From IMG/VR virus record IMGVR_UViG_3300028048_000050, positions 83,494 to 147,493 of that record: DNA of 64,000 nucleotides, one strand, 5' to 3'. Origin of the DNA: a virus. Lineage: Duplodnaviria > Heunggongvirae > Uroviricota > Caudoviricetes. Of this stretch, positions 1 through 64,000 are shown in pieces. Made by a program: the position numbers and the translations under genes. A model generated the notes under the pieces. It was given only the letters and a program-made list of their open reading frames with translations, did no database searches and was not told where the DNA came from. How positions within the stretch are numbered: position 1 is the stretch's first letter; the number at the start of each line of letters is the position of its first letter.

Positions 1-1
1 A

Positions 2-307
2 GTAACACCTGAATATTATTTCTAGACTTGTCACCTTAGAAAATGTTATATAAGTATTTGTTAGTAGATATTCGATTAGGTTCATTCTTTGGATTGTAAT
101 AAACCTCCTTTCGACCAAAATTTAACATATAAGAGAGATTTATTGTTAGCTGCTATTAATGTTTTAGAATACATGGCTGAAAGAGATTAGTTTAAAGAAG
201 CAGAACTACTTTTAGAAAGAATTATGGAATGTAATGGACTTTGTAATATTCAATGTAACAAGATTCATAAACATTCTGCTAAACCTTGTAATTGTGGATG
301 CTCATGA
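2..307 (+). CDS. 5'-truncated hypothetical protein, Cys-rich C-terminus (...HSAKPCNCGCS)
   Basis: Frame 2 is open from the window start with TAG read as Gln. It ends TGA 305-307, overlapping the next ATG (ATGA). Confidence 0.75.
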
Positions 308-858
308 ACAGATGTGGTTGTAATCCTGTTCCCGAACCTTTTGAATATACTATAAGAGAAAATTTAGGAAAGAAAATAAGAGGAGATTTTAAGGAATTGT
401 TTCCTATAGAAATCGATCTTGACGAATTAAAGGAAAAATTAATTTGTGAATTTGAGGAAATTCTAGATAAATTAGAGTGTGGATTACATCCAGATTTAGA
501 GTTTCTTTTACAAGATATTTCCTGGATTTATATAAAAGAAAAAATATTTGAAAATAATGCAATATATATTCCTCCTGCCAACTATATCGGATTTGCTGAT
601 GAAAATATAAATGAATTAGATTTAAATTCATTAACAGTCAGATATCAAGAGGATATAAAAATGACGGAGATTATAAAAAACAAAGTATGGGGATACCATT
701 TATGGATAGTTTCTCCATACGCTTTACACAAAGTAGCTACCGATGAAAATTTTACTTTTGAAGTTAAGATGAATCCAGTAGCATACAAAAATGGATTGCA
801 TTATTATAGAAGTAATTCTAAGGTAGATATTTGTAATTTAACTTATTATATTAAATGA
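304..858 (+). CDS. hypothetical protein, 184 aa (MNRCGCNPVPEPF...)
   Basis: ORF track 292..858. ATG at 304 overlaps the upstream TGA, so it is the more likely start. No TAG. Confidence 0.8.
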   Translation: MNRCGCNPVPEPFEYTIRENLGKKIRGDFKELFPIEIDLDELKEKLICEFEEILDKLECGLHPDLEFLLQDISWIYIKEKIFENNAIYIPPANYIGFADENINELDLNSLTVRYQEDIKMTEIIKNKVWGYHLWIVSPYALHKVATDENFTFEVKMNPVAYKNGLHYYRSNSKVDICNLTYYIK

Positions 859-865
859 TACTACT

Positions 866-1540
866 ATGGATTTTATAAATATAATAGGTACATTATTTGA
901 CAATTCTATTGAGCACGTAGTTGCACTAGCTCATTAGATAAAAGATTTAAGATTAAATAGAAATCAACAAGATATAAACGAAGACATTTATAAAAATGTC
1001 TAGGAATTGAGAGAAGAAGATGAAAGAATAAACGGCAGAATAGATAGAGTTGATAATGAAATAGAAAATATTCATTAGAATATAAGTTCTATAGAAGAAA
1101 ATATAACTCAAATAAATGAAAAGGATGCCGAACAAGATGCTATAGATAATGAAATAAAAGAAAAACTTCAGGAATTAGATGAAGTAAACGAAAGAACAGA
1201 TGAAAGATTAAAGTTTATTGAGGAAGGAAATCTTAATACAAAAGAAAAGTATACTCATAAACTAATAACTAAGAGTAGTTATCATAATCTTGACCAATAT
1301 GATAGAAATACTCTTTACTTAATTGTAAACAGTTTCAACGACGATACATCTGTCTTTGGAGATCAATTCCCACTTATTCTTGGTGGTGAAACAGAACCTT
1401 CTAGATTTGGAGATCAATTCCCATTTGTACTAGACGGAGATAATTCAAAACCTTCTAAATTTGGAGACCCATTCCCATTCATACTTGATGGTATAATCTA
1501 CTTCAAATTTGGAGATAAATTTCCTTTTATACTTAAATAA
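866..1540 (+). CDS. coiled-coil protein with 4 C-terminal FGDxFP(F/L)(I/V)L repeats, 224 aa
   Basis: ATG 866, TAA 1538-1540, 3 internal TAG. Heptad-like middle region, a 'YHNLDQYDRNTLYLI' motif, then FGDQFPLIL/FGDQFPFVL/FGDPFPFIL/FGDKFPFIL. Confidence 0.8.
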
Positions 1541-1545
1541 TAAAT

Positions 1546-3720
1546 ATGAATAAATTAAATTTTTAGAGTAAGAGCACTGGAGATACTCTTGAAGCTAATG
1601 AATGGAATCAGGTAGTAAGTAAAGTAGACGAATTAGTAGAATCCGTAAATGATATTAATATCAGTGGAGGTGGTTCGGGTTCTGGCTCAGGTTCAGGTGA
1701 CGATTCGGGAAGTGGTTCTGGAAGCGGCTCTGGAAGTGGCTCTGGAAGTGGAGATCAAACACCTATTGATACTTCTGGTACTATATCTGTAAGTGCAAAA
1801 GGTAATGTTACTATAGGAAGTACAAAAAATATAAATTTAGAACCAGCTTGGAGTGAAAATGCTTCAGGATATACTGGTAATTATGGTGATATTGCTTTAA
1901 AATCTGGTGATGATATTCAATTCTGTTCACACCATAGAGAACCAAAGAAACGTGATAAGGTTGTTATCAAAAACATCGACGGTTCTGATAACCCAGTAAA
2001 ATTACAAGTTGTAGCAGGTGAAGTTGATTTAGCTGTAGGTACTAAAAATAATCCTAAGACAGCTACAAGAAAAAAGAACAACACTACAGGTGAAGACATT
2101 AGTAATCAAGCTTTATTTAAAGCTGACGATGCTAAAGTATTAGATGTAAGAATTCTTACTGGTAATGTTCTTCAAGAAGGTACTGCTAATGAAAGAGATG
2201 AAAGAGGTTATTTAAAAGTACGTGCTCAAGCTATTGATCTTCGTTGTGAAAAACATGGTGGTATTGCTTTACAACCTAAAGGTTATGACAATGAAGGTAA
2301 TATGAATAAGATTAAGTTCGAACACGGTGGTGGTGATGGACTTGAATTCGGTACTTTCAATGCTGAAAAGACTTCTATCTTTACAGATGAATATCGTTTC
2401 AAGAAAGACGGTATCTGGAAGATGTCTACTCGTGAAACTGAGGAATCAGGAAAAACTATTATAGATGAAAAAGAAGGTGACCTCGGCACTTTAACTCCAA
2501 CAGGAGCTTATAAGTATAAGAAGAATAATGAAACTAATAATGCTGCTAAAGCTGCTGCTGATTTAAAAACTTATGAACCAGCTGATGATTTCTATGATTT
2601 CATCGATGAAGAAGATGAACAAACTACAACTAAAGCTATTATTAAAACTGCTGCAGCTTTAAATAATGACTTTATTGAAACTTCATTATCTGCTAAGAAG
2701 AACTTAAAGATTTCTGCTATTAGCACTTATAAGATTATAGAATACGAAGGAGTAGCTGCAGGCGATGAACAAATCTTTGTAGTAGAAGATAAAACTAAGA
2801 GCTATACAAAGGATGAATTAAAACTTATTCTTTCTGGTGATGTTAAACTTAGTGAATATATTGATACTAAACTTCCATTCAAGATTGATGGTGATGAAGG
2901 TACATATAGATTAAGTGGTGATATTACTCCTAAAGTTGCTCTTGAAGCTGAAGAAGAAGTAGATATTGATGCTAAGTACGGAGATGTAGTTTTAACTTCT
3001 GGTGATACAATTAAGATGGAAGCTCCTGAAATCCGTCTTAATGCTATAAATGCAGATAAGACTGGTGGTATTGTAAACTTTGGTGCAACCCAAGATGTAA
3101 TGTTTATTAATAGTAAACTTACTAAAGGTCTTAAAGTTGAAGCTTCTGCTAATCCTACTAAGATTAAACAAGTTCTTCAAAATAATACAATAGATACAGT
3201 ATACTGGGATGAAACTAATAGTATCTTCAGAGTTCCTATGAAGAAAGTTTATGCTGATGCTGAACATACTATTGAAATTACTCCAAGTAATTATTCTACT
3301 TATAAAGAGCAACCAGCATACTTTGCAGATGGCTCATTAATTCCTGCTGATTATACTTGCTTCATTGGAGTTACAGAAGAAAATGATGGTACATATACTA
3401 CTAACATCTATAAAGTAAGTACTAAAGGTAGTTCAGCTGTTCTAAGTAAGAACATTAAAGGTCCTGTAGGTCAATATACAAGTAGCACTGAAGGTGTTCT
3501 TGGTTCTAGAGTAGCTTTAGGAACTTCTGATGAACTTACTACATTAGAATTTGAATTCCCAGAATATACTGGTGGAGCTAGTGTATCTGCAGTATTACCT
3601 GAAGAATTTGTAACTGTAGCTGAGGTACAATTATCTGATGTTATAGATATTATATCTGAACTTAAAACAATGAAAACTAATAATCAAGGACCTTGGGCAC
3701 CTGCTGAACCAGGATTATAA
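1546..3720 (+). CDS. putative virion fibre/structural protein with GS-rich linker, 724 aa
   Basis: ATG 1546, a single TAG at codon 7 (1564-1566), then open into ORF 2302..3720. N-terminal 'KSTGDTLEANEWNQVVSKVDEL'. Codon bias typical of highly expressed genes (GGT, GCT, CGT, TTC, AAG). Confidence 0.85.
1669..1752 (+). repeat. Gly-Ser low-complexity linker with 12-nt tandem unit ggaagtggc/ttct
   Basis: Encodes GGGSGSGSGSGDDSGSGSGSGSGSGSGSG. Confidence 0.85.
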
Positions 3721-3766
3721 TTAATAAAGTCCTATGATTAAATAGAAAACTAATAATATCGACGCT

Positions 3767-3970
3767 ATGCGTGTAAACGGCCTTGAAATCTTGGCCGTTT
3801 ATATGCGTGGTCGATTAATTTGGTATCCTACCAAAGATAAAGAAAACGACAATCCTCAAGAGGATGACGACGAAGATGACATTATTTTATCTTGTTTTTA
3901 CAATGGATATTGGATAGACGAATATCCTTGGACAGATGAAACACCTTGGACTGATTTTAGTAAAGAATAA
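3767..3970 (+). CDS. small hypothetical fibre-associated protein, 67 aa
   Basis: ORF track. N-terminal 'ILAVYMRGRLIW', acidic stretch, C-terminal 'GYWIDEYPWTDETPW'. The TAA overlaps the next ATG (TAATG). Confidence 0.75.
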   Translation: MRVNGLEILAVYMRGRLIWYPTKDKENDNPQEDDDEDDIILSCFYNGYWIDEYPWTDETPWTDFSKE

Positions 3971-6900
3971 TGGACACATTTAATAGTTATATAGATGAAT
4001 ATGTTGATTGGGTTACTGGTGAGGACACATCATCATAGGAACAAGAATAGAAATTAAGAGTATCTTCTACAGGAGGTCTTCCAGTATCAGGAAAATATAT
4101 TCGTGAGTTGATACAATCTAAATTAAAGAAACCCTTTGTTTATTACGAAGATGTAAAAGCTGGTCTTTACAGATTATTTAGTAGTGAATCTGCTCGCGAT
4201 AGATGGATTAGAATGAATACCGAAGGTAGCTCTGATTATGATCCTGATGGCTCTGCTAAATTAGAATTATTTAGTTTTGTTAGACCAAGTGATGTTACAA
4301 TGACTTACCAAGGATTAGACCCTAATCCAAAATATGTAGTAAATGGTAATACAACATCAAGTGCTACACAATTACAATTTAATGTTTACTTATCCAAAGA
4401 ATCTGGTGGTGGTACAGTTTATGAAAGTGATTCTTTCACTGTTACTTATAAAATCACTGATTCCTATGGAGTTGAACACGTATCTGTAGAAGAAAAAGAT
4501 TCAACTTTCTTAAATTCAACTAAGAAAGTAACTAAAAATATATACTAGTATCTTACAGTTGGATAGAATACTGTGAATATAGTAATGAAAGCTAGAAACT
4601 CTAGTGCTCAAAATTCTGTTACATTCCCAGTATATTTAATGGACTTTATATTAGAAAGTTCTTTTGATTATTCAGCTCACTGGAACCCAGAACAAACAAT
4701 AACAGTTCCAGTAAGTATTAGAAGAAGTGATACAAGTCTTACTTTAACTGTAGATATATATGTTGATAGAACTTCAAGTTCTCCTGGTGTTCATGCAGGA
4801 ACTTGGACAGTTAATAGTATGGAAAGTAATCCTACTAAAACATTTTATTTAGATAATAATTATGCTGCAAACCAATCTTCAAGCGATCATATAAAACACA
4901 CTCTTACTATTATGGCTAGTCTCCATAATTCTGAAACTGGAGAATATCATTATAGTAATGTTTTATTCTATGATTTTATAGTAGCTTCTGATACTATAGG
5001 TATAGTAAATAAGTTTATTACCACTGGTTATACTCTTCCATATGACCAAATTAATATGGATTCTCAAACTAATAGAGTATATATCACAGGAATCCAATAT
5101 GAACCCATATCTTTAGATTGGGCATATTATACTGATAGAGATACTACAGGACAAAATGTTGATGTATAGTGGGCTATTAGAACTACTTCAAATAACGAAA
5201 CTACTTATACTCCTATAACAACATTAGACGGTTCTAACTATAATAAAGGAGAAACTCTTAAATTTATTCCTGATTTCTAGACTGACACTAATCCTAATAC
5301 GTTCTTAGTAGCTTTAATTGGAGGTCAAGAAGTAGAAGTTTATCCTTTAGATATAGCTACAAGTACTTTATCTATTTCTGAAACTGGTGGTTATAATTTA
5401 AAATTATCTGCTTATGGTAAAACAAATTCTTCACCAGATAAAGATGTTTGGAAAGATAGAACTAATAATATAACTACTACCTTTACAAATATTATATTTG
5501 ACGAAAACTCTGGTTGGAGTAATAATAGTTTTATAACTTCTGGAGAAGGTCAATATATTACAATTAATTATTGTCCTCTTCCAGGTGATTATAATTTAGC
5601 TGGAAAAGGTAAAACTATAGAAGTAGACTTTATGCCTGAAAAGGTATCTAATGATGGTGATACTCTTATAACTATAGGCGATACTAGTAAAGGTTATATT
5701 AAAATTACTACTAACGAAGCAGCAGTATATAGTGGAACAAGTAAAATTGTTCATACTAACTATAAAGCTAATGAAAGAATAAAATTAGCATTTATATTTA
5801 ATCCTGTTACAGCAGGCTCTGTTGATTCTAACTTGGTATTTATAGTAAATAATGGTATATTAGAAAGAGCTGCACAATATGGTACAGCAGCTTCTTATTT
5901 ATCAAGTTATGGAAATATAAAGATTGGAGATAGTGAAAGTGGAGTTAGAGTATATAACATAAGAGGTTATGATAAAGCTTTATCATATGATGAAGCATTA
6001 AGTAATTATACTTATGATAGTGATAATAAAGCTGTTGTAATCAATAGAAATGACATCTTTACTAGTAGTATTATTGACTATACTAAAGTTAAAAATAAAA
6101 TTGATACAGTTGTTATTAGTGGAAATCTTGATGCACTTTTAGCACAAGAAACTCTTAAAGATGATTCTACCACAACTGTAAATATTAAACGTGAATGTAT
6201 TACGGACGCTTCTAAATCATTTGAAGTAATTAACGGAATGATTAGAAAGCATGGTCAGTCTACTCTTAACTATCCTATTACTTCTTTGAAAATATGGCTT
6301 AATAAAGGTAAAGAAGAAGATAATGTTACAACAACATTAACTTTATCAGACGTTCAAAGAGCTGAAGGATTAAATAAGAATAGATATATAATGAAAACTG
6401 GAGCTATACCAGCAAATAAGTTCGTATTACAAGCTAACTATGCTGACTCATCAGGTGTTCATAATGGTGGATTACTTAGACTTATACAAAATACTTGGTA
6501 TAATGCTACTGACGATAGAGGAAGACATATTCTTAGAACTGCTCCTCAATTATTTGCTACAGGAGAAATCTTAGTTCACGATGATGATGAATTACATGAA
6601 GATGGAACTTGGAAAGAAGGAACAGGTGTTGGAGTAGCAACAGGAAAAACTTGGACTGATATTTCTTCAAGACCATTCCCCTATGTTATAAGAAACGCTC
6701 CAGATTCATTCCCTTGTGCAGTATTCTATAAGAATGGTCCAGATGATGGATACCACTTCTTAGGTCAATATGTATTTATGGATGATAAAAAGTCCGATTA
6801 TACTTATGGAGAAAGAAGTATTTATCATTATGGAACTGATAATGATCCTTTTGTATTAAGAACTGAAAATACTAAAAATGGACCTAACGGAAAATAGGAC

Positions 6901-9900
6901 ATAGCAGAAAATTGTGTATGGGATAACGGAGATGTATTACGTATAGAAATAGTACTTCCAAATACTAGGTTAACTAGTTACATGGATTTCAATGTTACTG
7001 ATACTAATAATAGAACTCACGTATGTACAGATATTAAATATGATGAAAAAGGAAATCCAACTCAATATTATTGGGAAGATTACTTTGAAATGATTTATCC
7101 TGATACTGATGATGTTGCTGAGGACGACGCTAAAAAAGGTTTAACTAAATTTAGTCCTACTTCTAAGTTTGTTAAGAAAGCAACTCCATTTATTAATTTC
7201 TTAAAATGGATTACTGATTGTAAAAACAATTATAATAAAACAACCGATTGGTGGCGCGCTGGAACATATGTTTCTACACAAGCTGCTTTTGAAGCTACTG
7301 CACACAAACACTTAGATTTATATAAGGTAGCAGCTTATTATATTTTCTTCTTAAGATTTGGACTTATTGACTCTGTTGAACGTAATGCTCAATTAAAAAC
7401 ATATGATGGACAACACTGGCATTATGAACCTTGGGATATGGATATTGCTCTTGGTAATAACAACCAAGGTAACCTTATCTTTGATCCTCCAATGACTAGA
7501 AATTCTCTAGAACCTGGTACAACTACATACGCTTTCTCAGGTAGAAGTACAACAACATCTAATGTTCTTTGGGATTGTCTGGAAGCTTGGACATATTGGG
7601 CAGAAACAGTAGTTCCTGCTGTAGCTAGAGCATTATATGGTGCTGGATTAAATTATAATAATATTATCAATATGTTTGATAAGGAATATGCTGAAGCTTG
7701 GTCCGAATCAATGTATAATGAGTCTGGTCACTATAAATATATTGAAAATGGTGGTGCTGACTGGTATGCTTGGTTACAAGGTTCTCGTACTTCTCACCGT
7801 CACTGGTGGATATCTACATCAATGAACTATTATGATGCTAAATGGTCTTGTGGTTCATTTAATGAACATAGAATTCGTATATTTGCTGATAAAGCTATTA
7901 ACGAAATAGGAACTGATATTGTAACAATTAAACCTACTACTGATACATTCTTTAAGATTGCTCAACAGGAAGGTAGAACAAGTTTAGGTTTCTTATCTGC
8001 TACAAGATTACAACCTGCTGTATTTGATATTTCTACAGCCGCTTTCTCTGCTAAAGACCCTTCATATATTTATGGTGGTACTTTTATAGAAGAAATTGAT
8101 TTAAGTTGTTTTGCAGAAAAGTTTAAAGCCGCTGACTTATCACTATGTTATGATTCAGTGCTTGGTGCTCCTATTAAGAAACTTAATGTTGGTATTCCTT
8201 ATACAGTTATTTCTGAAACTGAATATGAAGGAAAAGTTTCTGGTACACAATTCCGTTTAACTGGATATGATACTGGTTCTAAACAAGATGCTTTTGCTAA
8301 TCTTCAAGTTTTAGATATAACAGGACAAGGAACTATTACTAATACTCAAGAATTATTAGAAACAAGAAATAGAAAGAGTCTTACCGATTTATATGCTATT
8401 GGTAGTGGTATTACTCAATTTATGAGTTCTACTTCTGGTAATAAGTTTAATACACTTAAATTACCTGGTAAAACTACAACTACTTATACTAATCAACCAT
8501 CTACAATTGTAACATTTAATACTCTTACAATGCACAACAGTTCTTGGAATACTATAGAATTCTGGGATACAGTAAAATCTGGTGAAGTTCAATATGTAAG
8601 AGATCACGATGGTGAAATAGTATTAGATGATGATAATCTTCCAATCCTTGTACCTAATGTATCCACATTTACTAAGTCTATAATTCCAGCTGAATTAACT
8701 ACAGTTCAATATACTGGTAGTACAGCTAGAAATGAATGTGCAGGACAATTCTTATTAGATTGGATTGATTCTATTGATGCTAGTTTACCTGTTGGACATA
8801 CTGAAGAAGATTTATATGCAGCTTTACATAATAAAGTATTTGAAGCAGAAAATGTAAACTGGGGTGTTCCAGGACAAACATTAACTATTTCATATAATGA
8901 TTTAGCTAGAATTGCTCAATTCAATGAAGGAAATAATTCTGGTGGTAAGATAAAAGGTTATGTAATGCTTTCTGACCAAAATGAGTTAACTTCAGTTCAA
9001 GTAAGTAATATTATTCAATGGTTTGGTCCACAAGCTTTCTCTAAGAACGCTAGAAATAGCTCCTTAGTAGTTGACCAAAATTTAACTTATGTTAGATTAA
9101 CTAGCTTTGGAACTACTATTATAGATAACGAAATTTGTCTTGAAGAAGGTAATACAGCTCAAATATTAGCTACTAAATTCTTATTATCTGAAGACTCTCA
9201 ATTAGACTATGAATGGTCTGTTGCAGTAGGACAAAATCAAGATAGTTATGGAGTACATAACGTAAACTCAGTAACATTAAGAACTGGTGATGATGGTATT
9301 CCTTACATAGTAGCTGAAAAGAATGGTACTTATGGAGATTATTATATTACTGTAACAGCTACACATGCTGGAATTAATTATAAGATAACCATTAAAATTA
9401 TAGGAGGTATTCTTCCTGAAGATATTCAGATTAATACTTATACAGTAAGTGGAAGTGATTGTAGAAGATTTTATGTGTGTCAAGAAATGGCTAATGCTTC
9501 AGCAATGTTTAGAAATTCTGTATATGACGAAAATAATAATAATGTTTTAAGAGACGGATTTGTATTACAAGAAGCCAATCAATAGATAGAATTTTATCCA
9601 ACCACAATTGATGGTTCTACACCTTCTAATATTACAATGTCTTTAGCTAGATACCAATTAACTGATATTATTACTACTTATACAGCTCATACAGCTTTAC
9701 AAGGAGAAGATGATACATTAGAAAATAGAGTTGGTGATGATTATATTTATTACACTAAATCTGCTACTCATAAAGGAATAGTTATTGGTGTAACACAAGC
9801 TCCAAATAGTCCTAGACTATATACATTAAAAATAAATGTAGTAGTAGGAGGAAAACAATTTACAAGAAACATTAATTTATTGGTTTATAATGATGCACAA

Positions 9901-10518
9901 GTAATGCATACATAGAATACCTCTATCGGTGTTCAAAACGTATTAAACGCTAATCATACTCTTTTATATGGTAATGCTATTAATCAATATTATAAATCCG
10001 ATTTATTAAGTCTTGCTGGAGCATTAGATTTCTCTGCTGAATACTAGTCTATAGGTACTATATTAACTAATAATGGAGATAGATTATTACAATATATACA
10101 AAATGTATCAGAATTAAACTTCAATAGTTGTTCTTCATTAGATCAAAGCTCTTTAGGAGTAATTACTTCAGGAGTAATTAGTGTAGTATCATTACCTACT
10201 TTAACAACATTAAAGTTAAATGGAGCTCCTATTACAAATGTATTAGATTTAACTAATTGTCCTAATATTGAAACACTAGATACTAGAAATAGTAGTGCTG
10301 GTATAATATTAGCTACAAGTAGTCCTATTACTAGTATATAGTTAGGTTCTCCTTCTAAAGTAGATATTAGAAATCCTAAGTATTTAGTTAAAAATAATGT
10401 AACTATTTAGAGTAGTGTAAATATAACTGATATATCTTTAATAAATGTTAATATTGGAGATGTTTCTACACCTGCTTCAGTACAGGGATTTGGAATATTT
10501 AATATTTTATATTCATGA
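3970..10518 (+). CDS. giant virion-associated protein with CotH-kinase-like domain and C-terminal LRRs, 2182 aa
   Basis: Five ORF-track fragments in the same frame, joined by about 11 TAG codons. TGA at 10516-10518. Motifs 'GLIDSVERN...WHYEPWDMDIALG' (CotH-like) and 'LTTLKLNGAPITNVLDLTNCPNIETLDTRNS' (LRR). Confidence 0.85.
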
Positions 10519-11876
10519 CAAATTTAACTATTGAACAAAGTACATCAGCTGTAGAAAATGTTAATGCAGCTGTAATAGAGAAGTTATATGCACTTGCTTT
10601 AAATAGTAATGTGCAAGATTCAAACAATATATTTTAGATGTAGCTATAGGGAAACATTACTGTTCCTGCTGCTTATGAAGATTCAGTATTATATTTAAGA
10701 TAGAAATTTCCTAATCTGACTATAACTGTTTAGGATAATAATTTTTATATAAGATTTGCTGATTCTGAAGTAGAAAGAGTTTTAATTGCTAATAATATAA
10801 GTTCCGATGGAGTAGGAGTTAGTAAAACAGACGCACAATCATTAAATACTCTTCCATTGAGGTTATTTAAAGATAATACTACAATATAGACATTTGATGA
10901 ATTAGGTCGATTTGGAAATATAGAAATAGATGGAGAATGTTTTAAACAAGCTACAAATTTGCGAAGTATAGATCTTACAAATGTTACTAGAATAAAAGGA
11001 TAGTGGAGTTTTTCAAAAACTTCTTCATTAACAATTAAATTAAATATGCCTAATTTAATTTCTTTAGGGGATTTTTCTTTTGAATATTCAGGAATTACAG
11101 AAATCGAGGATTTAGGACATATTACAGAGATTCCAGGATATAATGCTGCTTCCTTTCATAGCTGTACAAATTTAACAAAAGTAGTACTTCCCACTTCTTG
11201 TACTAAATTGGGAATAAATTGTTTTTCACGATGTATAAATTTAACAACTATTTATCCAACTGATAATCTTACTACTTTAGAACATTGTTGTTTAAGAACT
11301 TAGGGTGTAATATCTAGTATATTAAATTTTAAAAATGTAGTAAATATAGGTTATATATTTTGTTCTAGTGGATATCCAACAGGGGAAAATAGAACTATAT
11401 GTAAACAAATATATTTACCTAAAGTAGTTGATCCTACGGATAAAAATGGATATATAAATATGAGTAATAAATATTATCGTGGAGGATTATTTGGAGACAT
11501 ATCTACAGAAATATTATATCTTAGAGATATTCAACATTTTTATGGACCGAGTTTTCATAATAGTCAAATAACAAATTTAGTTATAAATAATATAACTCCT
11601 CCTACTATTCATTACACTCAAGACTATACTTATTAGGAATATTTAGATTGGAAGGCTAGTAAGGGTGGAAATTATACTGGAGCACCTGAAGATGTGTTTG
11701 TAGAATCTTCTATTACTAATATATATGTTCCAGATTCAGCAGTAAATACTTATAAAAATGCACAATATTGGTCAAGTGTTTCTAGTAAAATATATCCTTT
11801 AAGTTAGTTAGCGAAAGTTGCAACAGAAGCAGATCTTCAATCAGGATAGATAGCATTAATAGAAGAATATATGTGA
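10515..11876 (+). CDS. BspA-type leucine-rich-repeat (LRR_5) protein, 453 aa
   Basis: ATGA overlap with the upstream gene. 'YIRFADSEVERV...TFDELGRF', 'FHSCTNLTKVVLPTSCTKLGINCFSRCINLTTI' and 'IYVPDSAVNTYKNAQYWS' repeats. Includes ORF 11046..11303. Confidence 0.85.
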
Positions 11877-11886
11877 TAGATACTTT

Positions 11887-11920
11887 AAATTAGGCACTAA
11901 TAATTGGTGCCTAATTTTTT
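11887..11920 (+). terminator. rho-independent terminator
   Basis: aaattaggcac...gtgcctaattt stem followed by a T-run, directly after the stop at 11876. Confidence 0.8.
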
Positions 11921-11941
11921 ATAGAGATAATAATTTTTAAT

Positions 11942-13210
11942 ATGGATGAATTAAACTCTTTACGCAAAAAGAATGGAGAAACTCTTGATTGTAACGAATG
12001 GAATAAATTAGTTTCAGTCATAAATTATATTATAGAGTTTTATAATTAGTATCCTACAAAGTTATCAGAATTTGAGAATGATATTGTTGGTTAGTTTATT
12101 GGTCCAACTGGTCCAAAAGGGGATAAAGGTGATAAAGGAGATACTGGTCCACAAGGTCCTGCTGGATTAGATGGTACAGTAGCATTTGATGAACTAACTA
12201 GTGAATAGAGAGCAAGTCTTAAAGGTGAATAGGGTGAACAAGGTGTTCAAGGAGAAACTGGAGAATAGGGTCCAGCTGGTGCAGATGGTAATAACGGTAA
12301 ATCAGCATATGAATTAGCTGTAGAAAATGGTTTTGATGGAACTGTAGAACAATGGTTACAATCTTTAGTTGGAGCTATTGGTAAATCAGCATATGAATTA
12401 TATGTTGATAATACTTCTGATGATCCAGTATTAACATTGGAACAATGGTTAGCGTCATTACATGGCACTAATGGTATTAATGGACAAGATGGAACAGACG
12501 GTGTAACTCCTCATATTAACAATTCTACTAAACACTGGATGATTGGAGACGTTGATACAGGAATTGTAGCAGAAGGACAAGATGGATCTAATGGTACAAA
12601 CGGACAAGATGGTGTAACACCTCACATAGATTAGACTACAGGAAACTGGTTCGTAGGTTCTACTGATACAGGAGTTCAAGCTTAGGGTCCTGCTGGTAAT
12701 GATGGTTCTAATGGAACTAATGGTAACGATGGTGTTACTCCTCACATAGATTCTACTTCTAAACACTGGATTATAGGTTCTACAGATACTAATATAGTTG
12801 CTGAAGGTTAGAACGGTAATGATGGAGTAACTCCACATATAGACTCTGTTACAGGTAATTGGTTTATAGGATCTACAGACACTGGAATTCATGCTCAAGG
12901 ACCTGCAGGTCAAGACGGTGATGTAGCAGGACAAATACAAGCAGATTGGAATCAAACTGATAATACTCAAGTAAGTTTTATAAGAAATAAACCAACTATT
13001 CCTGCAGCACAGGTACAATCTGATTGGAATGAGTCTGACAATAGTTCATCAGCATATATTGCTAATAAACCTACACTATTTTCTGGTTCATATAATGATT
13101 TAAGTAATAAACCAACAATTCCAATTATATGGTCAGGTACTTAGGCTCAATATGATGCTATTACAACCCCAGATCCTAATACTATTTACATAATAACTTC
13201 TGCGTCATGA
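11942..13210 (+). CDS. collagen-like tail fibre protein, 422 aa
   Basis: Gly-X-Y triplets (GPTGPKGDKGDKGDTGPQG; GEQGEQGVQGETGEQGPAG with TAG=Q), 2x GKSAYE, 4x 'DGVTPHI....K/GNW.IG..DTG', and a C-terminal 'QSDWNE...NKPT...WSGTQAQYDAITTPDPNTIYII'. Confidence 0.9.
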
Positions 13211-13920
13211 CAAGTACAGAAATAGCAGCAGCTAGTAAAGTAATGTTAGGTACTACCGAAGCTGTTGCAATGTATATAGGTAGTACTAAAATTTGGGAAT
13301 AGCAAACAGGACCTGTAGGTAGATTACCCCAAGGATATACGGAATTAGAATATATATCATCTACTTCATCAGGAGGATAGTATATAGATTTAGATATTCT
13401 TTTGTATGATGTATTAAATAAGAATTATGATATTGCTATTAAGTTTAAAGCTAAAGGTCCTGGATAGGATAATACTACCCAAGGCACTATTTTTGGATGC
13501 CAAGATAATACAGGTTCGCCATGGCCTGGAACATTTATAAGAATATCTAATAGTGATGTTCCAGGTAGATATATAGGCGGTAGTGGAAAAGATAATATAT
13601 TAGGACAAGTTGGTAATATAATAGAATTAGCAGAAAAAACATCTCCTGATAAAAACGTTTACGACTACAATAATAGTGGAAGAACTCATACTTGGGGTAC
13701 TTCATTATTCTGTATATTTAATAGCCAAAATAAAACTAATAGAATTAGATATATCGAAGCAGATTTATATTATTTTAAACTGTTTGTAGAAGGAACATTA
13801 GTAAGAGACATGATTCCTTGTAAAAATTCTAATGATGTTGTCGGATTATATGATTTAGTGAATAATGTATTTTATGCATCTCCAAATGGTGCATTGTTTG
13901 TAGCAGGACCTACAGTCTAA
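13207..13920 (+). CDS. putative receptor-binding/fibre-tip protein, 237 aa
   Basis: ATGA overlap. 'LPQGYTELEYISSTSSGGQYIDL' and 'LVRDMIPCKNSNDVVGLYDLVNNVFY' are motifs of a lectin/LamG-like phage domain. Ends TAA 13918-13920. Confidence 0.8.
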
Positions 13921-13926
13921 TTATAG

Positions 13927-13968
13927 AAATAGTCAGAAATGTCTTTTTAGATGTTTCTGGCTATTTTT
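13927..13968 (+). terminator. rho-independent terminator
   Basis: aaatagtcagaaatgtct-tttt-agatgtttctggctattt hairpin (with G-U pairs) plus T-run. Confidence 0.75.
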
Positions 13969-14009
13969 GTTTTACTCTAAATTTTTTTAATAAATTCTAA
14001 TACTTATTT

Positions 14010-14120
14010 AAAACGTTACTAAATGTAAGTAGCTGATTATCAATTAGTTACAAAATATTTAGTAACGTTTTCTCATTTATAGACCTCTAAATAAATTAGT
14101 ATCAGTTGCAACTAGATACT
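14010..14120. promoter_or_regulatory. nested inverted repeats upstream of the accessory operon
   Basis: Perfect 15-bp IR aaaacgttactaaat (14010-14024) / atttagtaacgtttt (14057-14071) around an imperfect inner palindrome. A second hairpin agtatc-agttgcaact-a-gatact lies at 14098-14120. Confidence 0.55.
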
Positions 14121-14154
14121 TTATTTAAAATTTAAAATTTAAAATTATTTATTT

Positions 14155-15129
14155 ATGTCTGAAACAAAAGTTTTTAATGTTCCTGATGGAAATAACAGTA
14201 TTAATCCCGCTTTAATGATGGCACTTTCTCAAAATGGGGGTTTCGGTAATGGAATGGCTTGGTTATGGCCTATGTTTATGTTTATGATGTTCCCTTGGCT
14301 ATTCAATGGTGGATTTGGAGGCTTTGGAGGCTTCGGTGGAGCAGGAAATGTTATGGGTACAGGATTCTTATCAAATCAATTAAACAACGATGCTGGTAGA
14401 GATTTACTTTTACAAGCTATTAATGGTAGATCAGATTCTTTAAATCAATTAGCAGGTATTCTTAATACTAGTGTTAGTCAAGTACAAAATGGTGTTAATG
14501 CTATTTAGACAGCAATTTAGAGTGTTGGTGCTCAAGTAGGTATGTCTGGACAGCAAGTTATTAATTCTATTCAGAATGGTAATGCTGCTCTTAGTCAGCA
14601 ATTATGTAATTGTTGCTGCGAAAATAGATTAGCTATTGCAAACCAGACTAATGCTATTTAGGCTCAAGCTGCTGCTAATCATTCTGATGCAATATTACTA
14701 GCTTCTCAAAATCATGCTGCTGATCAGTTACAGAATGCTCAGATTGAAGCTGCAGATCAATTAGCGGTTTGTTAGCAAACTAATACTCTTAGTTCACAAA
14801 ATGAGAGAAATACTAATAGTATTCTTAATGCTATTGCTGGTCAGAATACTCTTATTACAAAAGAGTTCTGTGATCTTAAAGAAAGAGAATTATAGAATAA
14901 GATTAATACTCAAGGTGATATAATTACTCAGTTAAGAAATCAGATTAGTAATGATCATCAGACTTTACAGTTTAATGCTGCTTTCCATGCATTAGATGAT
15001 AAGATTGATGCTATAGCTGCTAAACAACCTAATACAGTACCTGTTCAGTGGCCTAATATTATAGCTGCAAATGCTACTCCTTATATTGGAGGAGCTTGGG
15101 GCTATGGACAAACTAATTTTTGGAATTAA
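14155..15129 (+). CDS. Gly-rich/hydrophobic N-terminus, Gln/Asn-rich coiled-coil protein with CNCCC motif, 324 aa
   Basis: Extends ORF 14155..14508 through TAGs to TAA 15127-15129. 'WLWPMFMFMMFPWLFNGGFGGFGGFGG', 'QQLCNCCCENRLAIANQTN' and 'EFCDLKERELQNKI'. Confidence 0.85.
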
Positions 15130-15147
15130 TTTATAGGAGGATTGAAT

Positions 15148-15486
15148 ATGTTTGGAGCAACAACTAATTACCCTTTTAATTTTGCAAATAAAATGGGAAT
15201 ACCTATGATTGAAAGTAGTTCAGTAAATGTTACAGATACTAATGTAGTAATAAATATTCCAAATAGAGCCTTCAGATTTCTTAGTGGAACTGGACTTATT
15301 CTATTTAGATTAAATACTGAAATTACTAATACCGCACTTCCCATACTATTCTCTTCTAATGAATTTACTCAACCACTTACATTAGTAGGAGGAGCAGCTG
15401 CTACTGGAACAGATTTTTCTGCTGTTGGTATTTATATCATTTATTATGATAAAAATGCTAACTTAATGTAGTTAATTAATATCTAA
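15148..15486 (+). CDS. hypothetical protein, 112 aa
   Basis: GGAGG upstream. Reads through TAG 15469 to TAA 15484-15486, which overlaps the next ATG. Confidence 0.8.
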
Positions 15487-15950
15487 TGTTTTCAGCTTTA
15501 TCTCAAGGAAGTTCTGTCTATATATTAGACAAAACTTCCTCTCCTAAATATTCCATAGGAGAAGTGGTAGGAGTAAGCTAGCCAAAAATAAACTATAATG
15601 GTTAGTCTACTGTAGATTTAAGAGTTAATGTGGATAATACTACACAGGAATTCAGTAATTTATTAAGTATCAATAGTATAAACACTTATAATGGAGGAAA
15701 AATTGTTATTAGTGAAACTAAACAAGGAATCCAAAATGAAGTAGAATCTATATTAGAAAATAGTAGAAAAATTGTTAATAATATAGATGTATATAAGCAA
15801 AATATTGTTGATTGTGAAAATATTCTTAAAGAGTTAAATCCACAGTTTGCAATAGATAAAGAAAGAGACGAAAGATTAACAAGTTTAGAAAATAGATTTG
15901 ATGGTTTTGAGTCTAAGTTGGATAAAATATTTAATTTAGTATAGAAATGA
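15486..15950 (+). CDS. hypothetical protein with C-terminal coiled coil, 154 aa
   Basis: TAATG overlap start (MFSALSQGSSVYILDK). Includes ORF 15630..15944. TGA overlaps the next ATG. Confidence 0.8.
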
Positions 15951-16162
15951 TTGTATTAGAATTTACAGAGGATAAATTTGGAAAAGCTATGAAAGCTATT
16001 TCTGAAATAGGAAAACATTCAGAGTGTCTTGCTGCTATATTTGAAGACTTATCTGAAGATTCTGAATACGGGGAAAGAAGTAGACATCACAAAGAGTATG
16101 ACGATGATGATATGTACGGTTCTCGTTATGGTATGCGCCGTGGCGGCAGACGTTCTTATTGA
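15947..16162 (+). CDS. small hypothetical protein, acidic then Arg/Gly-rich tail (YGMRRGGRRSY), 71 aa
   Basis: ORF track, ATGA overlap. Confidence 0.8.
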   Translation: MIVLEFTEDKFGKAMKAISEIGKHSECLAAIFEDLSEDSEYGERSRHHKEYDDDDMYGSRYGMRRGGRRSY

Positions 16163-16164
16163 TA

Positions 16165-16560
16165 ATGATTAGAACATCACTAAATCAATATGACGATAGA
16201 CCTACTACAATGAAACGTTATTTAAAATACTTTGGACAACACTTTAATAAAAAGTTATGTTATTTTGCTATATCTAAAATGGATCATGGTAAAACTCCAG
16301 TAACTAAAGAATAGGTTGATGAAGTATTAAAAAGACATGGAATAACTTTAAAGAATAATGAACTTTATGATTATGTCTATGTTTATAATATGGGAAATAA
16401 TGATTTCATGGGTAGTAGCATTGCTGATGAAAAACATTTAGCAATGTATGTCAAAGATGTTATAGATGATAAGGATGGATATGATGGAATAGTTTTTAAT
16501 AGATGGTATGCTGATACAGTAGTACAAGGAGTTCCAGTTGAATGGGATGAAATGTTATGA
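16165..16560 (+). CDS. hypothetical protein, 131 aa
   Basis: One internal TAG. 'YLKYFGQHFNKKLCYFA...YDYVYVYNMGNNDF...FNRWYAD...VEWDEML'. Confidence 0.8.
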
Positions 16561-16952
16561 TTATAGATAAATTTATTATTTATAATTGGGAAATAACAGT
16601 ATTATATGAATGTACTTGTGATGATATTGATTTTATAATAGATGCTTTATAGGATATTAATTGTCCTAATAAATATATAAAAGAAGCTCTACATAATTTA
16701 CAAACTTGTAATTTAAATATAGGCTTAACGTATTCAAATACACAATTAAAAAGTTCTGTTATAGTTGTTAATAAAACAAGTTCATTTTCTCAACTAATAA
16801 ATACTATAGCTCACGAATATTACCATCTTATCTGTCATATATCTAAAATGTTAGAAATAGAAGATGAAGAAGAACTAGCTTACTTAAATGGTGATTTAAA
16901 TATGCGTTCTTATAATATTATTAAAAAGTTAGAAAATAAAGTAGGTTCTTAA
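16557..16952 (+). CDS. putative zinc metallopeptidase-like protein (HExxH), 131 aa
   Basis: ATGA overlap. 'NTIAHEYYHL' followed by 'EEELAYLNG'. One TAG. Confidence 0.7.
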
Positions 16953-16970
16953 TAAGAATCTACTTTTTTT
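16938..16970 (+). terminator. rho-independent terminator
   Basis: aaagtaggttctt-aat-aagaatctacttt plus T-run, overlapping the stop of the HExxH gene. Confidence 0.8.
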
Positions 16971-17027
16971 TGTTTTATACCTAATTATGAGTATTTTTAA
17001 ATAAACAGTTTTAAAATAGTAAAGATT

Positions 17028-17114
17028 ATGGCAAGACCAAAACCAATGTCAGCTAAGATGAATCCAATGGGACCAATCCGTAAAAAAGGAGGAAAAATTG
17101 GAAAGAAATCTTAA
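17028..17114 (+). CDS. 28-aa basic peptide MARPKPMSAKMNPMGPIRKKGGKIGKKS
   Basis: ATG preceded by an A-rich leader. Carries the KKGG motif shared with cargo-like genes. Below the ORF-track size cut-off. Confidence 0.55.
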   Translation: MARPKPMSAKMNPMGPIRKKGGKIGKKS

Positions 17115-17478
17115 ATATAAAGGATTTCTGATTATATTAAAGTATATTCCGCATATAAATGCCTTATGTTATATGATTTATACTTTATTATGTTTTGCGG
17201 GAATAGATCCATTAATATTAGGACAATTAACTAAAATGTCTTTATTTTCTTGGTCGTTTATGTTTTTAACTTCTATAATATTTAGATATTGTTATGTACA
17301 TAGACTTCCATTATATTATATTGCGGTTAATGAATTCCTAGTAAATTTAGATTATTATGTAGGAATACCAGTTGATGATACTAAATTATTATTAATACAC
17401 TTAACTGTTATAATGAGTTTAATTTATGGGTATTCTTATTATTATGTTAAACATAAGTTAAAATGGGAAGATTTATAA
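17098..17478 (+). CDS. small membrane protein, 126 aa
   Basis: ORF track (TTG start). Three to four hydrophobic segments. Confidence 0.7.
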   Translation: MERNLKYKGFLIILKYIPHINALCYMIYTLLCFAGIDPLILGQLTKMSLFSWSFMFLTSIIFRYCYVHRLPLYYIAVNEFLVNLDYYVGIPVDDTKLLLIHLTVIMSLIYGYSYYYVKHKLKWEDL

Positions 17479-18401
17479 CGTATATCGGATCACCATGCTC
17501 AGCAATGAGAAAAGCACAGTAGAAGTAGAAGGAACAGGAAGAACAAAAACCTATCTATGTTCCTAAAGTTGGAGATATTTTAGTACATAATTCAAATACT
17601 AATGAAGATAAAGTAGTTCCTTATGCAGAATGGTTACAACTAGGAGACTCTTGGGATATTACAGGTATATATGGAGTAACAACTTACGAGGAAGGAGATG
17701 CTGAATATGGTTATTATGTAATTATGTCTAACGGAACCACTTTAATTATTAATCCTGATGATTATGATAAAGTAAACAATAATTGGGAACAAGTTGATAC
17801 AATTACTTTTGATGAAGTTGATTTAGGTTTACCATCTGGAACTATCTGGTCTACAAAAAATGTAGGAGCAATAGATCCTTATACACGTGGTTAGTATTTC
17901 TCTTGGGGAAACCTTGAAGGATATGTAGCCTCTTATAATGAAGGAGATTATTCTGGAGAAATAGTTGGATATAGCTTTATTTAGAGTAACTATGAATTAA
18001 CTGATGGTTATTAGTTATCTGGAAGTATTCCAGTAGAAAAAGATGCTGCTACTGATATTATAGGAGGAGAATGGAGAATTCCTACTGATACACAATTCCA
18101 AGAATTATTTGATAATTGTACTATTACTTGGGTAACAAGGAATGGAATAGAAGGTAAATTATTTACATCTAATATTAATGGAAAAACTTTATTCCTTATA
18201 AACAATGGTTATGGTAACGCAACTACTTTGGACTCTCCTAAGTATTAGGCTGCTTATTGGACTAGTACAGAAGATGATATAGATACTAGTAAAGCTTTAG
18301 CGTTTGCCCTTAGTACTTCTATTCTTGATAGTTTAAATACAGTTCACCCAGAAGACAAGAGATTTGGATTTGGTATTAGACCTGTTAAAGTCTCAGCTTA
18401 A
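17463..18401 (+). CDS. protein with Bacteroidota 'VDLGLPSG' lectin-like (DUF1566/Fib_succ_major-related) C-terminal domain, 312 aa
   Basis: 'EVDLGLPSGTIWSTKNVGA...GQYFSWG' (Q=TAG), 'WRIPTDTQFQEL', 'YWTST' and terminal 'RFGFGIRPV'. Confidence 0.8.
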
Positions 18402-18403
18402 TT

Positions 18404-18688
18404 ATGTTACAATTAATTAAAACTGCTTTAAAATAGTTTATTAATGATATAGACTCTGGAAACACTAATATAAATGAAGAATAGCAACAAGAGTTACTTT
18501 CTTTATTACTTTAGTTTAATTCTAAAGAATTATCTAAAGTGGAAGCTGCTGAATATATTGGTGTTTCTAGAGCTTCTTTTGATAATTATATTAGAAAAGG
18601 ATTAATTCCAAAAGGTCACAAAAGACCCGGTTTTAAAGAACTAAGTTGGAATAAATCTGATCTAGACAAATATCTTAATGAAAAATGA
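18404..18688 (+). CDS. helix-turn-helix DNA-binding protein (AlpA/excisionase-like), 94 aa
   Basis: 'LSKVEAAEYIGVSRASFDNYIRKGLIPKG...W.KSDLDKYL'. Three TAG upstream of the HTH. Confidence 0.8.
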
Positions 18689-18894
18689 ACATGTTTGGAA
18701 GTAGCCAATAGGAACTTGGCTCATTGGATGAAAATTTAATTTTAAATACAGCAGGTAAAGTTAAAATTAGATATGGTAAGAAATTCGTAGATTTATTAAA
18801 TGATAAAGGAGAGTTGAATTTTCCTCAAGAAATATTGTAGAGAATAACAGCTCTTGAAAATGAGATAAAAACATTAAAAGAAAAAATAAAATAA
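18685..18894 (+). CDS. small hypothetical protein, 69 aa
   Basis: ATGA overlap. 'LILNTAGKVKIRYGKKFVDLL' plus a short coiled coil. Confidence 0.7.
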
Positions 18895-18895
18895 T

Positions 18896-21730
18896 ATGGA
18901 ACGTTTAGATTTATTAGAAAAAATATATTAGTATGGAGAGACTCTTTCTAGTGAAGAGATGAACTAGATTGTATCTTACATAAATATCATAATAGACGCT
19001 ATTAATTCCCTTATTAGAAATAATAACGGTGTTAGAAGTGACCATTGTGAAATGAGATACATATTAAGTCCATCACAACCTGAAAAGCCTGCAACAGGTA
19101 CAAACGGTCTTTCTAATGGTTGGTCTAATTTATATTTGTTACCAGAACCTGGAAGTGGTAATTCTACTTGGATGTCCTTATGTATTACATCAGGTGAAAA
19201 TGTATATGGAGAGTGGTCTACACCTATATGTGTACATAGTGGTACAATTACTGGACAACAAGGTCCTAAAGGTGATTCAGGAGAAGTTGGAGCTTTTGTT
19301 AGTAGAGTATTTAAAAGACAAAATACTAAACCAGATCGTCCAGTAGGAGGAACTTATGCTTATCCTATACCTGATGGATGGTATGATGGAGTACCTGAGG
19401 GAGTAGAAATAATTTGGAGTTCTACTTGTACCTTCTATGGTAATGGAACTCAAACATTATGGTCTGAACCTGCTCAAGAATCTGATACTAATACATTAGA
19501 TATAGAATTTAGTCCTAGTGCTTTACAACCTCCAGAACCTATAGGTAATACTCCATTCTCGAATCATGAATCTGAAGGTTGGTACGATCCTAATTCTCCT
19601 AACTTTGGTTCTGCCGGAACGATGATTTGGAGAGCTGAAAGAAAAGTTGCTAATGGAGAATATGATGGAGGATGGACTATTACTAGAATATTTGGAGAAA
19701 AAGGTGAAAAAGGATTACGAGGAGAATCAGGAGGACATTATGAATTTAGATATATAAATTATGTATCTACTGAAGAATATCCTGCTCCTATAAAACCAGC
19801 AGAAGGAACTGATGGTACTTCAGGTGGATGGAGTAGAGAACAACAAGCTTTAACTGAAATAGAAATTAAAGAAGGTACATTCACTTGGATGACTCAATGT
19901 TATCTTGATGAAAATGGTATATATGGAGTTTGGACTGATCCTATTAGGATTACTGGTGCTAATGGTATTGATGGTGAAGATGGTACTGAGCAAGAATTTA
20001 TGTATACCAGAAATAATACGGGAAATATCCCCGATACACCTCCAACAACTCAAAAGAATGAGGCCGCTTTATTTGACGAATTCGGAAGATGGACAGACCC
20101 AAATTCTGGAATTGTTTGGACAGACGATCCACAAGGTGTTGATGATATCTATATGTGGGAATTTGTTACTACCAGGGTAAAAGAAGGAACTATATGGAGT
20201 GCTTGGTCAACTCCTGTTCTATGGGCTAAATGGGGTAAACAGGGTAGAATAGGTCAAATGTCTTATTTAGCTGGAGTTTGGAATCCTGATACTGAGTATA
20301 TAAAAACTGCTGAAAGAAATCCTGTTGTTTATTGGAATAATGATTATTATTATTTAGTAGGAGAATTAACCTTTGAAGGACCAAATAAATATATTACAGA
20401 AATAAAGTCTCGAGGTTAGTAGCCTAATCTTTATCCAAGTGTTTGGGCAAAAGCAGAACACTATAAAATGGTATTTACTGATATTTTATTTGTATTGCAA
20501 TTTGCTAAATTACAATCATTTATTATAAGCGGCGATTGGATGTTTTCTCAAAGTGGTACTTTGTATCTTAGAGATGGAAGTCATGGTGAAGTATATGATA
20601 ATCATCCAACTACTTTGGGCGGTGTAACATACGAAGTAAATACCGCTTATTTATAGTTTGATCCTAGTTATCCTAGTGGAGCTACTCCTTCTAATATTGG
20701 AGTAAGTACTCAACATCCAAATCCTAATTTTGTTCCAGATTTTGCCATCGATGCTTTATCTGGTAGATGCTTCTTCTGGAAAGGATACTTTAAAGGTGAT
20801 GTATATGCTAATTCCTTACATTTAGGTAATACTGATCTTACATAGCTTCCTACTACTATAAATAATATGTCTGCTGAAGTAAGTAGGAAATTAGGTAAAT
20901 AGGTAGGATCTAATTTTAACGTAGATGATAGTGGAATATTAACAGCTCATAATGCTGTGATAGATGGAACTATTATTGCTAGACAAGGTTTATTTGAAGG
21001 AACTGTTCATGCTACAGAATTTAGGGCAGGAAACGTAAATGAATTAAATATATCTGTTTAGGGAAATTCTATAAACTTTAATTACGGAAGTTATACAGGA
21101 GCATGGTTTTCTACTGTTGATCCTAGTGGAAATAACTCTAATAGTTTATATTTATATATTAAAAATCCAGCTAATGACTAGGTATATACTCTTGATTTTT
21201 CTAATTTAACAGCAGTAAGTGGTGGAGGTTCCGTTGCCACACAATAGACTAATTTCTATACAGATGTAGATAATCCTAATTATATATCAAACATATTTAC
21301 AAGTTCTACTGATAATTACTATTATTCTAATTCTAATTTAACTAGTAAATATACTGGAACAGTATATTAGAAAGTTAAGACTGGTTGGGCTATTATCTTA
21401 GATACTTATCATAGTAAATTTGTAGCTCGACAAAATGTTAGCTTCTTTAAGTAGATAGTATTTAATGATGGTTCAATATCTTCAATGACTTCTGATTACT
21501 ATGCATCAGCTGATGTAAGGGGTAATTTAATTAGAATATATGGTACATCTTCGACTGCTCCAAGTTCTAATCAAATCGAAGGTTTAGGTAGCTTAACTTT
21601 TTCCACTTCTGGAGCATATTATGCTACTACAACACCAAGTTCTGGAGGAACAATAACAAGATGTGAAGTAGAGGCAGGACAATATTATGCATCTTTAGTA
21701 GGAAAAGAAAATGTAAGTATGCACGGTTAA
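18896..21730 (+). CDS. tail fibre/spike-like protein, 944 aa
   Basis: ORFs 19052, 20468 and 21485 are in one frame, joined by TAGs (including a tandem TAG TAG at 20417-20422). Repeated 'W..P....G..G..G' units and short collagen-like segments. Confidence 0.85.
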
Positions 21731-21831
21731 TTATTTTATTGAAATATAAAAAATTTTGAAAAAAATAAATTGAAAATAATATTTGTATTATGAAAATTTA
21801 ACATTTTCAATTTAATTAAATTTTATAAAAT

Positions 21832-22860
21832 ATGGCAATAGGAATTGATGATTTAGATGACGACGACATTCTTGAACCTGGTCAATAGGAAGAATTTCAA
21901 GAACCTCCTTTAAATGAACCTCCACATTAGGAGGAAGAAGGAGATTTTATGTCAGATTTTTTAAAGACTAGAGGTATAGATGATTTAAATAGTATTAATT
22001 TTGAGGATGATAATGGAGAAGTAATTCAACGTAGTTGGAACGACTTATCTAATGAAGAAAAAATTAATATCTTAAATATGCCTTTAGAAGAAACACATGA
22101 AGATAATGGTAATGATTTAACAGAAGAGGAAGTAAATTTATTAACACAAATTAGACAAAGTAATTTATCTCCTCAAGAATTTCTACAACAGATTGCTGGA
22201 GAACAAGTAGAAGTTACTCCTCAATATAAAATTGATGATTTATCTGATGATGAAGTATATCTATTAGATTTAGAATCAAGAGTTGGAGAATTATCGGATG
22301 AAGAAGCTGCTGAAGCTTTATCTACTGCTAAATCAAATGAAGATTTTTTCAAGAAACAAATTGAAGGAATTCGTAAAGAGTATAAAGAAAGAGAAGATTT
22401 ACAAGCTCAGCAAGAGGAAGCTCAAAGAGAACAAGAATAGCAGCAAGCTTTTGAAGAATACCAAGCTCAAGTAGTGGATGCTATTAACGGATTTAATTCT
22501 GTTGGTAATTTCGATTTAAACTTTGAAGACGCTGACAGAGAAGAATTAGCTGAGTTTATGTTATCAAGAGATCAGGCTGGAAAGAATTATTTGTTTGAAG
22601 CTTTACAAGATCCAGCAACTCTAACAAGAGCTGCTTGGTTTATTTTAAATGGTGAAGACGCTTTCAATAATATTTCCGACTATTTTGCACAGTAGATAAA
22701 ATTGGTATCTGAAAACCAATACAAGAAGGGTTTGGAAGATGGAAAGAAAGGAGTACAAACTAGACCTACCGTAGTGATAGATAATTCTAATAAAAATAAT
22801 AACAAACAACAACCTCATCGTTCTTATAAAAGCATAAATGATTTAGACGATGATGATTAA
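21832..22860 (+). CDS. acidic protein upstream of the major capsid gene (scaffold-like), 342 aa
   Basis: Joins ORFs 21949 and 22474. Very acidic with a coiled coil. Position immediately 5' of the MCP gene is typical of crAss-like capsid modules. Confidence 0.8.
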
Positions 22861-22872
22861 TGATATTATATT

Positions 22873-24300
22873 ATGAAAATAGCTAGTTTTGTTTCTAACA
22901 TCCCTACTATGGGAGATACTCGTACTTATGAAGATTTCTATAAGTACTTAGGTGTTAAACCACAACGTCTTGGTATCGTATCAAGAATGTACACTGATTT
23001 AACAGCTTCTTTCTTAACCGAATCTCTTAAAAATGTATTCTATACAGATGTTAAAGGTGGAGGTAATAAATACCAATCTTTAAATGCTTTCCAATACGAT
23101 TTCGATATCGAAACTAACTACATTAAGAGAATCGAATTCGCTGCTGTACCAGAAGGTGACGGTGCAGGTGGTACTGAAATCGTAATGGCTTTCAGAGAAA
23201 GATATTACGAAAAGTATGATATCTTCAAGATTGAAAATTCAGGTCAGCAATGTATGGTTGTAGCTCGTCCTGTTCGTAAAGGTGACAACTACTGGGAGTG
23301 TGTAGTAAGATTAGTTGATAACAACTATGATACTATTCTTGATGTAACAGCTTGTCAACCTGGTGATAAGACAAGATGGATTACAGCTAACATGCCTGAA
23401 ATGCATGAAGAAGGTTATACTAAGTGGCAATCTAATGTTGAAAAACACAGAGGTTACATCCAAACTCACCGTTTCGATGCTGACTATTCTGAAAGATATG
23501 CTGCATTAGAAAATGTATTTATTAAAGTTGCTGAAGGTAAGGATCAAGGTTCTATGACAGAAACTATCTATAAGATGGATACTGTTCAAAAGACTCTTCT
23601 TAACACCTTCCTAGAAGGACGTAACAACGCTCTCTTATTCTCTAAGGGTAACGTTGATGAAAACGGTAAAGCAACTATCGTTGATCCACAAACTAACAGA
23701 CCTATTTATATTTCTGATGGTCTTATTCCACAGGTAGAAGCTTTTGCTAGTAAATATGCTTACAATAAGCTTACTATCAATGTATTAAGAACAGCTATCC
23801 AATGCTTAAATGAAAAAGCTAGAAATGCTACTGGTAACAAGTATATGTTTATTTGTAACGAAGCTTTCTACTATCAATTAGGTGACTTACTTGATACATA
23901 CTTAGCACAATATCATACTGATGGTACATATCTATGGTCTATGAAGGCTAATGGTTATGTTGAAGTTGGTGCTAAAGGATTTGACACTTACAGATGGATG
24001 GGTAATGAAATCACATTCAAAGTTGATAGAACATTCTCAAGAGAATTTGGTTATGATAAGGGTTATGCAATTGCAATTGACTTAACCGGTGATAAGACAA
24101 GTTCACAACCACCTATCGGCTTGTTCACTCTTAAAGGTGGTGATATGATGCAATCATTCATCAAGGGTGTTGGTGGATTAACAGGTTTAGAGTCTGGTGA
24201 AGTTTCTACTCCTGTTGCAGGTGCAAAACGTATTATGTGGGGTTATAGCTCATTAGCTTTATTCAATCCTTACAAGTCTTACGTTTTAAAGGAAGTGTAA
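22873..24300 (+). CDS. major capsid protein (crAss-like), 475 aa
   Basis: ORF track. 'RTYEDFYKYLGVKP', 'MPEMHEEGYTKWQSNVEKHRGYI', 'ISDGLIPQVE' and 'STPVAG' resemble crAss-type MCPs. Strong codon bias, no TAG. Confidence 0.9.
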   Translation: MKIASFVSNIPTMGDTRTYEDFYKYLGVKPQRLGIVSRMYTDLTASFLTESLKNVFYTDVKGGGNKYQSLNAFQYDFDIETNYIKRIEFAAVPEGDGAGGTEIVMAFRERYYEKYDIFKIENSGQQCMVVARPVRKGDNYWECVVRLVDNNYDTILDVTACQPGDKTRWITANMPEMHEEGYTKWQSNVEKHRGYIQTHRFDADYSERYAALENVFIKVAEGKDQGSMTETIYKMDTVQKTLLNTFLEGRNNALLFSKGNVDENGKATIVDPQTNRPIYISDGLIPQVEAFASKYAYNKLTINVLRTAIQCLNEKARNATGNKYMFICNEAFYYQLGDLLDTYLAQYHTDGTYLWSMKANGYVEVGAKGFDTYRWMGNEITFKVDRTFSREFGYDKGYAIAIDLTGDKTSSQPPIGLFTLKGGDMMQSFIKGVGGLTGLESGEVSTPVAGAKRIMWGYSSLALFNPYKSYVLKEV

Positions 24301-24334
24301 TTTAATTAATTTATACTTTTGATTATAGATAATG

Positions 24335-24371
24335 TTGATAGGGTTTCTAGATTATTCTAGACCCCTATCAA
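24335..24371 (+). terminator. hairpin/terminator after the MCP gene
   Basis: ttgatagggtttctaga-ttat-tctagacccctatcaa inverted repeat. Confidence 0.7.
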
Positions 24372-24405
24372 TATATTTTAATATTTTTATATGTTAATGA
24401 ATAAT

Positions 24406-25338
24406 ATGGCTAATAAATAGGAAATTGATTTATCAAATAAGATAGTACTTAAAAGTGTAAGAGGAAAGGTTGGTATTGTTATTAAGATGCAACCTTGTAG
24501 AGATCCTAAAACAGGTAACTGGCCTGAATGTGTAAAGAGGGTGGACTCTAACGGAAATATGGTTCTTTCAGAGAAGGAACTTAACGATCCTAACAGAGAT
24601 TACTTTATTAGAGAAGATGCAGTAATTAATGTCGTAGATGGTATGACTTTTGATTTAGATAATGTTGGTGATCGTTTCAAGTGGGAAGCAATTAAGAATA
24701 ATCCTTTTATTGCACCAGATTACTATTCTAAAGATAGTAAAGGTAATTCTCTAATTAATGGAGATATGAGACCTTATGGTGTAAAGGAACTTTATAATAA
24801 AGAAACTAGACGATATGGTACAGCAGAAATGTATGTTGTTAGACCTGGTGTTGAAGCATCTAGAAGAGTTTCTCGTAAGAAGCTAAAGCATGACGCTGAA
24901 TCATATATTTATAATGATGAAAGAGGTCCAGAAGGAAGAGTTCTTAAAGCTAGATTACTTGGTCACAGAATGGATAATATGCCTGATGCTGACGTAACAG
25001 ATTACCTATTACAAGTAGCAGACCAAGATCCAGAAAAAATTATTGGTCTTTATACTGGAGGAGATACCTCTATTAGATTACTGTTTGTAGAGGCTAGAGA
25101 TAAGCATGTTATTATGTATAAGAATAAAGTTTATACATATGCTGATAATGTGGTTTTAGGAGCTACCGATGAAGCTGCCATATTATATTTAAAAGACCCT
25201 AAACATGCGGGAATTTATAAGTTAATTAAACAAGATACATTTCCAGGTTTAATAGATAAAGATTCTGATTCTTAGGTCGATAATGATAAAGATGATGAAG
25301 AAAAATCTAACAAGGGTAAAAAAGATAATAACAAATAA
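24406..25338 (+). CDS. conserved crAss-like protein downstream of MCP, 310 aa
   Basis: ATG GCT AAT AAA TAG..., in frame with ORF 24487..25275. A second TAG near the C-terminus. TAA 25336-25338. An in-frame ATG at 24391 is an alternative start. Confidence 0.8.
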
Positions 25339-25365
25339 TTTCACAACTTATAATATATTAAATAA

Positions 25366-26415
25366 GTGAGTGCAAAAGAACTTTATGAAGGCGTATTAAT
25401 TGAAATAAACAAAGATAGCGCTTCTAATATTCTTTTAGAAGATTTTAATTTTTGGGCTAATAAAGCTATGTTGATGTATGCTAATAAGAGATATAATACT
25501 TATGACATAAATCAGCAAACAACAGACGATTTAAGAGTATTAAAAGCTACAGCTAAATTAAAACCTGTAAAGATTAACGATTACGAAGGTCTTTCTTTAG
25601 CTAATGGAGCTAATTATGAAGTTGTGATGCCTTCTGATTATTTGCATCTTCTTAATTGTATTTGTATATATAAGGTAAAGAAAACGTATAAATGCTATAA
25701 CGCTGGAGATACTTGGAGAGCTCCCGCAAGACGTTTAACTGCTGATATGTATTCTTAGGTTTTAGATAATTTTTGGAATCAACCAACTTATAAGAAACCT
25801 TATTACTATATACATAATATAAATAGTGTAAATGATTCTAGTGTTACAGATTCTTTAGGAAATACTACTGTTACTAGAGCTACTACTCCTACAAATCCTT
25901 ACAATAATGTAACAGGAAAAGGAACTGATATTAGTAGCATATTATCATCACATACTATTGCTGCTATATAGCAAGCTTTTGGTAATGATGGTAAAGGTAA
26001 ACCAATAGTTGAAGGAACTGGTGGACCAGAATCTATGAAAATACGGGATAACGTAGGTGCAATTCAAGAAGCGTCTTTAAGAGAAAAGGGTGCAGAAATA
26101 CGTTATGGAAATCGTTCTGAAGTAAGAATTGAAATACGATATGGAACTGATGATAGTATATTTGAATTATCCGATGTTTATATCGATTATTTAAAAACAC
26201 CATAGCATATACGTCTTACACAACAATAGCTAGATGAAACTGAGGATACTTCTCAATTATTAGAATTTCCTGATTATGTTTGTCTAGAGATACTAAATGA
26301 GTTGGTACATATTATTATGGAGAATCAAGAAAATCAAAGACTCCAAACTCACCCAGTAGTTAGTTAGTCTATTGCAAATCCAGCTCAACAATAGACCCCG
26401 GATGCAGCGGGTTAA
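25366..26415 (+). CDS. putative head-tail ring/connector protein, 349 aa
   Basis: GTG start 'MSAKELYEGVLIEINK'. Read-through to TAA 26413-26415. C-terminal 'YLKTPQHIRLT...EFPDYVCLEILNELV'. Confidence 0.8.
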
Positions 26416-26442
26416 ACTGCTTAATTAAATTCTTAATAAATT

Positions 26443-27669
26443 ATGTTTAGTTTTACAACACAAACTGTTTACAATCAAATTAGCACTACAGGTGCTAACA
26501 AAAATTTAATAGATAATAGTGGTGCTAGCAAAGTTCCTTCTTTAAGAATTGGTAACACAAGATTTGATGCTGCTACTATTACTTCTATTCAGATTAAAGC
26601 ACCTTCTGCTGAACAATTAGGTTCAGTTGCTTTCGATATGAATGATGTTATTCCTTCTACAGGAGAAACTACAGGACGTATCGCTATTTACTTAGGTCTT
26701 TCAATGGGAAGTCAAGATTCTTTCTATTCTAATGCTTTAGTATACAAAGGAAAACCATTCTTTGTAGAATTCCCTGTAAAGGCTTCAGATACCGCTGATG
26801 TAGTAGCAAAGAGAGTAAAAGCTATTGCTGACAAATTTATTCTTTTTCAAACTGGTGAAAAAGAAAAGATTCTTGATGTAACATTTGACGCTGCTGCTGG
26901 TACTCCAGCTGTTCCTGCAGTTCTTTATGAAGATGAGACTGAATACAATACAGCTAAAGGAACTTCATTAACTGCTGAGCAATTTGCAGCATTAAATGAT
27001 GATGAAAAAATCAAGACTCCTGCTGTTCCTGCTGAAGGAGCTGAAGGTATTGTAACATTTGCTTGCGTTAATGGTTATCAAATCATTAAGAAAGCTGAAC
27101 TTCAAACTTATGATCCTAAGGCTCATACTATTGACTGCTGCGCAGATCAAGGTGACTTTATTACAATCAAGACAGGTGTGCCTGTGATTTACAAAGTTAC
27201 TGGTGGTGCTATTAAGACTAAGGATAGTGAAGGTAAACAGTACTTCTTAGATGAAGCAGGTGTTGAAACAGAACTTGGTGCAGATCAAATAGCTATTCTC
27301 CCAGGTCTTGAAGCATTTGGTGATTATAATTGGATTATCCACAACTTAAGACTCCCAACTGCTGCTAATACTGGATTCTGGGCTCCTGCTAAACAAGCTG
27401 GAGAACTTCCAATTGTTGGACAAGTTTATACTCAATTCATCATCACTATGTGTGTTGATAGAGATGGTATAGCTGGAACAGTTGTTGGTGACAGAGCTAC
27501 TTCTGTAACTACTCACGTTCTTTATGTAGCTGGTGATTATAACACAGCTTCTACTCCTGCTAACACAGTTTATACAAAACTTAATGCTCTAAAGGGTTCT
27601 GCTATTGCTACTACAGCTGATACTAAATTAGCTAATCCTTATGGAACAAGTTTAAACTTAGTTGATTAA
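26443..27669 (+). CDS. abundant virion structural protein, 408 aa
   Basis: ORF track. High-expression codon bias, no TAG, followed by a terminator. Confidence 0.8.
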   Translation: MFSFTTQTVYNQISTTGANKNLIDNSGASKVPSLRIGNTRFDAATITSIQIKAPSAEQLGSVAFDMNDVIPSTGETTGRIAIYLGLSMGSQDSFYSNALVYKGKPFFVEFPVKASDTADVVAKRVKAIADKFILFQTGEKEKILDVTFDAAAGTPAVPAVLYEDETEYNTAKGTSLTAEQFAALNDDEKIKTPAVPAEGAEGIVTFACVNGYQIIKKAELQTYDPKAHTIDCCADQGDFITIKTGVPVIYKVTGGAIKTKDSEGKQYFLDEAGVETELGADQIAILPGLEAFGDYNWIIHNLRLPTAANTGFWAPAKQAGELPIVGQVYTQFIITMCVDRDGIAGTVVGDRATSVTTHVLYVAGDYNTASTPANTVYTKLNALKGSAIATTADTKLANPYGTSLNLVD

Positions 27670-27687
27670 TTTTAATTTATAATCTTT

Positions 27688-27735
27688 AAAGCTAGACCGG
27701 ACCTTACAATGGTCTAGTCTAGCTTATTTTTTTAT
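27688..27735 (+). terminator. rho-independent terminator
   Basis: aagctagac...gtctagctt stem followed by a T-run. Confidence 0.75.
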
Positions 27736-27736
27736 T

Positions 27737-28462
27737 ATGGCTTGGACATCAATAGAAAGACTTGCTGATGCCGTATTTAATGATGTAGTATCTGGTTTAA
27801 GAGGTTATCACCAGAATATGTCTATGTCTAAAGAACAATTACAAGAAGAAATTGTTCAAATGAGATTAGCAGTCATAAAAGAATATATGTTAAAAGGAAT
27901 ACTACCTATAGACGATTTAGTAATGGCTATAAATTGTATTCCAGTAGATTGTGATACTTTAGATAAGTGTAAATGTAGAGGAAATGTTTGTGGTTCTCCT
28001 ACAGCTCATTTTTAGATACCTTAGGTATTATTAGACTTTGGATTAGGAAATTCTATAAAATATCTTGGAACATCTGATAAATAGCACCCATTCTTAGTAT
28101 ATACACACAATATAGATAAAATTAAAACTCTTTAGAAATATCGTAAAAGAGGAAAAAATAGACCTTGGGTTTTTATTGATGTGACACCTAATGATGAAGG
28201 ATTATTAGATTGTTATATATTTGAAGCACCTTTAATTAAACAGGTATCACTTGTTGCTATATTTAAAGATCCAAGATAGTTAGAGGAATTTCAATGTAAA
28301 TGTGACGATTCCAATGTTTAGGATAGAGTTACATAGATGGATAATAATTTAAACTTTTTAGATATAGTTATTAAGGATAGACTTACTCAACAGAAGTTAA
28401 GATATTATAGACAATATGCAGCACCTATCCTACCTAATGATTAGAAATACGCAGCTGGATAA
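27737..28462 (+). CDS. putative ring/tail-tube protein, 241 aa
   Basis: Extends ORF 27737..28015 through TAGs to TAA 28460-28462 (...PNDQKYAAG). Confidence 0.75.
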
Positions 28463-29217
28463 TGAATAATGAAATGTATAAGGGAGTTGTTTATAAATAT
28501 ACTTGTCCAGAAAATAAAATATATATAGGAACAACTATTAATGAAATACAAAGAAGAAAACTTTTTTTAAGTCCATCTAAAATATATGCTGGACCAAAGA
28601 TAAATAAGGCTCGTTTAAAGTTTGGACCAGAAAATTTTAAATATGAAATTATCTTTACTATATCTTCTTATAACCTAGAAGAAGTTTTATCTATTTTGGA
28701 TAAAAAAGAAATAGAATTTATAAATATATTTAATTCTATTATAAATGGGTATAATTTAAGTGAAGGAGGAAGAAAAAATCATAATTTAACATTAACTGAG
28801 GAATCTAAACAAAAATGGTTAAAAAAAGTATAGAAAAAAATACTTTAGTATGATTTAGAAGGAAAATTTATAAAGGAATGGAGTTCTATTAAAGAAGCTT
28901 CTGATACTTTGAATATTTCAAATGGAAATATTTGTTAGGTATTAAAACAACAAAGATATTAGTGTTCTAATTATATTTTTAGATATAAAGAATCAGAAAA
29001 TTATCCAAAATAGATAGAAATAACTCCTACTAAACAATAGAAAAAAGTTGTTCTTAAACTAGATGTTAATGGAAATATTATAAAGGAACTTCCTAGTATT
29101 AATGACGCAGCTAAAGAAGCTGGAGTAAATAGAATAACAATGATAAAGTATCTTAACGGAGAATCAAATGGATATTTAAAAACCCCTTATAGATGGAGGA
29201 AAAAATATGGCAAATAA
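28462..29217 (+). mobile_element. free-standing GIY-YIG homing endonuclease with NUMOD1-like DNA-binding repeats, 251 aa
   Basis: 'GVVYKYTCPENKIYIGTT...QRR' nuclease motif. After read-through, 'ILQYDLEGKFIKEWSSIKEAS..LNI..GNI' and 'VLKLDVNGNIIKELPSINDAAK'. It overlaps both neighbouring genes. Confidence 0.85.
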
Positions 29218-29914
29218 TTTTCATTATGTAGCCGTACTATTAGATTAGTTTTACGGAATAAATTTAGATGATGCAGACTTGGAAGAAATAGGATTAATGG
29301 CTTGGGAATATATAGGAAATAGAGTTAGAAAACTTTATAAATATACAACTTTTATTGATCCTTTCGATAATTCTATTACACTTCCTTGTAATGCATTAGA
29401 TATAAATGGGGATAGTTGTGTTGAATTAGTAACTACACCTTATGAGGAATGGAATACGGTTACTAATAAAACTGATTTAGGAGATTTATCTACAGCAGAA
29501 GCCGAATAGTATATAGAAGCTTCTAAAATATATCAAGGACCTTATTATTTACCTGGAAAAGTACTAAAATATGAACAAGTTAAAGAAAAATTATATTTTA
29601 CTCATAATTATGGAAAAGTAAATGTTCTTTATAAAGGTATTTTAGTAGATGAAGACGGTCTTCCTGAAATAACAGACAAAGAAGCTATGGCTATAGCTAC
29701 ATATATTGCTTTCATGCAAGCCTTTAAAGAGGGATTAAAAACAAATAATGGAGATAAAGTTAAAGCGTCTCAATTATTAGAAGCAAGATGGAATAAGCAA
29801 TGTGACTAGGCTAGAGTTAAACAATTATCCCAAAATGACTTTAATTAGATTTTAGAAGTAAGTACTTCATGGGATCGTAAGAGATATAATTTTGGATATA
29901 AACCATTAAGGTAA
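29207..29914 (+). CDS. putative ring/tail-tube protein, 235 aa
   Basis: ATG 29207, in frame with ORF 29279. 'YKGILVDEDGLPEITDKEAMAIATYIA'. TAA 29912-29914. Confidence 0.8.
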
Positions 29915-29915
29915 T

Positions 29916-30365
29916 ATGAAACACATGGCTTTAGGTTGGGCCTGTAATTTAAATGATATATTTGTAAGGTTTCCATATGAAAAATGCAAATCACTAATAA
30001 AAGAATATAGAACAAAAATGAAGTAGCGTTAGATGGTTAAAAAAGTATTTAGAGAAGGTGTTCAGTAGATACTTGATGATATTATTGAAAATAATGTTAC
30101 TTTTAAAATTCAAGGAGTAGGTTATTAGGGAGGAGAAATTCATATGGAAGCCATTACTGGTTCAGAATTTGAAAAAGTAAGAGAACACGGAAAATTTAAA
30201 AAAGTAGATTTTCTAGAATCATTGTTTACTGGATATTAGATGTATTTATATATACATGGAAAATCTGATAATTTTTTACATAGAAAAAAATATCCTATTT
30301 ATGTAAATAAACATCTAAGAGATAAACTTACTAAATATACTAACGAAGGAAAGGTTTATTGTTAA
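29916..30365 (+). CDS. IHF/HU-like protein 1 of the crAss tail module, 149 aa
   Basis: 'VKKVFREGVQQILDDIIENNVTFKI...GEIHME...DFLESLFTGYQMY'. Absent from the ORF track because of TAGs. Confidence 0.6.
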
Positions 30366-30932
30366 ATGAAAATAACGAAGGTTAATGATTATGTTGATTC
30401 AGTACATGAAAAATTTCCAGAATTAACTAGAGAAGAAGTAAAAAGAATTTTAGTTTACGGCTGGAAAATGATACTTTAGTATGTAAGAGCAGGAAATGAT
30501 GTCTCAATGATTACTAACAAAGAATTTATGTTTATAGGAGTAATTCCGTCTAGTGGATTATCAGTGTTTAAAACATATTGTTATAAGTTATCTAAGAGAA
30601 TTGCTTATATGTTTTAGAGAACGAAATCTAAGTGGGACGGATATTATTATTTTACTAGATCAGAATCCTAGTATTTAGACTATTTATCATAGAATAAAAA
30701 GAAGTATAAAGTATTCAAAGACGTATTTCTTTTTAAATTGTTAGAAGAACTTAAAATAAAAGAATCCTATGCTCCGTATATTTTTAGATTAAAAGAAGAA
30801 CGGACTAATTGGATGACTAAATATTATAAAGAAATAAAAACACAAAACGCCGAACTCATAATTGTTCGAGATCCTTTATAGATGAAAGATATCCTTACAT
30901 CTGAAAATAAATTTAAATATATACAATAGTAA
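30366..30932 (+). CDS. IHF/HU-like protein 2 of the crAss tail module, 188 aa
   Basis: 'VHEKFPELTREEVKRILVYGWKMILQY..AGNDV'. Ends CAA TAG TAA. Confidence 0.6.
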
Positions 30933-30933
30933 T

Positions 30934-33900
30934 ATGGAACAAGCTACTAATTAGTTTACCAAAGGTTTATAGCTCGATACTCATCCTATGGTATAGAGTA
31001 ATGATACTCTAACAGACTGTTTGAATGGTACATTAATTACTATGAATGGAAATGAGGTTATACTACAGAACGATATGGGAAATAGGAGAGTAGATAAAGC
31101 TTTTCTTCCACCTGGATATGAACCTGTAGGTATGAAAGAATATGGTGGGATTATTTATGTGGCTTCATATAATCCTATTACTAATAAATCATAGATAGGA
31201 AGTTTTCCATCACCTCAGAAGAAATTAAGTAGTAATACTAATGGAGAAGCATAGAATTTTAACTTTGAGAGTTTTACTAGTGGATCTAATATTGAAACAG
31301 ATGATAACTTAGAATTAACTGTTCTAAAATCAGATTCTTTTATGCTTCCTCTTACTAGAGATTTAACTCTTAGAGCTGGAGATAAATTTGCAGTGTACTC
31401 GGAAGGATTATCAGGAATGTATGAGTATATAACAAACTATAATAATGTTGATAATAGATTTCCAAATAAAGCATACACTCCTAAAAATAGAAAATATACT
31501 TTACAATTAGGAGTATTAAATTCTCAAAATGAGTTTGTAGATATTACAAAAACACTTTGTAGATGGAAAAATGATAATGGAACATGGAAACCTGTAAATT
31601 ATGATTCAGATATTTCTGAGGCTTATAAATTTAATGATGGATATTTTATATCTGATTCATTTACAAATACATTCAATGAAAATACTATTGCAGATTCTAG
31701 ACTTATAAAAGAACGTCAAAAGATTGCTGCAAATACATATTCCTATAAATTAGTTGGACCACTATATTTAAAAGTAACTATGAATCATATAGAAAACTTT
31801 AATTATAATATATATGGTCTTTATAATGGTAGTGCAGCTACTTTATGGATAGAAGGATATTTAACATATAATTGTCCTGATGGAATAGTTACAACTATAG
31901 GAAATTCAAATGAAAATTATGCTACCTTTGATGAAGGAACTCCAAGTACTGATTTTGGATTTGATTTAATAGGTAAAACATACGATAATATAGAAATAGG
32001 AGAAAGTGTTTATAATCCTAGTAATAATACATATACTGTTAAAATAGTTAAAAAGTATAATAATATAACATCTAATGACGATGATGGAGTTACTTTTAAT
32101 TATGTACTAGGAGTAAAAGCAAGTATAGATGATTCAAACATCTATCTTAGAGGATTATCTGTTAAAGGTTCTATTGACTTATCTTTATTAGGAAGTGGTA
32201 ATCTTAAATTTAATGGATGGAGATTCCATAACAATTTTGAAAAAGAAACAACTTTATTATCTTTTGCTTTTAATGCATATCCAGAATATGGTAAATCTTT
32301 TACTGATTTAAGATTTAAATTTAAGGAATTATATACCAAGAGTGAGTATTTTTATCCTGCTCAAAATTAGGAAGGATTACCTGTGTATAATGGAAAATAG
32401 ACAATAAGTTTTGGTTGGTCTGAAATAGGCTTACAACCTAGAAAAACTTATATGGTTTATGCTACCTATAGAATATAGGATGACAGGGCTGGAACTCAAG
32501 GAGCAGCTATTAATATTATAGAAGATTCTCATGTAATTAGATGGTTCTTAACAACAGAATTATTTAATAATTTTTATTTTGGTTCAGGAGGAGTACAAGA
32601 CTTCTGTAATGTATTATAGGATGAAGACGGATATCAAGACTTTATGAACACAATGGTAGTAGACTTTACTAATGTTTCTAATTTAAGAAATTAGAGTAGA
32701 GAAAAACAAGAAATGAATGGTTCTTTGATATCTGCTCGTAAGGCTGAAATAAGTTATCAATGTGATCATACATTAAGTGTAAATATATCTACTAATCCAA
32801 CATTAGAAATTATTGATGAAAATAAATATCCAGATTATGTTTTTATTGCTCCAGATAAAAAACATCGTGTTCAAATTAATAGTGTAACATTGGAATCTAT
32901 AGGAGATAAATAGGATAATCTTCAACCTGAAGGTCTGGTAGGATATTTATATAATTATAGCAGTTATTTAAGAGATTAGTTATTTACTGTTAGTGGAAAG
33001 AATTTATAGACAATTTAGGGTGTAAATCCGGCTCAAAATTTACAAACTGCTAAGTTGTTAGAATCTTCTGTAAGACCTACTTCTACAAACATAGTTGGAG
33101 GAGAAATAAGATACTATGATGTATTTAAAGCTAGGGGTGATACTATCGATCACATTCATAATGCTTTTTAGAAATTTTCTACAATATTAACTCAAGCGGA
33201 TGTTTTACCTTCTTCAGGTTATTATGGTGGAGTAATTGTTAACTTTGATGATATAACAGGAGGTCAAGACGGACACTTCTTAGATGTTGCAGTAAATTAG
33301 GGTAGTGATAAAGGAGATTTACCTGGTGATGACAGACTAAAAACTAATTGGTATAGAGTACATGAAGTCCATAGTGATATTACAGAAAGCGGTAAATATA
33401 ATGATGCTAATTGGTCTATAAGTGATTATTTAGGAAGTATATTTTAGATTTTTAATGATTCAGTAAAAGATTCTGATAAAACTTTCTTATATTATTTCTG
33501 TGAAGGTAATAAATATAATCCTTCAGCTAATTCTAGATATGGATACAGTGGAAAAAATGGAGCAGCTTTTACTAGAGCTTGGTGGAAAATGCCTAATGGA
33601 GAATGGGCATGTTTTAATAGCCTTTATAAACGTACTACTTCTTTTGCTGATTTCATTAAATCATAGCTAGGTAATAAAGACTTGATATATTGTATGTATG
33701 ATGACTATGAATAGAATAGTTTTATATATGCACCAAAAGAAAATTATATATACTATGATAGATATAATATTCCTATAGTATATAGTATAAGTTATTCTTT
33801 ACAATCTGGTTAGTCTCCACATAGTATAGTAACTACTGGAAGTTCTTGTGGTAATTTACAATTTAGTGTTAGAAATAACCCAGAATTTTCTGCGGATACA

Positions 33901-34266
33901 GTAGAATTTACTTTAGAATCTTCAGAAAAATTCTACGATAATATTAATTCAGTAGATTCTGAAAATATATCAAATGTATATATAGGAACAGATGGATATG
34001 GAGGATTGATGGAAGACTCTATGGGAAGACCCTTAAATCCTAGTTATGTTTATCATTTAGAAGATGGAAAATTACACAGAATAGATAGAACAGACTTTTA
34101 TGTAGATTCAGCTAATAAAACCAGAGTAGGAGGAGCTAATAGATTACTTTATAATATAAATAGAAGAACCTCCGTAGAAGATAAGTGTCAAGTAACTGAT
34201 GGTAACGACGAAGATTCATACACAAGACTTACATATAACCTATTAAACGTAGTAGTTCCTGTATGA
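30934..34266 (+). CDS. large tail (stabilisation-type) protein, 1110 aa
   Basis: N-terminus 'NQFTKGLQLD...LTDCLNGTLITMNGNE..LQNDMGN...GMKEYGGIIYVASYNP..NKSQIGSFPSP', typical of crAss-like tail proteins. ORFs 31342, 32713 and 34006 are in frame. Confidence 0.85.
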
Positions 34267-37200
34267 CAAATTTTAATAAAAGGTTTGAGGTATATTTAAA
34301 TACTCTCAGACAAAAAGGAAATCTAGTTTACGAATATAATCCATTATTTAATTATCAAACTGATACTGATTTGTTTATAATTTAGGATAAGTATATTGTT
34401 CCAGCATAGAAAGCTGTTAATCTTAAAAATGGAGAAATTCTTAATAAGAAAAACAATAAATGGATTGATAAAAGAGGTAGAGTAATTCCTAATGGAGAAA
34501 TTATTTAGGCAGAATCTGGAACTTTATGGGCTAAGGCTGGTTCATTAGTAGATCTAGATACAGATTAGTTAAACTTTGATTTAAATCATCCTGTTGATAT
34601 TGAAGTTTAGCCTTCTTATGATGGTTCTGTTAATCTTATTCTTAATGATGATAAAAACATACCTAGATTAATAAATTCCAGATTTTCTGTCAGAGAAAAA
34701 GATACCTATGAAATAGTAGATAGAATAGGTGAAAATGATACTAATATATATAATTCAAAGACATTTGATAAAGATACTTCATTATACTTTTAGTATGAGT
34801 ATAATCCTACTGTTAATTACATGGGATTTGTAAAAGGAGTATTACCTGTAGGTTAGTATTGTTTTTATTTTACATACTGTGATGCTGATGATAATGAGTC
34901 AGATATAGTAGCAGAAACTGGAGTAATTCCAGTATTTATTGGTAATGATTGTGATCCACGTTCAATGGATGGTGGAATTAAAAATCAAATTACTAATAAA
35001 GGAATTCAATTAAAACTTAGCAACATTGATAAATCTTATAATTATTTAAGAATATACTACGTTAGATATTTTGCTGACTATTAGTAGAATAGAGTGAGTG
35101 AATGTAAAAAGATTTCTAAAAGATTTCCTATAAATTCTAATGTTTTATATTTACAAGTAAGTGGATATGAACAAACTGAGGATATTGATCAAAATATATT
35201 AAATATTTCAAGATTTAATCCTAATAATATATTAACTCAAGCTCAATGTAAAAATATGTTATTCTTTGGTAACATAGTTAAAAATACTGATAATTATAGA
35301 GAATTATCTGACATAGCATTGAGAATTGTTCCTCAATTAAATGTTGTTAATAATTTTGATACACTTAATGAAACATATGGAGCAGAAACAGGTGATTTTG
35401 CTTACTATAATTCGTTAAATATATATAATAAAACAGGATATTTTAATCAAGAATACTATAGATTTGGAGTAGTATTTATATACGAAAATGGAACTCTTTC
35501 AAATGTTTATAATACTCTTGGAGGTGTATTGGATTCTGAAAATTCTTTAGGATTAAGTAAACCAGGATTTCCAGATGAAAGTGCAGATATTTATAATACT
35601 AGTGGAGCTTTTTTAACTCGTAATTATATTAAAGTAGATGATTTTGGATGGGTTAAAAGAGATGATTCTAATTATACTTTACAAGGAACTAACATTAATG
35701 CTAAAGGTGTTTGTTAGTTTAATTATACAAGTTCCTATACAGATAGTACGATATTCTCTGTAAAATTTAAAGTACCTGGAAAAATTACTAAATATCTTAG
35801 AGAAGATTTAGGAATTAGAGGAATGTTCTTTGTAAGACAAAAATGTATTCCTAATATTTTAGCTCAATGTTATTTATTAAGAATAGATGAAACTATTGAA
35901 GCTCCAGTATTAGAAACTGGTGCTGGTTCCCAAAAATCTAAGAATTATTTTACAGAATGTTTCATAGGAAATGACGGAATATTAAGACATGATTATACTT
36001 CTAGACTATATCAATATAAACATAAAAATGATGATGATATGGATAAGTCTTTAAGTTCTTACGCATTTGCTGGAATATGTCCTGATTTTTCTTTAAATTA
36101 GCCTTATTATAATTAGATATTTAATGGAGGTAAATTTAAACTTAAGAAAGTTAGTAAAAGTAATTCTGATTTAGTAAGAAAAGATAGATTCTTTAATGAA
36201 AAAATGGGAACTACTTATGATGATGCTTCTAATGGTTATAAGAAAGTAACTATATGCACTGTTACTGAAAATGTTGATACAGTAGCTATACAAGATAAAG
36301 TATTTAGATTAAATGTTGGTGCTACTGAAGAAGCTTTCAGATTTAAATATGCAGAGGTTGATAATGGCACATATAAAGCCGGTGAAGAAAATTATGAAAA
36401 AATTAATCATTCTTATAATCTAGTAAGAGGTACTTATTCTCCTTATTTAGCTATTTATAGTAATGCTGGGGAATTAGAAACTGGTTGTTTATACAATATA
36501 TATCAAGATTCTCCTATTAGTGAAACTAGTGAATTTCAAACTAGAATGAATTCTTCGGAACCTTTCTATGCTATTAGTGATAGATATAACATTTCTGACG
36601 AAGATACTGAATATGTATGTTGGAGAGGAGATTGTTACGTTAATCAATATACTCATAGAATGAGTAGAAACTTTAATGATCCTTCTTTACCAAATAATGA
36701 TGGTATTATCGATAATAGTACTTGGAGAGATCATTATGATGTAAGTAATTCTGAAGCATGGAAAGATATTTCGAGATCTGATGTAAATGCTGTACAAATA
36801 GGTAGTTGGATTACATTTAGAGTAAGAAGTTCTATGAACTATGCTTTACGTTCTACTGACCATTCTTATGTAGCAGAGGAGAACTTAATGGGTAGTGCTA
36901 GAAGTTTTTATCCTAGAAGTCAATTACTTTAGAGGGGTGAAAATAAATTACCAGATTCAGCATTATATAATGACGCTTATAGAGCTTCTTTAGGTTTTAA
37001 ATGTTATTTCGCTTTACAAGATATAAATTATATTAAAGATACATTCTCAAATAGAATATAGTATTCAGCTATAGCTATTCAAGATTCATTTAAAAATAAT
37101 TACAGAACTTCATTATCTACATACTTTAGAGATTATTCTCAAGAATATGGTTCTATTTAGAAATTAATAGGATTTGAAGGTTATATTCTTGTAATATTTG

Positions 37201-39353
37201 AACATGGTATTGGAGTTGCTGTAGTCAATGAAAGAGTTTTAGCTGGAAACAGTGATGGTGAACCTGTATTTATTAATACTCAAAATGTATTACCTGAAGA
37301 ATTAACTATTATAACAGATACTTATGGAACATAGTGGCCAGAATCTGTTGTTAAATCTGAGGCAGGATATGTTTACGGAGTAGATACAGTAGCCAAGAAA
37401 ATATGGAGAGTTAAAGGACAAGAAATTGAAATTCTTTCTGATTTTAAAGTAAATAAATTCTTAATTGATAATATTACTTTAGGTGAAAGAGAGTTATATC
37501 CAATTATAGGTCTCAAGAATGTTAAAACACATTATAATAATAATAAGAAAGACATTATGTTCACTTTCTATGATGATGTGTTTAAAGACGAAGAAAAAGC
37601 TTGGAATTTATGTTATAATGAATTACTTGGTTCATTTATAACATTCTATAGCTGGTTACCTTCATATTCAGCTAATATTGATACAAAGTTCTTTACATTT
37701 GATAGAGATACTTCAAAATAGCTTTCATTATTAGCTAAATGTAATTATTCTATACCAGAGAATACTGGAGTTCTTGTAGATAATCCAATGATTACTAATT
37801 TAAATTCATTACCACAATTATATTATGTAACTAAGACTAAATCCTTCAATGTTTCTTATACTGTAATGAATCAAGATGGAACAACAAGTACAAAAACGGC
37901 TACTTGTGAAAGTTTTGATAATGGAAATGGATAGTATATATTTAATCAAGTATCTTTTACTTTAGAAAAGGATCATTGGGGAAATTATGAATTATTTAGT
38001 ATACACGGTAATTAGTTAAGAGCAGAAGTTTCAAATGAAGTGTTATTAGAGAAATTTAATAAACATAAAGTAATATTGTTATATGTTACTCCTTCTATTG
38101 TTACATTAAATAGTATTACTTCTGAAACAACAGCTTCTTCAAATATGTCTACAGAAGTTATTGCTTTAACTTTATCTTCTATTGTTGAAAATCCTTTATT
38201 AACAAGTGATGAAAAGAACAGATCAGGATTAACTACAGATTTCTATTTACATGGACAAGCTGGAATATTTGATGTAGCTGAAAACTTATATCCAACTTAT
38301 TGGTATGGACAATATCATCCATTTGAATTTGAGTTTGTAGTAAATGATAATATAGGACGATAGAAAATATTTAATAACTTAGTAATAATTTCTAATAAAG
38401 CTGAACCAGAATCATTCCACTTTGAAATTGAAGGCGATAATTATGATTTCTCTATGGATAAACGTACAATGTACTTTAGACAAGAAGCTACAAAGGAATT
38501 ATTCTAGAATATGGGTTCTGATATGTTATTTGATAGATATTATACTGACATAGTAGCTGATAAATATACTAATGAACAATATTATAGAGGTAATCCTAAA
38601 CGTCAAAATGGAGTAAGATTAACTGATTCTCATCAGTATACTGATCAATACTCTAAATTTGATAGAGTATATCCAGTGGAAAGTCAAAGTCTAGTTCAAC
38701 AATAGAAGTCTACAATATTCCCACTATACTATGAAAGAATTGATACTTATAATGAAATTTATCATATGTATAGAGAAATGTTAGATGGAGTAACTACTAA
38801 TTATGACTTTAAAAATTTATCAGGTTCTGAAATTAAGTGGTATAGAGATTTAAATCAATTTAATATAATAACACATATTAAAAATAATCCTATAGACAGA
38901 GTAGGAAGAATAAGAGGTAATTCTAGATATAAAGAAGGAAGATGGAATATTCAAATACCTTCTATTACATTTAGTCAAAGTAATGAAGAAGATTGGGCTA
39001 TTGCTTATGCTAAAAATAGATTTAGAGTAGACCATTCTGAACTTGACTCAGATGATATACTTGGACATGATTGGGAAGACTATTTACCAAGTAATGGTTA
39101 GTTAGTATTACCACCAATTGTAATTAATTCAAGTAATGTTCCAAATGATTTGAGTACTTCAATAGTAAGTTCTGATATAGTTCCTAATATTTATACAAAT
39201 TATGGATATGCAGGAGTAAATGTTGGAGGTTGGACTTATAGAAAAGAAACTAGAATTAGAGATAAATGGATAAAGATTAGAGTTAGATATAGTGGAAAGA
39301 ACTTGGCTGTTATACACAGTCTAGCAACTTTATATAATATAAGTTATAGTTAA
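34263..39353 (+). CDS. large tail muzzle/stabilisation protein, 1696 aa
   Basis: ATGA overlap. 'GNLVYEYNP', 'EYYRFGVVFIY', 'RDYSQEYGSIQKL', 'YGVDTVAKKIWRV' and 'RIRDKWIKIRVRYSG'. Seven ORF-track fragments share this frame. Confidence 0.85.
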
Positions 39354-39355
39354 TT

Positions 39356-40870
39356 ATGTCAGTAAAATTTACATTTCCAGAACTTAAAGTTTAGACTCCG
39401 GTAGTTACAAGTCAATCCACATGGCCAGAAAATACAACTTGGCAAGAAATATTATCTAATTAGACCAATTAGGAATATCCTAAACAATAGCCTAAAATTA
39501 ATTGGCAAGGTCTTAAAGGTTCTTTAAGTAATTCTATAGTAAATACTCCAACAACAAAGTAGGGAGCTATGAAAAATGTTTGGAACAATGTTAGAAATAA
39601 TGTTGCTTCAAAATTAAATCCTAACTAGACCTCATTTACAGATCAAATGTCAGCAGCAGGAATTAATGCTGTTGGTTCAACGCTATCAGATTTGGCTGCA
39701 GATGGAATATTTGGTGATTCTGAATTTGGTAGAGGAATAGGTACAGTATTTAGTCAAGGAGTAACTACTGCTACTGATACAATGGCTAATAACATTATTA
39801 AAGGTACCTCTTTAACTCAAGGATTAGGTAAAAATGTTGGTTCTTCTGTAGCAGGTGCTGGAGCAGGATTAGCTGCTAATTATGTTGGTAAAGGAATTAC
39901 TGCTGCTTTAGGTGATTCTAAATTAGCTAGAGGTATTGGTCAAGGAGTTGCTACTGGATTAGGTGCTGTAGGTGGACAAGCTTTAGGAAATTTAATTAAG
40001 ACTGGAACTGCTTCTAATACTCTTACTGATTCTATAAAAGCTATTAAAGCATATAAAGCTATTAAAGGAGCAAAAGATGTTTCTGATGCGGCTAAAACAG
40101 CAGCAAAAGCTGCTAAAATGGCTGGAGTAGCTAATTTAGCAGGTTTAGGAATGACTGTAGCAGGTACTGCATTAGGAGCAGCTATGGGACCTTCTAAAGA
40201 ATATGGTGGTAAATATGGAAATATTACTTAGATTGCGGATACAGCTTATGATGCTATAACTGCTGGAGTTAATTTTATTCCAGGTGTTGGTCAAGTAATC
40301 TCTGGAGCACTTGCTTTAAATAAAGGACTTTCTAATTTATTTGGTTCTACAGATGGAATGACTGTTCAAGATGCTATACTTGGTTCTGCTTTTATGCCTG
40401 CTCCTGTTAAATGGTTAAATATGTGGGGAGCCTCTAAAACAGGAACTTTTGATAATCAATCTTGGCAAAACTCCGAAAAAACTAAATCCTTTATGGGAAA
40501 CGCTTTTGGTAATTTGCAAGGTAAATTTGATTAGGCTAGAGAAGAGGCTGGAAAAACTTATGGTACATTTAGTTAGGGAGCTCGTCGTGAAGCTTAGAGT
40601 AATATAAACTTTGCTAATAGAGCTTGGGATTAGGTATTAGCTATGGCAGATTAGAATGAATTACAAAATATTAGAAGTCAAGCAATGTCTTCTATAAATA
40701 ATTAGAGATACGCTCAAGATATTCAAGGGGGCTGGTCTCCAGTAGCTAGAGGTAAATACGGAATGAAGATACTTAATAATGCAACTAACCATAATATAGG
40801 AATGAGACTATTATCTGGTGCAGCATTAATTGATAATAAACAAATGATATTATGTAGCGTAGTAGATTAA
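39356..40870 (+). CDS. Gly/Ala-rich cargo (ejection)-like protein with hydrophobic segments, 504 aa
   Basis: Includes ORF 39647..40231. Long GA-rich amphipathic/hydrophobic helices. 'RGKYGMKI' near the C-terminus. Confidence 0.8.
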
Positions 40871-41706
40871 AAAATATAATTAATAAATCAAAAGAAATCT
40901 CCAACAAATCAAAAGTTGTTGGAGATCCTTTTGATGAATTTAAAAAATCTCTTCCTAAGGAGTTAGAAATAGATGATAATTATCGTTTAGAAGCTGCATG
41001 GAAAGCTTACGGTTCTCCTAAAGATTATAAACACGCTTTATGGGAAGGATTAATTCAACCTATTGATGAAACTAATTTTAAACTTCCATCTATAGGATAT
41101 AATGAAGATACTGATGAGTATGAGTATCTTAATAAGGGTGAAGATAACGAAACTGTAGCAAAAGATATTAGGGTATGGGATAATGATGTTATTCCATTTG
41201 TTAAAGAATTAAAGTATGGTGGATATATTAGAAAATTTAATAAAGAAAAAGATTGCTGGACATATACTAAAAATTCACAAAAAGAAGATACCTTGGACTA
41301 GGAACAAGTCAACATTTAGAAGGAACCGAGTGGAATAGAATCTATAAACGAAAATAATAATGTAGAAGCCTTTAAACAAGGAGGACAAATGAATGTTATC
41401 CCAGAGGGTGCCCTTCATGCTCGTAAAAATAATATGGAAGGTGCTGGAGAAGATTTTACTGCTAAAGGTATTCCTGTAATTGATAAAGAAGGAGAGCAAC
41501 AAGCTGAAATTGAACGTGACGAAATAATCTTTAGAAAACAAGTTACTGATAAGATGGAAGAGTTATATAAGAAATATAATTCTGAAGAATCTTCTTCTAA
41601 GAAAGATGAAATAGCTATTGAAATGGGTAAAATAATTACTTTGGAAATAGTTAAGCATACAGATGATAGAACTGGTTTAATTGATAAAATTTAGGAACAA
41701 CTATGA
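40852..41706 (+). CDS. conserved internal-protein-like gene (KQGGQMNVIPEGALHARKN), 284 aa
   Basis: The only ATG in the frame after TGA 40831 is ATG TAG at 40852. The frame stays open through ORF 41389..41694 to TGA 41704-41706. Confidence 0.7.
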
Positions 41707-42920
41707 AGCCAGATAAAATTAGAATAAACAAATGTGCTCCATCAAATGATGGAAACGTAGGAAACGCTATTTTATGTCTAAGTAGACGTATTAGTGGTTT
41801 TGCTAAGGAATTAAGTAGAATTTAGCAAGAACTAGAAAATTTAGTTTAGACTGAAACTCAGCTTCGTTAGGAACAACTTACTTAGGAATAGAATAGAGCA
41901 ACAGAAAAAGAAAATTCTTTAGAAGAAAATATATCTTAGATTAATGAAAATATTCAACAGACTAACGAAGATAATTCAGAAGCTTTTTAGTCAGTTACAG
42001 ATTTTATCAATTAGGAAACTCAAAATAGAGAAAACGCTATTCAATAGCAAGAATAGAGAGCTATAGAAGCTGAAAATAATTTAGCTGATTTAATTACTCA
42101 AGAAAGTACTAGAGCTTTACAAGCCGAAGAAATTCTTCAAAGAGCTATTTAGTATGAAGAAAATAGAGCTAGAAGTGTTGAAAGAGGTTTAAGAAATTCT
42201 TTAGATTTCTTAAGTAACGAAGAAAAGGAACGTGCTCAAGGAGCAGAACAAACTCTTACTGATAAAATTGATCAAGATGTTTTTGTTGAAAAAACACGTG
42301 CTGAAAATGCTGAACAAGTTCTCTGGGATAAAATTGTTGTTGATGTTTTAGAAGAACAAAATAGAGCTAAAGCAGCTGAACAAGCTAATACTGATGATAT
42401 ATCAGCTATTGAAGATAAGATTCCTGGAGCAGCATCTCGAGATAATCAATTAGCAGATAAAAGGTTTGTAAATAATTCTATAGCTACAGCTACAGCTACT
42501 TTTCATGGTACTAAAAATCTTATAGATGATTTGTCTTTAACTACTGAAGCTGTTCATGCTGATATAGGAGCAGCTTTAGCAACATTATTTACTGATGAAG
42601 ATGTTGATAACAACGATTATTGTTTCGTTTAGATTCCAACATCTAATGCTAATTCATCTGAAATAGCTGTTACTGAAAAGTATAAATTTAATGGGACTCA
42701 ATGGCATTTTGAGTATGATTTAAATACATCAGGATTTAATACTGCTCAATGGGATGCACTTAATTCTGGAATAACTGACTAGGTTATTGCAGGAATATTA
42801 GACAGAATTTCTGCATTAGAAACTGCTATGGGAGGAATGAAGATAGTTAAGATAACACCACAAGCTTATAGCGAATTACAAGAAAAAGATTCTAACACAT
42901 TATACGTATTAAATGAATAA
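41703..42920 (+). CDS. coiled-coil tail-fibre shaft protein, 405 aa
   Basis: Repeated 'E..RA..AE..L' heptads, 'NQLADKRFVNNSIATATATF', and C-terminal 'ITPQAYSELQEKDSNTLYVL'. Confidence 0.8.
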
Positions 42921-42922
42921 TT

Positions 42923-44782
42923 ATGGTAATAAGAAGTAATTTTAGATTAGGTAATAAGTTCTTATAGCATATAAATTTGGGTATAAATACTGGTATATTT
43001 ATTTACTTAGAAAATACTAAAATGTATCCATTAACTAAATCTATTACTCCAGCAACCATAGTTTGTAATTCCTTAGTATATACAGGAAGTAATCAGACTG
43101 CTTAGATTACTTCTGTAACATTAGACGGAGACACATTAATAGAGGGTACTGATTATATTATTTCGACTAATAATGGTGGCATTGATGTTGGAACATATAA
43201 TGTAACTATTCAAGGTATAGGGGATTATGTAGATACCTCTACAAGTACTTTTGATATAACTCCTGCAGTCGGTAATGCTAGTGTTTCTGGAGTATCATTA
43301 ACATATAATGGATAGTCAAGAGATTTAATTACTGTAAATAATAATACCGGTACAATGCATTATAGAGTTGGAACAGATGGTACTTGGAGTACTACTATTC
43401 CTACTGCTACTGATACAGGTTCTTGGACTATATATTATTATATGGATGCTAGTTTAAATTATACTGCTAAAGGAAGTAGTTCAAGTCCTTGGGGAAGTGT
43501 TTCTTCATCTATTGAAAAAGCTGATTAGGAAGCTCCAACCGCATACGGTTCTACTGTAACTTACGGTTCTACTGCTAATGCAGCTTTTAGTGGCGGTGGA
43601 GGACACGGATCAATAGAATGGTCAAATGGTAATTCTAGATCCGCATTAGGTTCTCAAATTACCTCTGTAAGATGGACTGGAGACAGTAATTATAATGAAT
43701 CTCAATGGTCTAATGCTGTTACACTTACAGTTAATAAGATAAGTCAATCTGCACCTAATGTTTCTGGTTCAACAACTACTTATCCTACTACTGCTACTGC
43801 TTCCGCATCAGGTGGTGGAGGACAAGGTTCTATTGAATGGGAGAGCGCTCAATCACAAACATCTGTAGGTTCTCATATAACTAGAGCACGTTGGTCTGGA
43901 AATGCAATTTACAATGCTTCACCTTGGTCTGGTTATGTAACAGTATAGATGAACAAAGCTGATCAGTCGGCTCCTACCGCCTATGGTGCTACTGTAGATT
44001 ATGGTTATACAGCCTCAGCATCGGCAAGTGGCGGTGGTGGACAAGGTTCAATAGAATGGTCAAATGGTAATTCTAGATCAGCAATGGGTTCGTAGACAAC
44101 TTATGCTAGATGGAGTGGTAATGGAAATTATAACCCTTCTCCATGGTCCAACGCTGCTACATTAACTGTTAGTAAGGCTAATCAATCAGCTCCTACTGCT
44201 ACAGGTTCTAGTGTATCGGAAGGTAGTACAGCAACAGCCTCAGCAAGTGGAGGAGGAGGTCATGGATCAATTGAATGGAGTAATGGCAATACAAGAACTG
44301 CTGTTGGATCACAAACAACTAGAGCACGTTGGAGTGGTGATGATTATTATAATGCTTCTGATTGGTCAAATGAAGTAACATTAACAGTTACATAGTCTTC
44401 AACTCCAGATGATCCAGATCCAGAACCAGATTCTTACTATGTTGTTGTAGCAGTTACTAATAATACAGGAAAAACAAGTCCTGCTGTATCTGCTTTAGCA
44501 TCTGATGGAACATATCTAGTACAATTATGTGGAAGACAAAATGGTAACTTTACAACAACACCTACAGTAGTAAGTAGTGGAACAGTAAGAAAAATAAACG
44601 TAAATGAAAATGGAGGTTATATAGGATATATTACCATAACATTTAGAGGTAATACAATTATGGCTAAATAGTATATAGGAATGTAGTCAAATATAACCAA
44701 TATATCTCTTACTAGAACATTTGAACTGGAAGATGCTAAGGATGGATCTAATACGATTTATATAACCTTTGAAGATTCTTAA
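42923..44782 (+). CDS. Ig-like repeat adhesin/fibre-tip protein, 619 aa
   Basis: MBG/Ig-like 'LIEGTDYII....IDVGTYNVTIQGIGDY' domain, then four 73-aa tandem repeats. TAA 44780-44782. Confidence 0.8.
43514..44390 (+). repeat. 4 x 219-nt (73-aa) degenerate tandem repeat
   Basis: Units start at 43514, 43733, 43952 and 44171. Consensus 'K..Q.APTA.G.T..Y..TA.A.ASGGGG.GSIEWSNG..R.A.GSQTT.ARW.G..NY..S.WSN.VTLTV'. Confidence 0.9.
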
Positions 44783-44799
44783 TATTAAATTATACGAAT

Positions 44800-45402
44800 A
44801 TGGAAGCAAGAAAATCAAAAAATATAGGAACTATTAAATTAGGTGGACAAGAATATGATATATTTATAGCAAAATCTGAAGCTGCTAAATAGCAAGGATT
44901 ACAACATTTTAAATCTTTACCTAAAGATGAAGGAATGTTATTTGTTATAAATGAATCTTCTCCAGTTGAAACATTCTTTCATATGCACAATGTTCCATTT
45001 CCTCTTGATATGATTTTTCTTGATGATGAATTTAAGGTATTAGACGTTAAAAGAGGTAATCCCGAAGATGATAAAATCGAAGGGATTGCTTCATACGTCT
45101 TAGAAGTAAATGCTGATTCAGGAATTAAAGTAGGAGATGAAGCTGATTTGGAAGATGACGATGAAGATTATGTTATGAAAGTTCTTGGACCAGATGGAGA
45201 AGCTTAGATGCTATTAGAAGGTGGAGAACGTATTGTATCACGTAGAGAAACTAAAATTCTTATAAAGAAAGCATTAAAAGCTGCTGAATCTAAAGAAGAT
45301 AAAGATTATAAAGCGTTGGGTAAATACATATTTAAAGTATTAAAAGGACAAAATGAACGTCCTGCTGAATATGTAGATGCTCCAGAAAATAAGGAGGAAT
45401 AA
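44800..45402 (+). CDS. DUF192-family domain fused to a C-terminal phage domain, 200 aa
   Basis: 'GLQHFKSLPKDEGMLFV...MHNVPFPLDMIFLD...VLEVNADSGIKVGD'. ORFs 44935 and 45208 joined by a TAG. Confidence 0.8.
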
Positions 45403-45405
45403 TTT

Positions 45406-46134
45406 ATGGCATAGTTATATAATCCAATAACAGATGCTTTTACTTATTACAATCCAATAGAAGTTTCTAATAATAAATCATTAAAAATAAATGATTCTTT
45501 ATTTGGAGAACAAGAATTCTCTGATAAATTTAGTGGAATAACTAGTGATGGAATTCCTATAGCTAATTCTAATATTCCAGAAGAAAAAGAAGAAGTTTTT
45601 GGTAAAGATATTTAGGATAGAATGGCTTCCACTCATGCAGAAAATCCCGTAACTTTTAATAATTCTGGAAAAGCTAGTAAAATTTCTTTGAAAGGTTCAG
45701 AAAACCTTAGTAAAGTAATTGATGAAGTATCCAATGAAGCAGGTTTTGAAAAATTAAAAGACCCCAATATAAAAAAATTAATATTATTATAGGCTAAAAG
45801 AGAATCTTCATTTAATCCTACTATCCAAAGTAGATCTTCTAGTGCTAGTGGTTATTTCCAATTTATAGATAGTACTAGAAAAAGATATAGTAACTATTCT
45901 AAGTAGGATTTCTTAAAAGATTAGAAAGAACAAGTTAGAGCTGCTTATAAGTATTTATAGGATATACATAATACACCAAGCGCTTTAAAATTAAAATAGC
46001 AAGGATATAACGATGCTGTTATAACTGCTTTAGGTTGGTGGTATCCTAGATCAATGGACATGGTTTTATAGGGTAAAAAAGATTTTTCTTTAGGAGGATA
46101 TAGTATTAAAAAAGCACTAGAAGATTATGGATAA
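45406..46134 (+). CDS. lytic transglycosylase (SLT/lysozyme-like) protein, 242 aa
   Basis: 'LILLQAKRESSFNPTIQSRSSSASGYFQFIDSTRKRY' contains the catalytic Glu (ES) and the GxFQF motif. TAG at codon 3. Confidence 0.8.
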
Positions 46135-46360
46135 ATTTAATTGGAAAACAATATTTTAGGCTCATAGTGGAGGATTTTCTAGTAAGAGAGTATTTGGAGC
46201 ATTAGGAATGTTAATTTGTTTAGGTATATTAGTAGCTGCTTTTATAATGGAGCGTTCTATACCAGATTTCGCTGAATTAGTATACGTTACTAGTGCTTCA
46301 TTATTAGGTTTAGATAATGTTACAGATATTTTTAAAAAGAATGTTAATAAATCTAATTAA
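46127..46360 (+). CDS. putative holin, 77 aa
   Basis: 'GGFSSKRVFGALGMLICLGILVAAFI...LVYVTSASLLGL' gives two TM helices and a basic C-terminus. It overlaps the SLT gene. TAG at codon 11. Confidence 0.7.
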
Positions 46361-46463
46361 AATTTGATTAATTAGTAATAAGTAATATTTTTAACTAAAA
46401 GATATTTCAGAATCGCTCTGTTGAGCGTCTTATATATATAACCAATTTAAAATAACGTTATTT

Positions 46464-46787
46464 ATGAAAATTTAGAGTAACAACAAAGAATTAAACGAAA
46501 TGATTCGTAAGTTCCAAGAGGGTGGAGAAATGGCTCCACCACCTGCAGCAGCTCCAGCAGAAGCTGCACCAGCAGAAGCAGCTCCAGAAGGTGGAGATCC
46601 TACTGCTTAGATATTAGAAGCTGCAATGGCTGCTTTACAAAATCAAGATTGTAATTTAGCAATGCAAGTTCTTCAAGCATTAGTACAGATGTTAGGTGGA
46701 GGAGCTCCTGAAGGTCCTGCCGCTCCAGAAGGTCAAGCACCAGTATTTAGAAAAGGTGGTAAACTTGCTGGATGGATTAAAAAGTAA
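46464..46787 (+). CDS. small Ala/Pro-rich internal protein (KFQEGG...RKGGK), 107 aa
   Basis: ATG AAA ATT TAG..., high-expression codon bias, 'QDCNLAMQV', followed by its own terminator. Confidence 0.8.
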
Positions 46788-46802
46788 TCATTAACTTGAA
46801 TT

Positions 46803-46845
46803 AAAGGGTGATGCGGGCACGATATCCGTGTCACCCTTTTATTAT
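46803..46845 (+). terminator. rho-independent terminator
   Basis: aaagggtga-tgcgg...ccgtg-tcacccttt GC-rich stem plus T-run. Confidence 0.85.
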
Positions 46846-46864
46846 TTAAAATACATTAAATATT

Positions 46865-49597
46865 ATGGCAGAAGAAATAACATATATTCCATATGGTTAG
46901 AACGAAATTTCTCAACAAGACCTTATGACTTCTTTAGCTAACGGGCTGCCTGATTTTATGAATTAGTATAAATGGTTAAAGAAACCAAGTAACAGAGAAG
47001 CATTTTTAGAAATTTATTCTAATATAGTTAAAGGACTTGTTGGTGCTTCGGATAGTACTGGATTATGGGAAGTAAATAGTACTTATGATACAAGTAATCT
47101 TTCACCTTTAGGAAAAGAAATGGCAGGACACGCTGCACATTATATTCAATAGAAAATGGCATAGATGACTCCTCGTAAAAAAGAAGAAGAAAAGAAAAAA
47201 GAGGATTTAGATGAATTTGATTTTGTAAGTAGTTTTGGAAAACAACTTTTAAATCTTTATGGAGGTAATTCAAAACTTTTTGAGGATTCTGAATAGGGTT
47301 GGAATACTCTTGATAAAAGGGGTGAAAACGGACTTAGAGGAACTTCTGAACGTAAAAAAGAAATGGCTAAATAGCTAGAACTTTATAAAAGAGATTTAGA
47401 AGGAAAAGATTATAATTTTGAAGGAACATCTTTTAAAGACAAACAAGATGCTTTGACAAAATTATAGGCAGCTATTGATGCATTAAGAAATACTCCAGAT
47501 GATGAATCAGATGATTTACCAGCATTTAGCGCTTTAGGATTAAACTATAGAGGATTCTTTAGTAATGGTGGTAATGAAGCCAGTACACATACAGATAAAG
47601 ATGGTAATCCATATACCTGGAATTAGTGGAATGAATTATAGCAAGAATTAGCAAAACAAAAAGAGGCTGAAGCAGTTAAGGCTGCAGCAGCTAAAAGAGC
47701 TAATCAATATACTAATTTTAAATTTTATTAGTTTAATTTATCTGGTACTCCATTAACTACAGAATCTGCTCAAAGTTTATTAAATAAAATCAATACTGGA
47801 TAGGATCTTGATGGTAATGATATTTCTGGACTCAACTGGGCTTTTAAGTAGGCTTTAAAAACGGGAGGATTGCAGAATCTTTCTAAAGAAGAATTAGCTA
47901 AATTTGGTTCTAGATATGCTAGCACTCCAAATAGACTTAAAAAATTACCAGAACTTGAAGGTATTTACTATGATTCAGTAGCAAACAGATTAATAAGACC
48001 CTATAAATAGTCTGAACAACCAGTAGGAGGAACAACATTATCAAGTCTTATTGCATAGAATAGTCCAGAAGCTTTAGCTAAAAAACAACAAGAATAGTAG
48101 TTATAGGCTGCTAATAGAAAGCTTGATAAAGGTTGGGAAACTGAAGATTATCTAAGAATGGGTGCTATGGCTCAAGATATTACTGGAGCTATAGCTGCTT
48201 GGTTACCTGGATATGGTACAGCAGCATCAGGAGCATTAGGTTTAACTTCTTTAGGAACTAATCTTGCTGCAGATATAGCAGATGAATCTTTAACTAAATG
48301 GGATGTAGCTAAAAATGCTGGAATGAACTTAGCGTTAGCTGGTGTTGGTATGGTTCCTGGATTAGGATTAGCTTCTAAAACCGGTAAATGGATAACAAAT
48401 GTGGCAAAATGGGCTCCACGTTTATTAACTCTCCAGGCTATTAAAGATTTACCAGACTCTTATAATTCATTACAAAAAGCTATTAATAAACCAAATGAAT
48501 TAACTAATGCTGATTGGAGAAATATAGCTTATGGTTTAAGTGTAGTTGCTGGATTATCTAGAGGAGCTGCAGGAGTAGCTAATCATAGAAGATATAAACC
48601 AGCTTTTTCAGAAGGTACTGAAAAACAATATACTGTTACTACTTCTAAGGGAAAGAAAACAATAACTAAAGAACAAGTTGATAAAATTAAAAAATTAGAT
48701 CCCAAAGATAAAGAAAAATATACTGAGGAAATAAAGAACACTTTAAAATTAGCTGATGACGAAACTTTTGATATAAAAGATATAAAAGCTTTCAGAAAAA
48801 CACTTAAATCAAAAGGAATAGAAATAAAAGAAGAAACCGTTCCTACAGGACTTTCTTCTAAAGCAAAAGCATACAGAGAATACTTAGAAAATCTAAATAA
48901 TAGTATGAAGAATGGAGAAGGTATATATAGATATGCTCCTCGATTCCTTCCTACTAATTATGATATTTATAAAGGTGCTGCTAATCTTTAGATGCCTGGA
49001 TTTAATTTATCTGAAAGAATAAAAAATGCTTGGAATCCTTTATCAGATAAAAATTTATAGAAAAAAGGAATAAAAGTAGTTGAAGAAGCTCCAAAAGCTA
49101 CTACTCAATAGCCTACTACTTAGCCAGCTCAACAAAGTGTAAAAGCATCTACTTCTAAGAATGGAATAAGAAGAGATTGGAAAAATACTATTGAAAGAGG
49201 TAATTTTACTAATAATGAAATAACTCCAGGAGATTATAAAGTAGGACATTTTAATATAAAGGTTTCTAAAAATTCTAATGGAGAATATATAATACATACT
49301 GATTTACCTTCTTCAACCACTAGAGGCCCAAGACCTCAAGATCTTACTATGAAACAACTACCAAAAATATTTAAAACTCAAAAAGAACTTTAGAAAGAAA
49401 TAGCTAAGATTGTTAGTGAATCTAGAAGAAGAGCTAATCTTTCTGATTCTAATGGAAAAAGAGCTGGAATAAATCACAAAGAAATAGGAAAGATTCTTAG
49501 AGATTTAAAAGCTAAAGGTTGGTTAAAGCGTGGAGGAACTATTAATAATCCTTTAGATACAATAATTGAAGATTTTTTTAAAAATAATAATATATGA
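46865..49597 (+). CDS. large cargo-like internal virion protein, 910 aa
   Basis: Includes ORF 48158..48991 with a Gly/Ala hydrophobic segment. 'WLKRGG' near the C-terminus. TGA overlaps the next ATG. Confidence 0.8.
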
Positions 49598-52500
49598 ATA
49601 TAAGACCTAAAAATAATAAAATTTTATATGCTGATACAGGTGTAAAATTTTCATAGAATAATTTAAGAGGTGCTAATTGGAGACAACAGGTCTTTAATAA
49701 TTATCGTTAGCACCTCTTAGATTAGTTGGCTAAATATGGAGAAGCTAGGGATTATGGAGATTGGTTAAATGAAATGTAGTCTCGTCATGCTAATATATAT
49801 AATTTAGCCGGAGGAGAAAACGGAAATTGGGAGAATATTGCCTATAAAAATGATTTAGTAGGTCAATACCAACAAGATTATAGAGGTGGATTAGGTAATG
49901 ATGGTTAGTATAAAAGATTTGGAACAACACAAATAAACCCAGATGATAAATATGATTTTAACCAAACTGGAATAAAAACAAATCAAAGTACTAGATATAA
50001 TATAGCTAATCCTCCTTCAAGAACTTCTGGAGATTATTCTAGGGAAGGATATAACTATAAAGTTGATAATCTTTATAGTGCTATTACTGACGATAGAAGA
50101 CTTTTAGGAAGAAAAGGTGATTGGGATGAAAATTCCGAAGAATATAAACAATGGTAGAAGGATTTAAATTCTAAAGGTTGGGAAACTTATCTAGATACTA
50201 AGGATAATTATTATAAATTAAGAAGATTAGCTGCCGAACCTGATAAACCAGCTACTTCTCAAGAACAAGAAAAACAAAAAGAAAAAATACACGGAATAAT
50301 TGGAGAAGAAAAGGTTGATAAAGAATCTCTTTGGTAGAAACTTGGACAAGGATTTAATAAAATAGCTCCAGATTTATTAGATACTCTAAGATTAGCTGGA
50401 AATATGCTTAATAATCAGAGAGTATATGATGAATCAATGAAAGCTATTAAACCTAATCTACAACAAAGTTATCATACTTATAGACAAGTAGTTGGTGATG
50501 AAGCTACTAAATAGGCTTATTATAAAAGAGCTGTTCAAGGTGAACAAAGAGCTGCTAGACCTTTTACTTCTGATGCTGATCGTCAAGTAGCTTACATGAA
50601 TGAAGCTAAAAGAATTGGTGATGAATTAAGAGCACAAGGAGACTTAGCTGATAATCAAAGAATTAGAGAAACTTCTGCAGAATCTGCTGCTCATTTAGAT
50701 TCTAATAGAGAACGTGATACTGCTGTTGCTAATTCTAACATCACTGAAATGAATAAAGCTGACGCAGCTAAACATCAATTAACTGCACAGAAATATTCTG
50801 CTGACTGGACTAATTTAGAACAATACCTAATGGGTAGATAGTATAAATTAGAAAAAGAAAAAGCAAGACAAAAGGAATTAGAAGATCAATTATCTCTACT
50901 TGATACTAAAGAAAGTTTATTAGGTAATACTTAGTTAAAAGAGTATAGAGATTTAGCTGATAAAGCCTATTATGATTATCTCAAATATGAAGGAAAAGAT
51001 GAAAATGAAAAAGCTTCTTTAAAAAGTAAATATGAGGAAGCTATAAAAAGGTATCAACTATTAAATATTCAATTAACTAGAGAAAATCTTAAAAAGCAGT
51101 ATGGAGGAATTTATTCTGCTAAAGAAGGAACTAAAATAGAAAGAAAACGTAAAGACGAATCTTTAAAATATTTATATAAAACTTCTAAAGATATTGTAGA
51201 GCATTTTAGAAAAATGTCTAAAATGACAGATGACTCTAGAACAAAAACTTTACCTAAACCTATTAAACTTCCTTCACATCCTAAGAAATTCCAATATGGA
51301 GGATTAGCTCCATTTACAATATATAGACCTCTTGGAGTTGGTGGGGAATCTTCTTATGCATAGAGTACTACAAGTTCTTCTGGTAGTGGAAAATCTGAAA
51401 AAGATACTGCTGCTAAAGATAAACTTGATATGATTAAAGAACTCTTCAAACAAGTATAGGGATTACCTATAGATGTTAGTAGAGTTTACCAAGAAATATC
51501 TGAAGTGTTAAACAAAGCAAAAGCTTTTGGAGAAGAATTATCTACAGATGATATAGCTTCCATGTATTTGAATGTAATGAACAGAATGTCTCAACTTAAA
51601 TATAGTCAAGACGCATTTGAAAAAGCTAAAGCACTAGCCACATCTAATGAGGCATTAAATGAAATAGCTGTTGGAGTACATGGAGAAATGGTTTTACAAG
51701 ATAAGGATTCTGGAAAAGTTAAAATTGGTACATTATAGGATTGGATTAAATCTGATAAAAAATTAAATCCATTAACCAATGATTAGATACTAGAACTAAG
51801 AGCTAAATCTCCTAATATGGTATTTAATGACGATATACTTGGTATAGTTAACAATGGTGTAGGAATAAATAAAGTTTCTGCACAAATAAAATCATTAGCT
51901 GCTACTATAGGATCTTCTACAGAAAAAATAGAAGGAATTTCACAAGTTGAATCGAATAAGATTAAGGCTGGTTTACGAATATTGGCTGGAACTTCAGGAA
52001 CCCCTGACGGTTATTACAAGGTATCTACTGATTAGAAAGATTCCACAGAAAATGTAAAGGCTGCTTTAAATTATATTTATAATATGCTTCCTAATAACTA
52101 TAGAACATTATTAGAAATACATAGTGACGGTAAAGGAAAAGAACTTATTGCTAATTTCTTAAATTCTTAGGTTAGTGATTATGTTAAACAAGATATATCA
52201 CCTTTAACTGGTAAAGCAAGTGATAAAGAAAAAGATACAACAAATGATATGCTTCCTTCTGTAGCTTTCTTTAACGGTTTAGGAGAAAAAGATTCATTTG
52301 TTATTTAGGATAAAACAGGTGACGGATTAAGAATAAATACTATTAGTACTCCAATTACTTCAAAAGGTTATAGTACTGGAAGTATTACATTAGGTAAATT
52401 AGAATCAAGTGATTTCGGTGGACAATTATTAATGAATTAGGCTACTATGGGAGATAGTTTAATCTCTTCTATAGGAAGAAATAATCTTATAGTGGATGGT

Positions 52501-53112
52501 AGAATATATCAAGCAGAATTACCTATAGACAAAGAAGCAAAAGCTCAAGGTATTATAAAACCTGATTTGAAATTCTTAAAGAATATAGAAATAGCTGATG
52601 AAAAATTAAGACAAATGGGAATAGATAAATCTGATCCTAAAAATATTCCTACTATTAATAAAGTTTACCAAGAAAATGGTTTACCAGTATTATACACTAT
52701 TTCAGATAATAAACCTGTAATAACTTCCGAATATGCTAGATTTGCTATAGTAAATGGTGTAGGTACTGAAGAAGCTTTTGGAGAAAATCCAGAATTTAAT
52801 GATGGTGTTAGAGAGATTACTGGAGAAAAAGAAAGACAGTAGTTTGAAACTTTAATGCAACAACAATCAGGAAATTCTAAATATAAATTAGATAATGGTA
52901 TTGGAATTGGTGTTCTAGGTTTAACTTTTGGTGAAACCAAATTATATCAAGGAACAGTATATATTCCAATGGTAACAAGTAACATTTCTGCATTAGCTGG
53001 AACAGGATATAAAGCTAAGGGAAGTGAATATAATGAGATAGAAGCTTTACAGCAAGCTGCAGATGCTGCAAGATAGAAAGGATTTAAACCTGCAGGAAAT
53101 ACTTTAAAATAA
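49594..53112 (+). CDS. large cargo-like internal virion protein, 1172 aa
   Basis: ORFs 50596, 51505, 51817, 52447 and 52855 are in one frame. Internal 'SAKEGTKI' and 'KKFQYGG'. TAA 53110-53112. Confidence 0.8.
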
Positions 53113-53119
53113 TAAATAT

Positions 53120-56100
53120 ATGCCTAAATAGAATGATTTAATTTTAACTCTTCTAGCAAATCCTCAGTTCACTACTGAGGATTTCTAGGAAGTTGGACTC
53201 TCCGCAAATAATACATCCTTAGAAGATGAAAATACTTATATAAATTCTAAAACAATAACAGAAAATCCTCTATTTCAAAAAGAGAGCGGAGAGTTTGATG
53301 AAGATAAATTTCACTCAGTGTATATTGGAGCAAGTAAGATGTTTTAGGATTTAAGTGATACAACATAGAATCCTAAAACTGTATATAGTAAATATAATAT
53401 TTGGGCTCCTTTGGCACAAAGAGATATGACTCCCCAATTTGAATTAGTAAAAAGTCCTAATCCTGATAGAATTACTAAAAGTATGATTGTGTTTGGAAGA
53501 AATGGAGAAAGAGAAAAAACTCCATAGGAAATTGCACAATCATAGTAGGTATTTAATAGTAAAACAGGTGAATGGATGGATTCTCCAGAAGATTTATTTT
53601 CTTTTAAGAAATTATTTAATGATCCAATAGGATTTTTCTCTGATAATTTTGGAAATAATAAAGTATTAGCACAATATGATGAAGATGTTGATGTTAATGG
53701 TAATAAAAGGGGAAGTATAAATTTTAATGAAAATTTAATTGAGCATAGAAAAGGAGAATATATGCTCAATGAAAATGGAACATATTATTATAGAACATTA
53801 AAGGATGGAGAAAATATTTATGGAAAACAACTTCTTCATTACTCTGATATATTAACTAGAGAAGGTTCTGCATTAAACTCTATTGATTTCTTAGATAGTG
53901 ATGATATAGAAAAGAGTACTTTTGGAACATTTGTAAAAGATGCTTCCTTAATTGGAGCTATGTTTATTCCAGGAGGAATAGGTACAGCTATTGCTGGTGC
54001 TACTATATTTCAACAAGCTGCCGGATTAGGAGCTACCTTAGGAAAAATAGCTTTACAGGATAGTAGTAATTCTACATTAAATTGGTTAGAGGGATTATCA
54101 GAATCTACAAATCCATTAGGAACTAGATCTGAATATTCTTCTGGAGATAAAATGTGGACTACAGAAAATCTTTTAGGAATGGTTGCTGATGTTATAGGAC
54201 AATTATATCAACAAAGATTAATATTTAAATGGGCTCCTGCAATAACTAAAGGAAAATGGGGCCTTTCTGAAGAATCTCAAGCAGCTTTAAAAGAAAAATA
54301 CATGGCTGAAATAGCATCAAAGAATAAATCTTCATTAGATGCTATAATAGCTAAATATGGTTCACAATCTCCACAAGCCGTAAAAGCTTCTCAAGAATTA
54401 TTAGCTAAAAATCAATTAGAAGCAGCAGCTTTAGTAGAAGATTTTATGAAAGATTATTACAAATCTGGAGAACAACTTTCTAAAGCTTATATGACTATTC
54501 TTACTGTTAATGATATATATAGTGAAGCTAAAGAAGCTGGTGCCTCAGATTTTGATGCTTCTGTTATTACAGCGGGTTATGCTGCAATGGAATATGCCCT
54601 TTTAAGTACCGATATAGGTAAATGGGTTCTTCCAGAACTTAGAGGCGATAGACTTTAGAATAAAGCTATAGTAAGAGCTTTAACTAAAGATACTTTAGAA
54701 ACATTTAAAAAATTAGGAGCAGAAGCTACTAATAGTGAAGCAGCTAAAAGAACTTATTTATAGAGGTTAGTAGATTTTGGTAAAAATGTTGCTAGAGGAG
54801 AATTTAATGCAGGTCTTGGTAAAAGAGCCGCTTTTGAAGCTGATTCTGGATTACTAAAAGCTGGAGCTGGCTCTATATTTGCTGGAGCATCAGCAGAAGC
54901 TATTGAAGAAACCTCTGAAGAAGTATTAGCAGACTTTTCTAGAGTACTTTTTAATGGTTTAGAAAAACTAAAGGGAAACGATGATATAAGAATGAAGAAA
55001 CCTTGGGAAGATGAACATTTATTTGATAGATATGCAATGTCTTTCTTAGGTGGATTTATCGGTGGTGGTATATCTTCAGCAGCTTTTGATTTTAGTAGTG
55101 CTAGAAGATCTCTTAATATGGATTATAACAAAGCTGTCTAGGAAATTATATGGAAAGCCAGAAATAATGACTTAGATGGTATATATAAAATATTAAATAA
55201 CGAAGAAATAGGTAATAAAAATCTTTCTGCTACAAAATTTGTTGAAGATGAAAATGGTTAGAAGATTTGGAAACAAGGCACTGAAAAAGATAACCAAGAT
55301 ATAGCCATAAAAAACATAGTAAAAAGACAAATTAAATTATTACAAGATACATTAGAAGCTCATGGGGGTAATATGTCCGATGAACGTCTTATAGATTAGA
55401 ATGTATTAAAAGATATAAGATTTAGAGCTTTACAAAATTCCACTACAGCTGGAATATATATTCAAAAATATAACCAAGCATTAGGAAAATTAATAGAAAA
55501 AACTAATGAATTAAAATCTCTTGATACTCCTTTAGAAAAAGCAGAAAATGGTACAACAGATAAAAAAGAAAGAGAAACAGGAGAATCAGAAGAAACTAAA
55601 AAGAGAAGACAAAAGTTAGAAAAAGAAATAAAGGAACTTGATGAATAGATTGAAAACTTTACTTCAGGTAAACTTGCTCCTTTATTTATGACTTCCGCTC
55701 TTTTAGAATCAACTCCTTTTATCTCTGAAGTATTTATGCGTGCTAGTTTTAAAACTTTTGCAGAAGATAAGGCTAAAACTAAGTTTGAAAATATTTCTGA
55801 AGGAGAATTAAAGAATTATTGGGATTAGTATTAGACATATCTTAGAACATCTAAAAAGGATGATTTAGATTTTGCCACTGAAGGATATTTATCTCTTTAG
55901 AAAATAATTAAACAAAACTTTGAAGAAGCTAAAAGAATTGCTGAAGAATCTGTAAATAACGATCAATTAAAATAGTTATTAAAAGAACAAACATTATCTA
56001 CTACAATCTTAAATATGACTGAGTTAGATGACGATACTTGGCAAGAAACTTTTTAGAAATTCATAAATGATAATCCATTAACGGAAAAATTTGTTACAGA

Positions 56101-59100
56101 AATTTAGCTTATTAGAAATACTGTAAAAGAAGCTAAATAGAATGCTGATAAAAAATTTGAAGAAGATAAAGCTCTTTATGATCAAAAATTAGCTAATGGA
56201 GAAATAGAAGAAAGTGTTTACTAGAGTTATATAACAGGATTAAATACAGTTAGGGATGATGCTTATACTCAAGCCAATGAAGGTTTAAACAATGCTCTAT
56301 CTGATATTAATTTTGATATGTTAGTAGAACAAGCTAATTAGCTTGCTGATAATTTTATTAATTTAGGTTTCATTAATGGAGCAATTAAAGATACTGTTGT
56401 AAATAGATTACAGGAAAGTATTGATAGACTTTAGGAACATTTAAGAGAATTAGAAGAACTACTAAATGCTGTTGACACAGATAAACAAGATGAAGTAATT
56501 GAGAAACAAAATAGACTAAATTCTCAAATTATTGAATTGAAAGAAAAATTAGAATAGATTAAAAATTTAAAATATACACCTATTTTATAGAATTTAGATT
56601 AGTTTGCTCTTAATTTAAAATCTTATTCAGTATCTCAATTATTAGAAGAATTAGGAAATGCTATTCAAACTAATAAAACTAACATTGGCTAGTTTACATT
56701 TGGGGAGGATATTCATCATGCAATAAACGAAGCTGATAGAGTAATTGATTTATATATAGCAGCTTTAGAAGGTGCTAGGACTGATACAGTTGATCCTTTT
56801 AAAATTAATACTACTACAGGTAAAACTGAAGAAAATCTTTGGGGAATAAATAAAGTACTTAATGAAGTACATGCAAAGGCTCCTAAAATTGATGGAGATA
56901 CTTGGGAAGATTTACCTGAAATAGATGGAAACACTGCTAATATGATGTTAATGGATGCTCGTTCTATCAAATCCTTATTATAGTCGTATAAAAAATTATT
57001 CGATATAAATAGAGGACAAAAACTTGAAATACAATCAAGAGTAGGAGCTAGAACAAGTTATTTATTATATAATAAAATTTAGAGATTATCTAGATTATTA
57101 ACAAATCCTGATTTTCCTGAAGTAGATAAGGATGGAAAAACATATGAAGGAATTGCTGAATTTCAAGAAGCTATTGATAATTTACAATTCTTTAATGAAA
57201 ATGTTAAAGGTAAAAATAAAGAAGATTGGAATATAAATTTATCTTTGGAGGAACAAATTGCTCTAGAAAAAGATAGATTAACTATGGAAACAGCTATATT
57301 CGAATTCTTTAATAAAAATACTGATAGAGATTGGACTCCTTTATTCAGCACAATATTTTTTAATTTAGGAGACACAAGAACTACATTATTAACAGAAGCT
57401 GCTGAAGATATAGATGAATCTTCTTTAATTGGATATTTAATATCTAAAATAGCTATAAACTCTTCTGATTTTTATTCTAAGTTTAAAGATATGTTAAAAT
57501 CAGGAGATAAGAAAATAGCTCCTTTATTAGGTTAGGAAATAGGTGTTTAGTTACATTTAGGTAATGTCTTAAATGGAAACGCTGTGACTAAAGCTATTTA
57601 GGCTTATAGATAGTCATTATATAATCATGTTAAAGGGTTAAGTTTAGAAGAAAGACATAAATATTTATTAAAAGCAGGTATTAATTCTTACGCAATTTCT
57701 ACTGATTATGGATTTAATAAATATTTCTCTTCGTTAGATATAATGCCTCAATATTCTAATATAACATTTACAGATGGTGTGGCTGGAAGTGGTAAAACTA
57801 CAGCAATAATGGCTACTGTAAATAAATTTTTATAGACATACTATCCAGGAAAATTTAATAAAGTATGGACTATTCATGGAGGAGATCCTGATACAGAAAC
57901 AACATTTTCTGAAGGTTTAAGAAAAGCTGTTGGATTAGCTGAAGATGGAACTGCTACTTTTAATAAAAAGACCTTCATGGATCAACTTACTGATGATAGA
58001 AAATTAACTAATGATGGTAATGTTTATCAATTTGAAGAAAATACTGACTATAAAGTAATTAATGGAAGATTAGTTCCAACATGGAAATTAAAATCTTATT
58101 CTAAAGAAGAACTTCCTGATATTATCATTATTGATGAGGCTCAATAGCTAACTTAGCTTGAATTATTAACTATTGATAAATTTGCTAGAGAAAATGGAAT
58201 TCCAGTTATAATGTCAGGAGATTTATAGCAATCTTAGATGACTGGAGAAATTAAAATATCTAATGAGGATATTACAGCAATAAACAAAGAATTAGCTGAA
58301 AAAGGAATAAAAGATTCTTCAGGAAATGTAATAAAATTTGATAAAACTTTTCCTTTAAATTTACATTTGTCTAGAAACTAGGTTATACATACTCCTAAAA
58401 TAGGAACAAGTATGAGAACTGAAAATAACTAGAAAAATATGAATATGGCTGCAGTGGAAGCTGCAATAGACATTGTTTAGGAAGCCAAAAAATCTGGAGA
58501 AGTTCCAAACGCTTAGATTGATTTACATTATTATATTGATGATAATAATATAGCTGGAGACTATTGGGCAACAGAAAATGAAGATATAACTTCTCTATTG
58601 GATAAAATGATTGCTAATTTAGGAGAAGGAGAAAAAATTAACTTTGCTTATTCTTCAGAAAATTCTGAAATCTATAAAACATTAAAAGCAAATTCTAAAT
58701 ATTGGGATAGAATAAATCCAATTAAAGGAACTGCTCTAGGATAGGAAGGTAATTATTGGATATTAGACATAAAACATAAACAATTAAATGCTAATGGAGA
58801 AGAAGTAGATGTTCCTACAGAAACTTATTTACAAGATTTATATACAGGTATAACTAGAGCTAAAAAAGCTAGTATTTTAATTGGACCAAAATCTCCAGTA
58901 TAGGGTATTAATCTAAATATTATTCAGGATTCTGAAACGCATCCTGAAAAGTACTCTGAAAAAGCTGTAGAGAAATTTACTGATAAGAGAATTAAAATAT
59001 TAGAAGGAGCCTTAGAAGGAATAGATACAAAAGACATTCCTAATATTTCTAGAAATGTTCCTCCATCTAGTCCAACACCTTCAGTAGAGCCTACACCAGA

Positions 59101-62100
59101 AGTTCCTCCAACAGGACCAACTTCTCCAGTAGAACCTGCTCCAGTAAATCCTGTTCCTCCAACACCTTCACCAGTTTCTCCAAGTTCTGGACCAAGTCCA
59201 AAACCAACTGTTGAAAAATCTAAGAAAGATTCTTTCTTAAAAGGAATAAATAAATCTCTATCTAATCAACATATAGTAGCTGTATTAAAAGCTGCTACTG
59301 AAGCTAATATTGCTGGAGAATTAACTGATGATGAATTTAATGAAATTAATAAAGTAGCTGAGCAAAAATTACAAAAACTTAATAAAAGAAGTGACGAAGA
59401 AAAAGTAATTTAGGAAGGTATAGCTGCTGTGGGAGAAGGTTTAGCAGAAGTTTCTGAGGAATTTACTAAACATAGAGCTGAAGACTTATTAAAGTTTCCT
59501 AGTGTTGAAAAAGAATTTAAAGAAATTTACGGAGTTGGAGTAAATTCTATTGAAGAGGCTGTACAAAGAGCTATTAATGATATTATAGAATAGTTTAATA
59601 CTTTAGAATCTCCAACAGAAAAAAATATAAAATTTAAGGACGATATTATAAGATTACTTAAAAAGTCTTTAGAATATGATTCAACTAGAGCTATATTAGA
59701 AAGTTATATAACTCCTAAATCTGAAACTAATCCTGAAGAAGAAATTCCTCCGGTTGTAGAAGAAATTGAACCAGAGGATATAGAAGAAGAATCAGAATCA
59801 AACGAAAAAGAAACTAAAGCTAAATTATCTGATGAAAATAGAGAAACCAATTCTGCTACATTTGATAAAGTAGAAATAAGTGGATTTAGTAAAAAAGATT
59901 TTAATTTCTTCTTATTTAGTAATGCTACATTTGAACTAGGAACAAATCTAATTAACGATGATGGAACATTTAATCCTAGTTCTGTTTCTTAGAGAATAGA
60001 TTCACTAAATGGTATTGTTAAAATATTTGGAATAAATAATTTACAAGAGGGTATTAATTTATTAGCACAAGCTAGAAATATTTTAATGTCTGTTAAAAAT
60101 AAATCAGACATGGAAAGACAGCTTGGAACACTATTTAATAGAAAATTAAGACAATTAGGTAAAGCTAATTTAGGTAATTTGTTTGTTAGATTTGCTATTA
60201 AAACTTCTGAACCTAACGTATTAAATAGTAAATACGATAAAGCTTAGAAAAACTATTATAATGAATCAGTACCATATGCTAGATGTTAGGTAGATCCACG
60301 GTCAGAATCTAATTATGCCAATAATAGAAATCTTGTAGCAATAATTGGAGATACTGAAGATAGATTGGAGATTCCTTTATTACAGCTTAATAATCCTATT
60401 ACTATTATATTATAGAAAGCTTCTGGACAATATAAATATCCTCAAATAGCATATGCATATAATAATGCTTATACACGATCATATAATTATGCTGCAGGAT
60501 AGACTAATGCTGCTGGATAGCCTATTATAAATGATATGGAAGGTTATGCTCAAATAGAAGCTTTAAAAACTATAGTAAATACATTTACTTAGGATGATTA
60601 TAAAGGATTAACTAATTTAATTAAAGTATATTTAGACACTAATAGAAAAATTTCATTTATTAGAGATTAGTAGTGGACTATAGCTAAAAATCTACATAAT
60701 TTTGGTCCTCAATTAAATTTACAAAGAGGATAGAAAGATAATTATGATAATGTAGATTACATACAAGAAGATAGATGGATTTCATTAAGTGAGTTAAGAC
60801 AAGATCCTCAATTAAAAATAACTGGAGTTTATCATTATACTGATAAATCAGGAGAATTTGAGGATGAAGCTGGAAATCCTGTTAAAATTGTAACTAAACC
60901 TAAACATCCGTTTGTATTATATACTGACGCTTTTTATGCTCATGATGGAGTAACCGAATTAAATTCTGATGATAATATTATTAATGAATTTATGTATCAA
61001 AAACTTCATCCTGAAGTTGAATAGACAATTAAATTAGTATATGTATTACCTCCTACATTTACAATAGGAGAATATGTTGAAAGTTTAATAGGATTTATGG
61101 TTAGAGGAAGTAAAAAAGGCGTACTAGGAAATCAGAGAACTCCTTTAAAGGTATTGGAAGGTTTAATTTATGATGCTGAAGGTAATGTAAATTCTGAATT
61201 AATTCCCGTATTCTAGAATGCTTTTGGACAAGACAATGGAATATAGGTTTATAATAAAGTTAAAGAAACTATAGATCAATTAAAAGATTTAAGTTTTGAA
61301 GAGCAAATAAAGAAATTAACTAACGATACTCCACAAGCTTGGAATATTAATGGTGTAGGATTAAATGCTAACGTGCAATTATATCAACAATTATAGAATA
61401 TTATTAAGCAATTAGTTCAACCTAGTGGTGTAACAGTATGGGGAACAGTTAATCATAAAGGTTCTTCTGATATTAAAGATTCTCAACTATAGTTACTTTC
61501 ACAAATATTTGAGAAAAGTGGTTTATCTTTATTCTATCAAACAAAGGGTAGTAAAGATGCTAGTTTAATAAAATATGGACGTTTTTCTCCTATACAAGAA
61601 TCTGAAGACGGTGTTACAATAAATAATGATTATTTAACCACTGATAGAGAATATAAAGTTAATGGTAACTTATCTACATCTACTTTTATGGCAGATGAAG
61701 AGTTTAATAATATAATTGAAGGAATGTTAAAAGGTTATCGTTCAGGAGGTTCAACTACTCCAACTACTGATGGATTCGCTTATTTTAATGATAATTATAG
61801 TGGATTTAATACAAAACAACAACAATAGCAACAAAATCCAGTATAGCAACAACCATCTATACATCCTGATATTCTTGATAAGTTAACTAAAGCTGGAGTA
61901 GCTAGTATTCTTTATAGTTCTTCTGATATAAGACCTACTATTGTAAATGATAATTCTATAGAATTAAAAAATCAAATTGCTAATAGTATTAATAGTTATA
62001 AACTATCTTTTAGAGCGTTAGTTCTTCCTAATGGAGAATTAATTATAGGTAAAAATGATTTCTTTAAAGATAAAGATGTTCAATTTAATTTAGGAAATAA

Positions 62101-62530
62101 TCCATTTGAAAGTGGACAAAATTATTAGTTTGATGCTATAATTGATGGAGAAGAATATGATGTTGTTTATAGTGAAACTAATAACGGAAAAATAATGGAA
62201 TTAACTCCTAAATAGAATCAGAATGAACAAATTAATAGTTACTCAGAAGTTGATCCAAATAATTTAAATATAGATAGAGCTAAAGAATTTTTAACTTAGT
62301 TATCTAATTCTTCAGAATCTTTAAAAGATCTTATAAATCCAATATTATTAGGAAATCCAGATACTTTGGTTGAAGAGACATTAGAACTTTTAAATTCAGA
62401 TTTCTTTAAAATGATTTTAGAAGAAGAAAATTTGGATATTTCTTAGTTTAATGATATTTTAACTTTTGAATAGATGCCTAATTAGAATTAGGATATGTGT
62501 AATTTATCAATTAAAATTAATTTTGTATGA
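53120..62530 (+). CDS. giant internal protein with SF1 helicase-like domain, 3136 aa
   Basis: N-terminus 'MPKQNDLILTLLANPQFTTEDFQEVGL'. Walker A GVAGSGKTT (57776), DEAQ (58133), GDLQQ (58217), YTGITRAK (58841), and a Pro-rich linker near 59060-59215. TGA 62528-62530. Confidence 0.8.
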
Positions 62531-64000
62531 GTATAAAATGTACCTTTACACCAACGAAATTTAAATAGGAAGTACTAAAAAAGGTACTTCCTATTTTTAA
62601 AAATCGTCTTAATATGTCAGATAAAGACGTTAGAGATAGTTTATATAATACATTTAAAGATATTTCTGAATAGTTAGGAATTACTGGAATTAGTAAAGTA
62701 GACGAATCATTAGAAATCATAAAAAAAGAAGTTGCTAAATTTTTTAAAAGCGAGCAATGGTTAGATGATAATGATATTAGAGCTGCTTTAACTTAGTGGA
62801 AACACACTCCAATACCTGAAGACAATACAGCTGATCATTTATTAAAAGATAATGAAAAGCTTGAAAGGGTTAATGAAGATCCTTTTGAAACGTATTATTA
62901 GTTTGCTATGAACGCTAAAATTAGGGCTAAATAGTAGGCTAATAAAGTTGGTATACGCTCTATACTCTACAATGAACAAGGAATTATAAATTCTACTAAT
63001 ACATTAAATGAATCTATAAGAAGTAGACAAGAAGAATTATTAAAGGATGTAATAGATTATTTAAAAAGTAGAATACCAGAGGAAAGACAAAATGAACATC
63101 CTGAAATATTTTCTGAAGGAAGAATGTATATTGATAATAAATATACTGGAATTGTAGAAAAAATATAGGAATACTACGGAAGTATTTTAGGTAGCTAGAA
63201 TTTTGATCCAAGAATACTAAATAAATATTATAATGATGAAAATTATAAAGTATTAGACGCTTATAATTCTTGGATAATTCTAAATTATTTTGATACCATT
63301 CTTCAACAAATTTTTGGAAAAGCTATAAGTATAAATCCCGATTTATCTAAATATTCTACTAAAAATAAATATGCTATAGCTGGAGGAAGTAATGTATATG
63401 CAACTTGGAGAACCTCTGAAGAAATAGATATGGGAAAAGAAATAAATAATATAACTTAGGCTATAGTAACCTCTATTCCTTTTATTCCTTATGGTTCTAC
63501 AACACCTTCTCAAAACAATATAAAATTTAATGAATTTTTATATATCATAAGTAAAATAAAAAATCTAATACAAACAGCCAATAATGATTGGACTATTACA
63601 TTTGGAACAAATACAACATTCTCAGAAGATTTTGTAGAAAAATATAATGGAAAATCATTTTTAGAGCTAATAAGTTCTATAAGAACAAATCCTTAGGAAA
63701 TTTTACCTGATATATTTAAATTATTAAATAATGACAATGTTATAAGTGCATTAATAAGTGCTAATGTAATAGAAAGTAATACTTTTTTAAATGTTGATAA
63801 AAGTTTAATTAATTCATTATATGAAGGATTATTTAATGAAGATAATCCTAATAGTTTGTTATCAATATAGAATAAATCTGGATTTGATAATATAAATTAT
63901 TTTGCATTTGTAGCACAAACCATTGATTCAGCGTTCCAATCATCATATTTACAATATTTTAGAAATCAACAAGGTGAAATATTTATTAGAAATATGTATG
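62527..64000 (+). CDS. 3'-truncated giant protein, possibly the virion RNA polymerase-associated polyprotein
   Basis: ATGA overlap and frame 1 open to the window end with TAG=Gln. The product is inferred only from synteny with crAss-like late regions. No catalytic motif lies inside the window. Confidence 0.55.

Follow-up and report, generated by a model that had tools for sequence, protein, structure and literature searches.

Late genes of a crAss-like phage from the cattle gut probably read UAG as glutamine

We find that TAG is a sense codon in the late genes of a crAss-like phage from the bovine gut, where UAG is very probably decoded as glutamine. The window analyzed here is a 64,000-nucleotide stretch (positions 83,494 to 147,493 of IMG/VR record IMGVR_UViG_3300028048_000050) that forms the late gene block, with virion and structural genes together with cargo, of a 179-kb phage from cattle gut whose genome of 179,115 bp carries 33 tRNAs as counted by ARAGORN. 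Matches to Pfam Crass_capsid, crAss_MUZ (with crAss_MUZ_C) and CrAss_Ring_1, all signature proteins of the crAss type, confirm a crAss-like (Crassvirales-type) context at the level of protein families, and the TerL and portal proteins of the genome were assigned to PHROG families. When the major capsid protein (MCP) was used as a tblastn query, the only GenBank matches were two unannotated phage records, at 55–60% identity. In several relatives the MCP matches are split, and the genome contains at least three NUMOD1/GIY-YIG endonuclease genes. A large-genome family of crAss-like phages (145–192 kb) has been described with many tRNAs, genomes dense in introns, inteins and homing endonucleases, and recoding of TAG or TGA; the Zeta group is the member noted for its intron and intein density (PMC7886860).

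TAG is a sense codon in the window genes

We measured coding capacity as the share of the window lying in stop-to-stop ORFs of at least 100 amino acids. The comparison of translation tables 11 and 15 proposed in an earlier note on this DNA gave 53% coverage under table 11 and 97% with TAG as sense, while treating TGA as sense gave 58%; the 85% reached with TAA as sense was discounted because the 187 ORFs behind it overlap one another and lie on both strands. Reading TAG as Gln yielded 40 co-directional, tightly packed plus-strand genes that fill 97.2% of the window, and their 20,731 codons contain 334 in-frame TAGs, which account for 1.6% of all codons and for 34% of the Gln-type ones; TAA and TGA never occur in frame. 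Of the 39 genes with a complete 3′ end, 27 stop at TAA and 12 at TGA, with seven of the latter stops lying within ATGA start/stop overlaps. As the earlier note had claimed, then, these genes stay open through TAG, and TAA and TGA are their sole stops. Its estimate that about 80% of the window is hidden from standard annotation depends on the measure: TAG interrupts 36 of the 40 genes, which hold 94% of the coding bases, and just 11.6% of protein length lies between the true start and the first TAG, whereas 47% of the window falls in no table-11 ORF of at least 100 amino acids. The Pfam domains that span TAG codons include those of the Crass_capsid neighbours as well as crAss_MUZ, CrAss_Ring_1, LRR_5, Collagen, NUMOD1, SLT and DUF192.

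The block opens (in window coordinates, with every gene on the plus strand) with the 3′ part of a late gene at 2..307 (genome 83168–83800; five in-frame TAGs in the window, stop TGA), followed by genes of 188 amino acids (292..858; no TAG, stop TGA), 224 amino acids (866..1540; three TAGs, stop TAA) and 724 amino acids (1546..3720; one TAG, stop TAA), the last of which is kept in 16 related IMG/VR loci. A 2182-aa gene at 3970..10518 has 12 TAGs, just 15% of its Gln-type codons, and ends with TGA in an ATGA overlap. Beyond it lie genes for a BspA-type leucine-rich-repeat protein (453 aa, 10515..11876; 11 TAGs, Pfam LRR_5 E 4.8e-18) and a collagen-like tail fibre that bears a phage tail tip domain (422 aa, 11942..13210; nine TAGs, Pfam Collagen and Phage_tail_C), in which, writing q for TAG, the repeats GE(q)GEQG and GE(q)GPAG place TAG and CAA/CAG at the same repeat position. 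These are followed by a 237-aa gene (13207..13920; three TAGs, with the motif GG(q)YID), a 324-aa gene (14155..15129; five TAGs), two small genes (15142..15950; 114 aa with one TAG and 154 aa with three), a DUF7841 protein of 133 aa and a 131-aa product with one TAG each and an ATGA overlap between them (16159..16952), a TAG-free 126-aa gene (17098..17478), a 312-aa protein with a weakly Lcl_C/Fib_succ_major-like C terminus (17463..18401; six TAGs, with the motif RG(q)YFSWG), a 94-aa HTH_17 protein (18404..18688; three TAGs), a 944-aa fibre-like protein (18896..21730; 12 TAGs) whose distant tblastn matches are tail-fibre genes of Bacteroides and uncultured gut phages, and a 342-aa gene (21832..22860; four TAGs).

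The MCP gene (475 aa, 22873..24300; Pfam Crass_capsid E 6e-15) contains no TAG, and neither does a 408-aa gene without a family match at 26443..27669; between them stand two genes at 24391..26415 (315 aa with two TAGs and 349 aa with six). Downstream come a 241-aa gene (27737..28462; eight TAGs), a NUMOD1-type homing-endonuclease-like gene (251 aa, 28462..29217; six TAGs, with the motif IL(q)YDL, Pfam NUMOD1 E 2.3e-11), crAss tail ring protein 1 (235 aa, 29207..29914; four TAGs, Pfam CrAss_Ring_1), two genes at 29916..30932 (149 aa with five TAGs and 188 aa with six), a 1110-aa gene (30934..34266; 20 TAGs) and the crAss muzzle protein (1696 aa, 34263..39353; 23 TAGs, Pfam crAss_MUZ E 5e-30). 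The remainder of the window holds four genes at 39356..44782 (504, 284, 405 and 619 aa, with 13, 4, 13 and 9 TAGs), a DUF192 protein (200 aa, 44800..45402; two TAGs), an SLT lytic transglycosylase-domain protein in which TAG makes up eight of 13 Gln-type codons (242 aa, 45406..46134; Pfam SLT), a 107-aa gene (46464..46787; two TAGs), two large genes at 46865..53112 (910 aa with 22 TAGs and 1172 aa with 20), a giant 3136-aa protein with a P-loop (AAA_30) segment (53120..62530; 70 TAGs) and the 5′ part of a 3353-aa gene (62527..63999, genome 146020–156081) with 11 TAGs in the window and 66 in all.

The amino acid inserted at TAG

The claim that TAG stands for Gln draws agreement from three separate comparisons: a profile of masked TAG sites, codon exchange between relatives, and alignment with standard-code and portal homologues. 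For the first, the sequences, with TAG masked as X, were aligned by tblastn to 61 related IMG/VR loci, which provided 144 informative TAG sites. Log-likelihoods at these sites were −375.8 (Q), −453.3 (E) and −463.9 (K), so that Q was best by 77 log units in the codon-to-amino-acid inference that the earlier note had suggested, and it was favoured in 2000 of 2000 bootstraps over sites and 2000 of 2000 over genes. For the second, we counted codon exchanges in HSPs of 65–85% identity between the window and its relatives. CAA in the window was matched by TAG in relatives at 72 of 601 positions (versus 60 for CAG) and CAG by TAG at 25 of 101, compared with only 16 of 1393 for AAA and 8 of 1423 for GAA. 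In evolution TAG behaves as though synonymous with CAA and CAG, exchanging with them at synonymous-like rates, and because two mutations separate CAA from TAG, this exchange reflects selection and not mutational proximity.

The third comparison drew on homologues read in the standard code. Thirteen relatives keep the whole orthologous late region open under table 11, and these too favoured Q at the window TAG sites, where it led E and K by 16 log units; in the 241-aa gene, four of the eight TAGs aligned with an invariant Gln in standard-code relatives. The portal gene of the genome contains 17 TAGs (TerL has three), and among 107 full-length portal homologues the TAG columns were 27% Q versus 24% at the gene's own CAA/CAG columns, with columns 154, 638, 639 and 711 reaching 60–79% Q. 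In the five portal homologues verified as table 11, residues at the TAG columns were 21% Q, 18% E and 13% K, compared with 22% Q and 16% E at true Gln columns, and position 711 was Q in all five. Two results count in the other direction: conservation is lower at TAG sites than at true Gln sites (conserved columns were Q in 13 of 30 cases, versus 60 of 73 tabulated Gln sites), and reading TAG as Gln gives the late proteins a Gln content of 4.9%, versus 3.0% for the early proteins. All four motifs cited in the earlier note were recovered with TAG at the position given as Gln, but in NUMOD1, the lectin-like motif and the SLT region the columns concerned show no strong conservation of Gln within those families, so the good evidence for this residue is codon exchange with relatives and not the motifs.

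The earlier note had also proposed searching the genome for a tRNA with a CUA anticodon. Two were found, both outside the window: the main one at genome 72400–72489 on the plus strand (the late-gene strand), 11 kb upstream of the window, with a score of 58.8 bits against the Rfam tRNA model, and a second candidate with a poor anticodon stem at c54896–54973 (38.3 bits). The main tRNA(CUA) is conserved, with homologues within the late blocks of seven relatives; the copy in a 194-kb relative (63% MCP identity) is 93% identical and carries two compensatory acceptor-stem flips. The genome also encodes a tRNA with anticodon UCA, though TGA is a working stop. Like the phage tRNA-Gln(UUG), tRNA(CUA) has U1-A72 and A73 and the same D-arm. 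However, it is 90 nt long with a class-II-like extra arm (an additional stem-loop), its anticodon arm differs from that of the phage tRNA-Lys(CUU) only at position 36, and whole-sequence similarity did not single out tRNA-Gln as its closest relative, so the tRNA alone leaves the amino acid unsettled, and part of it may be charged with another residue.

These same features (the 90-nt length with its extra stem-loop and A73, and the Lys-like anticodon arm) favour the idea that TAG is sense for a residue other than Gln, whether Lys or Glu, or Leu, Ser or Tyr (candidates because of the long extra arm), or that decoding is mixed, as does the fact that E and K rank second and third among the residues aligned to TAG sites. 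But E and K hold the same ranks at genuine CAA/CAG sites, Q leads every alternative by at least 77 log units and wins 4000 of 4000 bootstraps, L and S each fill no more than about 5% of TAG cells, close relatives exchange TAG with CAA/CAG and not with AAA, GAA, TTA or TCA, and the homologue of tRNA(CUA) in relatives is short-armed. We therefore give another residue or mixed decoding a small chance.

Confinement to late genes and the proposed timing

The earlier description of the recoding as genome-wide holds in that TAG is almost never used as a stop anywhere in the genome, but not for TAG as sense, which is limited to the late block, homing-endonuclease genes and a few small genes. The plus-strand block at genome 71–162.5 kb contains 464 TAGs, whereas ~97 early minus-strand ORFs, including NrdD and PolA, are essentially TAG-free and can be read equally under the standard code or with TAG as Gln. 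Off-frame TAG is equally common in the two sets (2.7% early, 3.1% late).

Based on published work on such phages, the early genes would be translated in the standard code of the host, after which the phage tRNA(CUA) would be produced and would receive its amino acid from the host glutaminyl-tRNA synthetase (GlnRS). Charging is assigned to the host enzyme because the phage encodes no GlnRS and no release factor, a search of the genome for both, as the earlier note had proposed, having found none. The charged tRNA would then outcompete host RF1 at UAG, and only after this point could full-length products be made from the late genes and homing endonucleases, such that recoding would act as a timing gate in infection.

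A host that itself reads TAG as an amino acid, with the phage mirroring the host code and making no switch, would be compatible with a phage lacking release factor and GlnRS. Early genes would then have no need to avoid TAG, as the ~97 early ORFs do, and the phage has its own conserved tRNA(CUA), the same genes are in the standard code in close relatives within the clade, and recoded phages infect standard-code hosts (bioRxiv 10.1101/2021.08.26.457843); we consider a recoded host very improbable.

Within the late genes TAG is unevenly placed. It is absent from the 17 Gln codons of the MCP (binomial p 0.0013) and the 15 of the 408-aa gene (p 0.004), and it occurs 51 times in the first 50 codons of late genes, versus 30 expected (p 1.4e-4), with no comparable front-loading of CAA/CAG. 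A TAG-free MCP and front-loading elsewhere fit a timing gate without proving it. In RNA libraries the depth over the capsid operon, to which the MCP and the 408-aa protein belong, is ~five-fold higher. In contigs from three metatranscriptome libraries, which may contain DNA, 74 of the 103 TAG codons in 21000–40999 are covered unchanged, with no T-to-C differences, and the window sequence was found again without differences in DNA runs from many studies. That the TAGs are true stops (in fragmented pseudogenes, through assembly errors, or removed by U-to-C mRNA editing) is favoured by nothing except the table-11 reading itself and is hardly credible, given the lack of in-frame TAA and TGA, frames that are kept in dozens of relatives with TAG at partly different sites, the identical sequence across DNA studies and the retention of TAG in RNA-library contigs. 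Tentatively, and as a reading we think somewhat unlikely, the timing gate could be graded instead of on/off, with tRNA supply setting both timing and stoichiometry, the MCP and 408-aa protein as the most abundant proteins of the capsid operon, and the tRNA(UCA) as a first step to a second reassignment.

Comparison with known recoding systems

As the earlier note recognized, the phenomenon itself is not new: late-gene recoding of TAG to Gln ('genetic code 15') has been described in crAss-like phages (Yutin et al., 2021, PMC7886860; Borges et al., bioRxiv 10.1101/2021.08.26.457843), and metaproteomics confirmed Gln at TAG in two of them (Peters et al., 2022, PMC9523058). Like those phages, the present one has in-frame TAG mostly in its late structural block and early and replication genes compatible with the standard code, its own tRNA(CUA) and no GlnRS, close relatives that switch code, recoded homing-endonuclease genes, and a large genome with many tRNAs inside the 145–192 kb range of the large-genome family. 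Unlike them, it comes from the bovine and not the human gut and has a long-armed suppressor tRNA as well as a tRNA(UCA) with TGA still a stop; its capsid is only distantly related to those of named crAss phages. Lak megaphages and other TAG-recoded gut phage clades, Agate and Garnet among them (Borges et al.), likewise read TAG as Gln, carry suppressor tRNAs and recode late and lysis genes, but some of these clades encode RF2, whereas no release factor was found in this genome, and several such clades have recoded modules spread over the genome, in contrast to the single contiguous same-strand block seen here. The tRNA also resembles E. coli supE-type tRNA-Gln(CUA), in that a tRNA with a CUA anticodon, its Gln presumably attached by GlnRS, competes with RF1 to place Gln at UAG. 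In the phage, however, suppression would be obligatory for hundreds of codons and phage-supplied, and its tRNA differs in having A73, an extra arm and variable pairs at 2-71 and 3-70.

Because TAG recoding is well documented in such phages, we regard this case as real but ordinary, almost certainly one of Gln at TAG, and it leaves the known picture of the mechanism unchanged. Table 11 breaks 36 of the 40 window genes, including portal-proximal tail, muzzle and cargo genes, so annotation pipelines that do not test for code 15 will misread this phage. The case adds a bovine-gut lineage to the crAss-like phages with TAG-to-Gln recoding, and the standard-code sister genomes of this lineage, at ~63% capsid identity, could aid the study of how code switches originate.

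TAG as a sense codon in the late virion block

The phage record is a single virus sequence of 179,115 bp (30% GC; 99% complete by CheckV) with a 251-bp terminal direct repeat containing one mismatch (genome 1–251 and 178865–179115), although it is listed as linear with no end repeats. Pfam identified in the window the Crassvirus major capsid protein (MCP; window 22873–24300, plus strand), a NUMOD1 homing-endonuclease-like gene (28462–29217, plus), tail ring protein 1 (29207–29914, plus), the muzzle protein (34263–39353, plus), a collagen-like fibre with a phage tail tip domain, a BspA-type LRR protein, an SLT transglycosylase-domain protein, DUF192, DUF7841 and an HTH protein. These virion families, with the TerL and portal genes directly upstream, mark the window as a crAss-like phage's late block of virion and cargo genes. 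The same sequence was found again in bovine gut metagenomes from ~17 studies; short-sided (20–30 nt) sequence joints in metagenome contigs matching the window were disregarded. A phmmer search of PDB sequences returned no match for the muzzle protein, the related-locus search found no relatives of the gene at window 42923–44782, and ARAGORN and Rfam detected no RNA genes inside the window.

The earlier note had proposed that TAG lies in frame throughout and that genes end in TAA or TGA, and this was borne out. Stop-to-stop ORFs of at least 100 amino acids covered 53% of the window under the standard code (table 11); reading TAG as sense raised this to 97%, and reading TGA as sense to 58%. When TAG was read as Gln, 40 plus-strand genes tiled 97.2% of the window, and their 20,731 codons contained 334 in-frame TAGs and no in-frame TAA or TGA; all 39 complete genes stopped at TAA (27) or TGA (12). 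Under table 11, 36 of the 40 genes, comprising 94% of the coding bases, were interrupted, and translation from the true start up to the first TAG would make only 11.6% of the protein length. Four additional plus-strand ORFs of 69–78 amino acids (window 3734–3970, 15947–16162, 18685–18894 and 46127–46360) occupy most of the larger intergenic gaps, and coding density is therefore probably close to 99%.

In three bovine-gut metatranscriptome libraries, which came from two samples and two studies, the contigs matching window 21000–40999 showed essentially no differences from it, and none of the nine variants listed touched a TAG. In-frame TAG was unchanged at the 74 of 103 codons that these contigs covered, which argues against U-to-C editing, with the qualification that RNA libraries can contain DNA. 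Contigs of the capsid operon (22.4–27.7 kb) had a depth of 44–60, versus 5–10 elsewhere, in sequencing runs X3 and X4, with a similar contrast in X5, whereas a DNA run was flat (depth 72–92). Across the three metatranscriptome libraries, contigs over the operon (window 22372–27697) were ~3–6 times as deep as the phage contigs next to them. Although contig depth is a weak measure, these values hint at real transcription and at high expression of the capsid operon, whose genes are the poorest in TAG.

The amino acid at TAG

To assign TAG, we masked it as X in the 40 proteins and compared these by tblastn with 61 related IMG/VR loci, which yielded 144 informative TAG sites (at least three aligned residues each). 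The site-weighted residues aligned to TAG were Q 24%, K 10% and E 8%, a profile with the same shape as that of genuine Gln sites in the same comparison (Q 37%, E 9%, K 7%). Log-likelihoods ranked Q (−375.8) above E (−453.3) and K (−463.9), and Q was favoured in all of 2000 bootstraps over sites and all of another 2000 over genes. Exchange at the codon level is the most telling evidence for the meaning of TAG. In HSPs of 65–85% identity, window CAA was replaced by TAG at 72 of 601 positions and by CAG at 60 of 601, and window CAG by TAG at 25 of 101, whereas the corresponding replacements by TAG were 16 of 1393 for AAA and 8 of 1423 for GAA; CAA and TAG are two substitutions apart. Because CAA and CAG swap with TAG far more often than AAA and GAA do, TAG acts as a third Gln codon.

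Thirteen relatives with ~63% capsid identity had an orthologous region fully open under table 11, and at the 58 TAG sites covered by these standard-code relatives Q was again best, 16 log units above E and K. The loci with such an open late region were L004–L007, L009, L011–L016, L021 and L023, and those whose late region required TAG as sense were L003, L008, L010 and L017–L019. Both groups have ~61–68% capsid identity to the window, and this clade therefore switches code at short evolutionary distance. In five other related loci (L031, L032, L033, L034 and L036) the capsid gene match was split or stretched, with 266 MCP residues stretching across 1480 bases of L034 and just residues 15–181 or 182–475 matching elsewhere. 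This pattern suggests that introns or inteins interrupt the capsid gene of several relatives; that of the window is intact.

The portal protein of the same genome, which contains 17 TAGs, was searched against 1.8 billion representative proteins. Among 107 full-length homologues (23–52% identity), Q made up 27% of residues at TAG columns versus 24% at the portal's CAA/CAG columns, and reached 60–79% at TAG columns 154, 638, 639 and 711. Since the closest full-length homologue was itself predicted with TAG as Gln, we checked the library matches and verified five distant ones as table-11 translations. In these five, TAG columns held Q 21%, E 18% and K 13%, true Gln columns held Q 22% and E 16%, and column 711 was Q in all five.

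The earlier note had also placed TAG at conserved Gln positions in several motifs. All the motifs that it quoted were recovered, each with TAG where the note had put it, and in the collagen-like gene adjacent GEQG triplets carry either TAG or CAA/CAG at the same position. The TAGs of the SLT, NUMOD1 and lectin-like motifs miss strongly conserved Gln columns, and we dropped these three as tests of conservation. Together, these results establish in-frame use of TAG as real, and its reading as Gln is well supported.

tRNAs and decoding

ARAGORN predicted 33 tRNA genes, all outside the window, and two of these have the anticodon CUA. Of the decoding machinery that the earlier note had thought worth seeking, these tRNAs were thus found, but no release-factor or GlnRS domain (Pfam RF-1, PCRF, tRNA-synt_1c) was detected in the whole genome, whereas control genomes matched. 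With neither domain detected in the phage, we infer that the tRNA(CUA) is charged by a host enzyme, in agreement with what the Borges preprint discusses (bioRxiv 10.1101/2021.08.26.457843).

The main tRNA(CUA) (genome 72400–72489, plus strand; L063:1401–1490; 58.8 bits against the Rfam tRNA model) stands at the front of the late block, on the same strand as the late genes. It has its D-arm, U1–A72 and A73 in common with the phage's own tRNA-Gln(UUG). Its unusual 20-nt variable region forms a stem of 3 bp capped by a 7-nt loop, CUCUGAA; this loop is one base apart from the anticodon loop CUCUAAA and, taken as an anticodon loop itself, would present CUG (Gln). Seven relatives have a homologous, short-armed tRNA(CUA) of 75 nt inside their late blocks, and a 194-kb relative (63% MCP identity) has a copy that is 93% identical, in which pairs 2–71 and 7–66 are flipped in a compensatory way and the remainder, including the extra arm, is unchanged. 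Whole-sequence identity did not single out a parent (the top matches were Lys, Leu and Arg tRNAs, with small margins), and because of this ambiguity we left tRNA identity out of the amino-acid assignment. The second, putative tRNA(CUA) (genome 54896–54973, minus strand; L062:398–474; 38.3 bits, Rfam) sits among early-strand tRNAs and has two A–A mismatches in the anticodon stem.

A well-formed tRNA(UCA) (genome 34217–34290, minus strand; L064:219–291; 61 bits, Rfam tRNA) carries C33 where U33 is usual, and BLAST did not find it in five relatives. Reading TGA as sense gave small coverage gains at 25–70 kb. Because short genes and tRNAs make up that region, and because TGA is a working stop in the window, with 7 of the 12 TGA stops falling within ATGA overlaps with the next start, we found no case for TGA recoding.

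Distribution of TAG across the genome

The earlier note had described the recoding as genome-wide, but it is unevenly spread over the genome. The plus-strand block at 71–162.5 kb is rich in TAG (464 in 53 ORFs), whereas ~97 minus-strand early ORFs in 1–70 kb and 163.5–179 kb, including NrdD, a family-A DNA polymerase and an SPFH protein, are essentially devoid of in-frame TAG and stop at TAA or TGA, with at most about four possibly ending in TAG. Off-frame TAG is equally common in the two sets (early 2.7%, late 3.1%). The few TAG-rich minus-strand ORFs that were examined include a GIY-YIG + NUMOD1 homing endonuclease (genome 45740–46375), a T5orf172/MUG113 + NUMOD1 homing endonuclease (162582–163316), both assigned by family match, and ORFs without a family match at 72707–73414 and 35057–35794. 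Together with the NUMOD1 gene of the window, the two endonuclease genes make three with 5–9 TAGs each; two of them are on the early strand, and one of these two lies within an otherwise TAG-free tRNA region. A 100-codon early ORF at genome 15798–16100 (minus strand) has five in-frame TAGs among dozens of TAG-free neighbours.

Within the window, TAG makes up 33.7% of Gln-type codons overall, but 0 of 17 in MCP (p = 0.0013), 0 of 15 in the adjoining 408-amino-acid protein (window 26443–27669; p = 0.004) and 12 of 79 in a 2182-amino-acid protein (p = 0.0003). The first 50 codons held 51 TAGs versus 30.1 expected (p = 1.4e-4, with four window sizes tried and kinship ignored) and showed no excess of CAA/CAG (53 versus 59 expected); 28 of 38 complete genes had a TAG there. 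The front-loading and the low TAG content of these three proteins, kinship again being ignored, are compatible with a translational gate.

As the earlier note had recognized, the phenomenon is not new: TAG recoding, late-gene bias, a phage-borne suppressor and recoded endonucleases have already been described for crAss-like phages. Recoded members keep the standard code in their replication genes, and an early gene can harbour a homing endonuclease that is recoded (bioRxiv 10.1101/2021.08.26.457843). For two crAss-like phages, metaproteomics has demonstrated Gln at TAG (PMC9523058). The TAG distribution of the present genome follows the same published pattern, making it a further, bovine-gut member of the TAG-recoded crAss-like phages, with minor peculiarities.

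What the first reader, a model, noticed from the sequence alone, without database searches (positions are those of the whole stretch)
14155..16970. Self-contained six-gene operon of unknown function embedded among fibre genes
Seen: six coupled genes bounded by terminators (13927 and 16938), with their own structured upstream region. They encode a hydrophobic/Gly-rich coiled-coil protein with CNCCC, a 112-aa beta-type protein, a coiled-coil protein, a small acidic protein with an RGG-rich tail, a 131-aa aromatic-rich protein, and an HExxH peptidase-like protein. None resembles a virion structural gene. I recognise similar gene sets from diverse gut phages, but I know of no assigned function. 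Inference: a coherent uncharacterised system, for example a membrane-active protein with a chaperone and processing protease acting in superinfection exclusion, counter-defence or host-envelope remodelling. This is the best candidate for an undescribed system in this window.
Basis: partly seen in the sequence, partly recalled or inferred. Interest (0 to 1): 0.75.

Follow-up and report, generated by a model that had tools for sequence, protein, structure and literature searches.

The report
Conserved phage stalk-and-knob gene cassette
This is a real, separately transcribed six-gene cassette (plus a linked membrane-protein gene) shared by thousands of gut and rumen phages; it seems to build a membrane-anchored rod with an exchangeable fibre-tip-like knob, and its function has never been described.

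Summary
Six translationally coupled genes (14155-16952) lie between two terminator hairpins in a 179-kb crAss-like rumen phage. All six keep the same order in 70 of 88 related loci, including a cultured non-crAss Bacteroides phage. Three cattle metatranscriptome runs hold the stretch.

New here:
- The last ~25 residues of g1 and the small protein g2 are swapped together as a matched pair, in three classes, with 77 of 77 distinct pairs concordant.
- g2 folds like the distal domain of phage tail fibres.
- g1 belongs to the family of the uncharacterised phage T5 gene T5.077.
- g5 (DUF7841) has a confident fold with no solved match.
- g6 keeps HExxH plus a downstream Glu.
- A 126-aa multi-pass membrane gene always sits beside the block.

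Relatives often place the cassette next to holin, endolysin or spanin-like genes. In this genome the amidase is 23 kb away. No lipoprotein partner, defence-system match or published description was found.

Best reading (about 40%): an envelope-acting stalk-and-knob device of the infected cell. Rivals are an accessory virion fibre and superinfection exclusion.

This scan has already met the same cassette on other DNA.

The parts
13924..13969 (+). Terminator-like hairpin that closes the preceding fibre-region gene (13207-13920) and insulates the cassette on its 5' side
   Evidence: 20-pair stem followed by a T run. More distant relatives have an ordinary short-loop terminator 125-150 nt upstream of g1.
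14010..14071 (.). Perfect 15-nt inverted repeat (AAAACGTTACTAAAT / ATTTAGTAACGTTTT, 32 nt apart) upstream of the promoter. Possible operator or RNA/DNA hairpin; role unknown.
   Evidence: Conserved in the near relatives L021, L032, L005 and L006.
14100..14120 (+). Likely promoter -7 element (TATCAGTTG, 14100-14108; a variant of the Bacteroidota TAnnTTTG box) and inferred transcript start at about 14114-14120
   Evidence: Most relatives have a canonical TAnnTTTG(C) box 50-95 nt upstream of g1. Fourteen 2.4-3.1-kb contigs cover only this block; most begin at window 14115-14132 and lack terminal repeats. The start site is inferred, not mapped.
14155..15129 (+). g1, 324 aa: Gly/Trp/Phe-rich hydrophobic N-terminal segment, long Q/N/A-rich helical rod with a CNCCC(E) cluster, and a Pro-rich linker leading to an aromatic/Gly tail that ends in ...NFWN
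   Evidence: Matches phrog_16490 (3e-26) and phrog_8119 (5e-6). Related to T5.077. At least 7406 related clusters, none named. The C-terminal tail co-varies with the g2 type.
15148..15486 (+). g2, 112 aa (type A): small beta-sandwich with a tail-fibre-tip-like fold; the exchangeable 'knob'
   Evidence: The family model has pLDDT 86. Fold matches to distal domains of tail fibres. Three sequence types are swapped independently of the other genes.
15486..15950 (+). g3, 154 aa: N-terminal beta-rich domain plus C-terminal coiled coil; invariant N-terminal MF..L
   Evidence: Matches phrog_28898. 2834 related clusters, none named. Against solved structures only coiled-coil-type matches appear.
15947..16162 (+). 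g4, 71 aa: acidic helical head with a Tyr/Arg/Gly-rich basic tail; no TAG codon
   Evidence: An equivalent with a poly-Arg tail is present in C3_41T2LP. A g4-like tail is fused to a g5-like domain in cr52_1 gp22, which has no TAG.
16165..16560 (+). g5, 131 aa: DUF7841 domain with many invariant Asp residues
   Evidence: Pfam PF25223, 93.5 bits against a cut-off of 25.2. The family model has pLDDT 88. No solved-fold match; best Z is 4.3. Only DUF7841 clusters match in AlphaFold DB.
16557..16952 (+). g6, 131 aa: minimal zincin-like protein with H86-E87-x-x-H90 and conserved E105
   Evidence: HExxH is present in 61 of 62 family members, and E105 is at least 90% conserved. Only sub-threshold matches to Peptidase_M78, M76, SprT and MPTase-PolyVal.
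16938..16966 (+). Intrinsic-terminator-like hairpin with a T run; it overlaps the end of g6
   Evidence: The transcript-like contigs end raggedly at 16514-16945, just before it.
17098..17478 (+). 'TM126', 126 aa: multi-pass membrane protein with no TAG codon. A separate transcription unit that always accompanies the cassette.
   Evidence: Homologues occur in 52 fetched loci. In 51 they lie outside the block, nearly always beside it: 16 downstream of g6 (median 125 nt) and 35 upstream of g1 (median 414 nt). No Pfam, PHROG, NCBIfam or PADLOC match.

Best explanation
The block is an autonomous accessory cassette of Bacteroidales phages, crAss-like and others, with its own promoter and terminator. 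Its core is a two-part stalk and knob.

- g1 (T5.077 / PHROG 8119-16490 superfamily) is held in a membrane by its Gly/aromatic-rich hydrophobic N-terminus. It forms a long helical rod clamped by a Cys-x-Cys-Cys-Cys cluster.
- The last ~25 residues of g1 dock g2, a small beta-sandwich with the fold of tail-fibre distal domains.
- The g1 tail and g2 are exchanged between phages as one matched specificity module.
- g3 (beta domain plus coiled coil), g4 (acidic/Arg-rich), g5 (DUF7841, a fold with no solved match) and g6 (minimal HExxH...E zincin) are soluble partners. They probably assemble, process or regulate the device.
- The neighbouring four-helix membrane protein TM126 is its membrane partner or antagonist.

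I think it most likely acts at the envelope of the infected cell late in infection, as an accessory to lysis or envelope breakdown. In that reading the knob recognises a variable envelope component once the soluble parts reach it.

Shown: the genes, their co-inheritance, the RNA, the matched swapping, the folds and the T5.077 link.
Inferred: membrane anchoring, the g1-g2 contact, the timing and the envelope role.
For: Co-inheritance and expression:
- All six genes lie in one order in 70 of 88 loci; most of the rest are cut by contig ends.
- The same set is present in cultured Bacteroides phage C3_41T2LP, among recombination genes.
- RNA runs X3, X4 and X5 hold 92-94% of the stretch.
- Block-only contigs have a sharp common 5' end downstream of a -7-type box.

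Stalk and knob:
- g1 tail class and g2 type agree in 77 of 77 distinct pairs.
- The rest of g1, and g3 right next to g2, do not co-vary with the g2 type.
- The g2 model has pLDDT 86.
- It matches a Pa193 baseplate/tail-fibre chain (Z 5.3, 94 residues aligned).
- It matches C-terminal parts of many tail-fibre proteins in BFVD (probability 1.0, TM 0.5-0.6).
- It matches Gp53-like_C, Collar and Gly_rich_2 clusters in the Atlas (TM 0.61-0.64).

Membrane and envelope link:
- The hydrophobic Gly-zipper-like segment and the xCCCE motif are conserved from crAss-like phages to a Parabacteroides siphophage and T5.077.
- TM126 lies beside the block in nearly all of the 52 loci that have it.
- Lysis genes flank the cassette in several settings. 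In L073, two small TM genes and an amidase lie upstream. crAss001 gp27/gp28 homologues and an endolysin follow g6 in 8 loci. In PD691P3 and BF503P2, g5 precedes a holin-like, endolysin and spanin-like set. In cr272_1 an endolysin follows the block.
- crAss001 has its lysis cassette in the same syntenic slot.

Late use: five of the six genes contain TAG=Gln codons.
Against: - In this genome the amidase and its membrane partner lie about 23 kb upstream of the block. In C3_41T2LP and T5 the cassette is not inside a lysis cluster. The link to lysis genes may therefore only reflect the usual late-gene order.
- g2-g6 have no signal peptide or lipobox (sequence), so they cannot reach the periplasm unaided.
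- The hydrophobic segment of g1 is short, is not flanked by basic residues, and falls below a standard hydropathy cut-off in several relatives. Anchoring and topology are therefore uncertain.
- crAss001 lyses its host without this cassette.
- The fold similarities of g2 are modest; Z 5.3 is below the typical best chance level quoted by the tool.
- No experiment on any member was found.
Confidence: 0.4

Rival explanations
1. Accessory virion fibre. g1 is a head or tail fibre shaft, g2 is its separately encoded, exchangeable receptor-binding tip, and g3-g6 are assembly chaperones plus a maturation peptidase.
For: - g2 has the fold of tail-fibre distal domains.
- The swapping of a matched tail and tip is typical of receptor-binding modules.
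- The block lies among fibre genes here and next to a 1214-aa fibre-like gene in L073.
- Relatives of g1 are annotated 'viral fiber' or 'spike' in the Yutin crAss-like genomes.
- The amber-containing genes and g1's reduced TAG share (0.14) fit a fairly abundant late protein.
Against: - The conserved hydrophobic Gly-zipper segment and the linked multi-pass membrane gene are odd for a fibre.
- The cassette has its own promoter and terminator, and in C3_41T2LP it sits among recombination genes.
- The T5 relative lies in the tRNA region, far from the structural genes, under the annotated promoter P12. From my own knowledge, it is not among the well-studied T5 virion proteins.
- crAss001, whose virion has been solved, lacks the cassette.
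- No longer fibre protein containing a g2-like sequence was found (the tool rates this as weak evidence).
Confidence: 0.2
2. Moron-type host-interaction module. The infected cell displays or releases the stalk and knob to exclude superinfecting phages, to mask a receptor on cells and debris, or to counter a host defence. The g2 types would then track different targets.
For: - It is an autonomous unit with a host-type -7 box and terminators.
- It moves between unrelated phage groups, from crAss-like phages to siphophages and T5-like phages.
- It has sharply distinct, exchangeable specificity alleles.
- TM126 has no TAG codon, so it could be made before amber suppression begins.
Against: - No match to any PADLOC model.
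- g2 has no export signal (sequence).
- g1, g2, g3, g5 and g6 need amber suppression, which fits late rather than early expression.
- Nothing ties the g2 types to host or competitor identity.
Confidence: 0.2
3. True two-component or unimolecular spanin. g1 is the inner-membrane spanin that fuses or breaks the outer membrane at the last step of lysis.
For: - g1 has the i-spanin outline: N-terminal hydrophobic segment, long helices and Cys residues.
- It is often next to holin and endolysin genes.
Against: - No lipobox ORF in any frame within or beside the block.
- Relatives carry separate gp27-like or LysB-like N-TM coiled-coil genes beside the cassette.
- The five extra conserved genes and a fibre-tip-like partner are unexplained by this reading.
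- The block is not next to the amidase in this genome.
Confidence: 0.08

Closest known systems
Phage T5 operon T5.077-T5.079 (promoter P12 to a bidirectional terminator; all three annotated 'hypothetical protein')
   Same: - T5.077 and g1 share length (321 against 324 aa), the Gly-zipper hydrophobic segment, Q/N/A-rich helices and the xCCCE motif.
- Pairwise BLASTP E is 2e-7 and my g1 profile scores E 8e-10.
- T5.077 defines phrog_8119 (E 1e-191), which g1 also hits.
- Both are self-contained units with their own promoter and terminator.
   Different: - T5 has three genes. Its partners (a Q-rich 138-aa protein and a 64-aa Cys-doublet peptide) show no similarity to g2-g6.
- T5 has no DUF7841, no zincin and no fibre-tip-like g2.
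- The host is E. coli, and the unit lies in the tRNA region.
Two-component spanins (lambda Rz/Rz1, P2 LysB/LysC)
   Same: g1 has the outline of an i-spanin: N-terminal hydrophobic anchor, long helical region and Cys residues able to form intermolecular bonds. It frequently neighbours holin and endolysin genes.
   Different: - No lipoprotein partner.
- Twice the size of Rz.
- Five further conserved genes.
- A non-exported beta-sandwich partner.
- Separate spanin-like genes coexist with it in relatives.
- Not adjacent to the lysis genes in this genome.
Modular phage tail fibres with exchangeable distal tips (Gp53-like_C, Collar-associated C-terminal domains)
   Same: - g2 shares the distal-domain fold.
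- The g1 tail and g2 are exchanged as a unit, like receptor-binding modules.
   Different: - The tip is a separate 112-aa protein.
- The shaft carries a membrane-type hydrophobic segment and a Cys cluster.
- The cassette is an autonomous transcription unit that also occurs outside structural modules.
Phage morons (accessory units with their own promoter and terminator, as in lambdoid phages)
   Same: Own promoter-like box and terminators, patchy distribution and transfer between unrelated phages.
   Different: It is much larger (six or seven genes), highly conserved in order, present in thousands of lytic phages, and uses the phage's recoded amber codons.

Membership tests
Two-component spanin (Rz/Rz1 type) | i-spanin: N-terminal transmembrane anchor with a periplasmic coiled-coil domain | tested here: inconclusive
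   A hydrophobic Gly/aromatic segment and long helices are present. The segment is short, lacks basic flanks and falls below a hydropathy cut-off in some relatives. Topology was not testable.
Two-component spanin (Rz/Rz1 type) | Partner o-spanin: a small lipoprotein gene with a lipobox, embedded in, overlapping or adjacent to the i-spanin gene | tested here: not met
   A scan of every start in all six frames of 13900-17600 found no lipobox-type signal.
Two-component spanin (Rz/Rz1 type) | Located in the lysis cassette with holin and endolysin | tested here: not met
   In this genome the amidase is at genome 74218-74832, about 23 kb upstream of the block. The feature is met in many relatives.
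Holin | Small (about 60-220 aa) membrane protein with at least one TMD and a charged C-terminus, next to the endolysin gene | tested here: not met
   g1 is 324 aa, mostly helical rod, and not beside the endolysin here. TM126 has a holin-like size and a charged end. It is unrelated to the holin-like proteins of PD691P3 and BF503P2 (hhalign probability 0.1) and is not beside the amidase.
T5.077 family (PHROG 8119 / 16490) | Significant profile match, plus a Gly-rich hydrophobic segment followed by helices carrying the CCC motif | tested here: met
   phrog_16490 at 2.9e-26 and phrog_8119 at 5e-6. T5.077 matches phrog_8119 at 1e-191. BLASTP 2e-7 and HMM 8e-10.
Pfam DUF7841 (PF25223) | Score above the curated gathering threshold | tested here: met
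   g5 scores 93.5 bits against a cut-off of 25.2.
Zincin metallopeptidases (Peptidase_M78/ImmA-IrrE; MPTase-PolyVal) | Conserved HExxH with a third metal ligand | tested here: met
   HExxH is present in 61 of 62 family members. E105, 15 residues after the second His, is at least 90% conserved. Catalysis was not tested.
Zincin metallopeptidases (Peptidase_M78/ImmA-IrrE; MPTase-PolyVal) | Pfam family score above the gathering threshold | tested here: not met
   M78 scores 19.6 against 22, M76 16.8 against 25.2 and SprT 15.4 against 25.6. MPTase-PolyVal scores 14.9 against 27.5 for the L073 homologue, and nothing for the C3_41T2LP protein annotated as PolyVal.
Phage tail fibre (distal receptor-binding domain) | Fold of a fibre distal domain | tested here: inconclusive
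   VIA Z 5.3, rmsd 3.6, 94 residues aligned to a Pa193 baseplate/tail-fibre chain. BFVD tail-fibre C-termini match at E 3e-4 to 1e-2 with TM 0.5-0.6. Atlas Gp53-like_C and Collar clusters match at TM 0.61-0.64. The theme is consistent but the scores are modest.
Phage tail fibre (distal receptor-binding domain) | Presence in the virion | not testable with these tools
   No proteome of a phage that carries the cassette was found.
Known anti-phage defence or exclusion systems (PADLOC) | Match to a defence-system protein model | tested here: not met
   No meaningful match for g1-g6 or TM126. The best hit is a coiled-coil-type match of g3 at E 0.001.
Moron-type autonomous unit | Own promoter and terminator, with RNA evidence for a separate transcript | tested here: inconclusive
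   Terminators, a -7 box in relatives, block-only contigs with a common 5' end and RNA runs holding the stretch.

The most novel reading that the evidence does not exclude
A previously unrecognised class of phage envelope device. It would be a membrane-anchored, cysteine-clamped rod (T5.077 superfamily) that captures a cytoplasmic, tail-fibre-like knob through a matched C-terminal docking peptide. The knob allele would set which envelope component of the host is engaged, for example for holin-gated outer-membrane attack or for masking receptors on lysing cells. The device would be spread across thousands of phages, from crAss-like phages to T5.
Probability: 0.3. Interest if true: 0.8.

Novelty: categorically new. 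Interest (0 to 1): 0.62.

Why it matters
g1 alone has at least 7,400 distinct relatives, none with a name or a Pfam domain. The cassette is transcribed in cattle gut communities and sits in crAss-like phages, among the most abundant gut viruses, whose late functions and lysis are poorly understood. The link to T5.077 and to cultured Bacteroides and Parabacteroides phages makes the question tractable at the bench. The matched g1-tail/g2 classes give a sharp and cheap hypothesis: matched pairs bind and mismatched pairs do not. If the device acts on the envelope or on receptors, it would be a new kind of host-interaction or lysis accessory module. It would also explain a large block of 'hypothetical' genes in gut viromes.

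Tried and rejected
Transcript ends and levels could not be mapped.
I then kept the window's own g2, g3 and g5 away from remote tools and used public homologues instead.
- Complex prediction on the last 80 residues of a type-B g1 with its g2 gave 'no answer' (score 0.00). This is evidence neither for nor against binding.
- Apparent fusions (g3+g4, g5+g6, g6+TerL) are artefacts of reading TAG as Gln in relatives where TAG is a stop. The TAG sits exactly at each junction.
- The g5 fold had no PDB match by Foldseek. The VIA best hit was Z 4.3 to Ulp1/NEDD8-type proteases without a conserved Cys. The GenBank labels 'sigma factor' and 'ubiquitin-like' are not supported.
- PDB sequence-profile searches for g5 and g3 gave only chance or coiled-coil hits.
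- NCBIfam gave nothing, and Pfam gave nothing for TM126 or T5.077.
- crAss001 has no homologue of any of the six genes.
- The window has no gp27/gp28-type lysis gene.
- TM126 is unrelated to the siphophage holin-like proteins.
- No longer protein containing a g2-like sequence was found (weak evidence).
- Codon adaptation to the capsid genes is only slightly above the median here (g1 0.647 against a median of 0.616). I do not claim capsid-level expression.
- An ENA contig carrying a g1 homologue gave no information on RNA or DNA origin.
- A literature search on dispensability of this T5 region found nothing usable.
Full report
**What is there.** Under the standard code the region looks like short fragments. 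Reading TAG as glutamine doubles + strand coding across the whole window (10.5k to 21.3k aa) and yields six tightly packed genes:
- g1, 14155-15129, 324 aa
- g2, 15148-15486, 112 aa
- g3, 15486-15950, 154 aa
- g4, 15947-16162, 71 aa
- g5, 16165-16560, 131 aa
- g6, 16557-16952, 131 aa

Starts and stops overlap by 1-4 nt or lie less than 20 nt apart. Terminator-like hairpins stand at 13924-13969 and 16938-16966. A perfect 15-nt inverted repeat lies upstream at 14010-14071 and is conserved in the nearest relatives. The window is part of a 179-kb crAss-like phage genome. Its nearest GenBank relatives are Suoliviridae from pig faeces.

**Co-occurrence.** I fetched relatives through g1 and g5 from IMG/VR and from GenBank phages. 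I called ORFs under TAG=Gln and searched them with iterated profiles.
- All six genes lie in the same order in 70 of 88 loci; most exceptions are contigs that end inside the block.
- The complete set also occurs in the cultured 74-kb Bacteroides uniformis phage C3_41T2LP, among recombination genes.
- Reduced sets occur in other phages: a g1-like gene with g3 and g5 in a cultured Parabacteroides phage, g5 alone in B. fragilis phages, and g5, g1, g2 and g3 in cr52_1.
- Apparent gene fusions are read-through artefacts in relatives that use TAG as a stop.
- One fusion is real. cr52_1 gp22 joins a g5-like domain to a g4-like acidic/Arg-Gly tail and contains no TAG.
- g1 has at least 7,406 related clusters and g3 has 2,834. 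None carries a Pfam domain or an informative name.

**A seventh gene.** The 126-aa multi-pass membrane gene just beyond the terminator (17098-17478, no TAG codon) has homologues in 52 loci. In 51 they lie outside the block: 16 downstream of g6 (median 125 nt) and 35 upstream of g1 (median 414 nt). No library recognises it.

**Transcription.**
- Fourteen IMG/VR contigs of 2.4-3.1 kb cover only this block. Most begin at window 14115-14132, they end raggedly before the 3' hairpin, and none has terminal repeats.
- The samples that yield them gave no long contig in either the g1 or the capsid search.
- Most relatives have a canonical Bacteroidota -7 box (TAnnTTTG) 50-95 nt upstream of g1. The window has TATCAGTTG at 14100-14108, 6-12 nt before those 5' ends.
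- Three cattle gut metatranscriptome runs, from two samples and two studies, hold 92-94% of the sampled words of 14050-17050.

This fits a separate, well-expressed transcript from a host-type promoter. Codon adaptation here is only mildly raised, although g1 uses TAG for just 14% of its Gln codons.

**The proteins.**
- *g1* has a Gly/Trp/Phe-rich hydrophobic segment, a long Q/N/A-rich helical region with CNCCC(E), a Pro-rich linker and an aromatic/Gly tail. The xCCCE motif and the Gly-zipper-like segment persist in C3_41T2LP, in the Parabacteroides phage and in phage T5 protein T5.077. T5.077 is the core of phrog_8119, which g1 also matches. T5.077-079 is likewise a self-contained unit with an annotated promoter and terminator.
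- *g5* is DUF7841. A family model is confident (pLDDT 88) but matches no solved structure, only other DUF7841 models. The GenBank labels 'sigma factor' and 'ubiquitin-like' are therefore unsupported.
- *g6* keeps HExxH in 61 of 62 members and a Glu 15 residues further on. It reaches no curated peptidase family threshold.
- *g3* is a beta-rich domain plus coiled coil with an invariant N-terminus.
- *g4* is an acidic helix with a basic Arg/Gly/Tyr tail.
- None of g2-g6 has a signal peptide, and no lipobox ORF exists in any frame.

**The new finding: a matched, exchangeable pair.**
- g2 falls into three sequence types of only 20-30% mutual identity. These are distributed independently of the similarity of the other genes. 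For example, g1 is 83% identical with g2 at 26% in one locus, and g1 is 59% with g2 at 77% in another.
- Sliding-window comparison shows that only the last ~25-30 residues of g1 follow the g2 type (identity 0.52-0.55 within a type against 0.27 between types). The rest of g1, and g3 including its N-terminus immediately downstream of g2, do not.
- The g1 C-terminal motif class (...NFWN...NIVF/GVVL...SYWG) agrees with the g2 type in all 77 distinct pairs. A fourth class (...GCGCGC/Y) goes with the larger g2 of cr52_1 and C3_41T2LP.
- A g2 family model is a confident beta-sandwich (pLDDT 86).
- Its best solved match in two independent searches is the C-terminal domain of a Pa193 baseplate/tail-fibre chain (Z 5.3, 94 of 111 residues aligned).
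- In viral model libraries it matches the C-terminal parts of many tail-fibre proteins and the Gp53-like_C, Collar and Gly_rich_2 clusters.

Together these suggest a rod (g1) whose tail docks a fibre-tip-like knob (g2). The one complex prediction allowed gave no verdict, so the contact stays an inference from co-variation. Physical linkage of adjacent DNA is the alternative explanation. The sharp lack of co-variation on the g3 side weakens that alternative but does not exclude it.

**Context and function.** The cassette often adjoins lysis genes:
- In L073, two small membrane genes and an amidase lie directly upstream.
- In eight loci, homologues of crAss001 gp27/gp28 and an endolysin lie directly downstream.
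- In the cultured siphophages, a holin-like, endolysin and spanin-like set follows g5.
- In cr272_1, an endolysin follows the block.
- crAss001 has its lysis cassette in the same slot between the fibre genes and the capsid module, but has no homologue of the six genes.

Against this, in this genome the amidase and its membrane partner lie 23 kb away, beyond terminase, portal and the fibre genes. In C3_41T2LP and T5 the unit is elsewhere. The constant features are therefore autonomy, the membrane-type g1, the linked membrane gene and the stalk-knob pair.

I read it as an accessory device acting at the infected cell's envelope late in infection (about 40%). The rivals are:
- an accessory virion fibre with its own assembly factors (about 20%);
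- a moron-type exclusion or receptor-masking module (about 20%);
- a true spanin (about 8%). This fails the lipoprotein-partner test.

No defence-system model matches.

**Relation to earlier notes of this scan.** Look-ups showed that the same cassette, and the T5.077-079 trio, were flagged before on other genomes, with similar conclusions: a conserved cassette, function unknown, often beside lysis genes.
- I re-tested the T5/PHROG link, the recoding and the upstream amidase myself.
- The 'stalk-and-knob' wording comes from one of those notes. The co-variation and the g2 fold are my own tests of it.
- Earlier remarks on capsid-like codon usage are not reproduced strongly in this window.

**Limits.**
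The folds are of public homologues: g5 from L073 (56% identical to the window protein), and g2 from L076 (type B, 28% identical, in a family alignment that covers all three types).
- No experiment on any member was found in the searchable literature.

Noticed in passing
L122, L123, L117, L119-L121 (relatives of window 22873-24300): In several related phages the major capsid gene matches only in pieces (residues 15-181 or 182-475). This includes the two ~180-kb contigs closest to this genome. It suggests an insertion, such as an intron or homing element, that splits the capsid gene in relatives.
   Followed up: no
window 17463-18401: A 312-aa protein with a weak FISUMP / Lcl_C-type C-terminal domain, directly after TM126. 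It is probably a lectin-like receptor-binding protein. It follows the block in only five loci from a few close relatives.
   Followed up: partly
window 18404-18688: A 94-aa HTH_17 (excisionase-type helix-turn-helix) protein lies in the middle of the fibre region of a lytic crAss-like phage. It is a possible local regulator; the conserved 15-nt inverted repeat upstream of g1 has no known binder.
   Followed up: no
window 45406-46360: An SLT-type transglycosylase (242 aa; Pfam SLT 4.8e-9) is followed by an overlapping 77-aa single-TM protein. This is either a second lysis-type pair or a virion-borne wall-cutting enzyme with a membrane partner.
   Followed up: no
L017/L073, L036, L042, L043, L052, L065 against the window: Relatives with g1 65-71% identical to the window's use TAG as a stop at the g3/g4, g5/g6 or g6 ends, while this phage reads TAG as Gln inside the same genes. 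The genetic-code state therefore differs between fairly close relatives that share the cassette.
   Followed up: partly
L090:5173-5415 (Bacteroides phage BF503P2): An unannotated 80-aa ORF (TTG start) has CCGCG / CGCGG clusters and an RGRRG stretch. It lies upstream of the g5-like gene and resembles a miniature g1/g4.
   Followed up: no
BFVD entry A0A8S5LXP6 (a crAss-like virus): A 294-aa protein named as DUF7841-containing also matches the g2 fold over about 98 residues. It is either a g2-g5 fusion or a read-through of a recoded stop.
   Followed up: no
window 15142-15160 and 18685-18700: The TTG-start reading of g2 and the 69-aa ORF at 18685 both begin with MNMFG. This may be chance or a shared start context.
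   Followed up: no
genome 73544-74832 (about 9-10 kb before the window start): The amidase is preceded by an overlapping 225-aa protein with one N-terminal TM segment. This is the likely holin- or spanin-type partner of this phage's real lysis pair.
   Followed up: partly
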